The notes under the pieces are model-generated. The model was not told the DNA's origin. It was given only the letters and a program-made list of their open reading frames with translations, and searched no databases. Positions 1-52,396 of a stretch of 52,396 bases of DNA are shown here, piece after piece. Each line of letters opens with the position of its first letter. Within the stretch, counting starts at the first letter, position 1. Both the position numbers and the translations under genes were made by a program. This stretch comes from a virus (lineage: Duplodnaviria > Caudoviricetes). The stretch lies in IMG/VR virus record IMGVR_UViG_3300036829_000063, positions 1 through 52,396 of that record; one strand, written 5' to 3'.

Positions 1-530
1 GCCAGCTCCCGGTCCAGAGGCCGGAACACATCCAGGTCGATCATGTGAGGCACATACAGCGCCCGGGTGTGCCCAGCCGCCTTGATCAGCTCCAGGCCGT
101 GACGAGACATAGCGATCGGGCGGAGCCTCGTCCCCTCCAGGAGAGCCTGATCCGCCACGCCCAGCTCATCCTCCACATCCACCGGCATCCACGCCGCCAC
201 CGGAATCCTGGCCATCAGGCACTCCAGGACCGCGCTCTCTGGCATCACCCACGCATCCATCAGCATCAGGACCAGATCCGCCTGGACACTCTTGGCGTGC
301 TTAGCCATCACATCCGCGCCGTACTCCGCCCGGCCCATCGGGAGAACCGTGATCCCCTCCCACGTCGTAGCCGAGCCCTGGAGCCCGTAGAACGCCCCGA
401 TGACCACCCGGTAACCCAGCTTGGTCAGCTCCCGGGCCAGAGTCGCGCACTGGGTGCCATACCCAGACCCCACCCACGGGGCATTGCTGTGAATGTAGAT
501 GGTCTTGGACTGGCCCTCGGGGCTAGTCAT
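1..530 (-). CDS. Glycosyltransferase (GT-B/GT4-like), N-terminal part, truncated by window edge
   Basis: Not in the ORF track because there is no stop in the window. My translation from ATG 530: MTSPEGQSKTIYIHSNAPWVGSGYGTQCATLARELTKLGYRVVIGAFYGLQG...DLVLMLMDAWV...AAWMPVD...IAMSRHG...LYVPHMIDLDVFRP. The SNAP..GYG.Q, IAMS and YVPH.ID...F.P motifs match phage GT4-type enzymes. The start overlaps the stop of the upstream gene. Confidence 0.8.
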   Translation of the reverse strand, partial: MTSPEGQSKTIYIHSNAPWVGSGYGTQCATLARELTKLGYRVVIGAFYGLQGSATTWEGITVLPMGRAEYGADVMAKHAKSVQADLVLMLMDAWVMPESAVLECLMARIPVAAWMPVDVEDELGVADQALLEGTRLRPIAMSRHGLELIKAAGHTRALYVPHMIDLDVFRPLDREL

Positions 531-945
531 CGTAGGAGAGCTGAATCAGCAGAGGAGTGAGGCTCCCGCCGTCGAACCCGGCCACCGGGGGAGTCTCCAG
601 CCACACCCGGCCACGCTGGTCCAGCCACCCAACCTGGCGCATCCGGATTGGGGCCACCAACTTACTGGCCTCATCCTCCGTGAACGGCCCCGCAACACGG
701 CCCAGCGCCGTGAAGTCAACCGAAGCGCTCAGAGACAGCCCAGTCTCCCAGCACGGCACATCCCCCGCCGTCCTACCGGGAGCCCCATCCTCGGGCGTTG
801 CCTGGTGTTCACTGCGCACCACTTCCCCGCTGTTCTCCTGAGCCCTGGCCGTGGCCTTGGCCAAGCCGCCGTACATCGGCCGCACCAGCGCCGGGTCAGC
901 GTGGGGAAGCTCCGGGCCTGGACGTGGATCATTCTCAGTCGCCAT
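523..945 (-). CDS. Hypothetical protein immediately downstream of the major capsid
   Basis: ATG 945 is preceded by GGAGAGGA. The stop overlaps the glycosyltransferase start. Confidence 0.6.
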   Translation of the reverse strand: MATENDPRPGPELPHADPALVRPMYGGLAKATARAQENSGEVVRSEHQATPEDGAPGRTAGDVPCWETGLSLSASVDFTALGRVAGPFTEDEASKLVAPIRMRQVGWLDQRGRVWLETPPVAGFDGGSLTPLLIQLSYDD

Positions 946-1026
946 GGGTCTATTTCCTCTCCGGAATACCGAACGGGGCCAGACCATCCGGCCCGGCCCC
1001 GCTCAGATTACCGCTACGCGTGGTGG

Positions 1027-4000
1027 TTAGCGGACCACCAGCATCTTGAGCGCCGCCGCCGCCCTGATCATGGAGTTGTTCCTCCACCAGCAGAAGTAGC
1101 CCCGCTGGCCGGTCGGGTAGCCCACACCGGACCCAGCGGTTGCCTGCTGGAAGAGCTGGGGCACAAGCTCCATGTTCATGCCCACCCGGTCCACGATCAA
1201 GAACCCGGTCTTGAAGTCCCCGAAGATCAGGATCTTCTTGCCCGAGGTCGTGGCCGTGTCCATCGTGGACAGCTCACGCGCCGGGTAGCCCACGAGCTGG
1301 GGCGGACGCCCCGCACCCAGGTCCACCCACACGTTGGCCATGGTGCCCGTACCGAACTGGCGCACCAGGTCGTAGATGGCCGAGTCCGTCAGGAACTGGC
1401 CACGGCTCCGGAACCGGGGACCGACCGCGTTCTTGACCGCGTACACATCCGCCACCGTGAACGCCGCCGAGCCCGCCGTGAGCACCTGCTGGGCCGTGCC
1501 GAAAGTCGTGATCAGGCCACCCGCGTGGGGAGCCGTCCCATCACCCAGCACGAACCCGTTTGCGCCGGTTGCCTCCTCCTGGTCCTTGGCGTCCGCCAGG
1601 AGACCCATCATCTCGGCCTGGAGCCCGGCCCAGTCACCCTCGATCTCCACGGAGAACGGGATGAACCCCTGGACACGCTGGGGCTTGATCGTGGGCTGGG
1701 TCAGCGTCGGGCTGTTGTCCGTGTTGACCGCGTTCTCAGACCCACGGCTCACGGTCACCCCGGCCGTGTTCACCAGGTCCAGCTCCTTGGAGCTGATCTG
1801 GCGAACATCCGCCATGTCCCGGAGCGGGTTGATCGACCCATCGGAAGTCAGGGTCACGGACGGGTCCAGCTCGAAAGGAACCGCGAAACCGCCGTCAGCC
1901 CCGGAGTTGGTGCTGGTGCCCAGCGCTCCAAGGATCTGCTGGTCCCGAGGGTTGAGCATGTGCGGGCCGCCCGAGCGGAGCGCCAGGCCGAACACCCGGG
2001 AGTACTCCGGGTTACCCGTGGCCAGGATGCGCTGGGCGATCTCGCCGTCCTTGTCCGGCACCCGGGCCAGGAGCTTGGCCACCCGGCCCTGGACCGCCGC
2101 CGTGTCATCGTGGCCGGGGAACTTGGCCCGCTCGATCGCACGGAGCGCGTTGTCCTTGTAGGCCGCCCCCAGCTCGTCCGAGGAGCGCACGGTCTGGCGG
2201 ATGGCCGCCAGGTCGTAGATCTCGCTGCCACGGTCCCGGATGAACGCCGGGGCACCGTACATCGGGGCCGCACCCGGAGCCGCACCCTGGGCCGCACCCG
2301 CCGAGCCGTCGCGCGGGGCGTCACCAGCGAACCCGCCGGCCGCCGCCATCTGGGCCTGGCGGATACCGGCCAGCGCCGCCGCGTTCTCCATCTCGGTGGC
2401 CCGCGCAGCCACGGCCTGGAGGTTGAGCGCGTGGTCGCGCTGTTCCGCCAGGAGCTTCTCCCACTCGCCCTGCATCTCGGTGGGGAACTGGGATGACGGG
2501 TACTGGGCCGCCATGCTGTTGAGCAGGCCCGCGATCTCCTCCACACGGGACCGGCGGCCCTCAATCGTCCACTCCATGGTGGACCCTCCTCCACTTGTAT
2601 GGGTGGCCACCTGACCACCGTCTGGTGACGCCTGGGCGTGAACCGTGGGCGTCGAACCGGCCGCCGATGCCGCCGGGGGCTCATAATCGGGGTTGATGTC
2701 TTTCATCAGCCCCTCCAGCTTGGATCTGGCCGCCGCCTCATTGGTGAGGCCCTGAGCCTGGGGCAGCCGGGACAACGCCTGGCGGACCCCCTCAGCGTTG
2801 GGCGGGCTGTCCGGGGTGTAGCGGTACGGGAGCGCGTAGGCCGCCTGGGTGTTTGGGTCCTCACCGGACCGGCGGCCCGCCGTGATCCCCGCGTAAAACG
2901 CCGCCTTGTCATCAGCCGCCGCACCGTTGGCCCACGCCTTGGCCGCGTCCCATGCCGAGTTGTCCACGCTGGCCGCCCTCGGGAGCTGGGTGGCCGCGTT
3001 AGCCGGCATGGGGACAGCGCCAGTCCCGGTGGCCGGGTTGACCGGGATTGGCCTGAGCTGAGTCCCGTCCTCAGCCCAGTAATCGTGGTCCGTGTCCGTC
3101 CCGGGCTTGGAGTCGTCCTCCCCATCACCGTCCGGGTCGAACTGCCATGTCCCTCCCCGGTAGACCCAGCCGTTGTTATCCCCGGTGGCCGCCTCGGCCG
3201 CCGCTGTGGCCTCGGAGCTGGTGTTGCCCTGAGGCTGAGGCTCCGGGGCCGTGATCACCGGGCCGGGAGACGGCCGCACCCCAGCCGCTATCTGGTCACG
3301 CTCAGCCCGCCGGACAGCCAGGCTCGTGACGCTGGCCGCCACGGGCTCCGCCCCATCCACCTGGCTCTTGTCCGCCCGGCTGGACACGATGATCCCCGTC
3401 AGGAGACCAGCGTCAAGAGCCTGATCCGCCGTATACCAGGTTTCCGCTTGCATCACGGCCCGCCACTCAGCGTCCGTCCCGCCCACCGTCTGGGCCAGTA
3501 CCCGGGCCATCTGCTGGCTCACGGTCTCCAGCCGGGCCGCCATGGCCGTGAGCGCCGCCGCGTTCCCATCGGTGCCGGACCACGCCTCGTGGAGCATGAC
3601 CTGGCTCAGCTCGGCCCCGTAGCGCTCCTCCCCGGCCATCATCAGGAGAGCCGCCGAGGAGGCCGCCAGGCCGTCGTTATAGGTGTTCACGCCCTCACGC
3701 GCAATGAGCGCGTTAAAGATGGCGTACGCGTCGAACACTTCCCCGCCGGGAGAGTTGATGTGGAGATCCACCGCGCCGTCGATCTGGGCCAGGTCCGAGA
3801 TGAACTCCGAGGCCGTGACGCCCCAAAACCCGATCTCGTCGTACACATCCATCCGGGTGGGGCCGCTGGAGCCCTGAGCCTTGGCGTGGATGCGATACCA
3901 GGAGCGCCCCTCCACGCGCTGATGCCTATCCTCACGGGCCATGGCGTGAATCCTTCCCGGCCGACCGTGGCCGTTAGACGTGGCGTTGACCGCTCGGGCC

Positions 4001-5448
4001 GCCGCCGCTTGCCTCGCGCTCGGGGCCGGGGCATCGCCCGAGCCGCTATCTGGGGTGGTCTTGGCCGCATCGGCCGCCGGATCATCAGCCCCCGGAGTCT
4101 CCAGGTTGGGATCAGGCTCACCAGGCCCAGGAGGCTGGAGCTGGATAGAGGTCAACCCGGTGTGCTTGAGCACGCCCCAGTCGTTGGTCCGGACCGCCTC
4201 GGTAACGGTGTCCGGCTCGTAGCCCTCACGGATCAGCGTGGACATGGTGGTGGCCTCGGCCATCTGGACGTTGGCCCGGTCCTGGGCGTCCTGGCGCATG
4301 AACGGGACACGCATGTCATACCAGAGCGTGGCCTGGGGGCTGGGCTTGGTCAGGAGAGGCTCCAGGCTGGCCGCCGCCTCACCCCACAGATCCACCATCG
4401 TGCCGTCAGAGAACCGCCGCCGCGCGCTGTCAAAGTTGCCCGCGTTGAGCGCTGAGCCCTTGAGGCCCTCGGACATGCCAACCCAGCTCGGGGGAACCCC
4501 GGCCGCTGATGCCATCCTCAGCTCAGCGCTGGCCTGGAGGAGCGCATAGTCCATGTCCTTGAAATTGAGGCCCACCGCCACCGGGTCCGCCCCGCCACCC
4601 AGATACATGGTCTTGTATGCGTTGGCGATCCCGGCGTGCTCCTCCTCCAGCAGCTCTATGAACTGGCGCACCCGGTCAATGTCCTGAGCCGCGTCGAACT
4701 TGATAGCCAGGTTGGGCGTGGCCGCGTTGCGGAAAAACTCATCCTTGTGGTCGATGGCCGCCAGGTCTGCGCTCAGCTCCCGCATCACCGGAGTGATCCA
4801 CGACTGGCCCAGCCAGGAACAGTCCGGGTCCGGGATCGGGGCATAGTGCCCGATCTGCTGGGGAAAGAACCACTGAATCTGGCCGCCCGGCGGGCCGTAG
4901 ATGTAGCCCACCCTCTCGATATCCGCCGCCCACGCCGGATTATCCGGGCTCTCCTGAGATCCCAGGACCACGGTCATCCACTGGGGCTCCAGGACAAAGA
5001 TCTGGTTACCGCGCCGCCGCACGTACGCCTGCCCGGCGCTGGACCCATACCACTCCATGCGCTTGAGGAGGCTCTGGGTCGTGCCACCCGGCCACGGCCG
5101 CTCCAGCACCGCCAGTTCTTTGGACCCGTACAGGTCACCAGGCTGGGAGCCGGACATGTTGGTCCACTGGAAACGGGTCTGGCCGAACACCTGGGAACGG
5201 GCCAGGATCAGGGAGAACACCGTCGACGTGTACTTACCGGCCGACCGCTGATCCCGGACGATCTTCTCACGGTTGGTCTTGTTCATGGTGGTGTTGAGCA
5301 AGGGATAGCCCAACCCGCCATATGTCATCCACTGAGCCCACTGGCCAAAGTCCAGGCTCTCGATCGAAGCCCTCAGACTCTCCCGGGACACCCGGCCAGG
5401 GTCCGCCCGGCGGGCCAGCCTCGCCCTAGTCCGGTCGACCGCGCTCAC
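1027..5448 (-). CDS. Fused portal - ClpP-type (S14) head maturation protease - linker/scaffold - HK97-fold major capsid protein (1473 aa)
   Basis: aa ~1-440 HK97-family portal (FFRNAATPNLAI..., LNFKDMDY...RMASAAGVPPSWVG). aa ~510-690 ClpP (YDEIGFWGVTA, LHINSPGGEVF, DGLAASSA, MLHEAW). aa 958-1473 capsid (coiled delta domain, DGGFAVP, LVGYP, FGDFKTGFLIVDRVGM). No in-frame stop. GTG start has GGAGG upstream. Confidence 0.93.
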   Translation of the reverse strand: MSAVDRTRARLARRADPGRVSRESLRASIESLDFGQWAQWMTYGGLGYPLLNTTMNKTNREKIVRDQRSAGKYTSTVFSLILARSQVFGQTRFQWTNMSGSQPGDLYGSKELAVLERPWPGGTTQSLLKRMEWYGSSAGQAYVRRRGNQIFVLEPQWMTVVLGSQESPDNPAWAADIERVGYIYGPPGGQIQWFFPQQIGHYAPIPDPDCSWLGQSWITPVMRELSADLAAIDHKDEFFRNAATPNLAIKFDAAQDIDRVRQFIELLEEEHAGIANAYKTMYLGGGADPVAVGLNFKDMDYALLQASAELRMASAAGVPPSWVGMSEGLKGSALNAGNFDSARRRFSDGTMVDLWGEAAASLEPLLTKPSPQATLWYDMRVPFMRQDAQDRANVQMAEATTMSTLIREGYEPDTVTEAVRTNDWGVLKHTGLTSIQLQPPGPGEPDPNLETPGADDPAADAAKTTPDSGSGDAPAPSARQAAAARAVNATSNGHGRPGRIHAMAREDRHQRVEGRSWYRIHAKAQGSSGPTRMDVYDEIGFWGVTASEFISDLAQIDGAVDLHINSPGGEVFDAYAIFNALIAREGVNTYNDGLAASSAALLMMAGEERYGAELSQVMLHEAWSGTDGNAAALTAMAARLETVSQQMARVLAQTVGGTDAEWRAVMQAETWYTADQALDAGLLTGIIVSSRADKSQVDGAEPVAASVTSLAVRRAERDQIAAGVRPSPGPVITAPEPQPQGNTSSEATAAAEAATGDNNGWVYRGGTWQFDPDGDGEDDSKPGTDTDHDYWAEDGTQLRPIPVNPATGTGAVPMPANAATQLPRAASVDNSAWDAAKAWANGAAADDKAAFYAGITAGRRSGEDPNTQAAYALPYRYTPDSPPNAEGVRQALSRLPQAQGLTNEAAARSKLEGLMKDINPDYEPPAASAAGSTPTVHAQASPDGGQVATHTSGGGSTMEWTIEGRRSRVEEIAGLLNSMAAQYPSSQFPTEMQGEWEKLLAEQRDHALNLQAVAARATEMENAAALAGIRQAQMAAAGGFAGDAPRDGSAGAAQGAAPGAAPMYGAPAFIRDRGSEIYDLAAIRQTVRSSDELGAAYKDNALRAIERAKFPGHDDTAAVQGRVAKLLARVPDKDGEIAQRILATGNPEYSRVFGLALRSGGPHMLNPRDQQILGALGTSTNSGADGGFAVPFELDPSVTLTSDGSINPLRDMADVRQISSKELDLVNTAGVTVSRGSENAVNTDNSPTLTQPTIKPQRVQGFIPFSVEIEGDWAGLQAEMMGLLADAKDQEEATGANGFVLGDGTAPHAGGLITTFGTAQQVLTAGSAAFTVADVYAVKNAVGPRFRSRGQFLTDSAIYDLVRQFGTGTMANVWVDLGAGRPPQLVGYPARELSTMDTATTSGKKILIFGDFKTGFLIVDRVGMNMELVPQLFQQATAGSGVGYPTGQRGYFCWWRNNSMIRAAAALKMLVVR
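2575..2593 (-). promoter_or_regulatory. Internal RBS and in-frame ATG (Met958) for a stand-alone major capsid protein
   Basis: Minus strand reads GTGGAGGAGGGTCCACC-ATG(2577). 5448-2577=2871, a multiple of 3. The site lies exactly at the start of the capsid region. Confidence 0.8.
3940..3958 (-). promoter_or_regulatory. Internal RBS and in-frame ATG (Met503) at the start of the ClpP domain
   Basis: Minus strand reads GGGAAGGATTCACGCC-ATG(3942). It is in frame with 5448 and just before the ClpP motif SWYRI. Confidence 0.6.
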
Positions 5449-5689
5449 GTGCCCGGATTCCCTCCGCGAAGCCCTCCGCGACAGCCGCGCATATCCAAGC
5501 TATGCACTGCCATCCGAACCGGAGCGTCCTGGCGGAGACGTATCCGAGGCAAAACAACACGTTGGTGATCAGGGCCAGTATGGCCTTACCCGTACCCCGG
5601 GCCACCCGGCCCGGCTGGATCTCACGGGCTCGGGCGTCCACGCGCTCCAGCACGACCGACCGCTCATCACCGGCTGGCCACACTGACAT
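5426..5689 (-). CDS. Small hydrophobic protein between terminase and portal
   Basis: 87 aa with a hydrophobic C-terminal half. It overlaps the portal start. Confidence 0.6.
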   Translation of the reverse strand: MSVWPAGDERSVVLERVDARAREIQPGRVARGTGKAILALITNVLFCLGYVSARTLRFGWQCIAWICAAVAEGFAEGIRARERGRPD

Positions 5690-5766
5690 GGACGGGTCCT
5701 CCCCAAGTGGATCACTGGCTGAGGGCCAGGGTAGCAGCCATATCCCAGCCGGTGGAGTCTGGCGCG

Positions 5767-6117
5767 CTACCCGATGCGCTCCAGCCAGTACCCGCCCACG
5801 CTGGGCAGATAGTCCGTGATCTCATACCGGACCACCAGATTGGTCCCGTTCACCGTCAAGATCCCGCCCACCAGACGGAACCCATCAGGAGCCAGCCCAA
5901 GGTGAGATGGCATCACCGGAGGCTTGATCGTGAACTCAGGCCACCACGCCGGAAACCCCAGGATGTGCCACAGCCGCTCCCCAGAGGTCACGAACTCCAC
6001 CGGAGCCGAGTCGACCACCAGCTCCCCCCACTCCAGCCGCCGCACCACCAGCTCACCCTGAGGGAGATGCTCCAGGTCCACTACCGGCGGGATCTCAGGC
6101 CGGGGCTCACCGCTCAC
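5767..6117 (-). CDS. Hypothetical protein
   Basis: The likely GTG start at 6117 overlaps the TerL stop. Globular-looking sequence. Confidence 0.5.
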   Translation of the reverse strand: MSGEPRPEIPPVVDLEHLPQGELVVRRLEWGELVVDSAPVEFVTSGERLWHILGFPAWWPEFTIKPPVMPSHLGLAPDGFRLVGGILTVNGTNLVVRYEITDYLPSVGGYWLERIG

Positions 6118-7660
6118 GGCCTCCACGCCTACGGGCCGAGGAGATGATGAACGGGGCAGGGAGGGCCGTGGCCTCACCGTGGATGAACGCATACCGGGCC
6201 AGCGTGACCGCATCCATCGGAGTGACGTCGACAGCATCCGGACCCGTCCCCATTCCCCACGCCCACGCGCCCGCCAGTGGCCGCTTGACCGAGGTCTTAG
6301 CCGCTCCGTCCAGCTCGGTCTGGCCGATGTGCCACACCCGCCGGTTATCCAGGTCGTCCACCAGAGCGCCGCACGCCTGGGCGAACTCACGGGAACCTAC
6401 CAGGATCAGCTCCCGCTTGCGGGGCCGTTTCTTGTCCGCGTGGATGCCCTTTAGCGCCAGGTCATCCTCTGAGATCTTCTCCCGGGCACCAGGAGCGATA
6501 GCCACCGCCACGGCCGCGTGACGCTCGGCCAGGTCCGCTATCTGGTCAATGTGGCCGAGCGCTCCCAGTTCCCGCCAGACCAGCTCCACATGGAGGTCCC
6601 CGTCCTCCCGCCGGCCACACACCGCGATGTAGGTAACCGAGCGGTCCGGAGCGATGGCCGCACCGATCCCCAGCGTTCCCGTGAGCCTGCTCTCCACGTC
6701 CGCCTGGCGATCCCAGACCTCAGGAATCAGGCACTTGAGCGTGATGCTGGACTCATCCCGCCAGCCCATCATCTCCCGGCCATACTCGGCCGGTGTCATC
6801 GACGTTCGCAACGTCAGGAACGTCTCCGGGCGTGCCCGGCCGCCGTACTGAGGATTAGCTATCGCTATCATCTCGGGCTTGTCACAGCCACACCCTGGCG
6901 TCCCCCGCAGATGCTTGCAACGCTTCCCCAGGTCGCACGCTATCTCCGGATCAGGAGCCTTGTACTCCATGTAAAACATCGTGGGATCAGACCCCACCCG
7001 GCCCTGGTCTTGCATGTCCCGGAGCCAGTCCGACTCCGCCTTAGGGTGACTAGATCCCGTGAGGATCTGAGGATCTGCCTGGGCCGTGATCGTGGGCATC
7101 AGCGCGCCAACGTGAGCCGGCTTCACCGCGTAACCCTCATCCAGGATCACCCTCGGGGCCGACAGGGACCGGCCGTTGGCTGGCGTCCGCACCCGGAACA
7201 GCATCCGGCCGCCCCAGATCGTCTCCAGCGTCACGCCCGCGTCGTTGGTGCTGATATCCACGGTCTCCGCCGCCAGGTCCGGGCACCCCAGGATTAGCTC
7301 CCTCATGCCCTCCACCATCTCCTCATACGCCATGGAGTTGTGGGCCGAGTAGACCACCAAAGGAATCTGCTCTACGTAGAGCCAGCCAATCGACGCTTGC
7401 TTGAATAGCCCGGTCTTGCCCGTGGACTGGCGTGGCCCGACGATCACCCCGTGACGGACCGCCAGGAGCCCCTCCTCAGTCCGCCCGAAAATCGCATCCA
7501 ACATGAGCTGTTGCTGATCATCCGGAGGGAACCCAGCCTTGAGGCACAATAGAGCCACGTCCCGCCCGGTCGTCAGCACGTACTCCGGAGAGTGCAGATA
7601 CGCCGGGGGCTTGGGCCTCAGAGGCCGCTCCAGATCAAACGGGATCGGATCAGCCAGCAT
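6107..7660 (-). CDS. terL: Terminase large subunit
   Basis: Q-motif (DDQQQL), Walker A GPRQSTGKT, Walker B VILDEGY, coupling motif TGSS, and a C-terminal RNase H-like nuclease (VDVTPMDAVTLA). Located upstream of the portal. Start placed at MLADP after GGAGAGG. Confidence 0.92.
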   Translation of the reverse strand: MLADPIPFDLERPLRPKPPAYLHSPEYVLTTGRDVALLCLKAGFPPDDQQQLMLDAIFGRTEEGLLAVRHGVIVGPRQSTGKTGLFKQASIGWLYVEQIPLVVYSAHNSMAYEEMVEGMRELILGCPDLAAETVDISTNDAGVTLETIWGGRMLFRVRTPANGRSLSAPRVILDEGYAVKPAHVGALMPTITAQADPQILTGSSHPKAESDWLRDMQDQGRVGSDPTMFYMEYKAPDPEIACDLGKRCKHLRGTPGCGCDKPEMIAIANPQYGGRARPETFLTLRTSMTPAEYGREMMGWRDESSITLKCLIPEVWDRQADVESRLTGTLGIGAAIAPDRSVTYIAVCGRREDGDLHVELVWRELGALGHIDQIADLAERHAAVAVAIAPGAREKISEDDLALKGIHADKKRPRKRELILVGSREFAQACGALVDDLDNRRVWHIGQTELDGAAKTSVKRPLAGAWAWGMGTGPDAVDVTPMDAVTLARYAFIHGEATALPAPFIISSARRRGGRER

Positions 7661-7826
7661 CACGCCGCCTCTCCAGCTCAGCGTCCAGGTGGAGCACCGC
7701 ATCCGCCAAGCCCTGACCCTCCCGGCACCACAAGCCGCCGCTCACATGGCAAGGCTGGCACGCCTGCCGGTGGGCCACGAATCGGTCCAGCGCCCGGTCC
7801 CGCTCGGCCAGGAGATCAGGCATCAT
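7650..7826 (-). CDS. Small Cys-containing protein (58 aa, CQPC...C)
   Basis: Manual translation MMPDLLAERDRALDRFVAHRQACQPCHVSGGLWCREG...; it fills the gap and overlaps both neighbours. Confidence 0.5.
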   Translation of the reverse strand: MMPDLLAERDRALDRFVAHRQACQPCHVSGGLWCREGQGLADAVLHLDAELERRRDAG

Positions 7827-8150
7827 CGGGAGCCGCCTCCAACGCGCGCCGCTCCAGCTCCTCGGCCGTCAGGCCCTCCCGGCCACACGCCAGCGCATCC
7901 GCCATCTCGTCATGCATCCACGCGTCGTCGTCATCCCACCGACCCTGGCCGCCGCACCCCGGAGCCCGGCACGCGCTCGGCTGGCTACTCACCGCGCATC
8001 CTCCGCCGGGCCAGCTCATCCCGGGCCAGCTCCGCCCGGCTAGCGTTGAGATATTCCTTGAGCGCCGCCAGCTCCTCGTCCATCGCCCGGTACAACTCCC
8101 GGGACGGAGACCGCACCACCCCCAGCCGGACTAGGAGCCGATAGAACAGG

Positions 8151-8642
8151 TCAGCTAGCACGGGCCGCCGCCAACCGGAAGATCTTGGCCTGAGCCGACC
8201 GCCGCGCCGCCACAGCCGCACTCTCCGTCTCCTCAGACGAGGCCACGGCCGCGCTCACAGCCTCACGATGCGCCTTGATCAAAGACCCCAGCGCCGCGCC
8301 GGACTCGTGGTAGCCATTCTCAATCCGGTACGCCAGCGCCAGCGCTGGCCCCGCCAGCTCCGAATCTTCCACACCCGCCTTGGCCAGCCTCGCCTTGGTG
8401 ATCTCCACCATCGGCCCGATCGTTTCCCGGAAAGCCGACTCCCGGGCCTTGATCTCCTCGGCCACAGGATCGGGAGCTGGAGCCGCCGCCATCTGAGCCA
8501 GCCCAGCCATCCGCCGCTCTTGCTTCCGGTCCAGCGCCGCCTGAGCCCGGCACCCACCAGAGTGATACCGGGCCGACGACCGCTCGGGAGCGAACATCAC
8601 GGAGCACCCGTTACGCGCGCACTCCCGCTCTGGCAACGCCAC
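8151..8642 (-). CDS. Probable terminase small subunit with N-terminal Zn-finger-like segment
   Basis: CARNGC...RYHSGGC N-terminus and a helical ALALAYRIE.G core. Located upstream of TerL near the genome end. Confidence 0.6.
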   Translation of the reverse strand: MALPERECARNGCSVMFAPERSSARYHSGGCRAQAALDRKQERRMAGLAQMAAAPAPDPVAEEIKARESAFRETIGPMVEITKARLAKAGVEDSELAGPALALAYRIENGYHESGAALGSLIKAHREAVSAAVASSEETESAAVAARRSAQAKIFRLAAARAS

Positions 8643-8672
8643 GACGATCCCTCCTCTCCGTGACCAGGATAG

Positions 8673-9797
8673 CTACCGCGCCATCTGGGCAAACAACTTG
8701 TGGATCAGCACCCCATCCCCCTGAGGAGGCCGGGACACGCTCCGGTAATCCATCGTGGCGTTGAGAGCCCCCGGGAGCAACGACCACGCCATCACCCCGA
8801 TGTGGTGAGCCTTGCAGTACGCGAAATAGCGCCGCACCGTCCGGCCCATGTGCTTCCAATGGAAGCTCCCCCGGTAGTTGGCAAACTCAGCGTCCAGCAC
8901 CGGGACGTGATGATCCGCCAGAAGCCCGAAATTCTCATCCCACGTGGCCTTGGTCGGAGCCGCCTGATAGTCCCACGGGGAACCCGGGTGATGGTATGTG
9001 TAGACCAGCGGAGGGAAGCCCTTGGGCTGGCGGAGCATCGGCACCCCGGCCAGCGTCGACGCCCACCGGATGCCCTCCAGCCAGATCGAGTTGGTGGCCC
9101 CGGACGCCCGGATGGTGTCCACGAGGCCCTGGAAAGCCACCCGCCACTGATCCCACGACGCGTGCCGGGGCTCATTAAACAGGTCCAGGACCACGCGCGG
9201 ATTGTCCCGCCAGGCCCGCACCCCGAGCACATGACGCCAAAACGCATACGTGGCCGCCGTGGGCAACGGCTCAGACAGATCCCAGCCCGTGGCCAGCTCC
9301 GTCTGAGCATTGAGCACCATCCGGAGACCCAGCCTCAGGCCGTACCGCATCACCCGCCGGACATAACCCCAGTAGCGCCGGTTAAGATCCCGGCCGCTGG
9401 CTCCCATCGCGCGATCCTGCTGGACCTGGAGACGGATGGTGTCCGCGTGCCACCACACCTTGGCCGCGTAGATCTTCCGCTCCATGGTCGTGACCGTGGT
9501 ATCGCTCACCAGGTACGACTGGAGGTCAGACAGCGTGATCCCGTGCGGGATATCCCCACCAGGCCACTGATAGACGCCCACCGGGCCGCTGAAATGCTGG
9601 CCCTGGTCACTCCGGGCCGCCCCCAGCAGCGGAACCACCACGGCCACGGCCGCGACCAGCGCCACCAGGCCGACCAGCCACCGCCTCCACGGCCGCCGCT
9701 TCCGCCGCTTCCCCCGCTTGATCTGCTCTGCCAGCTCCCACAGCTCGTCCAGCGTGTAGAGCGCCGGCCTCGTGTCCAGGCACGCGTCAACCTCCAT
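8673..9797 (-). CDS. Membrane-anchored/secreted glycoside hydrolase family 5 (cellulase-like TIM barrel)
   Basis: Basic stretch plus hydrophobic helix, then DTIRLQV, LDLFNEP (acid/base Glu), YTYHH, VLDAEF (nucleophile Glu) and GVMAWS. ATG 9797 follows GGAGAGAGGAG. Confidence 0.85.
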   Translation of the reverse strand: MEVDACLDTRPALYTLDELWELAEQIKRGKRRKRRPWRRWLVGLVALVAAVAVVVPLLGAARSDQGQHFSGPVGVYQWPGGDIPHGITLSDLQSYLVSDTTVTTMERKIYAAKVWWHADTIRLQVQQDRAMGASGRDLNRRYWGYVRRVMRYGLRLGLRMVLNAQTELATGWDLSEPLPTAATYAFWRHVLGVRAWRDNPRVVLDLFNEPRHASWDQWRVAFQGLVDTIRASGATNSIWLEGIRWASTLAGVPMLRQPKGFPPLVYTYHHPGSPWDYQAAPTKATWDENFGLLADHHVPVLDAEFANYRGSFHWKHMGRTVRRYFAYCKAHHIGVMAWSLLPGALNATMDYRSVSRPPQGDGVLIHKLFAQMAR

Positions 9798-9819
9798 GGT
9801 GGATCTCCTCTCTCCACCG

Positions 9820-9882
9820 GACACGATACACCACGCGTGGGGAATATCCACCACGCTCTTGCCGTTACTCTCACGCGTGGGT
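9820..9882 (-). promoter_or_regulatory. Promoter of the GH5 gene with CCACGCGTGG palindrome (9831-9840) and a second partial copy (9872-9880)
   Basis: Member of the genome-wide palindrome family. A TATCGT -10-like hexamer follows on the minus strand. Confidence 0.6.
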
Positions 9883-9959
9883 TAATCTGCCTGCTAGAGG
9901 CCCTCCACGGCCCTCCTGGGGATCTCCCACCATCCGGACGCTGATCACAGTCCGTAGCC

Positions 9960-10080
9960 GAAAACGGCCCTCCGTGCTTGCGTAAAAAGTGACCAAACCG
10001 AGCGCGGAAAGAAAGACTGCGGCGGGGTCATAGCCCGCTCACGATCCGTGTCGACCCGCCCCCCTACCCCGTGGTTTGCG
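9960..10080 (-). other. Probable cos/packaging site (physical genome end)
   Basis: Minus strand reads GGGGTAGGGGGCGGGTCGA...TGACCCCGCCGCAGTCTTTCTTTCC...CACTTTTT, a G-run then GACCCC then pyrimidine tract resembling ends of HNH-associated cos phages. It lies between the HNH gene and TerS/TerL. The + strand changes from C/A-rich to G/T-rich here. Confidence 0.6.
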
Positions 10081-10485
10081 TGATCGTGGTTGTGTTTGCG
10101 CTGGTCAGGGTCATGACTGCGGGATGGTGGGGGTCTGGTGGATCTGGTGACCGTGTGCTGGGGGTGTCTGTCCCTCCATGGTTCGGGACTCCTGGGTGGT
10201 CACTGTGTGTGGGGGTGGTGACCTGTGACCTGGTGGGGTGGTTGGTCTGCTGGTTGGTTGGCTTGGGCTTTTCGTTTAGCCGTTTAGGTACTACATGCAG
10301 CGTTGGGGGTGGTGTGGATGGCTGGTCGTTGGTGTGTGCGGGCTGGTGTGGATGTGGATGGGCTGGCTGGCCTTGTAGACAGCACCGAGCCCCAGCGCTC
10401 TGGGCACCGGGGCTCGGGCTGAGACCCATGGCTATGGACTCAGGTCACATGGTAGACGGGTGGGGGTCTATTCGGGGTGGTAGCC

Positions 10486-12117
10486 CTACCGGGTCCGTAT
10501 GTGGGGTGGATGGCTGGCGTGCTTGGGGTGGTGGTCCATCAGCTCCTCACGCCGGTACTCACCCACCCGCTGTGGGTTGTGGCCAGCTACCCGCACCCGT
10601 AGCTGCCACCATGAGGCTGTGGCTGTGGTGATCTCTGCTACCTCGCACCAGTGGGCACCAGGTAGCCCGTATGGGGTGGTGTCCACCAGCACCCGGTCTC
10701 CGGGCTTGATCTCCATGGGCTAGGTGTGGATCTGTTCACGGGTGGTGGTCTCCACCGTGACCTCATGGCCTGGGTTGAGCTGGGCGTGGATCTCCGGGGA
10801 TGTGTCGTCTGGTCTGCCAGCTCCGATTACCAGGCAGGAACAGGCCCACGTCCTGAGTCCCTGGAGTTTGATCCGGGCTATGGGCCGGCCGTCTGCTATG
10901 GGGACTGGGTGGGCCGCTATGGCCGCCGCCGCGCGCTCATCCTCGGCTACCTGCTGGAGATGCTGGGCTGTCCAGGCCAGGCTCCCGATCTCGGGCTCTG
11001 GGGTGGTCATGCTGGGCCAGCGTCCGGAATGACTGGCTCCGTGGACTTGGCCGGGACGTTCTCCGCTTGGGGGTCGTCACTGATGATCTGGACCACCAGC
11101 CAGGTCTTGGCCGCCGCTGTGGCTATGACCGTTCCGTCAGCGTCCATCATGTCCAGACCGCCGTCTGAGTCCTCCTCGTAGGTCTCACCGGGGATGATCA
11201 GGTGGTCCGCTGGGGTGAGCCAGAGCTTGATATGGGTCATTGGGTGGTCCTCATCCGTCGTGTGGTCATGGCCAGTGGGCTGGGTGGTGGTCCGCCACCG
11301 CCGAGCGGGACACCGGGTGGCGGACCCACATGGACCTCTAGCCGCTGGCCGTGGGGGTTGGAGCTGGACGTGACCGGCTGATAATCGCTGGTCAGGTCGT
11401 CCGGGTTGACCTCAAACGGGATGGATGCTGGGCCGAGGCCGGTTTGCTTGGTCTCCACGGGGATGGGCGGGTCACCAGCCGGATACACGAGATAGATCGT
11501 GGAGATGGTGACCTGGACCTTGTGGCCGGTCAGGTCCGCATGGACCTGGGCTGGCGGGGCCTTGTGGTGGCGTCCGTTGCTTGGACAGCCCATGCATTGC
11601 CAGGTGGTGTAGCCGCCCAGATCCATCCGGGTCTCGGTCATCGCTCGGGCCTTGTCCGCCGTGTGCCGGTCTCCGGATGGTCCAGGAACTCATCCGGGCC
11701 GGTTGACAGGCCGCTAGGCCGGTATCCGGCCAAGACCTCGGGACCGCCTGAGCGGATCAGGTGGCCGGTGTTCCGGTGGTCCTTGGCTGTGAGGGCTGAG
11801 CCGGGCCATCCGCCCGCATCGCACTGAGTGCAGATCCACACCTTGCCGACCTCGGCCGTCTGCTGGTCCTTGCGTGTCTGCCAGCGGTAGATCTGGCTGG
11901 TGACGCCCAGCGCCAGGATGGAGACCACGAGGCCGGCCCATGCGGGATGGATGAGCGCTGGCCACGCGATAACGGCCGTGGCCGAGATTGGCGGGTCGAT
12001 GGCGTGGACCGCGTTCCACACAGCCACACAGGTGGCGATGAGGGCCAGCATGGTGAGCCAGCCCGCGAACCACCGCCGGGAACCGGGTTTGGTGGCCTTG
12101 TCTGTCTCGGTGTTCAT
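10486..12117 (-). other. Operon of five small genes (10486-10716, 10720-11010, 11007-11240, 11237-11641, 11638-12117)
   Basis: Abutting or ATGA-overlapping ORFs. Three carry a W-x-C..C...H...GH motif, and the last has two TM helices. Confidence 0.7.
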
Positions 12118-12118
12118 G

Positions 12119-12436
12119 TCAGCTCCCGGAACCGATCGACCCGAGGATGGTCACGAGGATGACGAACGCCGCTGTTCCGGTGCCGATCCATCCCAGGACC
12201 ATCCCGGCCACGGCCAGCCCGGATGGCTTGTATCCGGCCCGGCGGGCTTGCTTGGCGGAGATGTTGCCGAAGATCAGCGCCAGGGCCGAGCCGACCCAGA
12301 ATAGCCAGAGGATGCCGAGCACGAGGGACGCGATGGCGAAGCCGTCCGCGCGCTGGCGTGGCTGGACTGGCTGGGGCTGATAGTAGGCCGGCGGGGTGGG
12401 GTTGGGCGGGTACTCGGGGCGTGGGGTTTCGTACAT
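12119..12436 (-). CDS. DUF4190-like membrane protein
   Basis: Pro/Tyr/Gln-rich N-terminus, then GFAIASLVLGIL...ALIFG...GLAVAGMVLGWIG. ATG follows GGAGAGGAG. Confidence 0.8.
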   Translation of the reverse strand: MYETPRPEYPPNPTPPAYYQPQPVQPRQRADGFAIASLVLGILWLFWVGSALALIFGNISAKQARRAGYKPSGLAVAGMVLGWIGTGTAAFVILVTILGSIGSGS

Positions 12437-12515
12437 GGTGGGCTCCTCTCCAGGATGCGTCTGTGTGACGCTGATCTCACATGGAGAGGCTAGCACCAGG
12501 TCAGGGCCGTATATT

Positions 12516-12562
12516 CCCACGCGTGGGGCCTAGCCTGGGTCGGAGGCCAGGCTAGGCCCCAC
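12516..12562 (-). terminator. Hairpin GGGGCCTAGCCTGG-loop-CCAGGCTAGGCCCC overlapping a CCCACGCGTGGG promoter palindrome
   Basis: Long inverted repeat at ~12525-12560, directly adjacent to the palindrome at 12516-12527. Confidence 0.6.
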
Positions 12563-12950
12563 GTTTGATCCCCGGCCGTGGGGATCTCTAACACCATTAC
12601 GTCGGGCCGCCGTCTGGACGGCCTGGAGGTCATCTTAAACGGCTGAGAGCCGGGCTAGGATCACCAGCCCGGCTCTCTGCGCCATACCTACCCCAACGTG
12701 TCCCACCCGAGGGAACACCACGAGCATACAACAGGTGGTTGGAGGGCCTGGCCGCATGGCTGGCCGGGCCTTTATGCGGGGCGGAGACCGCCGTCCGTGG
12801 AGCTTGAGATACCGGCCACGTCTGGTCCCGTTCCAAGCGTCCCAACCTATGCCCGCTCTTGGAGAGCATCTCCGAGCTTACCAATGCCGAGAGCCGGGCT
12901 GTTCTCATCCAGCCCGGCTCTCGTCCCCTTGGAACAGCAGCGCCGACCCG
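12563..12950 (-). ncRNA. Candidate structured non-coding RNA (~390 nt)
   Basis: Intergenic and dense in helices. It has twin hairpins (12645-12677, 12888-12923), a long-range pair 12830-12837/12928-12935 and a crossing pair 12801-12810/12868-12878. Strand is assumed from the flanking genes. Confidence 0.5.
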
Positions 12951-12978
12951 CTAGGACAGCACCGACCGCACCGTCAGG

Positions 12979-13320
12979 TTACCAGCGCTGGGAGGTCCGG
13001 AGCGGAGCGATCGGGGCCGGTGGGCGTCTGGGGATACGCGCGCCGCCTCGGCCCCAATTACCGCGACGCGCGCCGTCTGCCCGATTACAGGTCCGGTGTT
13101 CGGGGCCACGCCACTGGCCGGTCACGTGGTCGTGGCCCAGATCCCACTCCTGGTCCGGGTCGATGAGCCGGGCCTGGGGATCTCCGGTCTTTCGCACCAG
13201 CTTGCATATGTCCGCGTGACACAGGATGTGGCCGGTGGCCACCGCCGGCTCCCACTTCCGCCGCTCGGCCTGATGGTCAGAGCCGTATCCTCGGGCTGTG
13301 GTGTTGCCGTTCCGGGGCAT
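12979..13320 (-). CDS. HNH-like endonuclease (packaging-associated type)
   Basis: TTARGYGSDHQAER...C....C...WDLGHDH...GPEHRTCNR. TGATG coupling to the upstream gene. Located near the predicted right genome end. Confidence 0.8.
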   Translation of the reverse strand: MPRNGNTTARGYGSDHQAERRKWEPAVATGHILCHADICKLVRKTGDPQARLIDPDQEWDLGHDHVTGQWRGPEHRTCNRADGARRGNWGRGGARIPRRPPAPIAPLRTSQRW

Positions 13321-13604
13321 CAGGAGGAGCCCAGGAACTCGGTGGCCGGTGTCTCCGCCCATGCGATGGAGTCCTGGCCGAAGTCGGCCGCCAGGTCTGC
13401 CAGGCGATTCTTGAGTGCCACGGTGTCCCGGACCTCAGCACAAACACACATGTTCTGATAGGGGGAAGCCGCCGAGGAGTACCACACGCCGTGGAGGGCC
13501 TGGGCTCCCTGATTTACTTCCGCCACCAGACGGAGCTGGAGATTTGACCACGCCGCTTGGGTCAGCTTGTCATCACTGTTTCCCGCGCTGATGTAGACGA
13601 TCAT
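13320..13604 (-). CDS. Hypothetical protein (MIVYISAGNSDDKLTQ...)
   Basis: TGATG-coupled on both sides. Confidence 0.7.
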   Translation of the reverse strand: MIVYISAGNSDDKLTQAAWSNLQLRLVAEVNQGAQALHGVWYSSAASPYQNMCVCAEVRDTVALKNRLADLAADFGQDSIAWAETPATEFLGSS

Positions 13605-13891
13605 CAGTAGCCGACTCCGATCACCGGGCCTGGGATGACCTTGGTCTCCTGGCCGGTCACGACCTTGACCCACAGCTTGTACCGGCCCGCCGTGGTGATG
13701 CCCTGGTCTGCCAGCTTGGTGGCCGCCTCACCGTCGACCCAGCTTCCCAGCACGTAGTCACCATCTGTGGGCTCTCCTGAGCCGTCCAGCAGCATGGCGA
13801 TGTGGACCGGGTAGACCGTCACGTCTGGCACGTCCGGTGGTGGGGTGACTGGGGTCAGGATGAAACCGCCGTCTGAGAGTGGGACTTGCAT
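13604..13891 (-). CDS. Small beta-rich (Ig/BppU-like) protein of the fibre module
   Basis: GRYKLWVKV.....E..VI C-terminus. Follows the giant repeat protein, with GGAG RBS. Confidence 0.55.
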   Translation of the reverse strand: MQVPLSDGGFILTPVTPPPDVPDVTVYPVHIAMLLDGSGEPTDGDYVLGSWVDGEAATKLADQGITTAGRYKLWVKVVTGQETKVIPGPVIGVGY

Positions 13892-13900
13892 GGTGGCTCC

Positions 13901-16900
13901 TCAGCCGGAATGGACAGAGCCGAGGCCCCATCGCTGGCTAGCGTCTCCAGCAGCGTAACCGGAGCTGTGGGCCGGGCCAATGATCCACCGCACGTGGACC
14001 TCACCAAGTCGCCACGGGCCGGGGTTGTATGGCTTGGCCGCCACCACTGTGGGTGAGGCCAGGACCGCCGCGCAAGCGATCACCACGGCCTGGACGAGGG
14101 AGCCGGTGTGCATCGCTGGGATCGAGATGGTGGCTGTGGCCGTGATCACACCGGGGCTGGCCTGAGCGCCGCCGTGGGGGCTGGCTGTCCCGATCGTGGC
14201 TGTGACCGAGACGACCGAGGGCGTGGCCTTGGTGATGGTCGACACCACGGGCGTGGTGATGGTGGCCGATACGGAGATGACAACTGGGTTGGCAACTGCG
14301 CCCGTGTTGGGTGCCGGGTTGCCAACTGTTGCGATCCCCGGCACCACTCCTGGGGTGACTTTGGTCCCGGTGTTGGGTGTGGTCGTCCCGAACGTTGCGA
14401 GAGCCGGCACCACGCCCGGGGTGGCAGTGCTGGCCGCACCCACCACGGCCGCCCCGATGGTGGCCAGGGCTGGCACCACGCCGGGCTTGGCTGTGGAGCT
14501 GGCCTGGATTACCGCCGCCCCGACCGTGGCGACCGAGGCCACCACGCCGGGCTTGGCTGTTTCCCCGGTGCTGGGGGCCGCCGCCCCGATCGTGGCCACG
14601 CTGGACACGACCGCCGGGGCCGGGATGCTGGCTGGCGAGGATGCGCCGATGGTGGCCACAGCCGGGACCACGGCTGGGGACGCGTTCTGATCCACGTAGG
14701 CCGTGGTGGTGAGCCTCAGCCGATCCCAGTAGTAATCCACCGAGGCCACGGCCGCACCCACACCCGGCCGGATGGCCGTGATCGTGCCGCCCGTGTTTTG
14801 GTTGGCCGCGCTGGTGTGGACCTCGGCTGGGGCACCGTCGTTTTTACCCGCGTAGAACCTCAGCTCACCCTGGCCGACGCTGGCGTCCCCGAGGATGAAC
14901 CCGGCTACCCGGAACCACTGGCCAGCGGTCCACGTGCCGGTTAGCTGAGCCATGACGCCAGCCGCCGCGTTAACAAGCTGGACGTTGCCCGCCGTGGTGA
15001 GCTGGATATACCCGGCCAGGGAGCTAGCGCCGGTCACGAACGTGATGACTCTGTGGTTGTGCGCCGGGAACGCTGAGAGCCAGAGGTCGATGGTGAAAAA
15101 CCACAACGGCTGGGTGCCGATGCTGGCCTTGTACTCCCCATAGACCGCCTCTCCCGTGGCGTCCGTGGTGATGTGATAGCTGAGCGTCCCCTCAGCTACC
15201 TGGGTACTGGAATAGGTGAAGGTCCCGCCAGCAGCAATTGGGACCGAATCGAATGCGTCCCCCGACGCGCCGCCACTGTTTCCGGCCGTGACCGTTACCC
15301 CGTTGGTGCCTCCCTCAGCGTTGAGGGAGAGCGCTGTTTTGGTGGCGCTTACCGTGGGAGCGCCGATGGTGGCCACGCCGGGCACCACCGAGGGCGTGAC
15401 CTTGCTCCCGGTATTGGGAGCTGGGCTGGGCACCGAGGCCACACAGGCCACCACGGCCGGTGTGACGGTTTCCCCGGTCTTGACCACCGTGGAGCCGACG
15501 CTGGCCGGGCAGGCAACCACCGGGGGTGTGGCCATGCTCCCGGCCCCGACTGTGGGTGAGCCGATGGTGGCCACACAAGAGATCACGCTGGGCTGGGTGG
15601 TGTTGAACGTGTCCGTCTGGGAGACCTGGGCCACCGCGTTGGTGGCATCCCAGCCTTGGAAGTTGACCGAGATCACCGAGCCGGTGTCCGTGATCGTGAT
15701 CCGGCCGTACTGGCGGGCCTCCCCGCCCGTGTTGTTATACAGGGCTGAGAACGTGGATTGCATCAGGCCGCCGCCCGTATTCAGCAGCGGGGCCGCGCAG
15801 TAGACCGGGAACCCTCCCCACGTGTTCTTAGCGGACGTGGCGTAACCCACCAGGTGGCTGTCACCATGCCAGAGCATCAGGTTTTTGACGGCCGCCCGGT
15901 TGGCGTTGATGTAGCTGATGATGGCCTGGCGCTCAGTGTCGTATGACCACCACTTGTCCGGCCCGTTGCTGATGGTGGGCGTCCCCATCCAAGCCACATC
16001 ACTGATGATGACCTTGAGTGGTTCGGACTGGACCAGCTCCGATTCCAGCCACGCCAACTGGGTGGCCCCGAGCATGGTCTTGGAGCCGTCATCGGTGTTG
16101 CCGCCGGGGCTCCGGTCCGTGTTCCGGATATCCACCATGATGAACCGGACGCGCCCGACCACCCATGATTGGTAGAGGCCGTGGACTGGGGTGTTGACGG
16201 TATCCCCGAGCGTCCCGAACGGGAATACCTGGCGGGCCGCTGCGATGTTGGCCGCCGTATACGCGTTATTGGAGTCCCCGTTGTCCGGGCCGGCCTCGTG
16301 GTCCGAACGGCAGTAGTAGCCCCAGGTGGTCTCCACCATGGCCGCCAGGCCGGGGATGCCAGCTATCTGGCTCTCGTAGACACCACGCTGGGTGTCGGTG
16401 CTGGTGGCCGTGCTCCCCGAGTAATCGAAGTCCCCGGTAAAGATCGTCAGGTCCGGAGCCCATGCCACCAGGTCATTGATGGCCGTGTTTTGGGCTGGGC
16501 TGGTCACATCTTGCTCAGCGACACAGGCCGCCAGGGCCACAGTGAAGCTAGCCGGGCTCCCCGAGGCCGCCAGGGTCTTACAGGAGCCGATGGGGCCGAC
16601 CAGCGTCTCCGCCCCGCCAGTGGGCGTGTCCGCCGCCTGGACGTAGTACCTCGTGGCCGCGCTGAGGCCGCTCACCGCGTGGGTGACGTACCCGTTTGCG
16701 TCTGGGGTCTGGGCGGATACAAAGCTCGGGCTGGTCATGCTCGGGCTGGTGGAGTACGCCAGCCGGACCGAGGTAGCGCCGGACAGTTTGGTGATGACAC
16801 CAAACCCGCTCGGGGTCGGTGCGCCAGCCACAAGCTGGGCCACGGTCCCCGGGAGCGGGACGATCGGGGCCGCCTTGATACCCAGGAGGAGACCAGCGGT

Positions 16901-18466
16901 TATCTGGGTGGTGCCAGTGAATGATCCGGCCACCGAGCCCGTGGTCCCATGCGCCACCTGGGCCTGGATAGCCGCGATCGTGCCCGTGTTGACCGTGCCT
17001 GAGCCCGAGCCGTTGGCCTGGCTACAGGCCGCCGTGTAGCCCGCCGGGACCGTGATATCCGGGGGTGTGCCACCAGAGCCGATGCGGTCCGCGCCAAGCC
17101 AGACCAGGAGGAGGCCGTCCGTGGTCGTGGTGATCCCGGCCGCCGTGATGGCGTTGCTGGCCGCGTTGCTCTGGCCAGAGCCCGGGGTGTCGGATGGGTC
17201 AAACGGGTGGGTGGTGCTAGTCACCGGGACCACACCGATAATCGCGTTCCACGTGTGGCTGATCGAGATGGTGAGCGTGTAGCTCCCCGAGGCCGCCGCC
17301 TTGGCCACGTCCGAGCTGTCCGCGATCTTGCTAAATAGCTGGGTGGACTCCGCTGGGGAGCTGGAGCTGTTGGCTGTCTCGGCCGAGAGGCTGTCCGCCG
17401 GGTCTGAGGTCCATGTGTGGCTGGCGAAACCGGCCACGGCCCAGATAAAGATCAGGTCACCGATGGCGCATGGCTGGGCCGGGACAGCCAGTGTCAGGGA
17501 ACCGCCGCCCGTGGTGACGGACTGGCACGAGCGGAGCGCCAGCGGGTTGACCAGCGGAGAGCCGATCGTGGCCGTGGCCGCCACCACGCTGGGAGTGACC
17601 TTTTCGCCCGTGTTCACGATGGCCGAGCCGATGGACGCCACGCACGCCACGACCGCCGGGGTGGGCTTGCTCACCGGGCTGGACGCCCCGATGGACGCCA
17701 CCGCCGCCACGACCGAGGGCGTTACCGTCTCCCCGGTAGTCACCGTGGCCGAGCCAACAGACGCCACGCACGCCACGACCGATGGTGTGGGTGTGGGAGC
17801 TGGTGGTTGGAACACCACCACGGCCCCGGCCAGGAACGCCCCAAGATTGGTGTAGCTGAAAGACTCGGACAGCGTGGCCCCGGATGTGGGGTTGGATTGC
17901 GTCCCGTAGATCCAATGCGCCCGAGTGCTGGTCGTCCCGTTGTCTCCGGTGTTGGTCCAGCCCGAGCCAGCTCCCAGAGTGGACGTGCCCTGAGCGCTCA
18001 GCGCGATGGACGCCGCACCGAGGGCGTAACAACCCGTCTGGGGCACATTGCCACTGGTGGTGACCACAAACGGGCTGGCTGTGGTGCCGGTAGCTGTCCC
18101 CGAAGCCCCCACGGGGGTGGTGGCGTCGACGCCGGCCAGCTCGTGGAGTTGAGCGGACAGCGTGGAGAACGTGGCCGTCCCGGTGTTCGTGGCCGAGACT
18201 GTGGGAGCCGCATCCGAACCGGCCGCCACCTTGCCGAAGTAGGTAACACTGGCCCGGCTGGAGCCCTTGATCGTGAGGAGCTGGGTCCAGCCCGCCGGCG
18301 TGCCCGGTGTCCCGCCGGTCGTGCCGCCCCAGTTGGTGACCTTGCAGACCAGGTAGTTACCGGCCGTCCGGGTCTGGCTGGCATCCCAGCTCGGGGACAC
18401 CGATGGGGCGTTAGTCCCCGAGCTAACCGCTGGCGCTGCCGGTGTGCCGACCTCAGTTACGGACAC
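13901..18466 (-). CDS. Giant Thr/Ala/Val/Gly-rich virion fibre-like protein with an internal PhoD-type metallophosphatase and a lectin-like domain (1521 aa)
   Basis: About 19 copies of a ~22-aa P.VV....(T/S)(I/V)G repeat link four globular domains. The PhoD region (~15600-16830) has an FN3-like GLSAATRYY segment, then TGDFDY, SDHE, FIMVDIR..RS, TMLGATQLAWL, DKWWSYDTER and GDSH. Confidence 0.8.
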   Translation of the reverse strand: MSVTEVGTPAAPAVSSGTNAPSVSPSWDASQTRTAGNYLVCKVTNWGGTTGGTPGTPAGWTQLLTIKGSSRASVTYFGKVAAGSDAAPTVSATNTGTATFSTLSAQLHELAGVDATTPVGASGTATGTTASPFVVTTSGNVPQTGCYALGAASIALSAQGTSTLGAGSGWTNTGDNGTTSTRAHWIYGTQSNPTSGATLSESFSYTNLGAFLAGAVVVFQPPAPTPTPSVVACVASVGSATVTTGETVTPSVVAAVASIGASSPVSKPTPAVVACVASIGSAIVNTGEKVTPSVVAATATIGSPLVNPLALRSCQSVTTGGGSLTLAVPAQPCAIGDLIFIWAVAGFASHTWTSDPADSLSAETANSSSSPAESTQLFSKIADSSDVAKAAASGSYTLTISISHTWNAIIGVVPVTSTTHPFDPSDTPGSGQSNAASNAITAAGITTTTDGLLLVWLGADRIGSGGTPPDITVPAGYTAACSQANGSGSGTVNTGTIAAIQAQVAHGTTGSVAGSFTGTTQITAGLLLGIKAAPIVPLPGTVAQLVAGAPTPSGFGVITKLSGATSVRLAYSTSPSMTSPSFVSAQTPDANGYVTHAVSGLSAATRYYVQAADTPTGGAETLVGPIGSCKTLAASGSPASFTVALAACVAEQDVTSPAQNTAINDLVAWAPDLTIFTGDFDYSGSTATSTDTQRGVYESQIAGIPGLAAMVETTWGYYCRSDHEAGPDNGDSNNAYTAANIAAARQVFPFGTLGDTVNTPVHGLYQSWVVGRVRFIMVDIRNTDRSPGGNTDDGSKTMLGATQLAWLESELVQSEPLKVIISDVAWMGTPTISNGPDKWWSYDTERQAIISYINANRAAVKNLMLWHGDSHLVGYATSAKNTWGGFPVYCAAPLLNTGGGLMQSTFSALYNNTGGEARQYGRITITDTGSVISVNFQGWDATNAVAQVSQTDTFNTTQPSVISCVATIGSPTVGAGSMATPPVVACPASVGSTVVKTGETVTPAVVACVASVPSPAPNTGSKVTPSVVPGVATIGAPTVSATKTALSLNAEGGTNGVTVTAGNSGGASGDAFDSVPIAAGGTFTYSSTQVAEGTLSYHITTDATGEAVYGEYKASIGTQPLWFFTIDLWLSAFPAHNHRVITFVTGASSLAGYIQLTTAGNVQLVNAAAGVMAQLTGTWTAGQWFRVAGFILGDASVGQGELRFYAGKNDGAPAEVHTSAANQNTGGTITAIRPGVGAAVASVDYYWDRLRLTTTAYVDQNASPAVVPAVATIGASSPASIPAPAVVSSVATIGAAAPSTGETAKPGVVASVATVGAAVIQASSTAKPGVVPALATIGAAVVGAASTATPGVVPALATFGTTTPNTGTKVTPGVVPGIATVGNPAPNTGAVANPVVISVSATITTPVVSTITKATPSVVSVTATIGTASPHGGAQASPGVITATATISIPAMHTGSLVQAVVIACAAVLASPTVVAAKPYNPGPWRLGEVHVRWIIGPAHSSGYAAGDASQRWGLGSVHSG

Positions 18467-18502
18467 CGCACGCCTCCCCGGAGCCGGTTAGAGCTGGAGA
18501 GA

Positions 18503-19012
18503 TTACGGGGTGATGTCGATCTCGGTTAGCCCGGTAGCGGACCACTGGATACCGAAGATCCCGGCCACGGTGGAGAAGTCCGCGCCGAAGTTGACCAGAA
18601 TCCACAGCGCGTCCACCAGGTCCGATGGGGCCGTGACCGGATCAGCGTAGATCAGGCACGCGTGGGCCAGGGACAGCGTGGTCCCGGACACAGCGATATC
18701 CGCCATATCCCAGCGGACAGCGCCAGCCGTGCCCTCCGCCACGGTGGGAGCTGTGGATGTGGCACCCGAGGCCGCCGCGCTCAGCGCTACACCACCCGTG
18801 GCCCAGCCGGTCCCGGAGATCTCATTGGTGTTGGCCCAGTTGGGGGTGGCCGAGGAGAAGTTAGCCAGCCCGGACCCGTCCGTGGGTGCGCTGGACAACA
18901 GGCTGATCTTGGCCCCGGTGTCCGTCAACCGCATGGTGCCGGTTGTGAGGGCCGTCCCCTTAAGGAACTCCTGGAGCGTGTGGACGTAGAGCCCGCTCTT
19001 GGTGAATGCCAC
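18503..19012 (-). CDS. Structural protein of the type that precedes long fibre genes
   Basis: KISLL...NEISGTGWATGGVAL...LIY.D...NFG.D motif pattern, ~170 aa, directly upstream of the fibre gene. Confidence 0.7.
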   Translation of the reverse strand: MAFTKSGLYVHTLQEFLKGTALTTGTMRLTDTGAKISLLSSAPTDGSGLANFSSATPNWANTNEISGTGWATGGVALSAAASGATSTAPTVAEGTAGAVRWDMADIAVSGTTLSLAHACLIYADPVTAPSDLVDALWILVNFGADFSTVAGIFGIQWSATGLTEIDITP

Positions 19013-19016
19013 CGGA

Positions 19017-19665
19017 TTACCCTCTCACCGCATCGCCAGCCACCCGGAATCCCGGCTGGCCATGTGCTTCCCTGATCCGCTGGCGGGCTGTCTGTAGGTC
19101 CAAGGCTCTGGCTTGCTCGGCCTGGCGGATCTCACCGTCCATGCTTCCGTCTGCCAACTCCTGGGCCGCCGCGTACTCATCGGCCAGGCCACCGGGATCG
19201 TGGACATGAGCCATGGCGTCCGCGCGGGCCTCGTCCAGCCGCCGGGCCGTGACCAGCGCCATGGGCATGTCATACGGCCCGTCGTCTGTGGGGACGCTGA
19301 CGGTCCGACCAGGCTCGGCCAGCGCCTCGGTGTGGGCCTCAGCAGCCGAGGCCACCCGGTCCACATGATCGTCTAGTGTTACGGGCTGGTCAGCCACGAT
19401 CGGGCCACCTAACTGTCTGGGGAGTCACCAGGGCGTCCAGCCGGTGGCTAACGCCGCTCCCGGGCCTGGAGTGTTCGGTTTGTGAACCCTCCGGGATGGT
19501 GGTGGTCTTGGTCCTGGTGCCATCCTCGGCCGTGGCCGTGGTGACCTTGGGCTTACCCGGACGACCGCCTGGCGCGTAGCTCAGTCCCATGATCTTGTCC
19601 CGGAGCGCTTGGCCCGTCTCACCAGCCATGATCACCATCCCTCTGGGTGCAAATGGTAGCGCCAC
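19017..19665 (-). other. Two small genes heading the fibre operon (19017-19397, 19390-19665)
   Basis: Overlapping ORFs in the same orientation. A GC hairpin lies at 19658-19691. Confidence 0.6.
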
Positions 19666-19708
19666 CGGCCGTGGTCGTGGCCGGTGGCGCTCCGTTGGGG
19701 TGATCTAG

Positions 19709-21114
19709 TTACTTGCTTGCTGGTGGCTTCCCGCCGCCGAACGCACGCCCCAGGGCCGCCATGGCCGCCCCCAACCGGGTCGTCATCACGATGGAGACCT
19801 CCCGGCTAACCTCCGCCAGGTTGGCCATAGCCCACACCGACATGGTCTTGCATCCCGGGCATGTCACCAGAGACGCCAGCGCTGTTAGCTCCGCCCCGGT
19901 TGGGGCGTGGCCGCACGCTGCCTGACCCAGCCACGCATAGTGGATCTTGTCAGCCGTAATCTCCTGGGCCAGCTTTCGCCGCTGAGCCCATGCGGCCCGC
20001 ATTCCCCAGACCTCCCGGGCCGCCATCAGGTCCGCCCTCCCTCGTGTGGGTCGAACAGGGTCACGCCGTCCCGCTTAAACCACTCGTCAGATTCATGGAT
20101 GGCCACATCCCGGAACAGCCGCTTGAGATGGTCCAGCATCCATCCCTCCGCGTGCTCCGGGGCTATGCCATACATCTCCAGATCCGGGAGCGGGTACGTG
20201 TGGACGATGGCGGTAGGTTGCCCGGTGCGCGTGTCCATGGTCTTGACGATCACCCGGAGCCGACACTCCAGATGGCCCAGGATCGGATCACGGACCGCAT
20301 CCACTTTCAGCTCTGTGAGTGGCATCCACGTACATTCCGCCACCAGTTCATCCCACCGCATCGGGCCTCCCCATGGCCTCCAGGACACCCACCAGCGCGT
20401 CCACCCGGTCCCCCACGTAGAGCATCGCGTGGACCTGGGCCAGCGCGCACCCGTCCGCCATGGACACGTTGGCCAGATCCGGGGGTGTGGTGTCCAGTGT
20501 GGCCATGATGTTCCCCGTGATCCGCTCGGCCTCCGCCTTGTGATCTACCCGGAGCGTGGCCATCACTCACCACCCAGCATGGAGTCCACCCAGTCCGGAT
20601 GGTTGACCGCCATGTTTACGGCCGCCTGGATACGCGCCGCCGTCTCCTCGGACCCGATCTCGTGGCCGATGGCCAGCACCAGGACAGTCCGCTCCGGAAG
20701 TGGGGGCCGCTTATCCCCATCCAGGTGAGACGCCTCCAGCACATCCTGTAGCTCCCCGGCCGCCGTCATCAGGCCACGGTCCAGACTCGTGGGCTGGCCG
20801 GGCCTCGTGGGCGTCTCCCACGCCTTGACCAGCTCAGCCAGCCGGGCCTCCACCCACTGGAGCCGGGCCAGCTCACCATCCGCCGCCACCACGTCGAAGC
20901 ACACCCGGAGGAGATTCTGGGCGGAGATCTTGGTCTGGCTCCCGGTAAACCGCATCCCAGCCACCATGTAGGCCGCCGCCACCTGGCCCATCTCCAGCGC
21001 CTCGGCCGTGGACAGCTTCCCGTCCTGGGCCTTGATCAGAGCCTCACCTGGGGTGAGGCTGGCCTTGGCCTTAAGATCCCGAGCGATGCCCTCCAGGACC
21101 GGCTCCCCGGTCAT
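19709..21114 (-). other. Four coupled hypothetical genes (19709-20026, 20026-20361, 20348-20566, 20563-21114)
   Basis: TGATG/ATGA overlaps. The second ends in HESDEWF...FDPH. Confidence 0.6.
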
Positions 21115-22403
21115 CACCCAGCCGCCTTTCCCCGGATCTCCGAGAGGATGGCCATCAGGTCCATCACGCACGTGATGACCTCGGCCTCGTCCATCTCCTC
21201 CAGCATCAGATTCCCAGCCCAGATCTGGGCCGCCGTGGCGTCCTCCGACAGCCTCAGCTCCAGTGTCTTGGGCATCATGTCCATGAGGCCGAGCGCGTCC
21301 AGCAGATCACCCCACTGAGGCGAGATCTGGCCGTTGGGCATCATCTCCCGGATCAGGAGCCGGGCCGCCACCCGGTGGATCTCCTGGTCCGTCATCGCCA
21401 GCTCCCGGATGAGCGCCACGGCCTCCATCGGGGTGAGCGTGAAACGCCGGTCTCCGGGCATGTGGAGCTGGGCACCTGGGCCGCCTATCGGGAGCCCGGC
21501 CCCGTTCACTGGCATGGTGGCCCGGACCGCCGGGGCTGGCATGTGGGGCATGGCGTCATCCGGGGCCATGCCGCAGATCTCAAACTCCCGTTGAGGATCG
21601 TCTATGCCGATTCCGGTCCGCCGCCACACAGCGGCCCCGTTAGCGTCGACGCCAGCTCTCCGGATGGACTTGAGGCACCATCGGCACGAGGTCGACTCCG
21701 GGCCGGCGTGGTGGCGGGCCGCCCCCGGTGGCGGAGCACACGCCAGGAACCCATCCCGGTTGGTCCATAGCTTGTCCTGACGTTGCCAGACTTGCTCTCC
21801 ACAGCCCGAGCATCGCCCGGTGGGAGCCTCGTCAAGCGGGTAATTGATCTGTCCGGCCACCTGGTGAAGTCTCCCCGGTCGATGTGTCAGGCCGCCAAGA
21901 CAAGGCCGCCCGTCCGGGGCTACCCACGGAGCCGCCTCGGATGCGTTCCCGAGCTTGCTCCCCCGGACGACCGCCGTCCCGCATATGGAGCACCGGGGGT
22001 TATCCGAATCCCACGACCGCACCGAATCGTAGAGCTTGCCCCAGTCCACCGTGACGCCAGGGTCACCTGGCGGATAGCTCGGCCGCCGCGTCCGGTACGG
22101 GTCAACGTGGGCCGCCGGGCCGGGGTCCATCACATCCTCCGGGCTCGGCTTCCCGGCCGCCCACGCGCCGAGATAGCCAATGTTGGCGATCGGAACCGTG
22201 TCCACCCACGGGACACCGACCATCATCGGGCCGAGTGCTTCCGGGGCCACATGGGCTATCCCAGCGTCCGGGTTTCGCTGATGCCGATGGTGGGCCGTCT
22301 CCGAACAGTAGAAAGTGCCAGTCTGGGTGTTGGCCCAGTGGCTTCCCGCATCCCATCGGATCAGATTCGCTCCGCACGGCCCGCAGGTCGTGACCTCTAT
22401 CAT
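21114..22403 (-). CDS. Protein with four tandem CxxC...W...C...H putative Zn-binding repeats
   Basis: CGPC, CSIC, CSGC and CRWC units, each followed by W, C and H. ATG follows GGAGAGGAG, with a palindrome at 22425-22436. Confidence 0.7.
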   Translation of the reverse strand: MIEVTTCGPCGANLIRWDAGSHWANTQTGTFYCSETAHHRHQRNPDAGIAHVAPEALGPMMVGVPWVDTVPIANIGYLGAWAAGKPSPEDVMDPGPAAHVDPYRTRRPSYPPGDPGVTVDWGKLYDSVRSWDSDNPRCSICGTAVVRGSKLGNASEAAPWVAPDGRPCLGGLTHRPGRLHQVAGQINYPLDEAPTGRCSGCGEQVWQRQDKLWTNRDGFLACAPPPGAARHHAGPESTSCRWCLKSIRRAGVDANGAAVWRRTGIGIDDPQREFEICGMAPDDAMPHMPAPAVRATMPVNGAGLPIGGPGAQLHMPGDRRFTLTPMEAVALIRELAMTDQEIHRVAARLLIREMMPNGQISPQWGDLLDALGLMDMMPKTLELRLSEDATAAQIWAGNLMLEEMDEAEVITCVMDLMAILSEIRGKAAG

Positions 22404-22447
22404 CGTGGACTCCTCTCCGTAGATCCCCACGTGTGGTCTGTCTAACG

Positions 22448-23780
22448 CTACTCGGGCTGGGTCTCATCCTCATACGGCTGGACCGTCCCGCCTGTGACCT
22501 CCTCACCGTTCACCAGGAGCCGCCACGCCGTACCCCGGTCTCTGGCCATGGCCACCGCGATGATCCGCCCCAGCCGCCACGCCGCATTACCAGCCACGTC
22601 TCTGACTACCGGATAGGCCAGGTCTCCCGCCTGGACCACAAGATCATCATCGGGATACGCGCCGCCGAACTGGGCCAGGAGCGCGTCCATCTCCGGGACA
22701 CCCGGCCGCGTAAGGTCGACTCTCAATCCATCGCCTCAGTCCACCGCCTGAGCCGGGCCTGGCGATCCACGTCGGTGGACGGGAGCAGTATCCCGATCAC
22801 GTCCGCCCGCCCCGTCCGGGGTGAGATGGACGGCCCCTCATCCATCCACCACACGAGCGTCTCCATGTCCGGGAGATACGGGTGGGAGATGTGACCGAGG
22901 TAGATACGCTCACAAGTCCCATCCGGGTACTCCTGGAGGTTCGTCACCACATCCCCCGGGATCAGCCCCATAGGCCGAGCCTTGAGCTTGGCCCCCGGCT
23001 CCACAAACTCAGGATGACCAGACGGCCCCACATGGCTCCGCAAAACCCCAGCAGGTTGGTGCGTCCCATGCACCAGCGCCGCCACGGTGGGAGGCTGGCC
23101 GGTGTCGTCGTCCGTCTCGGTGGGCTCAGCGCCGCTCTGTGGCTCTGAGAGCCGCGCCGTGACAGTTCCGAGGATCGGTGCGAGAGACCGCATGGCCGCC
23201 AGCCCGGTCTGGGTGGCTGAGACCATTGTGTCCTGGAGTCCGGTCACCTGATCCGAGAGCGCCAGGGCCAGCCGGACGAGGATCTCCAGGAGGAGCGTGT
23301 CCGCCTCGGGGTGGGCTCGGTCGTCGCCTCGGGCCTTTATGTGGGTGAGCTGGCTCAGGAGCCGCTCCGCCTCGGTCCGCTCGGGATGCTCGGTCATGGC
23401 GTTCTCCTCTCCGTTTCATGCTGGCCGACGCGCCGCGCGCCGATGTAGGGATGCATAGCCGCTTTGCTTCCGATGCACCAGGGCAAGAGAATCCGGTGGC
23501 CGCTCAGGAGGTCCGCAGGGATGCATGCCCGGATGGAGACCGTGTGCAACCGGAGCCGGATCAGCCCGGCTATGGCTCCCTCCGTGATGACGGAGCCAGG
23601 ACAGATCAGCGTGCAAACCGGGCACTTGGCCGCGTAGCAACCCCTGGCCGCCGCTACCTGGTCCGCCGCCATCACGCGCACCCGGCCACGGTTCTCCTCG
23701 TCCAGGACAGCATCCACGCCCAGCATCGCGTCCGCCTCAGCGTCCGAGATCCATAGATCATCACGCATAGTGCCGCTCAT
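22448..23780 (-). other. Three coupled hypothetical genes (22448-22726, 22723-23397, 23394-23780)
   Basis: Overlapping starts and stops with GAGAGGAG RBS. Confidence 0.6.
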
Positions 23781-24519
23781 CCTCTGGCCACGGGATCATG
23801 GGCCAGTCCAGGGACACACGCTCGGGCTTGCCCTGGCTCCGGAAATACTTGGCCAGGCTAAGGCCCTGTTCTTTGGCCGCTGAGGCTTGCAAGTGCATCA
23901 GGGCTTCCGCCGAGTAGTTAGCCACCCGGCCGTGGGTGTGAGCTATTTTCCAGCCCACCCGCATGGCTGCCAGAGCGTCCGCGCTGGCCTCGTGGGCTCC
24001 GTCGGTCGTCACCCCGTAGTGCCGGCATTGGTCCGTGAGCTTGCGGGAGCCGGGCCGGTACTTGTCCAGGAACTTGTCCAGGACAAACGGGTCGATCACC
24101 AGCGCGCCAGCTCCCAGGACCAGAGGCTCCAGGCCGTGGCGTCTGCATTCCCGGTCCAGGACCGTGAGGTCATAGCGTGCGTTGAAGATCACCAGCGGGG
24201 CGTGGGCTCCGAGGATGGCCGCCACGTAGTCCCGGATCTGGAGTGTGGCGTCGGCCGCGTCCATGCCCTCCCGGGCTTGGGCTGTGGTGATGCCGTGGAT
24301 GTTCGTGGCGTCGGGCGGGATCTCGATCCCCGGGTCGATCCGCCACACTGTGTCCCCGGTGGTGATGGTGTGGCCCTCGGGCCAGCCTCTCCGGGTGATG
24401 GCTGTCTGGACCATCCGGGCATCCTCTGGGTCTGCTCCGGTCGATTCGATATCAAATCCGGCCAGCGGGCCGAGATGCCAGCCCGTGGTGGGACGACTCG
24501 GTGGGCATCGGCTAGTCAT
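23761..24519 (-). CDS. DnaQ/DEDDh 3'-5' exonuclease
   Basis: ExoI FDIESTG, ExoII FNARYDL, ExoIII AHEASADA. Confidence 0.9.
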   Translation of the reverse strand: MTSRCPPSRPTTGWHLGPLAGFDIESTGADPEDARMVQTAITRRGWPEGHTITTGDTVWRIDPGIEIPPDATNIHGITTAQAREGMDAADATLQIRDYVAAILGAHAPLVIFNARYDLTVLDRECRRHGLEPLVLGAGALVIDPFVLDKFLDKYRPGSRKLTDQCRHYGVTTDGAHEASADALAAMRVGWKIAHTHGRVANYSAEALMHLQASAAKEQGLSLAKYFRSQGKPERVSLDWPMIPWPEDERHYA

Positions 24520-25273
24520 CGAAACTCAGCGCTCCCTGTTTGAGCCGGGCCACGATCCGCTCACAGTTGGGCTCCTCCAGCTCCACGGCCAGCACACTGA
24601 GGCCGAGGTTACGGGCCGCCACGATCGTGGAGCCAGCTCCCGCGAACGGGTCCGCCACGGTCCATGGCTGGGTGTGAGCTTTCACCGGCCACATGGTTAG
24701 CCGGACTAGCTCCTCCATCACGTCCACGGGCTTGGCGTGCTGGTGGCCGTAGCGGGCCGCTGGGCCGCCGGGGCCGCCGACTGAGCGGGCTCCGGTGGTG
24801 AGCACCGAGGAGCGTCCGCCGATATCGGTAGGCCACAAGCCAGGCCGTCCCATCAGGTAGACAGCCTCCACGTCGTGGCGGAACCCGGCCACGGCCCCGT
24901 GGGTGCCAGCGTCCGGGGGTTTGCGATAGATCAGGGTCTTACGGGTTGGATATGGAGCCTCCATGCCTACGGCTCCGAACACCACAGCGGGACGGCCCCA
25001 CCAGGCATCCACGGGGATGGTGGTGTCACCCGGGAGCGCCCGTTGTGCCCACATGCCCAAGATGGTGTCCCGGACCTCGGTGTCCGTGTCCCCAGCGATG
25101 GCGTCCGCGCGCTCCTCTGGCATGGACCAGGTTCCGCGCCGCCGCTTAGCCTGGACGCCGTATGGCGGATCGGTCACCAGCACGTCAGCCGCCAGCCAGG
25201 TGGCGATCTGGCGGGCATCCCCACACCAGAGCGTCACCTGGCCATCGTGGTAATACGGGTCCGGGCTCACCAT
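24512..25273 (-). CDS. DNA N6-adenine/N4-cytosine methyltransferase (beta-type motif order)
   Basis: LVTDPPYG, H.HAKP, VADPFAGAGST, AVELE. Confidence 0.9.
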   Translation of the reverse strand: MVSPDPYYHDGQVTLWCGDARQIATWLAADVLVTDPPYGVQAKRRRGTWSMPEERADAIAGDTDTEVRDTILGMWAQRALPGDTTIPVDAWWGRPAVVFGAVGMEAPYPTRKTLIYRKPPDAGTHGAVAGFRHDVEAVYLMGRPGLWPTDIGGRSSVLTTGARSVGGPGGPAARYGHQHAKPVDVMEELVRLTMWPVKAHTQPWTVADPFAGAGSTIVAARNLGLSVLAVELEEPNCERIVARLKQGALSFDD

Positions 25274-26411
25274 TACCTCCGGTGCCTCGGTGCGCGTTTG
25301 GTCTTGGCCTCGGACCGCTTGGGGACATGGGCCGCGCGCCGCTCGGCTCTCTCGATACTCCGGAGCTTCCGCCGCCGGGCCTTGATCATGGCCACAGCAT
25401 CACCGATGAGGCCGCTCCGCCGGGGCTCAGCCATAACGACGCTTGGCCTTGCGGTAGGTCAGCCAGGTGAGCGTGGCCACGCTGGTGATGGCCACCGGCC
25501 ACGAGGCCGCCGAGATCCACACCGGGGATGTGCGGCCCGGGATTGCCGTGGCCGCGTACGCCGCACCGATGGCCGCGAACGCCACCATGAACAGCGTCGA
25601 CGTCACCCACCGGGCATCCACCCAGGTCTTGCGTCGGGCCTTGGCTTCAGCCATTGGACGGCCGCTGATACCTCGGCCGTGCCGGGGGCCGGCTCGGGAG
25701 ATACAGCCTGGGAGCTGAGCGCCGGATGCTGGTGGCCGCTCGGGCCGCGTTCCTGCCCCGGCCCGGTGTCACCGTGTGGTGCCGGTAGCCCTTTTTAGAG
25801 CCCGGATGGCTGGTGCTGGCCGCCGTCCGGAACGTCCTGGCCTTTTCCTTCCGGCTCGTGACCGAGCCACTGGGCCTTGATCCCGCTTCCATGTCTACCT
25901 CCCGATGTTGAGCTTGAGCTGGTGACTCTGGTCTGTCCGCCACTCCTCGTGGCGTGGGGTCTTGTCTGGGAGTATGTCCGGGCTTGCCTCCTCACCCACG
26001 AGCTGGACGGCCACGCCGTGAAGCTCCAGGTCGTCCGGCTCCCGGACCGGCCACATCCGCCGGGGGCTCAGGTGACCCATCGGCCGACCACCACTAGGGC
26101 CGCCATGATGGCCACCCAGACGAGGAGCCAGAGACCGTAGGGCATCCACAACACCCAGATGCCCAGCGCATACGCCCCGAACGCCGCCAGGAGCATGACC
26201 GTGAGCCTCATGTGTTGTCCTTGAGCCAGCGGACACACTCCGCCATGGCCTTACGGTGGGCCGGGGTGAACCGGCCACGGCCGCTGGCATAGGCAACGTT
26301 GAGAGCATGGCGGAGAGGCTCGGGGAGCATCCACCAGTGGGTCCGGCAAGCCAGCTTTCCGTCCGCCACGTTGGTGACCTTGCACTCGGGGGATGGGCAA
26401 TCGTGTGGCAT
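25273..26411 (-). other. Cluster of tiny basic, membrane and Cys-rich genes (25273-25434, 25427-25654, 25647-~25892, ~26070-26211, 26208-26411)
   Basis: Coupled small ORFs: Arg/Lys-rich, two-TM, and a CP..EC...CR.HW protein. Confidence 0.55.
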
Positions 26412-27343
26412 CAGGAGCCCTCCAGGAAATCCACGACCTCATCCCAGCGCTCAGAGCACTGGGTGAGGATGCTCCGCCGCTCCTCTACCTCGGCCACCCT
26501 GGCGTCGAACATGGGCCGGTCCAGCCGAGCCCGGATCTCCCGGTCAATCAGGTCGTCCAGGTAGGCAGGCTGGAGCGCGTCCAGCTCCCAGGACTGGGCC
26601 TCTCCGGACTCGTCCATCACCTGATCTCCCCAATCGGAGATGTAGCCCTCCGCCCGGGAGTCCGTGAGCTTGGCCGGGTTAGGTGGCGGGCTCTGGTCCT
26701 CCACCTGGTCCAGATTGAGCGCCACCCGGACCACCCGGACACTGGCACCGAACCCCAGGAGCCGGTCCTGAATGTCCCGGGTCATGTCCAGGCCGCTGGG
26801 GTCATGGTCTCCCAGATGGATGATGGCCGCCCGCTGGTGGCCGCCATTCAACTCCCGCCGGATACGCCGGGCCGCCCCCCACATCTCCGACTGTGAGACG
26901 TAGCCGCGACAGCAGAACCACGGGACCTGGTAACGCTGGGCCGGACGCTGGACCACGCCAGCCAGGGCCTCCTTTTCCACCCAGACCTCCACGTGCCACT
27001 CCTGGCCCGCCCAGAGGTTCTCCGTGTAGCCACGGGCCGCCGAGTAGATCACGTCAGCCGGGCTATCCCAGCCCACCGTCCGGACCAGGCTCCGGGTCCG
27101 GTCGACTATGTGAAGCCAGTCGATGAGCCCCGCCATCCGGCCGTCGTTGACCGCCGTCCCCAGATTCTTGTATTCACGCTGGCTGTTAGGGATCAGGCCA
27201 CGGGCCACAAACTGGTAATAGAGCTGGCGGAGGGTCAGTTCATAGCCTTGCCGCTCGTACTCCTCACAGATCTGGCGGGCCGTGGCGATGGTGGCCAGCT
27301 TGCTGTCCCGGAAGTTTTCCGCCACGTAGCTGATGCGTGGCAT
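26411..27343 (-). CDS. Topo VI-A/Spo11/JetD-like winged-helix plus TOPRIM protein
   Basis: TLRQLYYQ, VWVEKEAL, RGY.S, LGDHDPSG, WELDAL.P motifs. Confidence 0.8.
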   Translation of the reverse strand: MPRISYVAENFRDSKLATIATARQICEEYERQGYELTLRQLYYQFVARGLIPNSQREYKNLGTAVNDGRMAGLIDWLHIVDRTRSLVRTVGWDSPADVIYSAARGYTENLWAGQEWHVEVWVEKEALAGVVQRPAQRYQVPWFCCRGYVSQSEMWGAARRIRRELNGGHQRAAIIHLGDHDPSGLDMTRDIQDRLLGFGASVRVVRVALNLDQVEDQSPPPNPAKLTDSRAEGYISDWGDQVMDESGEAQSWELDALQPAYLDDLIDREIRARLDRPMFDARVAEVEERRSILTQCSERWDEVVDFLEGS

Positions 27344-27579
27344 CAGATCCCGCCCTTCCCGCGCTCCTCATTGCGCCGGGCCTGGGCCATGGTCCGGGCC
27401 TCAGCCTGACGACGCGCCCGGCGTTCCGCCCGCCGGGCCTTACGGGCCTCACGAGCCGCCTTGCGCCGGGCCTTACGCTGAGCCCGCTCCCAATGGCGGG
27501 CCGCCTGCTGGCGCTCCCACCGGGCCTGGCGTGCTTGCTCCTCGGGGCCTTTGCCCCAGTGGCTCCAGTCCAATGGCAT
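27343..27579 (-). CDS. Arg/Ala-rich basic helical protein
   Basis: Strong RBS CTTGGAGAGGAG and TGATG coupling to the TOPRIM gene. Confidence 0.65.
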   Translation of the reverse strand: MPLDWSHWGKGPEEQARQARWERQQAARHWERAQRKARRKAAREARKARRAERRARRQAEARTMAQARRNEERGKGGI

Positions 27580-27623
27580 GGTGTGTGGATCTCCTCTCCA
27601 AGAGACTTAGACGATAGGACGGA

Positions 27624-28010
27624 TCAGGAGGCTTGAGCCGCCCCCTCCTCGGCTCCCTCCGGTTTGTTGGGCCGCCTCCCCGGGCCGCGCTTGTTCTCCT
27701 CGTAACGGTCCGCCGTGGCCGGGAGCCAGTACGGGGACACAGCGGTCCGCTCATGGCCACCCGTGGTGGTGATCTTCCGCTTGGCGTTCCCGTCCGGCTC
27801 GGGGAAGTCCATAGCCGTAACCTCAGGCTTGGCCGCGTCCGCCTCGTGCTCCTCCCGACGCCGCCTCGTCTGGCTGGCCGCCCACCGGGCCGCCGCAGCG
27901 TCCCGGAGATTGAATCGGGCCGCCATGTCCTCAGGCCACAGCGCACCCTCCGGGGCAACGTCCGCCATGATCGTCTCCTCTCTCATCGTGATCCGTGAAT
28001 CTTCACCCAC
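27624..28010 (-). CDS. Hypothetical protein, possibly DNA-binding
   Basis: FPEPDG...YW......Y...RGPGRRP pattern. True start is probably an internal ATG. Confidence 0.5.
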   Translation of the reverse strand: MGEDSRITMREETIMADVAPEGALWPEDMAARFNLRDAAAARWAASQTRRRREEHEADAAKPEVTAMDFPEPDGNAKRKITTTGGHERTAVSPYWLPATADRYEENKRGPGRRPNKPEGAEEGAAQAS

Positions 28011-28067
28011 GGACCTCCTGGCAGTGCCGGGCCTCGGTCTGGAGGTCCGGCACTCTCAGCAGGTGAG

Positions 28068-28104
28068 GAGCCCGGCCCGTGAACACCAGGCCGGGCCGGG
28101 CTCC
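28068..28104 (-). terminator. Putative terminator hairpin
   Basis: GAGCCCGGCCCG...CGGGCCGGGCTC just after the stop at 28117. Confidence 0.6.
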
Positions 28105-28116
28105 TCTGGGTGGTGA

Positions 28117-29430
28117 CTAACTCCGGGCGTACTGTGCAGCGCGCCGCATCAGCTCGGCCGCCTCATCCTCAAGGGAGGCCGCCAGCGCCGGATCTGCCAC
28201 CGTCTGGGCCACGGCCGTGGCAGCGTTAGCCACGCCACCCGCCGTGTTCATTCCGCCGGCCACAAACGCGTTGAGGATCTCCGCCGCGATCTCGTCCGAG
28301 AACATGGACTCCGCCATCACGGCCTTGATCGTCTCGGTGGCCTTGCCGATCGGAGCGCCAGCGTCGGCCTCCATCTGGGCCACGGCCTCGGTCAGGTACT
28401 CCGGGGCCAGGAACTTGGCCACCGCGTCCCGGGCCTGGAGGGCCACCAGCTCCAGCGCCTTGCGCTGGGTGTCGGCCGAGTAGGACACCGAGCCCACGCC
28501 CTTGTCCACGCCCAGGTGATTCCGGGCGTATGCGTCGGCCGTGATGGTGTAGCCGTTGGCGCAGATCTGGGCCACGATGCGGGGCGTGATCGAGATCCGG
28601 CCGTCCCCGGTCTCACTGTTCTTGATCACGATTCCCGCGAACATGACCGGCTCCTGGCCTGCTGGGTAGCCGAGGCCCTCCCGCTGGGCCAGTGCGCGGA
28701 TGCGGTCCACGTCGCTGCCCAGGTGGCCGCCGCGCACCATCCCGCCGTCACCGAACGGGTTGCGGTAGCCCTGGAGGAGTGTGGGGGCCATGGCCTGGAT
28801 CTGGGGGGCCACGATGCGGACGTACATGTTTTTTTCGGTGAGGTCACAGCCGTCGATGTGGACCCCATCGCCCTTGAGCCCCGCCTCATCCAGGCCACGA
28901 AGCGCCGCCAGGAGAACGTCCAGATTGTCCACGGCAAAGAACTTGGACGAGACCAGCGCCCGCATCACGCCGTCGTCCGTGGTGTCCCCACGGAACAGGC
29001 GGAGCATGAGCTTGCGCTGGTCCGGCTTGTAGCCCGGCTCATCCCAGCCCTCGGGCCGGTCCGCCACCGGGATACCCGCCCACGCCAGCTCGTGGTCGAC
29101 GCTGGAGAGCTGGCCGTGGAGCAGCGCATTGAGGTTCTCCGCGAACAGGTCCGGCCGGTCGGAGTACAGCCGCCGCAGATAGCGGAGGTCGATCTTGAGC
29201 TTCTCCGCGAAACCCTCCACCGCCGTCCGGGTCATCTCATACGAGCCGCCCGCGTCCGTGACGCCGGACTCATCCATGACCGTGGTCCCGGACGGAATGA
29301 CGATCTTGTTACCCATGGCCTGGATCTGGTGGCCGCGCATCACGAGGTCGATCCGGCGTGCCCGCTGGTCCTTGAGAATCCCGGCCATCGTGCCGAGGTC
29401 CGCATAACGGGCTTCCATCTGTACTGGCAT
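28117..29430 (-). CDS. DUF932/DUF945-like protein
   Basis: RALVSSKF..VDN, IKNSETGDG......RI...ICANG and R.HLG. Has its own promoter cassette and RBS. Confidence 0.7.
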   Translation of the reverse strand: MPVQMEARYADLGTMAGILKDQRARRIDLVMRGHQIQAMGNKIVIPSGTTVMDESGVTDAGGSYEMTRTAVEGFAEKLKIDLRYLRRLYSDRPDLFAENLNALLHGQLSSVDHELAWAGIPVADRPEGWDEPGYKPDQRKLMLRLFRGDTTDDGVMRALVSSKFFAVDNLDVLLAALRGLDEAGLKGDGVHIDGCDLTEKNMYVRIVAPQIQAMAPTLLQGYRNPFGDGGMVRGGHLGSDVDRIRALAQREGLGYPAGQEPVMFAGIVIKNSETGDGRISITPRIVAQICANGYTITADAYARNHLGVDKGVGSVSYSADTQRKALELVALQARDAVAKFLAPEYLTEAVAQMEADAGAPIGKATETIKAVMAESMFSDEIAAEILNAFVAGGMNTAGGVANAATAVAQTVADPALAASLEDEAAELMRRAAQYARS

Positions 29431-29472
29431 GTAGGTCCCCTCTCCAAGAGACTCCGTTGTGGTCTGTGTGCC

Positions 29473-29510
29473 GCAACTCCCCACACAGTACCACACGTGT
29501 GGGGAGTTGC
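29473..29510 (-). promoter_or_regulatory. 38-bp inverted-repeat promoter/operator cassette
   Basis: GCAACTCCCCACAC...GTGTGGGGAGTTGC, containing CCACACGTGTGG followed by TACTGT on the minus strand. Confidence 0.75.
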
Positions 29511-29528
29511 GGAAGGTCCTTGGGGCCT

Positions 29529-29732
29529 CTACCTCGGGCCGCCGGACCCCCGGCCGCCACCACCTAGCGGACCGCTTCCGCCACGCCCCGGGCCACGGTT
29601 ACGGGCCGAGCCGCCACCGAAACCCTTAGCCGGGCGGACGTTCTCCGTACGGTCCGCACGGGGAGCCCGGCCAGCCCGGCCACCGATCACAAATCGCCGG
29701 CTCCCGTTCTCAATCGGGACCTTGCCTGTCAT
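29529..29732 (-). CDS. Small Gly/Arg-rich (RGG-like) protein
   Basis: ATG follows GAGAGGAG and has its own promoter cassette. 67 aa. Confidence 0.6.
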   Translation of the reverse strand: MTGKVPIENGSRRFVIGGRAGRAPRADRTENVRPAKGFGGGSARNRGPGRGGSGPLGGGGRGSGGPR

Positions 29733-29750
29733 CAGATCTCCTCTCGACTG

Positions 29751-29788
29751 GCAACACCCCACACGTTACCGCACATGTGGGGAGTTGC
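29751..29788 (-). promoter_or_regulatory. Second 38-bp inverted-repeat promoter/operator cassette
   Basis: GCAACACCCCACA...TGTGGGGAGTTGC, a near-copy of 29473-29510 with a TAACGT -10-like hexamer. Confidence 0.7.
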
Positions 29789-29794
29789 ACGTGT

Positions 29795-29832
29795 GCGGCC
29801 CCGCACACCTTTGCGAATGTGTGCGGGGCCGC
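29795..29832 (-). terminator. Putative terminator of the protease gene
   Basis: GCGGCCCCGCACAC...GTGTGCGGGGCCGC, 14-bp stem. Confidence 0.7.
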
Positions 29833-29851
29833 CGTCGTGCTCGGGGCTCGG

Positions 29852-30727
29852 TCAGGTGGTAAGCAGTCCCTTACCTCTGGCCCAGGTGTCCAGCGCACCC
29901 TGGAGGATCACCAGGTCCGGGCGGGTCCGCCGCTGGGCCGCCCACGGGCCGGCGATCTGCCACAGCGCCTCGTCCAGGTCCGCCGGGGGAGTGGGCGTGG
30001 GAGCTGGCGTCGAGTTGGGCAGGAACACCGTGCAGTCCCCACCCTCGGAGAACAGCTCATCCATGGTCTCCATGGTGAACCGCATGTTTCCGCCCTGGCC
30101 CCACGAGGAGCCCCAGGAGTTGCGGGCATGGAAGTAGCCGCCAGCCACGTCGACACCATGGACCAGGAACTCATGGCCGCCACGGACCTGGGCACCCTTG
30201 GCGATGGCGATCGTTCCCTGAGCGTCCGGCTCATCGAACGAATCGAACCACGAGACGCCCACGATGACCGGGCCGTCCTGGAGCGCGTCCGTCATGTCGT
30301 CCACGTCCGCGCAGTGGGTGTAACCGGAGATGAACCCGGCCGCCTTGGTGGCCTTGGCCCCGCTGAGGCCGTCCGAGCCGGTGTCGGTGGGCGGATACTG
30401 CCCACGGTACGGGTCCAGCTTGGTGGCCGCCGAGTACAGGGCCACGGCCTCGGCCTCGTCCAGGACCGCGTGGCCCGCCGGGAGCGCCGCCTCTATGGGG
30501 TCCGTAGCCGAGCACCCACACGACGCGTTACCCACGCATGAACCCAGGTCTCCCTGGTCCAGCGGGTTGATGCTGATCGTCCACTCCTCGGATACCGGGG
30601 TGGCCGCCGACCGCTGGTGGCGGTAGAACATCAGCGATCGGAGGTCGTGGCGGATGTGACGGCCCAGCCGCTTGTCCGGGACCACCAGCTCCGGGATATG
30701 CACCGTGTGAATCAGTGGGTTAGCCAT
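29852..30727 (-). CDS. Papain-like (C1 family) cysteine peptidase
   Basis: LDQGDLGSCVG (Gln/Cys), GGHE (His), RNSWGSSWG (Asn). ATG follows GGAGGAGAG. Confidence 0.9.
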   Translation of the reverse strand: MANPLIHTVHIPELVVPDKRLGRHIRHDLRSLMFYRHQRSAATPVSEEWTISINPLDQGDLGSCVGNASCGCSATDPIEAALPAGHAVLDEAEAVALYSAATKLDPYRGQYPPTDTGSDGLSGAKATKAAGFISGYTHCADVDDMTDALQDGPVIVGVSWFDSFDEPDAQGTIAIAKGAQVRGGHEFLVHGVDVAGGYFHARNSWGSSWGQGGNMRFTMETMDELFSEGGDCTVFLPNSTPAPTPTPPADLDEALWQIAGPWAAQRRTRPDLVILQGALDTWARGKGLLTT

Positions 30728-30818
30728 GTGTGGATCTCTCCTCCATCGTGGGAATGGGACGGCCCGGCCGTCCCTGAGGGTCAGGATAGCCGGGCCGCCT
30801 GAGGGAGGCTGGGAGCCT

Positions 30819-32523
30819 TTACCTGGAGTTGTCCTCCTGGTCCGCCGGGCCGGGGGTGTTGGCGATCGGGTCGTCATCCCGGGCCGGGAGGATGCCAGTC
30901 CGGGGCTCACGCGCTCGGGCCGCCTCCTCATCACTCACGGGCTCGGTGCCGTGGTCCTCCGGTGGGACCTCCCGCTCCTGGGGGATGATCCCGCCATCAG
31001 CGTCCCGCTGGGTCTCCTGGTCCTTGTTCTCCGCCATGGCTGGCTCCATTCCTGGCGGGCCACCGTGGCCGCCTGGGCCGCCGCTACCCTGCTGGGCCGC
31101 CACCATGCGGTCCGTCAGGTAGTGGAGGAGGTCCAGCGCACCCTCCCGCCAGCACATCCGGATGGACTCCGCCAGATCCGGCCATCCCGGGAGCGTCTCC
31201 CCGGAGACCATGGACACGCCCCCGGACTGGCGGACGTAACCCTCATAGCAGATCTGGCCAGGGTCCGGTCCTGGGAGCTGGAGATTGGCCCACTCGTCAG
31301 TCACCCCGACCTACCTCCTCAGAGCCACCCAGCCGCTTGGGCGGGACGTTCTCCGGGGCCATCGGGATCTCCGACACCAGCTCCCGGACACGGCTCCGGG
31401 TCCAGCCGAGCACTCGGAGCCGGGCCTCTGGGTCCAGCGCCAGGGCCTTGGTCAGAGCGCGCTCCAGCGCCCGCATGGCCGAGACCTCATCCTCCAAAGA
31501 TGCCACCTGCATATCTCCTCTCCGTTTGGTCTTGCCTGTCTGCCTGCTACCGCGTAGCGGGCTACTCCTCCGGGTCGTCGTCCTTGTCCCCGGTGTTGAA
31601 CGCCGGGTCGTCCGGGAATGCGTCACCCTTGGCCGGGACCACGCCGCCAGCCTCAAACGGAAGCTCCGCCGCGCCGGTCCGAGCCGCCAGCCGCCGTCCC
31701 ACGATCTCCGCGTGAGCCTTGATATCGCCCTCGTCCGTGACGACCTCCCAGTGCAACAGCGCCAAGGTGGGAAACTCCTCCCCGGTCCGGACCTTGCGCG
31801 TCACCTTGTCCACGGCCAGGAACGCCACCACCGGCACGACGACCTTTTCGTGGCTCATGAAGTCTTCCGAGAACGCCGCCAACCCGTTCCCGATCTCGTC
31901 CGGCATCGCTCCGCTAATCGTGATCTTGCCCATCTGATCTCCTCTCCTCATGCGGGCCGGTTGCCCACACGAAACCTATTCGGGGCCTAGCGGTCGTCTC
32001 CGTCCGATGGATCATCCTCAGCGCCAGCCGGCCCGTTGTTCCACCTGAGGGTCTCCCGGATGAACGTGTCGAACGTGATCACATCCGCGCTCTTGCCCTC
32101 CATGAGCTGGACCATCGCCCAGTCCGCGTAAGGCTTGTATTCATTTAGCCGCCGCTTGGCCTGGAGCTGGTAACGCTCCGCCTTGGCTTGCGCCCGCTGG
32201 GCATCGGAGCCCTTGTGATCCGGCCGAGCCTTGGAGTTTTCGATCACCTTTTTTCCGTCGTAGGGGATGAGCCGGTCCGGCTCATATGCGTAGGGCTCCA
32301 TCCCCTCTAGGGCCAGTTGGCCGTCCGGTGTGGTCTGCCCCGGCCGCTTGTGGCGATTGATGATCTCCCGGGCCTTGGCTTCCTTGGCCGCGTCAGGGTC
32401 GAACTCCATCTCCTCCATGAGCTGGGCCTGGAGCATGGACTCATCCACGCCGCCGTCCGGGTTGCGCGGGGCCTTGGCCAGCGCGTTCTGATACGCGTCC
32501 TGGTCCTTGTTCGTTTTCATCAC
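30819..32523 (-). other. Four hypothetical genes (30819-31304, 31297-31512, 31562-31933, 31987-32523)
   Basis: GAGAGGAG RBSs and overlapping starts and stops. Confidence 0.6.
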
Positions 32524-33332
32524 GACTCCAGTTGATCGATGGTTTCCCGGAGCTTGGCCAGCTCGGCCGCTCCGATTAGATCGGTTCCGCCAAGTTGACG
32601 GCCGATGAGGATTGAGGCCACCGCAGACTGGACGGTGGGGATGATGCTGTCCGCCGCGCGCCGGGCCGAGTCGATATCGCGCGCCCGAGTCACGGAGTCC
32701 TCATGGGCCTGGCGTTCCGCATCGGAGCGTCGACTCTCCAGGATGGCCAGGGCCTCTCCGAGCGTGAGGCTGTCCCGCTCATCATCCACGCGCTCGGCCA
32801 GATCTGGGGCCGCCTGAGCCAGCTTGGCCTGTTGCTCGGTCATGGCCTTGGCCCGAGTGTCGCGCCGTACACGCTCGTCCCGGGCACACGCCAGGGTCTC
32901 CTCCCCGGAGCGCACAGACTCAGCTAGATCCGGGTAACTCCAGACACCCCGAGCTTGCGAAATCGTGGCCGGGGACACGTCCAGGAGGGCCGCCAGCCGC
33001 TTACCGCCGCCGAAATTTACTGAGTAAATTTTGGGGTCCGTGGCGATTATGGCCGCTTGCCCCTTGGAGAGATTCCGCCGGGCCAAGTTGACCGCCAGCG
33101 CGTAGCCCTCCGGGTCGTCCCCGGTGTACTCCTCCGTGATGGGGTCGACGCCCGCGATTTCACACGCCCGGTATCGGTTCCGGCCGTCCAGGATCAGGCC
33201 GTCCCGGATCATGATGGGCTGGAGCTGGCCGCGTTCCCGGATATCGGCCGCCATGTCCTCCAGCTCGGCCTCTGTGAGCATCGGGAACAGGGCCGCTACT
33301 GGGTGGGCCTCCAGCTTGGTGGTCTTAGCCAT
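32520..33332 (-). CDS. ParB/Srx N-terminal domain protein with HTH
   Basis: HP.A.LFP, DIRERGQLQPI, ILDGRNRYRAC, NLARRNLS and HTH LAALLDVSPATISQAR. Confidence 0.85.
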   Translation of the reverse strand: MAKTTKLEAHPVAALFPMLTEAELEDMAADIRERGQLQPIMIRDGLILDGRNRYRACEIAGVDPITEEYTGDDPEGYALAVNLARRNLSKGQAAIIATDPKIYSVNFGGGKRLAALLDVSPATISQARGVWSYPDLAESVRSGEETLACARDERVRRDTRAKAMTEQQAKLAQAAPDLAERVDDERDSLTLGEALAILESRRSDAERQAHEDSVTRARDIDSARRAADSIIPTVQSAVASILIGRQLGGTDLIGAAELAKLRETIDQLES

Positions 33333-33540
33333 GGGTCTCCTCACTTATGTATCTATGATGCCCCACGCGTGGGGGCTAACTTGCCCGCAGGGTAGCAGGT
33401 GGAGCGCTCAATCTCGGTGCTAGCGCGCTCCAGGATCTCGGCCAGCCGAGCCCGGAACCGAGCCAGCCGCTCCGGGTCTGGTGGCTCGGCAAACTCTCTC
33501 CGGTCAGGAGGGCCGCCGATCAGGTCGTAAAGGATGCGGG

Positions 33541-34176
33541 TCACGCGCTGAGCATTCCCTGAGTCCCCGGGCCGACTGGCCGGGGCTCTCCCAGCATGGC
33601 CTGGCGTCCAGGTCCACGCTCGGGCCATGCCGCACCCGTGAGGCCACGGGTGTGGGTCTTGGGGAAGTTGGCCACCGGGTGGCCCTCGTGGGCCGCGCAC
33701 ATGGCCACCAGCGTGAATGCGTCCGCTGTGTCCTCACCCGTGATCATCGCCCATGGACAGCGCCGCACCATGTGGAGCATGACCTCCGCCTTGTCCGCCC
33801 GGCCGTTGCCGGTGGCGTAGATCTTCACGTTGGACGGCGGGATCTGGGCCACCGGAACATCCCGCCGGAACAGCTCCAGCCGGATACACCACCAGAGGCC
33901 GCCGCGTTCCCAGTGACCACGGGCCTGGCCTGGCCGGGCCGAGCCGAACGACGGACCCTCCAGGCCCACCAGGTCCGAGCCCTCACACCACGCCAGGATC
34001 TCCGTGGTGAGCCGGTCCAGCCGGGCCAGGTTGTCAGTAAGCGGACGCTTGGCCCCGGTGGGCTGTTTCGGTAGCGGGCCGCGTAGCCGCCTCAGCTCCA
34101 CGATGCCAGGGATCTCCGTGTCCAGCTTGGCCAGGCCGGTCGACGCCAGGCTGAGGTCCAGACCTGTGATGATCAT
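33541..34176 (-). CDS. RuvC-like Holliday junction resolvase
   Basis: IITGLDLSLASTG, VGLEG, K.YATGNG.ADK, DTADA. ATGA overlap with the helicase. Confidence 0.88.
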   Translation of the reverse strand: MIITGLDLSLASTGLAKLDTEIPGIVELRRLRGPLPKQPTGAKRPLTDNLARLDRLTTEILAWCEGSDLVGLEGPSFGSARPGQARGHWERGGLWWCIRLELFRRDVPVAQIPPSNVKIYATGNGRADKAEVMLHMVRRCPWAMITGEDTADAFTLVAMCAAHEGHPVANFPKTHTRGLTGAAWPERGPGRQAMLGEPRPVGPGTQGMLSA

Positions 34177-35483
34177 CCGGTCCTCACTTCCGGCTCCTCG
34201 TCCAAGGGCATGTTGGGTAGCCCGCTGTTGTAAGTCCCGATCCACGGCCACTGAGCACCCCACCCGTTGGTCCGGGAGATCTCATCCGGGAAGCTACGGC
34301 CCTCCTCCCGGTCACCCTTGAATCGCTCAAACGTCCACACGCCCGAGGTCTTGGACCGGGCCATCCCCAGCCCGAACTCTGGCCACCGCGAGTAGATACC
34401 CGAGCCATAGGGACGGAGCGGAGCCTTTTCCCCCACGGGTGGGTGAGTCTCCAGCCACAGAGCCGGGCCGAACATCGCCCGGATCTTGTCCCAATAGGCC
34501 GTGATCCCGGAGTGTAGATGCTCGGCACCCTCCCCTTGGTCCATCAGCATCTTGTAAATCGGGCCGCCCACGATGAGGTCCGGCTGGATACGCCGGATCA
34601 CCCCGGTTAGCTCCTGGGCGTCCTTGGCCACCCGGAGGTCCAGCCCGCCGGGCCGGGAGAAAATGTGGATGTTCCGGTCGTCATAGGTCCCCACAGACTG
34701 GGCCGTCTCCCGGAACTTCCGGATACGCCGCTGGAGGATCGCATGAGGATTCTCCAGATCCAGCACCAGCACCCGCTTGGGCGGGATCGGGGCCAGCGCG
34801 AACGGATGCAACCCGGCCGCCGTGCAAAACGCCACCTGGAGCCCCACCATGGTCTTACCCTCGCCACCCTTGGCCACGAGGATTACCCGGTCCATCAGGT
34901 CCAGCATCCCCGGGATCACCGGGGCCGCCCGAGCCCACGTCCGGGTAGCGAACTCCGCCATAGTCATGACGCCATCCGAGCCGGCCTGATGCTCAGCCAG
35001 GCTCCGGATCTCCTGGAGCTGGGCCTCCATCTCCTCCAGCATCGTGGCCGCCGAGGAGTCCCGCCATGCGGACCTCTGCTGGATCTTGATACCCATCCGG
35101 GCCAATTTCTGGCGGACCGCAAACTCCCGGATGATCCGGGCGTGATGCGGAGCACCAACCCGGACGGCCCCATAGTCGTAGAGGTTGTGGAGGTACATCC
35201 GGTCATCACCGATGGCCCGGGTGTCGCCCTCCTGGACCATGTAATCCCACAGCGTCACGGGGTCCACGGGGATCTCCTGAGCCCACATAGAGATCATGTC
35301 CCGCGCAATGATCTTGTGGCCCTCCCGGTAGAAGTCGCCCGGCTCCAGGATCTCCACGACCTCGGCCAGCACTTCCGGGTCGAACATGCCACACAGGCAC
35401 GCCCGCTCGGCCTCCAGGTCCCACATCTCGTCCAGCCGGTACTCAGTAGCCGGGTCGACGCGATGGTCAGTCTTTACCGCCAC
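34173..35483 (-). CDS. Replicative helicase: DnaB-like N-terminal domain plus RecA/AAA_25-type ATPase
   Basis: EAERACL...DFYREGHKII N-domain, Walker A AKGGEGKT, VLVLDLEN, LRPYGS. Confidence 0.85.
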   Translation of the reverse strand: MAVKTDHRVDPATEYRLDEMWDLEAERACLCGMFDPEVLAEVVEILEPGDFYREGHKIIARDMISMWAQEIPVDPVTLWDYMVQEGDTRAIGDDRMYLHNLYDYGAVRVGAPHHARIIREFAVRQKLARMGIKIQQRSAWRDSSAATMLEEMEAQLQEIRSLAEHQAGSDGVMTMAEFATRTWARAAPVIPGMLDLMDRVILVAKGGEGKTMVGLQVAFCTAAGLHPFALAPIPPKRVLVLDLENPHAILQRRIRKFRETAQSVGTYDDRNIHIFSRPGGLDLRVAKDAQELTGVIRRIQPDLIVGGPIYKMLMDQGEGAEHLHSGITAYWDKIRAMFGPALWLETHPPVGEKAPLRPYGSGIYSRWPEFGLGMARSKTSGVWTFERFKGDREEGRSFPDEISRTNGWGAQWPWIGTYNSGLPNMPLDEEPEVRTG

Positions 35484-35503
35484 GGAATCTCCTCTCCAAG
35501 AGA

Positions 35504-36175
35504 TCAGGCTAGAACCTGCTGAGACAGCCGCTTGGCGGCCATCTCGCAGTAACGCTCCTCCAGCTCCACGCCGATGACCGGCCGACCCTGATTCCGGGCC
35601 GCCACCAGACCGGACCCCGAGCCTGAGGCTGGGTCAGCTATCACGCCCGCTGGACATGCTGAGATCAGCTCCTCCATCACGTCGACCGGCTTAGCGTGCG
35701 GATGGCTGTAACGGGTGGCGTACCCCGAATATCCAGACGCCGCTGGCGCACGAGTGACGATCACAGCGCTAAACGTGGGCGTTTGATCCGGCCATCGCCC
35801 GCACACGAAAACCGGCTCCCAGTTAGCGAACCACGGACTCCGTGTCCCCACCAGGCCCGCATGGCGAGGCTTGCCAAACACCAGCATCCGATGCCAGCCC
35901 TCCGGATACGACGCCCGCAGCGAACCGAACACCAGCGCCGGACGCTCCGGACCCCACGCTGTCAGTATCGCGTCACGGATCACAGTGTCAGCATCGCCCT
36001 GGATACCCGCGTTGGCGTCCGGGTTGTGTTGGCCTTTAGTCCACTGGCCCTTACGCCAGCTCACCCCATATGGCGGGTCAGTCACCAGCACATCAGCCGA
36101 CAGCCAGTCCGTGATCTCCCGGCAGTCCCCGTGATACAGCGTCACCAGGTCATCCCGGTAATACGGCTCAGACAT
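35504..36175 (-). CDS. Second DNA N6/N4 methyltransferase
   Basis: LVTDPPYG, HPHAKP, ADPASGSGS, GVELEERYCE. Paralog of 24512-25273. Confidence 0.88.
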   Translation of the reverse strand: MSEPYYRDDLVTLYHGDCREITDWLSADVLVTDPPYGVSWRKGQWTKGQHNPDANAGIQGDADTVIRDAILTAWGPERPALVFGSLRASYPEGWHRMLVFGKPRHAGLVGTRSPWFANWEPVFVCGRWPDQTPTFSAVIVTRAPAASGYSGYATRYSHPHAKPVDVMEELISACPAGVIADPASGSGSGLVAARNQGRPVIGVELEERYCEMAAKRLSQQVLA

Positions 36176-36548
36176 GTGGACGCCACGCTGGCTCGTCCAG
36201 GTGACCTCCCACCATGTCCTGGAGATCACCGGGCGTCATGCGCCGGGTGTTCCGGAGGTAGAACTCATCCACGGCCTTGAGACACAGCTCAATCTCCAGG
36301 TGGCCGAGCAAGGACCACCACGCCCGGACCGTCTCCCGCGTGATCTGCCTGCCGTCGATATTCACGAGCTTGGTAAGGATGAGAGCCACCTGATCCATCC
36401 GCATGACCTCAGGATCGGGAGCCGGGTGGAGCTTCTCCAGCATCGCGCGCCGATTCTCCGCCTCGGCCGCATGATCCCGCCGGGCCACCGTCCCCGTGCG
36501 TGACTCAGGCCCGAACAGGTCCGCCAGAGTAAACTCCGGGACGGTCAC
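36168..36548 (-). CDS. Probable helicase loader/inhibitor (G39P-like)
   Basis: V.AW..LL........AV..........PGD pattern. Located between initiator and helicase. Confidence 0.6.
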   Translation of the reverse strand: MTVPEFTLADLFGPESRTGTVARRDHAAEAENRRAMLEKLHPAPDPEVMRMDQVALILTKLVNIDGRQITRETVRAWWSLLGHLEIELCLKAVDEFYLRNTRRMTPGDLQDMVGGHLDEPAWRPHV

Positions 36549-37534
36549 CGGGCCGCCTGCCTTTCCATGTGGAACTCCTCCAGGATTCTCATGGCGTTGG
36601 CTTGATTCTCCGCCTGAGTGGGCATCCGCCGATGGCCCGAACGCGCCAGCCGGACCTGGCGCTCCAGGTCATTCCACGGCCCCGCACCCATCAGCCGCCC
36701 AGCCTCCATCAACTCCTCCGGGTCCGAGCCCTCACCGATGAGCCGCTTGGCATCCCGGGCCACACGCCCGATATACGCCTTAGACGGGACCGGCATCCCC
36801 GCCTCCTCGGCCCCGTCGACGTAGGCCGCCACCACATCCCGGGCCGTTGGTGTCTTGACGACGATCTCCACCGAGGGCATGGCCACGAGGAGACCGGGCA
36901 TGGCCTCTTGGCCGTCCACCTGCTGGGCCGCCGCGCGCTTGCGCGTAGTAGTCACTTCACTTACTCCCTTCACTTGCTTACTTCGGGGGGCCTGTTTCGA
37001 CCCCACCGTGGGGGCCTGTTTTGGGAGTACCGTGGGGGCCTGTTTCGACACCACCCCCGCTGGAGCAGCCAAAACGTAACGGTTGGTGTCTCGATCTCCC
37101 GCTTTGGTGGTCCGGGCATGAACACGGACCCACCCGCCCTCGGCCAGCTCGGCCAGGGCTCGGCGGACGGTAGGAACACGCATGGCGCAGTCGTCAGCCA
37201 GCGTTGGCATAGATGGATGAGCGTCCAGGCCCCGGTAATCCAGCATGGCCCAGACGAGTTTGGCCGCCTTGGAAAGCGTCCGGTCGTTACGGAGTGCCCA
37301 CCGGGCCTCGGCCCGGGATGGCTCCCCCCCGGGAGCCACTAACCGGCGTCGATCACGTGCCGCGATGTTTGCGACTGGGGATGCTGGTAATCTGTCATCG
37401 CGCAGAGCCTCCAGAGGCTTGGTTTGGTCGGGGCCGGTCCTTGTCGGGGGGCCGGTCCCGGAGCATGTGAGGCCCCACCCTACTCCCGCCACAAGGGCAT
37501 CCCAAGCCCCGATAGTCAAGGCCCTCAGCGCCAC
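36545..37534 (-). CDS. Replication initiator with N-terminal wHTH (start uncertain, possibly GTG near 37339)
   Basis: AKLVWAML...HPSMPTLA......TVRRALAEL...GW...TNRY, followed by KQAP peptide repeats that reflect DNA iterons. Confidence 0.75.
   Translation of the reverse strand: MALRALTIGAWDALVAGVGWGLTCSGTGPPTRTGPDQTKPLEALRDDRLPASPVANIAARDRRRLVAPGGEPSRAEARWALRNDRTLSKAAKLVWAMLDYRGLDAHPSMPTLADDCAMRVPTVRRALAELAEGGWVRVHARTTKAGDRDTNRYVLAAPAGVVSKQAPTVLPKQAPTVGSKQAPRSKQVKGVSEVTTTRKRAAAQQVDGQEAMPGLLVAMPSVEIVVKTPTARDVVAAYVDGAEEAGMPVPSKAYIGRVARDAKRLIGEGSDPEELMEAGRLMGAGPWNDLERQVRLARSGHRRMPTQAENQANAMRILEEFHMERQAAR
36945..37050. repeat. Iterons of the probable replication origin inside the initiator gene
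   Basis: GGGGGCCTGTTT at 36986, 37010 and 37034 (24-bp period), next to a lower-GC CACTT/TACT-rich tract at 36945-36983. Confidence 0.75.
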
Positions 37535-37554
37535 GGAGCCGCGTTTACCCAGGT

Positions 37555-37710
37555 CACCCCCACACGTGTGTGGCTTTGATCTGGGAGGCTGTCAGGTGGT
37601 GCAAGTAGCGCACCAGGTTGCTGGACTTTTCTCCGTAATCCCTGGTCAAACTCCCCACGCGTGTGGTCCAATAGGTATTGGAGATGGAGACCACCACGGA
37701 GGGCAGAGAG
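37555..37710. promoter_or_regulatory. Divergent control region with two palindromes (37560-37570, 37653-37666)
   Basis: Gene orientation switches here, and both palindromes belong to the genome-wide family. Confidence 0.7.
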
Positions 37711-37992
37711 ATGGCCAAGCGGGAGAGCACCGGAGAGACCTACCGGGCCGACGACACCGAATACATCAAGATGGTTACCCGGATGATCCGGGCCGCTGGC
37801 AAGCGTGGGGCCAAGGCCGACCCGTACATGCTCCGCCTGATCCACGAGATGCACGCCGCTGTGGACGAGGCCGAGCAGCTTTGCGCCGATGGTCTCCACG
37901 AGGAGCAGGACTATTCCTGGGCCGAGATCGGAGCCGACCTCGGGATCGGGCGTCACGCCGCGATGCGCCGCTACGGCAAAGATGACGCCTGA
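37711..37992 (+). CDS. Small HTH DNA-binding protein
   Basis: YSWAEIGADLGIGRHAAMRRY, an actinobacterial-type HTH. Confidence 0.8.
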   Translation: MAKRESTGETYRADDTEYIKMVTRMIRAAGKRGAKADPYMLRLIHEMHAAVDEAEQLCADGLHEEQDYSWAEIGADLGIGRHAAMRRYGKDDA

Positions 37993-38609
37993 TGGGCCGG
38001 GAGCTGGAGCTGGAGACCGGCCCGCTGGTGGACGTGGTGGACGCCATCTGGGCCGAGCCCGACACAGCCGAGGATTACCGGCTGGACGATATCCAGTACA
38101 GCGAACAGCTAGCCACGCTCATCCGCACGCTGGGTGAGCGTGGCGCTCAGGCCGACCCGTATGCGCTCAAGCTGATAGAGGATCTCCGGGACGCCGTGGA
38201 GGAGGCCGCTCAGATCTGCGCCCGTGGCCTCCGGGCTCAGGGCTACTCGTGGGATGCCCTCGGAGCGGACCAGGGCCTTAACCGCCAAGCCGTTCTCCGC
38301 CGGTACAACATCCCGGGAACAGGTGGCCATGTCTACCGGGCGTATGACGCCAACGACGGCCTTCTCTATATCGGCTCGGCCAAGAACGCCGCCAGCCGGA
38401 TCTCTGCCCACAAGCGGAGCGCGCCGTGGCGTCACCTGGTGGCCCGCTGGGCCGTGGAGGAGTATCCGAACATCAGAGCCGCCCGTAAGGCCGAGCGTGA
38501 GGCCATCCGGGCCGAGAGCCCGGAGTGGAATCTGGCCGGGGTAGACCACGCCACGTGTTCACATGCTCGGTGCCGCCATCCTCCCCGCCGGGTGACGATC
38601 TCCGCCTGA
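37992..38609 (+). CDS. HTH plus GIY-YIG endonuclease fusion
   Basis: N-half is paralogous to the upstream gene. C-half is HVYRAYD...LLYIGSA...R...H...AEREAI..E.P.WN. Confidence 0.82.
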   Translation: MGRELELETGPLVDVVDAIWAEPDTAEDYRLDDIQYSEQLATLIRTLGERGAQADPYALKLIEDLRDAVEEAAQICARGLRAQGYSWDALGADQGLNRQAVLRRYNIPGTGGHVYRAYDANDGLLYIGSAKNAASRISAHKRSAPWRHLVARWAVEEYPNIRAARKAEREAIRAESPEWNLAGVDHATCSHARCRHPPRRVTISA

Positions 38610-38652
38610 CCTCCAGCTCCCAGACTGGCCTCCACCTGATGGTGGGGGCCAG

Positions 38653-38720
38653 TTCCGTATTCCCCACACGTGTGGTTTAATGGGTGCTGGAGAGAGACCA
38701 CCACCCGAGGAGCCCACGGA
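38653..38720 (+). promoter_or_regulatory. Cassette promoter (TTCCGT-17 bp-TTTAAT) with palindrome 38664-38675 and GGAGAGAGAC leader
   Basis: Near-identical to the copy at 46212-46280. Preceded by a hairpin at ~38623-38653. Confidence 0.75.
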
Positions 38721-39619
38721 TGCCAGCAGCGCTGTTGTCGGAACCCTCTCAATCTCCTGGAGATCAACTGTCCGGGACGTTGGAGCTATCCCACAACGGG
38801 CTGATCTTCTACCTGGGCACCCATAAGCCCCGGTGGCTGTGGGCTCCGGAGGTCAACGTCCCGTTGTGCGTGTCCTACCGGACGTTGAGCAAGTACAAGA
38901 TCCGGGCGTCCAAGCCGCGCCGCGCGCTCCAGCCGTGGATCTTGGACTCCGGGGGATTCTCGGAGCTGGCCCGCCACGGCCGGTGGACGATCACCCCGGA
39001 GGAGTACGTGGAGGCCGTGCTCCTCTACGCCACTGAGCTGGGCAACCTGGCTTGGGCCGCTCCTCAGGACATGATGTGTGAGCCTGCCATGATCACGGGC
39101 GGGATGGCCGGGAAGGTCCGTTGCGTGGGGACCGGGCTGGACCTCCCCACGCATCAGTGGCGGACGCTGGCCAACTTCATCCACCTGTGTGATCTGTGGC
39201 GTGAGCGGACCGACCTCCCGTGCCCGTTTATCCCCGTGCTCCAGGGCTGGGTGATGAGCGATTACCGCCGGATGGTGGAGATGTACGAGGCCGCCGGGAT
39301 CGACCTGGCCAGCTTCCCGGCCGTGGGTGTGGGCTCGGTTTGCCGGCGGTCTGAGTCGCTGTCCATCAGCTACATCATGATGAGCCTGGCGATGGAAAAC
39401 CCGGGGATCAGGCTCCACGGGTTTGGTGTTAAAACTCAGGGCCTCGGGAGCTACGCCAAGTGGCTGGCGTCCGCCGACTCCACCGCGTGGAGTCTGGACG
39501 CCACCCACAATCCGCCCCTCCCGGGGCACACCCACCAGCACTGTGGCAATTGCCTAATCTGGGCGTTGCGCTGGCGGGCCAACATGCTGGGCCGGGAACT
39601 CCTCGGCCTGGCCGTCTGA
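38720..39619 (+). CDS. tRNA-guanine transglycosylase-like (DpdA-like) protein
   Basis: LDSGGFSEL, APQDMMCEP, PVLQG, GVGSVCRR, LHGFGVK, SADS.AWS and C-terminal CGNC. Confidence 0.8.
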   Translation: MPAALLSEPSQSPGDQLSGTLELSHNGLIFYLGTHKPRWLWAPEVNVPLCVSYRTLSKYKIRASKPRRALQPWILDSGGFSELARHGRWTITPEEYVEAVLLYATELGNLAWAAPQDMMCEPAMITGGMAGKVRCVGTGLDLPTHQWRTLANFIHLCDLWRERTDLPCPFIPVLQGWVMSDYRRMVEMYEAAGIDLASFPAVGVGSVCRRSESLSISYIMMSLAMENPGIRLHGFGVKTQGLGSYAKWLASADSTAWSLDATHNPPLPGHTHQHCGNCLIWALRWRANMLGRELLGLAV

Positions 39620-39640
39620 TCTCTTGGAGAGGAGACCAAC

Positions 39641-42216
39641 ATGGCGAACGATGCGAACAAGGCCGCTGGGATCACGGGCGGAGGGCCGACCATCCGGGAG
39701 TGGCTCACCACCCATCTGGGTCTGTACCTGCCCGGGGCTACCGGGCCGTCCGGCTGGGATATGGCTCTGACCGCTTGCGCGGGACTGGTCACGGTGGAAG
39801 CTGAGCTGGAGGCTATGGAGACCGCCGGCCTCGTCCAGCGGACCTATCCGGGGCTACTCCCCGGGGAGCGTTCGCTCCCCCCTGGTCTCCCGCCACGGTG
39901 GACGCTCACGGAGTCCGGCTGGGCCGCCGTCCGCGAGACGCTAGCCAAGCTCGACCAGGCCCATGGCTAAGCCCGAGCCCGTGGAGGAGATCCAAGTCGT
40001 GATCCCCACGTGGTTTAGGCCATCCATGGATGTGGTCCTGGCCGCTACCCAGACCGAGCTTTACCGCATCCCCAGCCGCTCGGACGATCTGCCCACGTTC
40101 GGGATCAGGTATACCGACGCGTTTATCGACGCTGCCATGAAAACCGCCGCCGAAAACAACCGGCGTAGAGAGGAGACACCGTGACCACGGATGACGTGAA
40201 GATCACCGATGAGCTGGAGGTCTGGCACTCCGAGGATGGCCGCGTGGGCCTCCACGTGGAGGTCTTGGCCACCGAGGGTCCGGAGCACTGGCAGATGTTC
40301 GGGGAGGTCGACGTCCCGGACGTGGCCGCTCTGGTCCACGTGCTCCTGGACCAGCTCACCGAGGAGGCCAGGGCTGAGCTGATATTCAACCGGGCCGCTG
40401 ATTTCATGGCCCAGCCGGTCGTCTACCGGCCCGAGCCGGTCACCCATGAGGCCACCGACCCTGAGCTGTGGGACACGGACGTGGAGATCTATGTCCTGGC
40501 TTGCACATGCGGGACCTGGGAGACGCGCGGGACCACCGCTGAGATCACGGCCGCGTTTGAGGCTCACCTGGACGCTGAGGGAGTCCCGGCCAACGACCTG
40601 GCCCAGCTAGAGGCAGACCAGCGGGAAGCCCGGACGGACACACTGGCGGCCGTTCGCGCGCTACGCCAGGCCCGGACCTGGCCCCGGACCTCCGCTCTGA
40701 TGAAGGCCGCCGAGCGTCTGGCGTTGACCATCCCCGCCAACAGCCCCGGGGCCGGGGAGGAGATCACGATCACGCCCGGTCCCGAGCTGGCCGCCGCGAT
40801 AGCCGCCCAGGAGGTCCCGGAGATGATCGTTACCGAGGTCACGCCGTATAACTGGAATCCGGTCATAATCGCCACGCTGGCGACTCAGACCACGGACCCA
40901 GCGGACAAGACCACGGCCTATGACGCTCTCCACAAGGCCCAGCGCCAGCTTGTGGCTGAGATCCTGGCCGAGCCCGTGGAGAGCCTAGCCAGCGTGGCCA
41001 AGGCTCTGAGGATCAGCGTGGGACCGCGTACGCCCCGGGAGTTGGCCATCATGGCCGTGGCCACCATCCTCCACCGGGAGCGCGTCAAGAACGCCACCGA
41101 GCTGAGCCGGGCCGTGAGCCAACTCCCGGAGATCCTGGCCACAGCCGCCCCGGAGCTACGCTCGGCCCTCCGGACCATGCTGGCGGACGCCGCCGATGCG
41201 CTGGCCGAGCCGGACCCAGCAACGACCACCGGGACCGCCGCCGCCATGGCCTACATGGCGGACCGCTACGCCCCTCGGGCTGGGAGGTCCGATGCGGAGG
41301 AGGCCCTGGAGATGTACTCCCACACCTATCCCGAGGTCTCCCGGACGCCCCCCCACCAGATTGGTGGGCGTTGCTGGTGCCGGGTGGCCCACAGCCAGGC
41401 CGAGGCCATAGAGCTAAACCGGAGAGCCGGATTCTGATGGCCCTCCACCGCAACCCGGCCGAACTGGGCCGCCGTGGTGGCCGCCGTGGATTCCATCGGC
41501 CCAACTGGGTGACCGTGGCCACGGGCGTCCACAGACGTGACAAATTCTGGGATCAGCGATGCTCCGTGTGCGGCCGTACCCGCCGGATCTGGCGCTGAGA
41601 CCACCACGGCCCAGCAAGCCCTACCGGATAGTGATCCGCCGGGTAGGGCTCCGCTGGGTCTGGGAGTGCGGCCTCTGCCATCCGGCCGTGCTCGGTGGGA
41701 CTGGGAGCTGGGAGCGCACCATGGGCAACGTGGCCCGGCACCAGCGGAACCGCCACTATCACCACGAGTGGACGATCCGGACTCGGGCGTGGGGCTGAGG
41801 CCCTCTCCTCTCGCCGGCCCGCCGTTCCGGAGACCGGCGGGCCAGCTTGGAGAGGAGATTCACACCACACGAGAGCCGCAGCAACCGCGCGGGAGAACGG
41901 GGCCAGAGGCCCCACACAGCCACCAGATAGCGGCCGTGCTTCCAAGCCACACCTTAGCTGATCAAATCGTCCGACCGATACGCGAGAGTGGCAGGGAATC
42001 ACCGCCACCACATCCCGGTTAATCCACCACAGGAGAGGAGTTTCACCGATGGAAACACCCGCCCAGCGGACGCTCAAGGGCCGGGTGGCCGGGCTCAGCC
42101 ACGATCAAATGAGGTTCGCGCTGTTCCTGCTGGCGAACCTGGAGCCGGACGTGGCGGACAAGATCCTGGACACAGCCGAGCGCACCCCAACAGGAGACCA
42201 ACCATGCAATTGCTGA
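39641..42216 (+). other. Hypothetical genes (39641-39970 wHTH-like, 39963-40184, 40181-41437, 41437-41598, 41559-41798, 42049-42216)
   Basis: GAGAGGAG RBSs and coupled starts and stops. Confidence 0.6.
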
Positions 42217-43178
42217 TGGACGCCGCAGACGTAGAGACCCACCGGGATGAGTGGCTCCAGCTCCGCCTGGGCACCCTCGGAGCGTCGGAGATCGGTGGAG
42301 TGGTGGGCCGCGCGCCCGCCACGTACAGCTCCCGATTCCAGCTCTATTGGGACAAGCTCCAGGGCCACGTCAACGACCCCGAGGAGGAGACCGAAGCTCA
42401 AGCCCGGGGCCGTCACCTGGAGCCCTACGTCCTGGAGCGCTGGGTGAGGGAGTATCCCCACAAGCTGGACGTGAGGACCGGGGGTTACTACCGGGCGGAC
42501 CACGCGCCGTGGCAGACAGCCACGTTTGACGCGCTGGGATTCTCGGACCCGATACTCCCCGCCACAGTGGTGGAGATCAAGACCACCCAGAGCCGGTACG
42601 GGGCGGATGGGGAGCTGGTCTGGGGTGAGCCCGGAACGGACCAGATCCCCGATCACTACCTTTGTCAGGTTTACCAGCAGATGGACGTGGCCGGGGCTGT
42701 CCGGGCGTACGTTCCGGCGCTGTTCATGCAAACGTGGCGGTTGGAGGAGTACGTCGTCCACCGGGACGAGGATGTGGAGGCCGACCTGGCTTACCTCCGC
42801 CAGGAGGGCCACAGCTTTATGGACTCTGTGGCCGCCCAGGAGGCACCGGACCCACGGTGGTGTCCCGGCCCGGCCACCATGCGGACCCTCCAGCGCATCC
42901 ACCGGCCCGTGGCCACGGACTTGTCCGTAGAGATCCCCTCCGAGCTGGCGGACCGCCGGGTCCAGCTCAAGAACCGTGTCAAGAACGCAGAGACCGAGCT
43001 GGAGGCCATCGACACCGAGATCCGCCACCTGATGGGGCCAGCCGCTCGGGCCGTGGCCGTGGCCTCCGATGGTGAACTCCGGACCGTGGTGTCCCGGCTG
43101 ATCTACCCCCGCCGGGGCTACGAGGTCAGGCCCACCGAGATAGACATGCTCCGCCCCGGTAACTACGGAAAGGTCTAA
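42204..43178 (+). CDS. YqaJ/lambda-exonuclease-like recombination nuclease
   Basis: EWL..R...LGASE, RGRHLEP, ATFDA, VEIKT, Y..QV.QQM.V. Confidence 0.9.
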   Translation: MQLLMDAADVETHRDEWLQLRLGTLGASEIGGVVGRAPATYSSRFQLYWDKLQGHVNDPEEETEAQARGRHLEPYVLERWVREYPHKLDVRTGGYYRADHAPWQTATFDALGFSDPILPATVVEIKTTQSRYGADGELVWGEPGTDQIPDHYLCQVYQQMDVAGAVRAYVPALFMQTWRLEEYVVHRDEDVEADLAYLRQEGHSFMDSVAAQEAPDPRWCPGPATMRTLQRIHRPVATDLSVEIPSELADRRVQLKNRVKNAETELEAIDTEIRHLMGPAARAVAVASDGELRTVVSRLIYPRRGYEVRPTEIDMLRPGNYGKV

Positions 43179-43182
43179 ACCC

Positions 43183-44274
43183 ATGGCACCGACTCAGGAC
43201 CCGCCGACCGAACCCCAGAGCCAGGTCTGGTCCGCCGACCTGGCCATCCGCCCGGATCAGTCCTGGTGGACAGATGGCCAGATCGTGGCCCTCAAGGGGA
43301 CGCTGGGCCTCCAGTCTGCTAGCGCCGCTGAGCTGGCCGTGTTCTTTCACTACTGCAACCGGACCCAGCTAGACCCGTTCACCCGCCAGATCCACTACAT
43401 CATGCGCCGGAAAAAGGACAAGGAAACAGACCGCTGGGTGGAGTACTGGGTGGCCCAGATCGGGATAGACGGATTCCGGGTGATCCGGGACCGGGTGGCC
43501 CGCCGGGACAAGGTGACCGTGGAGTATGAGGACACCCTGTTTTACAACGCTGACGGGGACGCCTCGGACGTGTGGCTCCTCAAGACCCCGCCGACCGCGT
43601 GCAAGGTGGTGATTCTCAAGGATGGCCTGAGGTTCTCCGGAGTGGCCCGGTTCGACGCCTACGCCCAGACCTGGAAGCCGCGCGCCACCCGGGAGAACCC
43701 GGACCCTGAGCCGGTCCTGGTGGAGATGTGGGCCAGATCCGGAGATGGCCAGCTTGAAAAGTGCGCCGAGGCCAAGGCTCTCCGCCGGGCGTTCCCCAAC
43801 GACCTGGGTGGCCTGTATGTGGAGGAGGAGATGGCCGCCGCTGAGGATGACGCCCCGGTCCACCACTCGGGCCACACCCCCAAGACCCGCCAGCGTCCCC
43901 GGCTCCGCCCCGAGGAGCCAGACGGCCACGCCAGCTCCCAGCCGGACGGGTACTCGGAGCCACGGCCGCCGCGTAACCGGGCCGAGGCCCTGGAGCAGCT
44001 ACACGGCCTGTTCCACCGGGCTGGATTCACCGAGGAGGACCGGGCTCTCCGCCTGTTCCTTATCGGTCTGCTGGCCGTCCCGGAGAACACCGAGCCGCTG
44101 GAGGTCACCACCACGACCGCGCTCGGGGAGGCCGACGCACTGGAGGCTTGCCGGACATTCAAGCTGGTGATGCGGACAGCTCACCGGGAGGATAAGCCGC
44201 TCCGGGAGACGCTGGAGAACATCGCCCGGTCCGCTGGCTTCCCGTTCGCCGGCCCGGACGAGGAGCCCTCATGA
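43183..44274 (+). CDS. RecT/Redbeta-family single-strand annealing protein
   Basis: C....LDPF.RQI, QIGIDGFR, W......L.KCAE..ALR.AFP..L.GLY..EEM. Confidence 0.9.
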   Translation: MAPTQDPPTEPQSQVWSADLAIRPDQSWWTDGQIVALKGTLGLQSASAAELAVFFHYCNRTQLDPFTRQIHYIMRRKKDKETDRWVEYWVAQIGIDGFRVIRDRVARRDKVTVEYEDTLFYNADGDASDVWLLKTPPTACKVVILKDGLRFSGVARFDAYAQTWKPRATRENPDPEPVLVEMWARSGDGQLEKCAEAKALRRAFPNDLGGLYVEEEMAAAEDDAPVHHSGHTPKTRQRPRLRPEEPDGHASSQPDGYSEPRPPRNRAEALEQLHGLFHRAGFTEEDRALRLFLIGLLAVPENTEPLEVTTTTALGEADALEACRTFKLVMRTAHREDKPLRETLENIARSAGFPFAGPDEEPS

Positions 44275-44797
44275 CGAGCCAAGCCCGCTGTGGAGCCCGT
44301 GACTGTGGCGCTCCGATCATGTGGACCACGACCGCCACTGGAGTCTCCCAGCCGGTGGACCAGGAGCCGAGCCCGGACGGAGTAGTGGTCGTCAAGACCG
44401 TGGGCTCCTCCCACCGTTCCTGCGTGGTCATGGATCTGAGCGCGCCGATAGACAAGGATGAGGCCCGGCATAAGCCGCACCACCAGACGTGTCCCTCCTC
44501 GGGCCAGTTCCGCCGGGCCTCGGGGACGGCCACGCTCCGGGATAAGCCCCCGGAGGGTCCGGTCCTTTTCTGATGCCCAGCCTCAACATCTCCAAGGGCA
44601 CACCGTGGGAGAACGGTGGCGTTTACTGCGCTGAGCCCTCATGCCCGTGGTCTGAGGAGTTGCCTGGCGGCCCGGTAGGCCGTGGGTACACCAACGCGCT
44701 ACAGGCCGCCCAGCGTCACCTGGCGGAGGAGCCCGGCCACCGGGTGGACGCTGTGGTGGTCCGCACCCTGAGCGCCACGTTCCGGATGGACCCGTGA
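44271..44797 (+). other. Two small Cys/His proteins (44271-44573, 44573-44797)
   Basis: C...DCGAPI.W...H..TCP and C...SC...H....PGH.V. Confidence 0.65.
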
Positions 44798-45153
44798 TGG
44801 CCAGTATGGATGAGGTCCGGGCGGTCGTCTGGGAACGGGATCAAGGCTCGTGTGTCCGCTGTGGGGTGAACCTCTCCAGCCGGGAGGGTAGCTTTCACCA
44901 CCGCCGCTTGGGCAACCGGGCGGACAACAGGCCATCCAACCTGATCTTGCTCTGTGGCTCGGGGACGACCTACTGTCACGGCTGGGTCCACCACAACCGG
45001 ACGGCCGCGTTCGACGCCGGGTGGATCGTGTCCCGCCACGGCCGCGTGGAGAACACTCTGGAGATCTCGGTCACGTACGGCCAGCCCCGCCAGGAGGGCC
45101 AGTTCCGGCTCCTGGACGAGGCCACCGACGATAAGTGGATGCTGGCCGCATGA
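44794..45153 (+). CDS. HNH endonuclease
   Basis: V.ERD...CVRCG...HHR.......SNL..LC......CH.WVH. Confidence 0.85.
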   Translation: MMASMDEVRAVVWERDQGSCVRCGVNLSSREGSFHHRRLGNRADNRPSNLILLCGSGTTYCHGWVHHNRTAAFDAGWIVSRHGRVENTLEISVTYGQPRQEGQFRLLDEATDDKWMLAA

Positions 45154-45472
45154 GGAGCCCGAGAGCCAGGCTCCGCCGCTGGCGATACAGCCGCAAGATG
45201 GAGCGCGCATTCTGGCGGGCCTCGTCCGTGGCCACCGCCAAGTGGCGGGCCGGGGAGGACTTCTCCCCGTGGGTCCGCCTCGTGGAGGAGCTGGAGCATC
45301 TCCCGGACGAGGATCTGGCCGCCCTGTAAACCTCCCGGCCCCGCCGGGCGTCACACACCACGGAGAGGAGCATCCCGCACGACCGCCCGCTCGGGCGTAA
45401 ACTCACCATCCGTCGAGAGAGAGCCCGGGGACACTCCCCCGGAGATCACACCACCGAACAGAGGAGAGAACC

Positions 45473-46132
45473 ATGGCAGGAAAGCACAGCATCCGGAAGA
45501 TCCGCGAACGGCTCAGCCTCAAGGCCCAGGTGGCCGTCCTGGCCGGCCTCGGTCTGGCCATTACCGGAGCCGTCGCGCTGGACAGCCTCGTGGGGTCCGC
45601 CTCGGTCACCGCCGAGTGCTCGGCCGCCACGTACACCAACGCCGCGAACCCGTCCGGGGCCTACTGCGGAGATCTGGAGCTGGTGGGCAAGTCCCTGGCG
45701 GTCTCCGCCACCAACCGTCCCGTTGCCGGGGCCAAGGTCCAGGTCTTGGCCCTGGCCAAGACCAACGGCAAGGAGGATCTTCTCCAGCTCCACCCCTACC
45801 TGGGGAGTGGCCAGGTCAAGGTGTTCGCCTACGCCCCCCATGGCGTGCTCTACACCGATAACGGGAAGTACGCCAACGGGCTGTGCATCACCGCCAGCTC
45901 CGCCGCCGTCCGCGCGCCGCTGGTCTGGGAGGGCTGTTTCAATAACCTGGCCCAGAAGTTCACGCCCGTGGCCGTCGACGGTGGCTTCCACTGGCGGTCC
46001 AACCTGTCTGGCTACTACATGGCCGACCCCAAGGGGGGCCCGGAGTACACCCAGATGCAGCTCCGCAACTGGTCCAGCAACCCTAACCAGGTGTTCACCG
46101 CTACCGGATTCGCTGGGCCGCCCACGCCCTGA
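45473..46132 (+). CDS. Secreted protein with ricin-B/beta-trefoil lectin-like domain
   Basis: Basic N-terminus plus signal/TM helix, then GLCIT...C....AQKF and ...NQVF repeats. Strong RBS. Confidence 0.65.
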   Translation: MAGKHSIRKIRERLSLKAQVAVLAGLGLAITGAVALDSLVGSASVTAECSAATYTNAANPSGAYCGDLELVGKSLAVSATNRPVAGAKVQVLALAKTNGKEDLLQLHPYLGSGQVKVFAYAPHGVLYTDNGKYANGLCITASSAAVRAPLVWEGCFNNLAQKFTPVAVDGGFHWRSNLSGYYMADPKGGPEYTQMQLRNWSSNPNQVFTATGFAGPPTP

Positions 46133-46151
46133 CGTGTAGCGCTCAGCCGCT

Positions 46152-46197
46152 GGCGGCCCGCTCTGGTGATGCACCCGAGCGGGCCGCCGTCGTTTTA
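46152..46197 (+). terminator. Intrinsic terminator
   Basis: GGCGGCCCGCTC...GAGCGGGCCGCC followed by GTCGTTTT. Confidence 0.75.
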
Positions 46198-46211
46198 CCC
46201 GGCTAACCCCG

Positions 46212-46280
46212 TTGCACGCATCCCCACACGTGTGGTTTAATGGGTGGTGGAGAGAGACACGCCAACCTGAGGAGCACCAC
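46212..46280 (+). promoter_or_regulatory. Cassette promoter (TTGCAC...TTTAAT) with CCACACGTGTGG at 46224-46235
   Basis: Palindrome in the spacer, GGAGAGAGAC leader, GAGGAG RBS, ATG 46281. Confidence 0.8.
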
Positions 46281-47503
46281 ATGGTCACCACCGCCGAGAT
46301 CACGGACAAGGGTTACAGCATCGGAATCCCCGCGACGTGGGACACGCTGGCCGAGCCGATGGCCGAGGCCCACCGCCTGGTCATCACCTGGCAGGATGCG
46401 CCGGTCCACGACCGCACCGTGACCTACCTCACCGACGACCAGGCCGCGCGGGACACGTACGAGGCCCTGGCCGAGTGCAAGGATGCCGTGGAGGTTCTCT
46501 GGCAGACCAGAGGCAAGACCGGCCGCCCCCGTTTCGTGGCCGTCCGCGCTACCATCCACACCACGCTCCCGATCTGATCCCCACCCAGACGAGGCCCGGT
46601 CCATTACCCCCCGATGGACCGGGCCTCCTGGCATCTACAGCTCTTGGAGAGGAGCCACCATGCCCACCATCCCCTCACTCTCGGTCCGCCTCGGCCACCT
46701 GAGCCCCCGGGAGTTGGCCGCCGTCCGGGGCTATCACTGCACTGCTCCGCTATGCCAGGCCATCCCCGGCGTGATGTGCCGCCGCCAGCGTGGCCTCTAC
46801 GTCCAGTGGGGCCGGGACCTCAAATATCCTCATCCCGTCCGGATGCGGGCCGAGGCCCGGGGGCTCCAGGAGGAGCGTTATCTGGTCTCCCAGGTGGAGC
46901 TGATCCTCCGGGAGCTGGGAGAGCCCGTGAGCCGCCGCCGCCTGTTCACGGTCCTGGAGATCCTCCGCAACGTCCGGGAGAGGCCGGGCTGGTGAAACCT
47001 CTATCCAGCTTTAAGGAACACGGGACCGGGCTGGTATACGTCCGGGTGAAGTTTTCGCCCAAAGGCCGCCCGTATCACTACAGCGCCCCGGCGGGCCTCG
47101 TACGGCCCGGGGACGTGGTGGCTGTCCCGTGTAACTGGGTGAGCCCGGAGGGCACCCTGGCGGACGTGGTGGCTGTCCTGGGTGAACCCCCGGAGATCCC
47201 GGGCGTGGACACGTTCGCTGCCATCTGGCGCGTGATCCCGCCGGACCAGCTCCCGCTATTTGGCCGGGAGGGCTATCCGATGCCCCACGCGTACGGCCCC
47301 GAGGCCAGCCAGTGAGCGCCGACCGTGGCTCCCTGGAGCCCCTAGAGGAGCGTTGCCTGAGGCCGGGCCACTGGGTGATAGAGGGCTACTGGGCCGAACG
47401 TGGAGCCGGGCGTCGGTGGGATCTGACAGACCCCGGCGGGGTCCTAGTGGCGCGTCCGGCCACGCTGGACGAGGCCCGGGAATGGATCAGGGAACACCGC
47501 TAG
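46281..47503 (+). other. Small genes (46281-46577, 46660-46995 Zn-finger-like, 46992-47315, 47312-47503)
   Basis: RBSs and overlaps. A hairpin lies at 46591-46627. Confidence 0.65.
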
Positions 47504-47568
47504 ACAACTCCCCACGCGTGTGGTTTACTCGGTGTTGGAGAGAGACACCACACACCGAGGAGCACACC
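47501..47568 (+). promoter_or_regulatory. Cassette promoter TAGACA-17 bp-TTTACT with palindrome in the spacer
   Basis: TAGACA 47501-47506, CCCCACGCGTGTGG 47510-47523, TTTACT 47524-47529. Confidence 0.8.
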
Positions 47569-47784
47569 ATGGGATCACTAGCCACCACCGACCGCCCCAT
47601 AGAGGTCCGCTGTGGAGCTTGCAAGGGCCGCCATCCCAGCTCTCACGAGGTCCGCGCGTGCTACGCCGCCAAGCGTGAGGCTCAGGCTGAGGAGCGTTAC
47701 TGGGCGGACCAGGAGGCCCACAACGACGCGCTCACCGCTGAGCTGGAGGTGGAGCGGCTCCTGGAGGAGTATGGCGCGCTCTGA
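47569..47784 (+). CDS. Small Zn-binding protein (CGAC..H.....VRAC)
   Basis: Single-gene cassette: promoter, RBS, and a downstream hairpin at ~47797-47835. Confidence 0.7.
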   Translation: MGSLATTDRPIEVRCGACKGRHPSSHEVRACYAAKREAQAEERYWADQEAHNDALTAELEVERLLEEYGAL

Positions 47785-47837
47785 CCTAGCCAGGCTGAGG
47801 GCCACCGATCGGGGAAACCCGGCCGGTGGCCCTTCCC

Positions 47838-47901
47838 CTTTACTCCACACGTGTGGTTTAATTCGTAGTGGAGAGAGACACCCACACACGAGGAGCCCCA
47901 G
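47838..47901 (+). promoter_or_regulatory. Cassette promoter with CCACACGTGTGG (47845-47856) followed by TTTAAT
   Basis: Same architecture as the copies at 38653, 46212 and 47501. Confidence 0.75.
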
Positions 47902-48249
47902 ATGACCTACACCGACCACGCAGCCGAGGCCCGCAGCAACAGCCGCCGCGCCGCCGCCGCCACGCGTAGGGCCAAGCGGGACGCCCAGGAGGCTGAGCGG
48001 TTCTACCTGCTGGCCGCCGAACTCCGCCGCCAGGCCGCATGGCTCACCGGCCGCCCGAGTCTGTGGGACGAGAGCTACACCCCGGCCGAGCTGGAGCGCC
48101 GCGCCCGCTCCTGGACCAGGAATGGGGACACGTACCTCCGGGGAAGCTTCCGCGCCGACGACAGCGCCGTGTTTTACAAGGGCATAGCCGCCAGCTACCG
48201 CAAGATGGCCGCCAGTCACGCCGCGTGGATGAGCGCCGCACTGGTCTAG
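47902..48249 (+). CDS. Ala/Arg-rich hypothetical protein
   Basis: Single-gene cassette with GAGGAG RBS. Confidence 0.7.
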   Translation: MTYTDHAAEARSNSRRAAAATRRAKRDAQEAERFYLLAAELRRQAAWLTGRPSLWDESYTPAELERRARSWTRNGDTYLRGSFRADDSAVFYKGIAASYRKMAASHAAWMSAALV

Positions 48250-48261
48250 CCTGAGCTCCCG

Positions 48262-48303
48262 AACGGGCCGCCATCCCAGCCGGGTGGCGGCCCGTTTATT
48301 TGT
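48262..48303 (+). terminator. Intrinsic terminator
   Basis: AACGGGCCGCCA...TGGCGGCCCGTT followed by TATTTGT. It abuts the next promoter palindrome at 48305-48316. Confidence 0.8.
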
Positions 48304-48348
48304 CCCACACGCGTGGTAGATTGATGGACGGAGAGAGAGGAGCACCAC

Positions 48349-51300
48349 ATGACCAAGCGCAAGGACCCGCTGGAGCGCACACGCCGGGGGATGTACCTCG
48401 GCCAGCGGACCATAGGCGACTATCAGGCCCTCCGCCGGGGCCGCCTCCCCCAGAGGCTCATCCGCCGGGCCGTCACCCGCCGGGTGATGCGCAAGATCTG
48501 GAGCCGGTAATGGCCATCAGCGTGATCGAGTTGGGGCCGGATCTCCACATCAGCGTGGAGCCAGCCACGGACGGGAACACCCGGGTAACCGTCACGGTGC
48601 CAGACCCGTCCTATATCGGACGCGTGGATTACTCCGTCAGCTACCCCGTGAGCCCCGAGGTCATCACCGAGCTGGTGGCCGCGCTGGAGGGAGGATTCTG
48701 ATGGCCACCATCTACCTGGCATGGTCCGGGGACGATCCTGAGGAGCGCCGGCTGGAGGCCGCGTTCACCCGCCGGAAAGATGCCGAGGCCCTGGAGCTGT
48801 CCAATGACGTGGAGGAGATCCAACTCCGGGACGGCCCGGCCGAGGTCCGGGACTGGCATGGCGTGATCTGGTATCTGGGCCGCCCGCTCCAGACCCCCGA
48901 GGAGACACGCCCCGGGAGTGTGCCCAATCCTTACCCGTATTCAGGTGGGTCTCAGCGCATGATCTACGACGGCCAGCCGGACTGTGTGACCGTCTCCAAG
49001 GGGATGCCCAACGCCATTGGTTACGGGACCGTGTGGGTGTGGGGCTGGGATCTGGAGCTGGTCATGGCTGAGGGCAACCGGATCTATCGAGAGGAGACAA
49101 GCTGATGGCTAACCCACCGCATGACGAACATCTCCTCAGCCTCCATGAGGCCCACCTGGCTCTCCTGGCCGCCGTCACTCAAGGCCATGGCGTCACGGCA
49201 GAGGCCGCGCTGGAGGAGGCCCGGAACTGTATAACGCGCCACGCCACCGAGGCTCCCAGCCTGGAGTCCGCCGCCCAGCTCGTGGCGGAGATGCGCCACT
49301 GGGCCATCACGCAGGCTCCCCAGCGCCAGCGGGCCGGGGAGATGGATCTCCGGGTGGAGTGGTCCGGGGACGACGGAGCGTGGGCCGCTGTGTTCATCCG
49401 GGACGGCCAGCCGTGGTGGCTGGACGGAGCCCTGATGGGCATGGCCGCCACGCCCCCCAAGGCTCTGGAGGAGTTGCTGGGCGTGGCCCGCCACCTGGTG
49501 GTGGAGGGCTCCAATTTCCTGATGCAAGACAAGCCGCCGCTGAGCGCCGCCGACCGCCGCTGGCTGTTCAATCTCACCGACGTGGGAGTTAGTGACGACG
49601 TGGCTTACCAGGCTGTCCGCAACGCTGAGGAGGCCGAGCGATGACAGACCCACTCGTCCTGGGGATCGGGACGTGTTACCTCCACAACGGCCCCATCACG
49701 TTTGATCCGGAGAGCATCACCACCGTCTGGATTGATCCCCAGACCAATCTCCCGCCGGACGTCGACGCCAACGCCAAGCCCATCACCCCGGACCCCGAGG
49801 CCATGGACCGCCTCGTCCAGCGTCCCATCTGTGATCCTTGCGTGGCCAAGGTCAATCGCCGTCTAGCCGCTGAGGGCCGCCCCACGTGGGAGACCTCGGC
49901 CACATACCGGATGGGGCCGGGATGAGCACCGCGTGGGGTCACGTCGACGTGGTCACCCTCGTGGCCATGGGGATCATCCTGGTGGCACTGGCCGCCGTCA
50001 TCGCCCTGACTGTGTGGGGCCGCCGTAACGCTGCCGTAGCCAGGGAGGCCGCCGATCGGGCCGAGGCCGCCACCCAGCCCCCGGACCGTCCCGTGGCCGC
50101 CGCTCAGGTGGGGACCTCCCGGACATTCCAGATCGGTATAGGTCTCTCGATCTACATCGCGCAACTCCAGACCGGGCTCCAGCTCCGGGTCACCATCCAC
50201 AACGCCATGGGTGGAGGAGACCTGAGTACCTCCTATCCGATCTCCGATGAGCTGGCCCGCGAGATAGCCGCCAAGCTCACCCGTAGCCGTGACTGAGCCC
50301 GAGACGGGAGGCTGGCTCGTGCCTCATCCGCTGGAGCCCGAGCTGGACGACCGCTGGCATTGGGTCAACGTCCAGGGCCTCGGAGACTCCGGGCCGGTCT
50401 GGATACAGGGCCGGTGCCGCCACGTGGAGCTGGTCTCCGTCGACTCGTGCGTGACCGGCCAGCAGCTAGCCCGGTTGTGTCTGACCTGTGACCGGCAACT
50501 CCCGCCCCGGGTGATGCCAGCCATGTGGACTCAGTTCCCGGAGCCTGAGCTGTGGATGACCACGGAAAGGATCAGATGATGCCCACCGATCCGCACGCCG
50601 ACGCCTACCGGGACCGCGCACACGCCATCATGACCACCATCTACCGGGCGTGGGCCGCTATAGACCCGATGATCCGCCACCATCCCACCGCACGGTTTGA
50701 GATGAGCCAGGACTGGTATCGGAGGCTCCGCGCGCTCCAGGTGGTGGGAGCCGGGGAAGATGAGCCCTCGGCCGAGGAGATGGCCAAGTGGGTGATCTCC
50801 CCCGGGGACACGATGCTGGACCTCCCGATCACCGAGGGCCAGGGAGATCCCGTGGTGGTGGCCGATGTTAAACCCGTCCGGCTGGCCGATTACATCCCCG
50901 GCGTTACCTGGACGACCTACGAGGAGGGAGGACCGATGCCCAGGAGCCACTGGGATGCGGCCGTGGACCTTGGGGCTTGGATCAAGCGCCAGATGGTCAC
51001 GGACGCCCAGGTAATCCAGATGACCGTGGCCGGGCCGCCAGCCGCCAATGAGGAGGCTCACGTGGCCCACCAGATCCGCCGCCGCCTCCTCAAGCTCCAC
51101 GGCTGGGATGATCAGGACCGTGGCATGTATTGCCCGGCGTGTGAGTCAGAGGATTGGTGGCCGTGTCAGACAGTCCGGCTCGTGATACTGATCTGGGCCA
51201 ACCGGGAGGGCTACGACCCACGGTGGACTCCTGAGACGGAGATCTCCTGATGGCCGAGCACGAACGCCCGTTCGGGGAGATGCTGAGGGAATACCTAGAG

Positions 51301-51793
51301 GCCGCCGTCCGGGCCAACGGGCTCCGGATTGGAGAGGTCACCCCGGAGGCCCGGGAGTGGCTGGGTAAGGCTGGTGTCCCCGTGGCTGGCCTGGCCACCC
51401 CCGAGGAGATCAAGGCCCGGTTCACTGGCTCGGAGCCGCCCCAGCTCACGGTCCACAAGGTGGAGGGCTACCTCCCGGTGTCGGAGGATCTACTCATGGA
51501 TGAGGGAGTCATCCCGGACACCCGGCCGCCACGGCCACGGCCACGCTGGCGGACCAGGCTCCGCTGGTGGACCACCACCAAGCGGGAACGCCTCGGCCTC
51601 TGGGCCTATTGGGTGATCACCGGGGACCGGATCAGGACCGATGATGACGAGGGCTAAGGGCCGCCCGCGTGGGCCACAGATCATCCCGGTAAAGACCCAC
51701 GCCCAGGTGGACGCTGAGCGCCGGGCCGCCGCCAAGGCCGTGCGCAAGCTGGCCCGGGTGAACCGCAAACGCTGGCGTGGTTTGCTCAGGTAG
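48349..51793 (+). other. Operon of ~10 small hypothetical genes (48349-48510, 48510-48701, 48701-49105, 49105-49644, 49641-49925, 49922-50296, 50289-50579, 50576-51250, 51250-51657 and a final basic ORF)
   Basis: Continuous TAATG/TGATG/ATGA coupling downstream of one cassette promoter. Confidence 0.7.
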
Positions 51794-51803
51794 CCGGAAC
51801 GTA

Positions 51804-51843
51804 CAGAGAGCCCGGGTGGGCCATCAACCACCCGGGCTCTCTG
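51804..51843. terminator. Terminator hairpin between convergent genes
   Basis: CAGAGAGCCCGGGTGG...CCACCCGGGCTCTCTG, 16-bp stem. Confidence 0.8.
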
Positions 51844-51906
51844 CTACAGATCACACACCGAGCCCCCCGCCAGGGATGCCCAGCTACCGATCACCAAGGC
51901 CCGATA

Positions 51907-52396
51907 CTAATACGACTGGGCCACTTGCCAGTGAGCCCACGCCGCACAAGGTGAGCCGTACGTGGCCGTCATGTAGCCCAGTCCCCACCGGATCTGGGTG
52001 GACGCGCTGGTCTGCCAGTCCGCCCCGGCCGACGCCATCTTGGAGCCGGGCAACGCCTGAGGTATGCCGTACGCGCCCGAGCTGGGGTTGGTGGCCGTCA
52101 CGACTCCTCCTGACTCCCGCTCAAAGATCGAGATGGCACACGAGGCCGAGGATGGGTCTGTCTGGGCCTCCACGATGCTCTCCCAGCTCCCGGACACGCT
52201 GGGGGTTACTGGGGTATGGCTGGGAGCTGGGGCTGTCTGAGCCGCAGCCAGGGCCGCGCGCCGGGCCGCTTCCCGCCGGGCTCGGGCTCGGACCTTGGCC
52301 CGGTGGACACGCCGGGCCTGGACAGCCAGCCACGCGTGGGCCGTCGCGTGGTGAGCCTCGGCCACGTCGTTGGGTGTGGGCACGGGTGGAGCCGCT
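51907..52396 (-). CDS. Lytic transglycosylase-like (SLT/lysozyme-fold) protein, 5' end probably outside the window
   Basis: RESG...ATNPSSGAYGIPQALPGSKM...DW......QIRWGL.Y....YGSPC.AW, after an Ala/Pro-rich linker. Confidence 0.85.
   Translation of the reverse strand, partial: AAPPVPTPNDVAEAHHATAHAWLAVQARRVHRAKVRARARREAARRAALAAAQTAPAPSHTPVTPSVSGSWESIVEAQTDPSSASCAISIFERESGGVVTATNPSSGAYGIPQALPGSKMASAGADWQTSASTQIRWGLGYMTATYGSPCAAWAHWQVAQSY

Follow-up and report, generated by a model that had tools for sequence, protein, structure and literature searches.

Type III restriction enzymes require inversely oriented recognition sites, and phage T7 escapes one of them, EcoP15I, with 36 CAGCAG sites that all lie in one orientation (PMC3874151). 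A 2021 paper describes Type III enzymes whose asymmetric, C-rich motifs of 4-7 bp are methylated to N4-methylcytosine (m4C) on one strand, and the source organisms include two actinobacteria; cleavage in this subgroup is described there for Eco86II only, and orientation dependence is assumed from the Type III family (PMC8259958). In Pseudomonas phages, MANTIS and Type III sites show strand-biased depletion, which is interpreted as escape from a defence with a preference for inverted pairs (bioRxiv 10.64898/2026.09.23.753747). The ATP-dependent restriction enzymes CglI and NgoAVII recognise 5'-GCCGC-3'; CglI cuts circles with a single site and has a roughly 10-fold preference for direct repeats on linear DNA (PMC5737866).

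The window analysed here is the whole 52,396-nucleotide stretch of a tailed phage record (IMG/VR IMGVR_UViG_3300036829_000063) that comes from a soil metagenome. On its + strand, GCCGC outnumbers GCGGC by 464 to 17 in an exact count of the whole window, and the bias has the same direction in 27/27 two-kb bins, with at most 4 copies of GCGGC in any bin. This is the top skew among all 5-mer pairs (z 20.4). The initial annotation had noticed that GCCGC sits on one strand whatever the gene direction, from hand tallies of 27:2 (1021-3000), 18:0 (14000-16000) and 18:4 (40000-42000). These tallies are exact, and the full counts confirm the observation and make it stronger than first reported.

Genes in the window form two divergent arms, and their direction is firmly assigned in both. 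The minus-strand arm (1..37534) encodes head proteins including a portal-protease-capsid fusion, the large terminase (TerL), a large hydrolase-domain protein, an exonuclease, a methylase, DnaB and an O-like initiator. The plus-strand arm (37678..52396) encodes GIY-YIG, DpdA, RecE, RecT and HNH proteins and small ORFs. The divergent boundary near 37 kb adjoins the genes for the O-like initiator and DnaB. GCCGC:GCGGC counts on the + strand are 339:8 for the minus arm, 125:9 for the plus arm and 38:5 for sequence that belongs to no called gene. Read along the sense strand, minus-arm genes contain 304 GCGGC and 5 GCCGC, and plus-arm genes contain 105 GCCGC and 5 GCGGC, which is opposite to the usual coding preference. 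GCCGC occurs once per 113 bp in a uniform array with no clustering at an end. Related asymmetric sites are co-oriented throughout the window (1..52396), with + strand forward:reverse counts of 588:38 for RCCGC, 354:27 for CGCCG, 146:10 for CCGCG, 95:4 for CGCCT and 133:24 for GCGCC, and the six-base form HGCCGC occurs 234 times forward and 2 times in reverse.

We compared these counts with two nulls, one from 300 synonymous shuffles within genes and one from 200 resamplings of pooled codon usage. For the minus arm the shuffles gave 182.4:118.4 against the observed 304:5, and the lowest GCGGC count in any shuffle was 96; for the plus arm they gave 77.0:35.4 against 105:5, with a lowest GCGGC count of 24. 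The resampling nulls were 159:138 and 55:56, respectively. Neither null ever reaches the observed asymmetry in either arm, so the suggestion that codon bias alone is insufficient holds. The encoding of Ala-Ala also depends on gene orientation, as had been proposed: the first codon is GCG in 189/201 pairs and GCC in 2 in minus-arm genes, and GCC in 65/71 and GCG in 2 in plus-arm genes. At four-fold sites in the context GC_GC, the + strand C:G ratio is accordingly 189:2 and 65:2 in minus-arm and plus-arm genes. The full counts are unbalanced and the bias survives controls for codon usage and local skew, and the GCCGC pattern is thus independent of both gene direction and codon usage. The genes of T7 all run one way. 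Coding bias can explain the T7 pattern, whereas in the window the bias crosses the divergent boundary and overrides coding preference, so coding bias cannot be its cause here.

The asymmetry is tied to motifs and not to base composition, because four-fold sites beyond the CCGC/CGCC/GCCG family have no strand skew (C:G 1216:1171 and 440:401, with T:A balanced). Among 16 contexts with symmetric flanks, skew is found only in GC_GC (464:17) and CG_CG (354:27), and the other 14 are within 2:1. In a sparse regression, the strand-asymmetric 4-mers that chiefly remained were GCCG, CCGC and CGCC.

It is also a loss of one orientation and not a gain of the other. We judged this on words whose two orientations cannot be interconverted by a single synonymous change. 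Observed counts against the codon null are 8/144 for CGCGG, 3/75 for AGGCG, 19/134 for GGCGC, 1/25 for CGGTGA and 0/12 for GGGTTC, while their reverse complements sit at about 0.8-1.5 of the null: CCGCG 135 against 167 (0.81), CGCCT 87 against 91 (0.96), GCGCC at 0.79, and TCACCG 44 against 30. Site numbers are close to normal, and the anomaly lies in orientation alone. CGGTGA/TCACCG makes 49 duplex sites (43.4 +/- 5.9 in shuffles), of which 48 are on one strand, and GCSGC totals are 309 in the minus arm and 110 in the plus arm, against about 301 and 112 in the null.

Two further words, TCACCG (48:1 on the + strand; 32:1 and 16:0 by arm) and GAACCC (22:0; 17:0 and 5:0), were found blind, after masking the CCGC/CGCC/GCCG family. 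Both are m4C Type III motifs in Table 4 of PMC8259958, where the source of GAACCC is the actinobacterium Brevibacterium casei. The m4C Type III motifs listed in that paper also include CACCGC (42:0 in the window), AGCCGCC (39:0), AGCGCC (67:11), GCACCC (38:7), CGCC (852:246) and CGCCC, all co-oriented in the window. Since CACCGC and AGCCGCC share sequence with the CCGC family, they are not independent matches. As words, then, several of the co-oriented sites are identical to published m4C Type III motifs of other bacteria. A minority orientation of at most 5% is found for 3/10 eligible published 6-mers, against 25/927 of all 6-mer pairs (Fisher p 0.0018). Eight of the 17 published m4C motifs (CACC, GAGCC, CCACG, GGACT, GGACCG, CCACCC, CARCCC and CCACCG) have no strong skew in the window. 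GCCGC is itself absent from these 17, the nearest being AGCCGCC and CACCGC, and Tables 1 and 4 of the paper do not list GCCGC, CCGCG, CGCCG or CGCCT as such (PMC8259958). That GCCGC has no adenine to methylate is no objection, because this subgroup methylates cytosine.

We believe that the one-orientation sites are probably the result of escape from restriction enzymes that cut between oppositely oriented sites. One orientation of short, asymmetric, C-rich sites (the cores CCGC/GCCGC and CGCC, together with CCGCG, CACCGC, AGCCGCC, TCACCG and GAACCC) would have been removed, leaving all remaining copies co-oriented. Enzymes with a site-orientation preference, of which Type III is the classic case, cut only inverted unmethylated pairs, and a genome of direct repeats is refractory to them. 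The candidate agents would be members of the Type III subgroup whose methylation falls on N4 of a single cytosine, on one strand, in C-rich motifs of 4-7 bp. Because third codon positions are nearly always G or C, GCGGC purged from one strand would become GCCGC and double that word, and Ala-Ala would be forced into GCG-GCN in minus-strand genes and GCC-GCN in plus-strand genes. It was probably the larger gene arm, whose coding bias already favoured it, that determined the surviving orientation. We infer that such enzymes exist in the soil host or hosts of this phage and that they drove the pattern. The orientation-sensitive, Type III-like defence raised in the initial annotation is supported by the depletion, the normal site number, the several unrelated words and the m4C motif matches.

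The likeness to T7 and EcoP15I lies in an asymmetric site present at normal number, in one orientation and refractory to an inverted-pair enzyme (PMC3874151). The window differs in that its sites are of several kinds, consist of G and C alone and are roughly ten times as many (464-588). The Pseudomonas phage preprint reads its one-strand depletion in the same way, but its MANTIS sites are 6-bp, hemimethylated and under a graded preference, and the portion of the preprint consulted describes no such density or GC-only pentamer (bioRxiv 10.64898/2026.09.23.753747). CglI is the sole characterised enzyme that recognises GCCGC, and its likeness to the window case lies in the identical asymmetric pentamer, its actinobacterial source (Corynebacterium glutamicum) and its ATP-driven one-dimensional communication (PMC5737866). 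Co-orientation would not evade CglI, because it prefers direct repeats and cuts single-site circles. We therefore rejected evasion of CglI/NgoAVII, for which, by their in-vitro preferences, 464 direct repeats are a good substrate (PMC5737866).

The purge of reversed sites is incomplete in the short forms. On the + strand, 17 GCGGC, 192 GCGG and 246 GGCG remain, which counts against Type III evasion; one inverted pair is enough for classical Type III cleavage. Fifteen of the 17 reversed GCGGC sites are GCGGCC, and about 5 of the 17 (at 2872, 19992, 29795, 35535 and 46153) lie in inverted repeats read by eye, such as the tolerated + strand copy at 29795..29799 inside the short inverted repeat gtgtGCGGCcccgcaca. 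The only two reversed HGCCGC sites, both on the + strand, are GCGGCG at 10019..10024, in a stretch without a called gene, and GCGGCT at 47754..47759. The sole reversed TCACCG (CGGTGA on the + strand) is at 28836..28841, and the other 48/49 copies are on the opposite strand.

Restriction pressure on the genome is heavy and general. Palindromes absent from the window, given as observed/expected, are CCGCGG (0/51), GGCGCC (0/47), CAGCTG (0/30), GAGCTC (0/30), CTCGAG (0/28) and GGATCC (0/25), and some asymmetric words are missing from both strands (e.g., CACCTC 0 and GAGGTG 0). The phage encodes a small amino-methyltransferase (PF01555, N6_N4_Mtase; 24512..25273, minus strand), which is possibly a second anti-restriction layer. 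It also encodes a 7-deazaguanine DNA transglycosylase of the DpdA family (PF23859, E 1e-81; 38684..39619, plus strand), alongside which no preQ0 synthesis genes were found in the window.

We compared 41 loci, of which 35 were relatives by TerL or portal-capsid, one was HenryJackson, by DpdA, and 5 were found by a Streptomyces TerL homologue. GCCGC:GCGGC was within about 3-fold in all of them. The bias recurs in weaker form among cluster B mycobacteriophages and in one IMG/VR phage; HenryJackson, whose DpdA is 46% identical, has such a weaker form. The set of affected words differs between the phages that show it. The bias is absent in 4/7 two-armed actinophages tested (L5, Commonplace, Wilca and G003). 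G003 is an 89 kb genome, 98% complete, with DpdA and two large arms; its Ala-Ala odds ratio is 1.07 and its GCCGC:GCGGC counts are 301:336 and 224:219, which speaks against DpdA as the cause of the bias. Relative to TerL, the word family has equal polarity in the window, in HenryJackson and in G001/L021. These are three unrelated lineages of actinophages in which C-rich CpG words are missing from the terminase-sense strand, and this shared polarity could instead mean a polar process.

Such a process would be a machine, whether of defence or housekeeping, that loads at one end or acts on an exposed single strand and reads the words of that strand, with the exposure arising in unidirectional (rolling-circle) replication, packaging or entry. 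We consider this unlikely, and hold the same opinion of the specific suggestion that an undescribed strand-tracking system in Actinobacteria, and not a majority-rule accident, leaves this footprint; if it did, one-strand depletion spectra would report a new polar defence class and not Type III. Attack on one strand is expected to result in depletion, there is no strand switch over 52 kb, even at the divergent region near 37 kb, and the equal polarity relative to TerL fits, although a larger-arm majority rule would give the same shared polarity. Eleven hexamers that do not belong to the family are depleted on one strand; on the + strand, the depleted form of 6 of them is G-rich and that of none is C-rich, a trend that is also in line with one polar machine and not obvious from independent enzymes, unless polarity follows the coding bias of the majority. 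Prolonged exposure as a single strand commonly leaves skew, but four-fold sites outside the family are unskewed; the words equal motifs that Type III enzymes recognise in duplex DNA; and a conserved machine would not be missing from 4/7 two-armed actinophages or vary in its words.

It is more doubtful still that an enzyme of the phage itself (the methyltransferase, DpdA, or a nickase among its two HNH and one GIY-YIG nucleases) needs or tolerates its site on one strand only, on the rationale that nicks or modifications on both strands are harmful. The genes are present and HenryJackson shares both DpdA and a weaker bias, but G003 has DpdA without the bias, and a single enzyme could not account for three or more unrelated motif families. 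Least probable are a positive polar signal and mutation without selection. Known Chi sites are short G-rich words, of which lambda can use only one orientation relative to cos. A translocase reading a retained, selected orientation, as with Chi, KOPS or a packaging guide, would suit the 5'-GCGGC-3' carried by the head-gene sense strand in the canonical map. The retained words that cannot be interconverted are not enriched (0.79-0.96 of the null), however, and one site per 113 bp, many unrelated words and a uniform array without end clustering are unexpected of such a signal in a phage with its own RecE/RecT. Chi or KOPS would also be a single conserved word common to the host and to related phages, and we found at least three word families, with the 41 loci within about 3-fold. 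The DNA-translocation signal offered in the initial annotation is thus disfavoured, its retained orientation being no higher than the null, many unrelated words being involved and the trait being absent in most relatives. Strand- and context-specific mutation, equally improbable, could produce the graded depletion across overlapping words, which looks like a mutational signature. Against it, there is no skew outside the family, CGCGG, AGGCG and CGGTGA were lost without conversion into their complements, exceptions lie in inverted repeats where function may require them, and palindrome avoidance indicates that selection is effective in this genome. Substitutions against a soil relative 94-95% identical show no preference for either strand (C>G 103, G>C 98, C>T 99, G>A 116).

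We regard the window genome as an extreme case of an already known evasion strategy. In the literature covered by our search, with most subscription journals outside it, we found no description of such a pattern, and a 2018 survey reports no systematic strand-asymmetric avoidance in phages (PMC6286503). If escape by co-orientation is the right reading, this would be the most extreme natural escape from orientation-dependent restriction among known cases, with some 250 Ala-Ala pairs, plus further synonymous positions in the hundreds, recoded oppositely in the two arms, and it illustrates how such a strategy can mould an entire genome. Given that a blind one-strand depletion analysis of one phage yielded two words identical to published m4C Type III motifs, mining of phage genomes could predict the orientation-dependent defence specificities of uncultured hosts, and the window offers (G/R)CCGC, CCGCG and CGCC(G/T) as candidate new specificities.

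On the + strand of the window GCCGC outnumbers its reverse complement GCGGC by 464:17, which bears out the initial annotation's observation that the word keeps to one strand whatever the gene direction. By region, the counts are 339:8 in the minus arm (1 to ~37.5 kb, genes on the minus strand), 125:9 in the plus arm (from 37.7 kb to the window's end, genes on the plus strand) and 38:5 in sequence with no called gene. The three regional hand tallies made earlier proved exact, all 2-kb bins lean one way, and no other pair among all 5-mer pairs is as strongly skewed. Codon bias alone had been thought insufficient, and it is: 300 within-gene synonymous shuffles gave 182:118 in the minus arm and 77:35 in the plus arm, and 200 pooled-codon resamplings gave 159:138 and 55:56, compared with the observed 304:5 and 105:5. 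Ala-Ala is indeed coded according to gene strand, with GCG as the first codon in 189/201 cases in the minus arm and GCC in 65/71 in the plus arm. In typical high-G+C actinophages the sense strand favours GCGGC about 2:1 (REQ1 242:126, HenryJackson 349:150), so the minus arm amplifies the norm and the plus arm inverts it.

Among 16 pentamer contexts with self-complementary flanks, skew was found only in GC_GC (464:17) and CG_CG (354:27), the others being within 2:1. When 7284 four-fold sites were fitted by sparse regression, the strand-asymmetric words retained were GCCG, CCGC and CGCC among the 4-mers and GCCGC, CGCCG, CCGCG, GGCCG and GCGCC among the 5-mers. The best single IUPAC description of this family is RCCGC (588:38), and masking it leaves only a diffuse residue. 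The six-base form HGCCGC occurs 234 times and GCGGCD twice; of the 17 GCGGC sites in reversed orientation, 15 read GCGGCC and about 5, judged by eye from the sequence, fall in short inverted repeats. Controlling for local skew, as had been proposed, leaves the bias in place: at four-fold sites outside CCGC, CGCC, GCCG and their complements, C:G is 1216:1171 and 440:401 and T:A is balanced, and a general replication-type strand skew is therefore excluded. We also noted 24 copies of CCGGGTC and none of its complement GACCCGG (22:0 and 2:0 by arm); CCGGGTC presumably resembles the 8-bp repeat that TraB, the conjugation translocase of Streptomyces, binds.

Whether one orientation is depleted or the other enriched is the test that separates a defence from a signal. 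Our null left all proteins and the pooled codon usage unchanged, and the test words were those that cannot be converted to their own complement by one synonymous change. For such words one orientation is almost absent and the opposite one ordinary: CGCGG was observed 8 times vs 144 expected (CCGCG 135 vs 167), AGGCG 3 vs 75 (CGCCT 87 vs 91), GGCGC 19 vs 134 (GCGCC 123 vs 155) and CGGTGA 1 vs 25 (TCACCG 44 vs 30). Each arm taken by itself gives the same picture. GCCGC and CGCCG are raised, to 1.9x and 1.4x the null, only because GCGGC and CGGCG have been converted into them. The polar signal for DNA translocation that had been suggested is thus unsupported in its positive, Chi or KOPS form, since the retained orientation is ordinary under a coding-aware null, and the nulls rule out Chi-like enrichment.

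The genome is under very heavy restriction pressure. Avoided 6-bp palindromes are present in 0-1 copies vs 14-51 expected (observed/codon-null in genes: CCGCGG 0/51, GGCGCC 0/47, GGGCCC 1/36, CAGCTG 0/30, GAGCTC 0/30, CTCGAG 0/28, GGATCC 0/25, CTGCAG 0/20, TCGCGA 0/17, ACCGGT 0/15 and GGTACC 0/14). Some asymmetric words have been lost from both strands, with 0 and 0 copies for each of CACCTC/GAGGTG, GCGAGC/GCTCGC and CTCCGGC/GCCGGAG, and others from one strand, so both modes of avoidance occur in one phage.

Type III enzymes are described as recognising asymmetric sites of 5-6 bp, which they methylate on one strand, and as cleaving only between unmethylated copies in inverse orientation; T7 evades EcoP15I by having its 36 sites co-oriented (PMC3874151). 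A 2018 survey did not find systematic strand-asymmetric avoidance (PMC6286503), and a 2026 preprint on MANTIS describes phages whose MANTIS and Type III sites are depleted with a strand bias (bioRxiv 10.64898/2026.09.23.753747). The objection that GCCGC contains no adenine is removed by the existence of a Type III subgroup whose asymmetric, C-rich motifs of 4-7 bp are methylated at N4 of a cytosine on a single strand (PMC8259958). CglI, given as the only characterised GCCGC enzyme, cleaves circles that carry one site and, on linear DNA, favours direct repeats, a published preference that rules it out as the selecting agent (PMC5737866).

With the CCG family masked, a blind scan for words co-oriented in both arms returned TCACCG (48:1 unmasked; 32:1 and 16:0 by arm) and GAACCC (22:0; 17:0 and 5:0 by arm). 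Duplex sites of TCACCG/CGGTGA number 49 vs 43.4 +/- 5.9 by chance, with 48 on one strand, and the sole reversed copy, CGGTGA, is at 28836-28841 on the + strand. Both words are among the m4C motifs reported in PMC8259958, GAACCC being from Brevibacterium casei, and because they were found blind before the comparison with published motifs we count them as a passed prediction. Other motifs reported there are also co-oriented in the window, namely CACCGC 42:0, AGCCGCC 39:0, AGCGCC (from a Microbacterium) 67:11, GCACCC 38:7, CGCC 852:246, CGCCC 165:69 and GAACT 30:10; CACCGC and AGCCGCC overlap the CCGC family, so these matches depend on it. The remaining motifs tabulated in that paper, CACC, GAGCC, CCACG, GGACT, GGACCG, CCACCC, CARCCC and CCACCG, have no strong skew. 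The class with at most 5% in the minority orientation includes 3/10 eligible published hexamers vs 25/927 of all hexamer pairs (Fisher p 0.0018), and 0/6 m6A Type III motifs are strongly skewed in the window.

The window is the entire record for this virus, a single contig of 67% G+C without a terminal repeat. Gene calls by third-position G+C, checked with PHROGs and Pfam, gave the two arms. The minus arm encodes a portal-protease-capsid fusion, TerL, a protein of 1521 aa that includes a phosphoesterase-like domain, an exonuclease, a methylase of family PF01555, DnaB and an O-like initiator, and the plus arm encodes GIY-YIG, DpdA, RecE, RecT, HNH and small ORFs. The fusion is one ORF of 1473 aa (1027-5448, minus strand), with portal homology at residues 71-485, head protease at ~500-750 and major capsid at 1125-1454, whereas the nearest relatives spread the three over two or three separate genes. 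We recognised neither a tape-measure gene nor a major tail gene in the window. A 310-aa protein (26411-27343, minus strand) matches PHROG 6247 'DNA topoisomerase' (E 7e-99) and has no sequence match in Pfam, NCBIfam or PDB. Its homologues (37-50%) are in Curtobacterium, Microbacterium and Clavibacter phages and in Pseudomonas, Xylella, Xanthomonas and Roseobacter siphoviruses, and their presence in unbiased Curtobacterium and Microbacterium phages argues against this protein as the source of the bias. Alongside DpdA (38684-39619, plus strand), Pfam scans of 36 ORFs found no FolE, QueC, QueD or QueE homologues, as in the DpdA-only phage group, one member of which, the mycobacteriophage Orion, is reported to have no detectable 7-deazaguanine (PMC6884629). 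DpdA is also rejected as the cause of the bias, given an unbiased DpdA-positive 89-kb phage (G003) with two large arms.

Megablast of 25 kb of the window against the phage collection gave zero matches, and the collection contains no close relative. Identities are 34% to Che9c for TerL, ~40% to Rhodococcus REQ1 for portal and capsid, and 46% to cluster B mycobacteriophages for DpdA. Single-protein TerL searches of IMG/VR and TerL alignment searches of JGI metagenomes and genome contigs found nothing, and the nearest TerL relatives (62-75% identity) were only in Logan and ENA. Several soil metagenome runs contain near-identical DNA, so the window is not an artefact of a single assembly; no RNA datasets were listed as containing it. 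In one soil run a 65,308-base contig aligns to 28000-45467 at ~94-95% identity in blocks, with several segments replaced, and reaches ~40 kb past the right-hand part of the window, suggesting that the record may be incomplete. Among 40 listed of 1273 variant places in the soil runs, a small sample, 0 create a reversed family word and 2 create a forward one.

We compared 41 loci (REQ1, HenryJackson, 33 loci from IMG/VR whose TerL is 31-41% identical, and six prophage-like loci from actinobacteria), and none had an extreme GCCGC:GCGGC bias, the maximum being ~3-fold. As a second test we asked whether Ala-Ala coding depends on gene strand in other phages. In HenryJackson (cluster B1, MK494104.1) Ala-Ala GCC:GCG is 73:105 in plus genes and 103:16 in minus genes, a weaker form of the window's pattern; + strand GCGGC:GCCGC is 305:143 and 175:45, and GCCGC, CCGCG, GCGCC and CGCCT reach 0.4-0.7 of the null on that strand in both gene sets. 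Rosebush showed strand dependence too (odds ratio 0.39, p 6e-4), as did the IMG/VR phage record G001 (odds ratio 10, p 5e-7), and it was absent from L5, Commonplace, Wilca and G003. The cluster B mycobacteriophages HenryJackson and Rosebush have a weaker strand-specific bias that affects the window's word family whatever the gene direction, and of which we found no prior description in the literature searched. In the G001 fragment, AGCGCC, the m4C Type III motif predicted for a strain of Microbacterium (PMC8259958), occurs 5 times vs 81 for GGCGCT in terminase sense, where genes run nearly all one way and coding bias is possible. In the first 50 kb of Microbacterium phage Wilca, GGACCG, another predicted m4C Type III motif, and its complement are at 0 and 0, compared with 12-74 in phages of similar composition, an avoidance on both strands.

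The initial annotation had proposed an orientation-sensitive host defence. Based on co-orientation with depletion and on the m4C motif matches, we believe that orientation-sensitive restriction of the Type III kind probably selects co-oriented sites in the window, and this is the best supported reading. Its main weaknesses are that GCCGC itself is absent from published motif lists, that the 4-5 bp forms are incompletely purged, and that the polarity is common to several lineages: in the three clear cases (the window, HenryJackson and G001) the C-rich words are missing from the strand that is sense for terminase and most genes. The shared polarity fits a majority rule, in which the outcome is set by the orientation that coding bias had already favoured in the larger arm, and it also fits a truly polar process. 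A DarT1-type attack on guanines in single-stranded DNA does not match, since its reported preference is GNG without a consensus motif and the window is skewed in GCG only, not in GAG, GTG or GGG. Co-orientation as a strategy is already known, and the window is a new and unusually extreme case of it, in which multiple motifs with GC-only cores are co-oriented independently of gene direction through synonymous recoding across the genome.

Follow-up and report, generated by a model that had tools for sequence, protein, structure and literature searches.

How a procapsid comes to hold a single portal ring, and how its protease is dosed, are long-standing questions of tailed-phage and herpesvirus assembly. 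Both are raised by a locus in the metagenomic virus record IMGVR_UViG_3300036829_000063 (the window is the whole stretch of 52,396 nt that was analysed), where portal, ClpP-like protease and major capsid are encoded in one uninterrupted reading frame. Here, we consider whether this arrangement is real and inherited, and how separate head proteins could still be obtained from it.

The fused head gene and its surroundings

The head gene (1027..5448, minus strand) is a single frame of 1473 codons with a GTG start, a TAA stop and no internal stop. An open frame by itself is weak evidence here because the region has 65-70% GC and carries long antisense ORFs, of which those of 665 and 605 aa overlap the head gene. 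The proposal of a first-pass annotation that one unbroken 1473-codon ORF holds portal, protease and capsid is nonetheless borne out by the open frame together with three Pfam matches above their cut-offs, and PHROGs assignments agree with Pfam for the head-gene domains. The features of the locus are as follows:

6107..7702, minus strand: terminase large subunit, upstream of the head gene
5426..5689, minus strand: short ORF of 87 codons that lies between terminase and portal, a feature shared with Shagrat, REQ1 and Eyre
1027..5448, minus strand: single ORF with portal, tail, ClpP-like protease, middle module, delta/scaffold region and HK97-type capsid
4270..5127, minus strand: portal domain, Pfam PF04860 Phage_portal, residues 108-393 (76.6 bits, cut-off 39.1)
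3943..4131, minus strand: P/A/D-rich C-terminal tail of the portal, residues 440-502, found in unfused relatives too
3385..3777, minus strand: ClpP-like prohead protease, PF00574 CLP_protease, residues 558-688 (81.5 bits, cut-off 20.2)
2599..3171, minus strand: conserved middle module, residues ~760-950, with acidic DPDGDGxDDS and YALP...L motifs
1894..2577, minus strand: delta/scaffold-like N-terminal capsid region, residues 958-1185, homologous to the N-terminal parts of 9lw6 and Eyre gp6
1042..1893, minus strand: HK97-type major capsid domain, PF05065 Phage_capsid, residues 1186-1469 (91.8 bits, cut-off 24.2)

The portal part in full comprises residues 1 to ~439, and its N-terminus is homologous to the N-termini of the unfused portals P0022, P0024 and P0025. 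The PDB portal 9lw9 matches residues 71-456 (E 1.8e-85), and PF04860 reaches 80.7 bits in a six-frame search of the record. This portal adjoins the terminase, yet no stop codon precedes the next gene, so it is not encoded as a free-standing subunit. In the record, a 77%-complete fragment whose tail genes lie outside the window, a single portal and a single capsid are encoded; a second portal gene could conceivably lie in the missing part. In the protease, the AAS-motif serine noted earlier is Ser597, which together with His620 aligns with the AAS and MHQ motifs of ClpP1 chains; both are invariant in the seven sequences aligned, and we take them to be the catalytic residues. The third position of the triad varies, being Glu in the fused ORF and Thr in P0005. 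At the other end, residues 985-1470 match the PDB capsid protein 9lw6 (E 6.5e-56).

The stretches between these domains had been described as P/A/D-rich linkers, a description that holds only in part. The portal tail is indeed P/A/D-rich, but it was not made for the fusion, since the same tail occurs in unfused portals; its final ~9 codons (HGRPGRIHA) stand where the closest of these end '...KGGH-stop'. Likewise, the stretch from the protease to Met958 is linker in part but not linker only, as residues ~760-950 form a conserved module. Neither residues 700-957 nor residues 958-1185 have a Pfam match at E<=5 or a PHROGs match at E<=0.1, and a protein atlas, consulted for both stretches, gave scores of 0.83-0.84 only, under the meaningful level.

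Continuity and distribution of the fusion

Contigs from other data sets bear directly on whether the frame is continuous. A 1178-nt contig of another study (run X2) spans positions 2897-4074, including the portal/protease joint, with no gaps and five substitutions. The entire ORF is covered, at ~5-7% nucleotide difference and with the frame kept, by a 65,308-nt contig (run X4) whose only indels are +3 at 4063, +6 at 3199, two replacements (76->82 and 126->135) and a -1 and a +1 change separated by 6 nt; the protein that it encodes (P0002, 1441 aa) has an open frame from end to end. A third fused variant (P0301, 1436 aa) lies on another contig. The joint was compared at the level of contigs rather than raw reads, and at that level the continuity of the junctions stands up: the contig of the other study has no gaps there, and the diverged variants show frame-preserving indels only. 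Five proteins from JGI and Logan assemblies make up the cluster, and four of these are fused over their full length and lie on different contigs. The fused ORF was detected in runs of several studies (2020 and 2025); no RNA dataset was among those listed as carrying it. Between fused variants, ~103 nucleotide differences in 3356-5448 compare with 23 amino-acid differences in residues 41-698, and the amino-acid differences fall at 15 of 399 positions in the portal core, 3 of 196 in the protease and 5 of the 63 tail residues. Judged from these comparisons, the triple fusion is real heritable DNA and no assembly error, and the fused state is under purifying selection.

Two rival explanations were weighed. 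That the source is a metagenomic contig, with the joint compared contig by contig, leaves some room for an assembly or sequencing artefact, but a gap-free joint in a contig of another study, its recurrence in diverged contigs from yet another one and the five-member cluster with its four full-length fusions make an artefact extremely improbable. Alternatively, the loss of the stop codon could be a lesion in a defective or decaying phage, that is, a non-viable or cryptic element persisting with its host. The very narrow distribution of the fusion is in keeping with this, as are the incompleteness of the record and the fact that the element is uncultured. Set against it are the three diverged variants that keep a 4.4-kb frame through frame-preserving indels, an amino-acid change in portal and protease far below the nucleotide change, and the presence of the ORF in runs of several studies; further, searches of the 52-kb record for tyrosine and serine integrases were negative. 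We regard such decay as quite improbable.

Among relatives the fused state is rare. Only P0002 has all three domains among 20 long homologs (14 have PF00574 and PF05065, and 4 have PF04586 and PF05065), and it is again the only such protein among 17 longer portal relatives. The closest unfused portals, P0022 (84-88% identity), P0023 (80-85%) and P0024 (75-76%), end '...TSNGK-x-(x)-H stop', and two of these three probably share contigs with the protease-capsid proteins P0004 and P0005, to judge by identical lengths of their longest contigs. Portal and protease are in different frames in all 11 fetched loci that match both parts (three rows being duplicates), and in one of them, L020, the two genes meet in an ATGA stop/start overlap. 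A wider search, of a library of 1.84 billion representatives, identified no other triple fusion in the best 150 of 21,372 matches; a domain scan covered six long matches of that list and P0021 from the set of long homologs, seven in all, and found five intein-bearing portals, one protease-capsid fusion and, for P0021, a portal domain only. Scans of viral and metagenome contigs for closer DNA relatives gave nothing over ~60% identity, and a scan of genome contigs gave no relative. The search for homologs with the same fusion, suggested at the outset, returned P0002 and P0301, which belong to one 90%-identity cluster. Literature phrase searches, with subscription papers and supplements outside their reach, found no description of a portal-protease(-capsid) fusion, in agreement with the earlier statement that no characterised triple fusion was known. 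The fusion is a young, rare and derived state and not a conserved design: of all the relatives examined, those that share it fall into a single 90%-identity cluster. With so narrow a distribution it could be a short-lived state.

Candidate internal starts and predicted products of the fused gene

If the fusion is real, the supply of separate head proteins depends on where translation begins. Three candidate starts, all in the same frame, were located:

5446..5465, minus strand: start 1, the portal start, GGAGGG (5465-5460), 11-nt spacer, GTG (5448-5446)
3940..3957, minus strand: start 2, GGAAGGA (3957-3951), 8-nt spacer, ATG of Met503 (3942-3940)
2575..2592, minus strand: start 3, GGAGGAGG (2592-2585), 7-nt spacer, ATG of Met958 (2577-2575)

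At both Met503 and Met958, a candidate start codon close to a domain boundary is preceded by a separate ribosome-binding sequence, as expected of a nested gene, and the first-pass annotation of two internal in-frame ATGs with Shine-Dalgarno (SD) sequences at domain boundaries is upheld by their coordinates, their pairing ranks and their conservation in relatives. When the 99 in-frame ATG, GTG and TTG codons are ranked by anti-SD pairing, Met958 comes first (-12.5 kcal/mol), the initial GTG third (-10.0) and Met503 fifth (-9.6 kcal/mol), and the pairing ahead of Met958 is the strongest among all 1473 codon positions. GGA is the rarest glycine codon of the ORF (6 of 147), and three of these six lie inside the two internal SDs (residues 498, 953 and 954). 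Accessibility of the mRNA was considered as support for the starts and rejected, as folding energies at the three are not unusual (for 60-nt segments, the share folded as weakly or weaker is 0.22, 0.36 and 0.54). It was also observed that Gly, Glu and Arg codons in linkers partly force SD-like strings.

Both internal starts were compared with relatives. Met503 aligns with the start of P0003, P0005, P0011 and P0014, four of the five unfused sequences aligned, with P0004 starting later; by this alignment it is exactly where relatives that lack the fusion begin their homologous protease-capsid gene. Met958 lies within that gene. A survey of 28 relatives for the delta motif T[IV]E[GA]RR, absent from 11, found that all 17 sequences bearing it have a Met 3-9 residues ahead of it. 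At the DNA level, an in-frame ATG with an SD (rank 2-3) recurs at the start of the delta-like region in L002 (= L028), L005 and phages Shagrat and REQ1, or 4 of 4 other loci, two of which have a different protease family. Free-standing capsid proteins (PDB 9lw6, 543 aa; Eyre gp6, 540 aa) start ~30-36 residues from the Met958-homologous point. We found no described internal capsid start in protease-capsid fusions in the literature searched, which excluded subscription papers and supplements. On balance we think it fairly probable that every 'protease-capsid fusion' gene of actinophages is in fact nested, with a conserved start for the capsid protein inside it.

The reading we prefer, to which we assign a probability of roughly 0.6, is a real and heritable portal stop-loss fusion that is read as three C-coterminal proteins, with ClpP-like cleavage in the procapsid freeing portal and capsid. 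The portal stop codon would have been lost in one narrow lineage of soil actinobacteriophages; the portal frame now continues through the disordered C-terminal tail of the portal and reaches the start codon of the gene that follows, which in this phage family is already a fusion of protease, middle module, delta/scaffold region and major capsid. The older ribosome-binding sites and start codons persist inside the long ORF, so that nesting would have gone from two tiers to three. Within the record, portal would come from the 1473-aa product of the GTG at 5448 alone; the 971-aa product from Met503 would be a carrier taking the protease into the procapsid by its capsid end; and the 516-aa product from Met958, delta domain included, would supply the bulk of the capsid subunits. 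Cutting of the linkers by the ClpP-like protease within the procapsid would then release portal and mature capsid protein. That the starts are used, how strong each is, that a 155-kDa form exists and that it is processed by proteolysis are inferred from sequence signals and comparison. Three nested proteins are probably still made from the fused head gene via internal starts, and graded nested initiation is the most economical reading because Met503 is the gene start of relatives and the internal Met with its SD recurs across the family.

Two other accounts concern which proteins are made. In one, translation starts at the portal GTG and Met503 only, Met958 is no start, and the whole of the capsid protein is produced in protease-capsid and portal-protease-capsid precursors, from which the protease frees it. 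The fusion of cultured phages is annotated as one protein in the accessible parts of PMC5513430 and the Giantsbane preprint, local folding at Met958 is average, and SD strings can be mimicked by linker codons rich in Gly, Glu and Arg. However, a Met held 3-9 residues ahead of the delta motif in every motif-bearing relative, within a poorly conserved linker, is difficult to reconcile with this account, as are an SD that is the strongest in the ORF and built with rare GGA codons, the recurrence of ATG and SD in all four other DNA loci, two of which have a different protease family, and related free-standing capsid genes that start near the same point; we hold it to be rather unlikely. The other account supposes that the long form is never made, a programmed frameshift or drop-off before Met503 yielding a separate portal. 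Stops in the -1 frame at residues 443-507 would end a shifted portal just past its folded part. Residues 380-520 contain no canonical X_XXY_YYZ slippery heptamer, on which ground a programmed frameshift freeing the portal was rejected, and the tail is in frame and conserved between variants at the protein level (the five differences noted above, and a 3-nt indel), which leaves this account very improbable.

Returning to the three-tier reading, a more speculative extension, which we put forward tentatively and rather doubt, is that the portal-protease-capsid polyprotein acts as a built-in nucleation complex, the portal ring seeding the shell and fixing both portal vertex and protease dose. Each of the twelve portal subunits would contribute a protease and a capsid subunit, attached by a flexible tail that lies within the shell to be built; this would guarantee a single portal vertex per particle, and the ring would be released by the protease that it brings. 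If this were true, the locus would serve as a natural experiment in how portal incorporation is secured by tailed phages; should the fusion be no more than an accident that is tolerated, it would still show that head assembly withstands having its main parts covalently joined. The fused genome and its close two-gene relatives form a matched pair for asking whether a portal-capsid tether helps, harms or stays neutral. If protease-capsid fusions in general are nested, their annotation changes, and the supply of hundreds of capsid subunits against few proteases would be explained.

Comparison with known systems

Residues 503-1473 correspond to the actinophage "major capsid and protease fusion", in which protease and capsid share one ORF downstream of the portal. 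As in those phages, protease, delta/scaffold region and HK97-type capsid follow the portal in a single ORF, with homologs P0003-P0016; in every cultured example examined the portal gene is separate (it overlaps the next gene by 4 nt in Shagrat and stands 30 nt away from it in REQ1), whereas here the portal is in frame too. The published fusion is annotated as one protein, and the accessible text of its descriptions makes no mention of an internal capsid start (PMC5513430; Giantsbane preprint). Gordonia phage Eyre has the same gene order, with gp4 portal, gp5 protease and gp6 capsid, but as separate genes. Its portal and capsid are homologous to those of the fused ORF (31% identity between the capsid part and gp6), and no similarity was found between its protease and the ClpP-like protease. 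A search of the accessible literature found no paper citing PDB 9lw6-9lw9.

Covalent passengers at the portal C-terminus are tolerated elsewhere. Many portal relatives carry appended C-terminal domains (2H-phosphoesterase, NUDIX, ADP-ribosyltransferase, kinase-like), and a portal-MuF fusion is described for Arthrobacter cluster AK in the accessible part of PMC5513430. The passenger in those portal fusions is an accessory enzyme; here it is a downstream assembly gene, protease plus capsid.

Nested head genes offer a further parallel. They are named C/Nu3 in phage lambda and UL26/UL26.5 in HSV-1. In these two and in HFTV1 (gp17/gp17.5), nested protease/scaffold genes have an internal in-frame start, a rare long form bearing the protease and an abundant short form building the shell, as set out in the accessible portion of 10.64898/2026.09.13.751334. 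Those systems make C-coterminal products from an in-frame internal start, as is predicted for the fused head gene; the short form here would be a capsid protein with its delta domain and not a separate scaffold, and there would be three tiers instead of two. The actinophage protease-capsid fusion and nested head genes were already known, and what is new here is a portal in frame with the protease-capsid gene.

One reading frame with three head domains

The frame in which the first-pass annotation saw portal, protease and capsid joined runs on the minus strand from GTG 5448 (residue 1) to TAA 1027, through 1473 codons without a stop. Its three domains, placed by Pfam matches well above the cut-off with which PHROGs concur, are listed with the delta-like region and the terminase gene.

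1027-5448, minus strand: ORF of 1473 codons
Residues 108-393, minus strand: portal domain (Phage_portal)
Residues 558-688, minus strand: ClpP-type protease domain (CLP_protease)
Residues 958-1185, minus strand: delta-like (delta/scaffold) region
Residues 1186-1469, minus strand: capsid domain (Phage_capsid)
6107-7702, minus strand: terminase large subunit

The protease Ser and His align at the expected motif positions. Because GC content is 65-70% along the full length of the window, and antisense ORFs of 665 and 605 codons cover the same DNA, the open frame by itself is weak evidence; the case for the fusion stands on homology and on comparison with contigs and relatives. Gene calls for this record's protein (P0300, 1433 aa) and for its homolog P0002 begin at Met41 (window 5326-5448, minus strand). 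Unfused portals share homology with the 40 residues that GTG 5448 adds at the N-terminus, which makes this GTG the better start. Between the protease and the delta-like region lies a conserved module of ~190 residues (residues ~760-950; window 2599-3171, minus strand), with an acidic DPDGDGxDDS stretch and a YALP...L motif, that is common to ClpP-type protease-capsid relatives and found no assignment in Pfam, PHROG or atlas searches.

The window, an entire IMG/VR record of 52,396 bases, is of linear topology class with an estimated completeness of 77% (CheckV), and also encodes a DnaB-like helicase, a YqaJ-like exonuclease and RecT; no integrase was found in it. Since the best portal matches from named organisms are prophage proteins of Streptomyces, Actinacidiphila and Prauserella (52-57% identity), and the runs holding the ORF are soil metagenomes, we take the phage to be an uncultured soil actinobacteriophage. 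Elsewhere, a 1521-codon ORF (13901-18466, minus strand) has as its sole family match a partial PhoD-like phosphatase region (residues 758-872, E 1.2e-9), and a glycosyl hydrolase family 5 (cellulase-like) ORF upstream of the terminase (8673-9854, minus strand) and a papain-family (C1) peptidase-like ORF (29852-30934, minus strand) are candidates for unusual phage cargo or lysis.

We compared the ORF with contigs from four metagenome runs, X1, X2 and X4 among them. Those of X1, which may be the sample of origin, are identical over the ORF stretch, with zero differences. From X2, a different study, one 1178-nt contig spans 2897-4074, and thus the portal/protease joint at 3942, with no gaps and five substitutions, one of which is itemised, so that a stop made by substitution is a remote possibility in that sample. 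A 65,308-nt contig from X4, a third study, spans the entire ORF. It shows 241 substitutions over ~4.2 kb and, besides these, two segments that have diverged, yet each of its length changes keeps the frame: +3 in the joint region (4063), +6 at 3199, replacements of 76 letters by 82 and of 126 by 135, and a -1 and a +1 separated by six bases. P0002 (1441 aa), the protein of a contig of equal length, is open through all three domains. Between 3356 and 5448, the X4 contig and the window differ at 103 bases and at 23 of 658 residues (portal core 15 of 399, tail 5 of 63, protease 3 of 196), so most changes are silent; this comparison indicates that purifying selection on portal and protease persisted in the fused state. 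That the frame is an artefact is barely credible. A defective element, though less far-fetched, is also improbable, given the excess of silent changes and indels that preserve frame.

Distribution and origin of the fusion

Homologs with the same fusion were found, all from one 90%-identity cluster of five members, which holds three distinct variants (the window's own, P0300/P0302; P0002; and P0301) with pairwise identities of 93.7-99%. P0002 alone combines all three domains in a set of 20 homologs of 810-2578 aa; of the others, 14 are ClpP-type protease-capsid proteins, four join an HK97-type (PF04586) protease to the capsid and one is a long portal. Likewise, P0002 is the only triple fusion among 17 portal relatives longer than 879 aa, the rest having inteins, different domains at the C-terminus or nothing more that Pfam recognises. 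A Pfam scan of seven long matches (six from the best 150 of a representative-library search, plus P0021) returned five intein-bearing portals, one protease-capsid fusion and one portal domain only, and no triple fusion. The fusion is real and under selection, with a narrow distribution.

Comparison with relatives shows that the fused state is derived. The nearest portals, P0022 (527 aa), P0023 (482 aa) and P0024 (503 aa), are all free-standing; the latter two probably lie on the same contigs as the protease-capsid proteins P0004 and P0005, with which they agree in the length of the longest contig. All three have the window's P/A/D-rich tail but terminate '...TSNGK-x-(x)-H stop', where the window reads '...TSNGHGRPGRIHA', then Met503. 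Portal and protease lie in different frames in all 11 retrieved loci matching both parts (identity at most 60%), a count that includes one contig twice (L004 = L022), a pair without differences where read (L002 and L028) and perhaps a further copy (L003, with the same figures); in locus L020, portal stop and protease start overlap as ATGA. Cultured relatives are unfused, with three genes in Gordonia phage Eyre and two in Rhodococcus phages Shagrat and REQ1. From these, the other unfused relatives and the window, we draw a series from three genes to two to one ORF, the last step of which would have taken no more than a minor alteration where the portal gene ends.

In L004, an extra ORF (3990-4450) lies between the portal and protease-capsid genes, so the joint is an insertion site in other lineages; Cys/His-rich, it looks by eye like a homing (HNH-type) endonuclease. 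The call for P0004, a relative at 83-85% identity, starts within the protease domain, at a Met that pairs with residue 588 in the alignment, and lacks ~85 first residues; a frameshift, split gene or calling artefact in its contig could account for this.

Proposed internal starts

Both internal ATGs, each with a purine-rich string upstream, lie at exactly the positions given in the first-pass annotation. Met503 (3942-3940) has GGAAGGA eight bases upstream, and four of five aligned unfused homologs start at the residue aligned to it, which marks it as the former start of a protease-capsid gene, now inside a longer frame. The protease-capsid fusion is reported as shared with clusters BI, DJ and CC (PMC5513430; 10.1101/2020.01.10.891226).

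For Met958 (2577-2575), pairing to the anti-SD string is the best among 99 in-frame ATG, GTG and TTG codons (-12.5 kcal/mol; GTG1 is third, Met503 fifth) and the strongest of all 1473 codon positions. GGA is the rarest Gly codon in the ORF (6 of 147), and three of the six sit within the two internal SDs. The motif T[IV]E[GA]RR heads the delta-like region in 17 of 28 protease-capsid relatives examined, and all 17 have a Met 3-9 residues ahead of it in an otherwise variable linker, the 11 motif-less relatives being unscored; this Met mostly follows Glu, Gly, Lys or Arg, residues that can be encoded in a way that forms an SD. At the head of the delta-like region, four of four other DNA loci (L002 = L028, L005, Shagrat and REQ1) also have an in-frame ATG preceded by an SD-like string, which ranks second or third among start-type codons in each; the protease is non-ClpP in the last three. 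Free-standing capsid proteins begin ~30-36 residues from the Met958-homologous point (PDB 9lw6, 543 aa; Eyre gp6, 540 aa).

The proposal of nested starts is thus supported by signals at both ATGs that recur in relatives; local mRNA folding at the starts is unremarkable and counts against it. The SDs may also be mimicked by linker codons, which would favour two tiers only, with Met958 unused, a reading we consider unlikely though the most serious of the rivals. Escape from the portal frame before Met503 is much less probable, slightly less so even than a defective element; a canonical slippery site was looked for in residues 380-520 and not found. An internal capsid start remains the likely reading, and we think that it is a general feature of actinophage protease-capsid "fusion" genes.

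Proposed working and known systems

A second portal or capsid gene was sought in the record and none was found. With no other portal gene and no termination before 1027 from GTG 5448, every portal subunit would be born as a 1473-aa chain. Initiation at Met503 would add a 971-aa protease carrier and initiation at Met958 a 516-aa capsid subunit, in bulk; the protease, with Ser and His in place, would cleave the linkers at maturation. Beyond the sequence facts, this mechanism is inference. As is established for portal and HK97-type assembly, the C-terminal part of the portal points into the capsid, and the procapsid interior likewise houses delta domains and proteases, so a C-terminal tether is topologically possible; it is further supported by the many relatives bearing other domains at the portal C-terminus.

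Extra Pfam domains accompany the portal in relatives of ~650-1080 aa (P0054, P0062, P0064, P0069, P0074, P0084, P0072, P0078, P0134, P0292 and P0294): 2'-5' RNA ligase/2H phosphoesterase (PF13563; 6 of 120 among the matches listed), NUDIX (PF00293), ADP-ribosyltransferase (PF03496), zeta-toxin/AAA kinase-like (PF06414/PF13671) and PI3/PI4-kinase (PF00454). If the order of the domains is as presumed, they resemble cargo enzymes for the capsid interior, carried on the portal. Other portal relatives, of 820-1896 aa (P0073, P0143, P0144, P0145, P0147 and P0149), are interrupted by LAGLIDADG/Hint (intein) domains, and some contain as many as three LAGLIDADG stretches.

Precedents exist for protease-capsid fusions, for nested head genes and for portal fusions. 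A portal-protease-capsid frame was not found by phrase search of the open literature; among annotated phage records, none of 1007 matches spans 80% or more of the query at a single place, and the portal gene is separate in each of the 30 matches listed. The natural pair of fused and unfused forms offers a handle on portal incorporation. Eyre and the window have homologous portals and capsids, whereas Eyre gp5 (locus L042, 2140-3090) and the window's protease (2578-3942) are without similarity, and the ClpP type is likewise absent from L005, Shagrat and REQ1; the protease module has been exchanged in a head cassette whose other parts are conserved. Of interest, secondly, is that an entire class of actinophage head genes may be nested: if the internal start is general, such fusion genes would belong to the nested type that has been shown in HFTV1 and is cited in that source for lambda and HSV-1 (10.64898/2026.09.13.751334).
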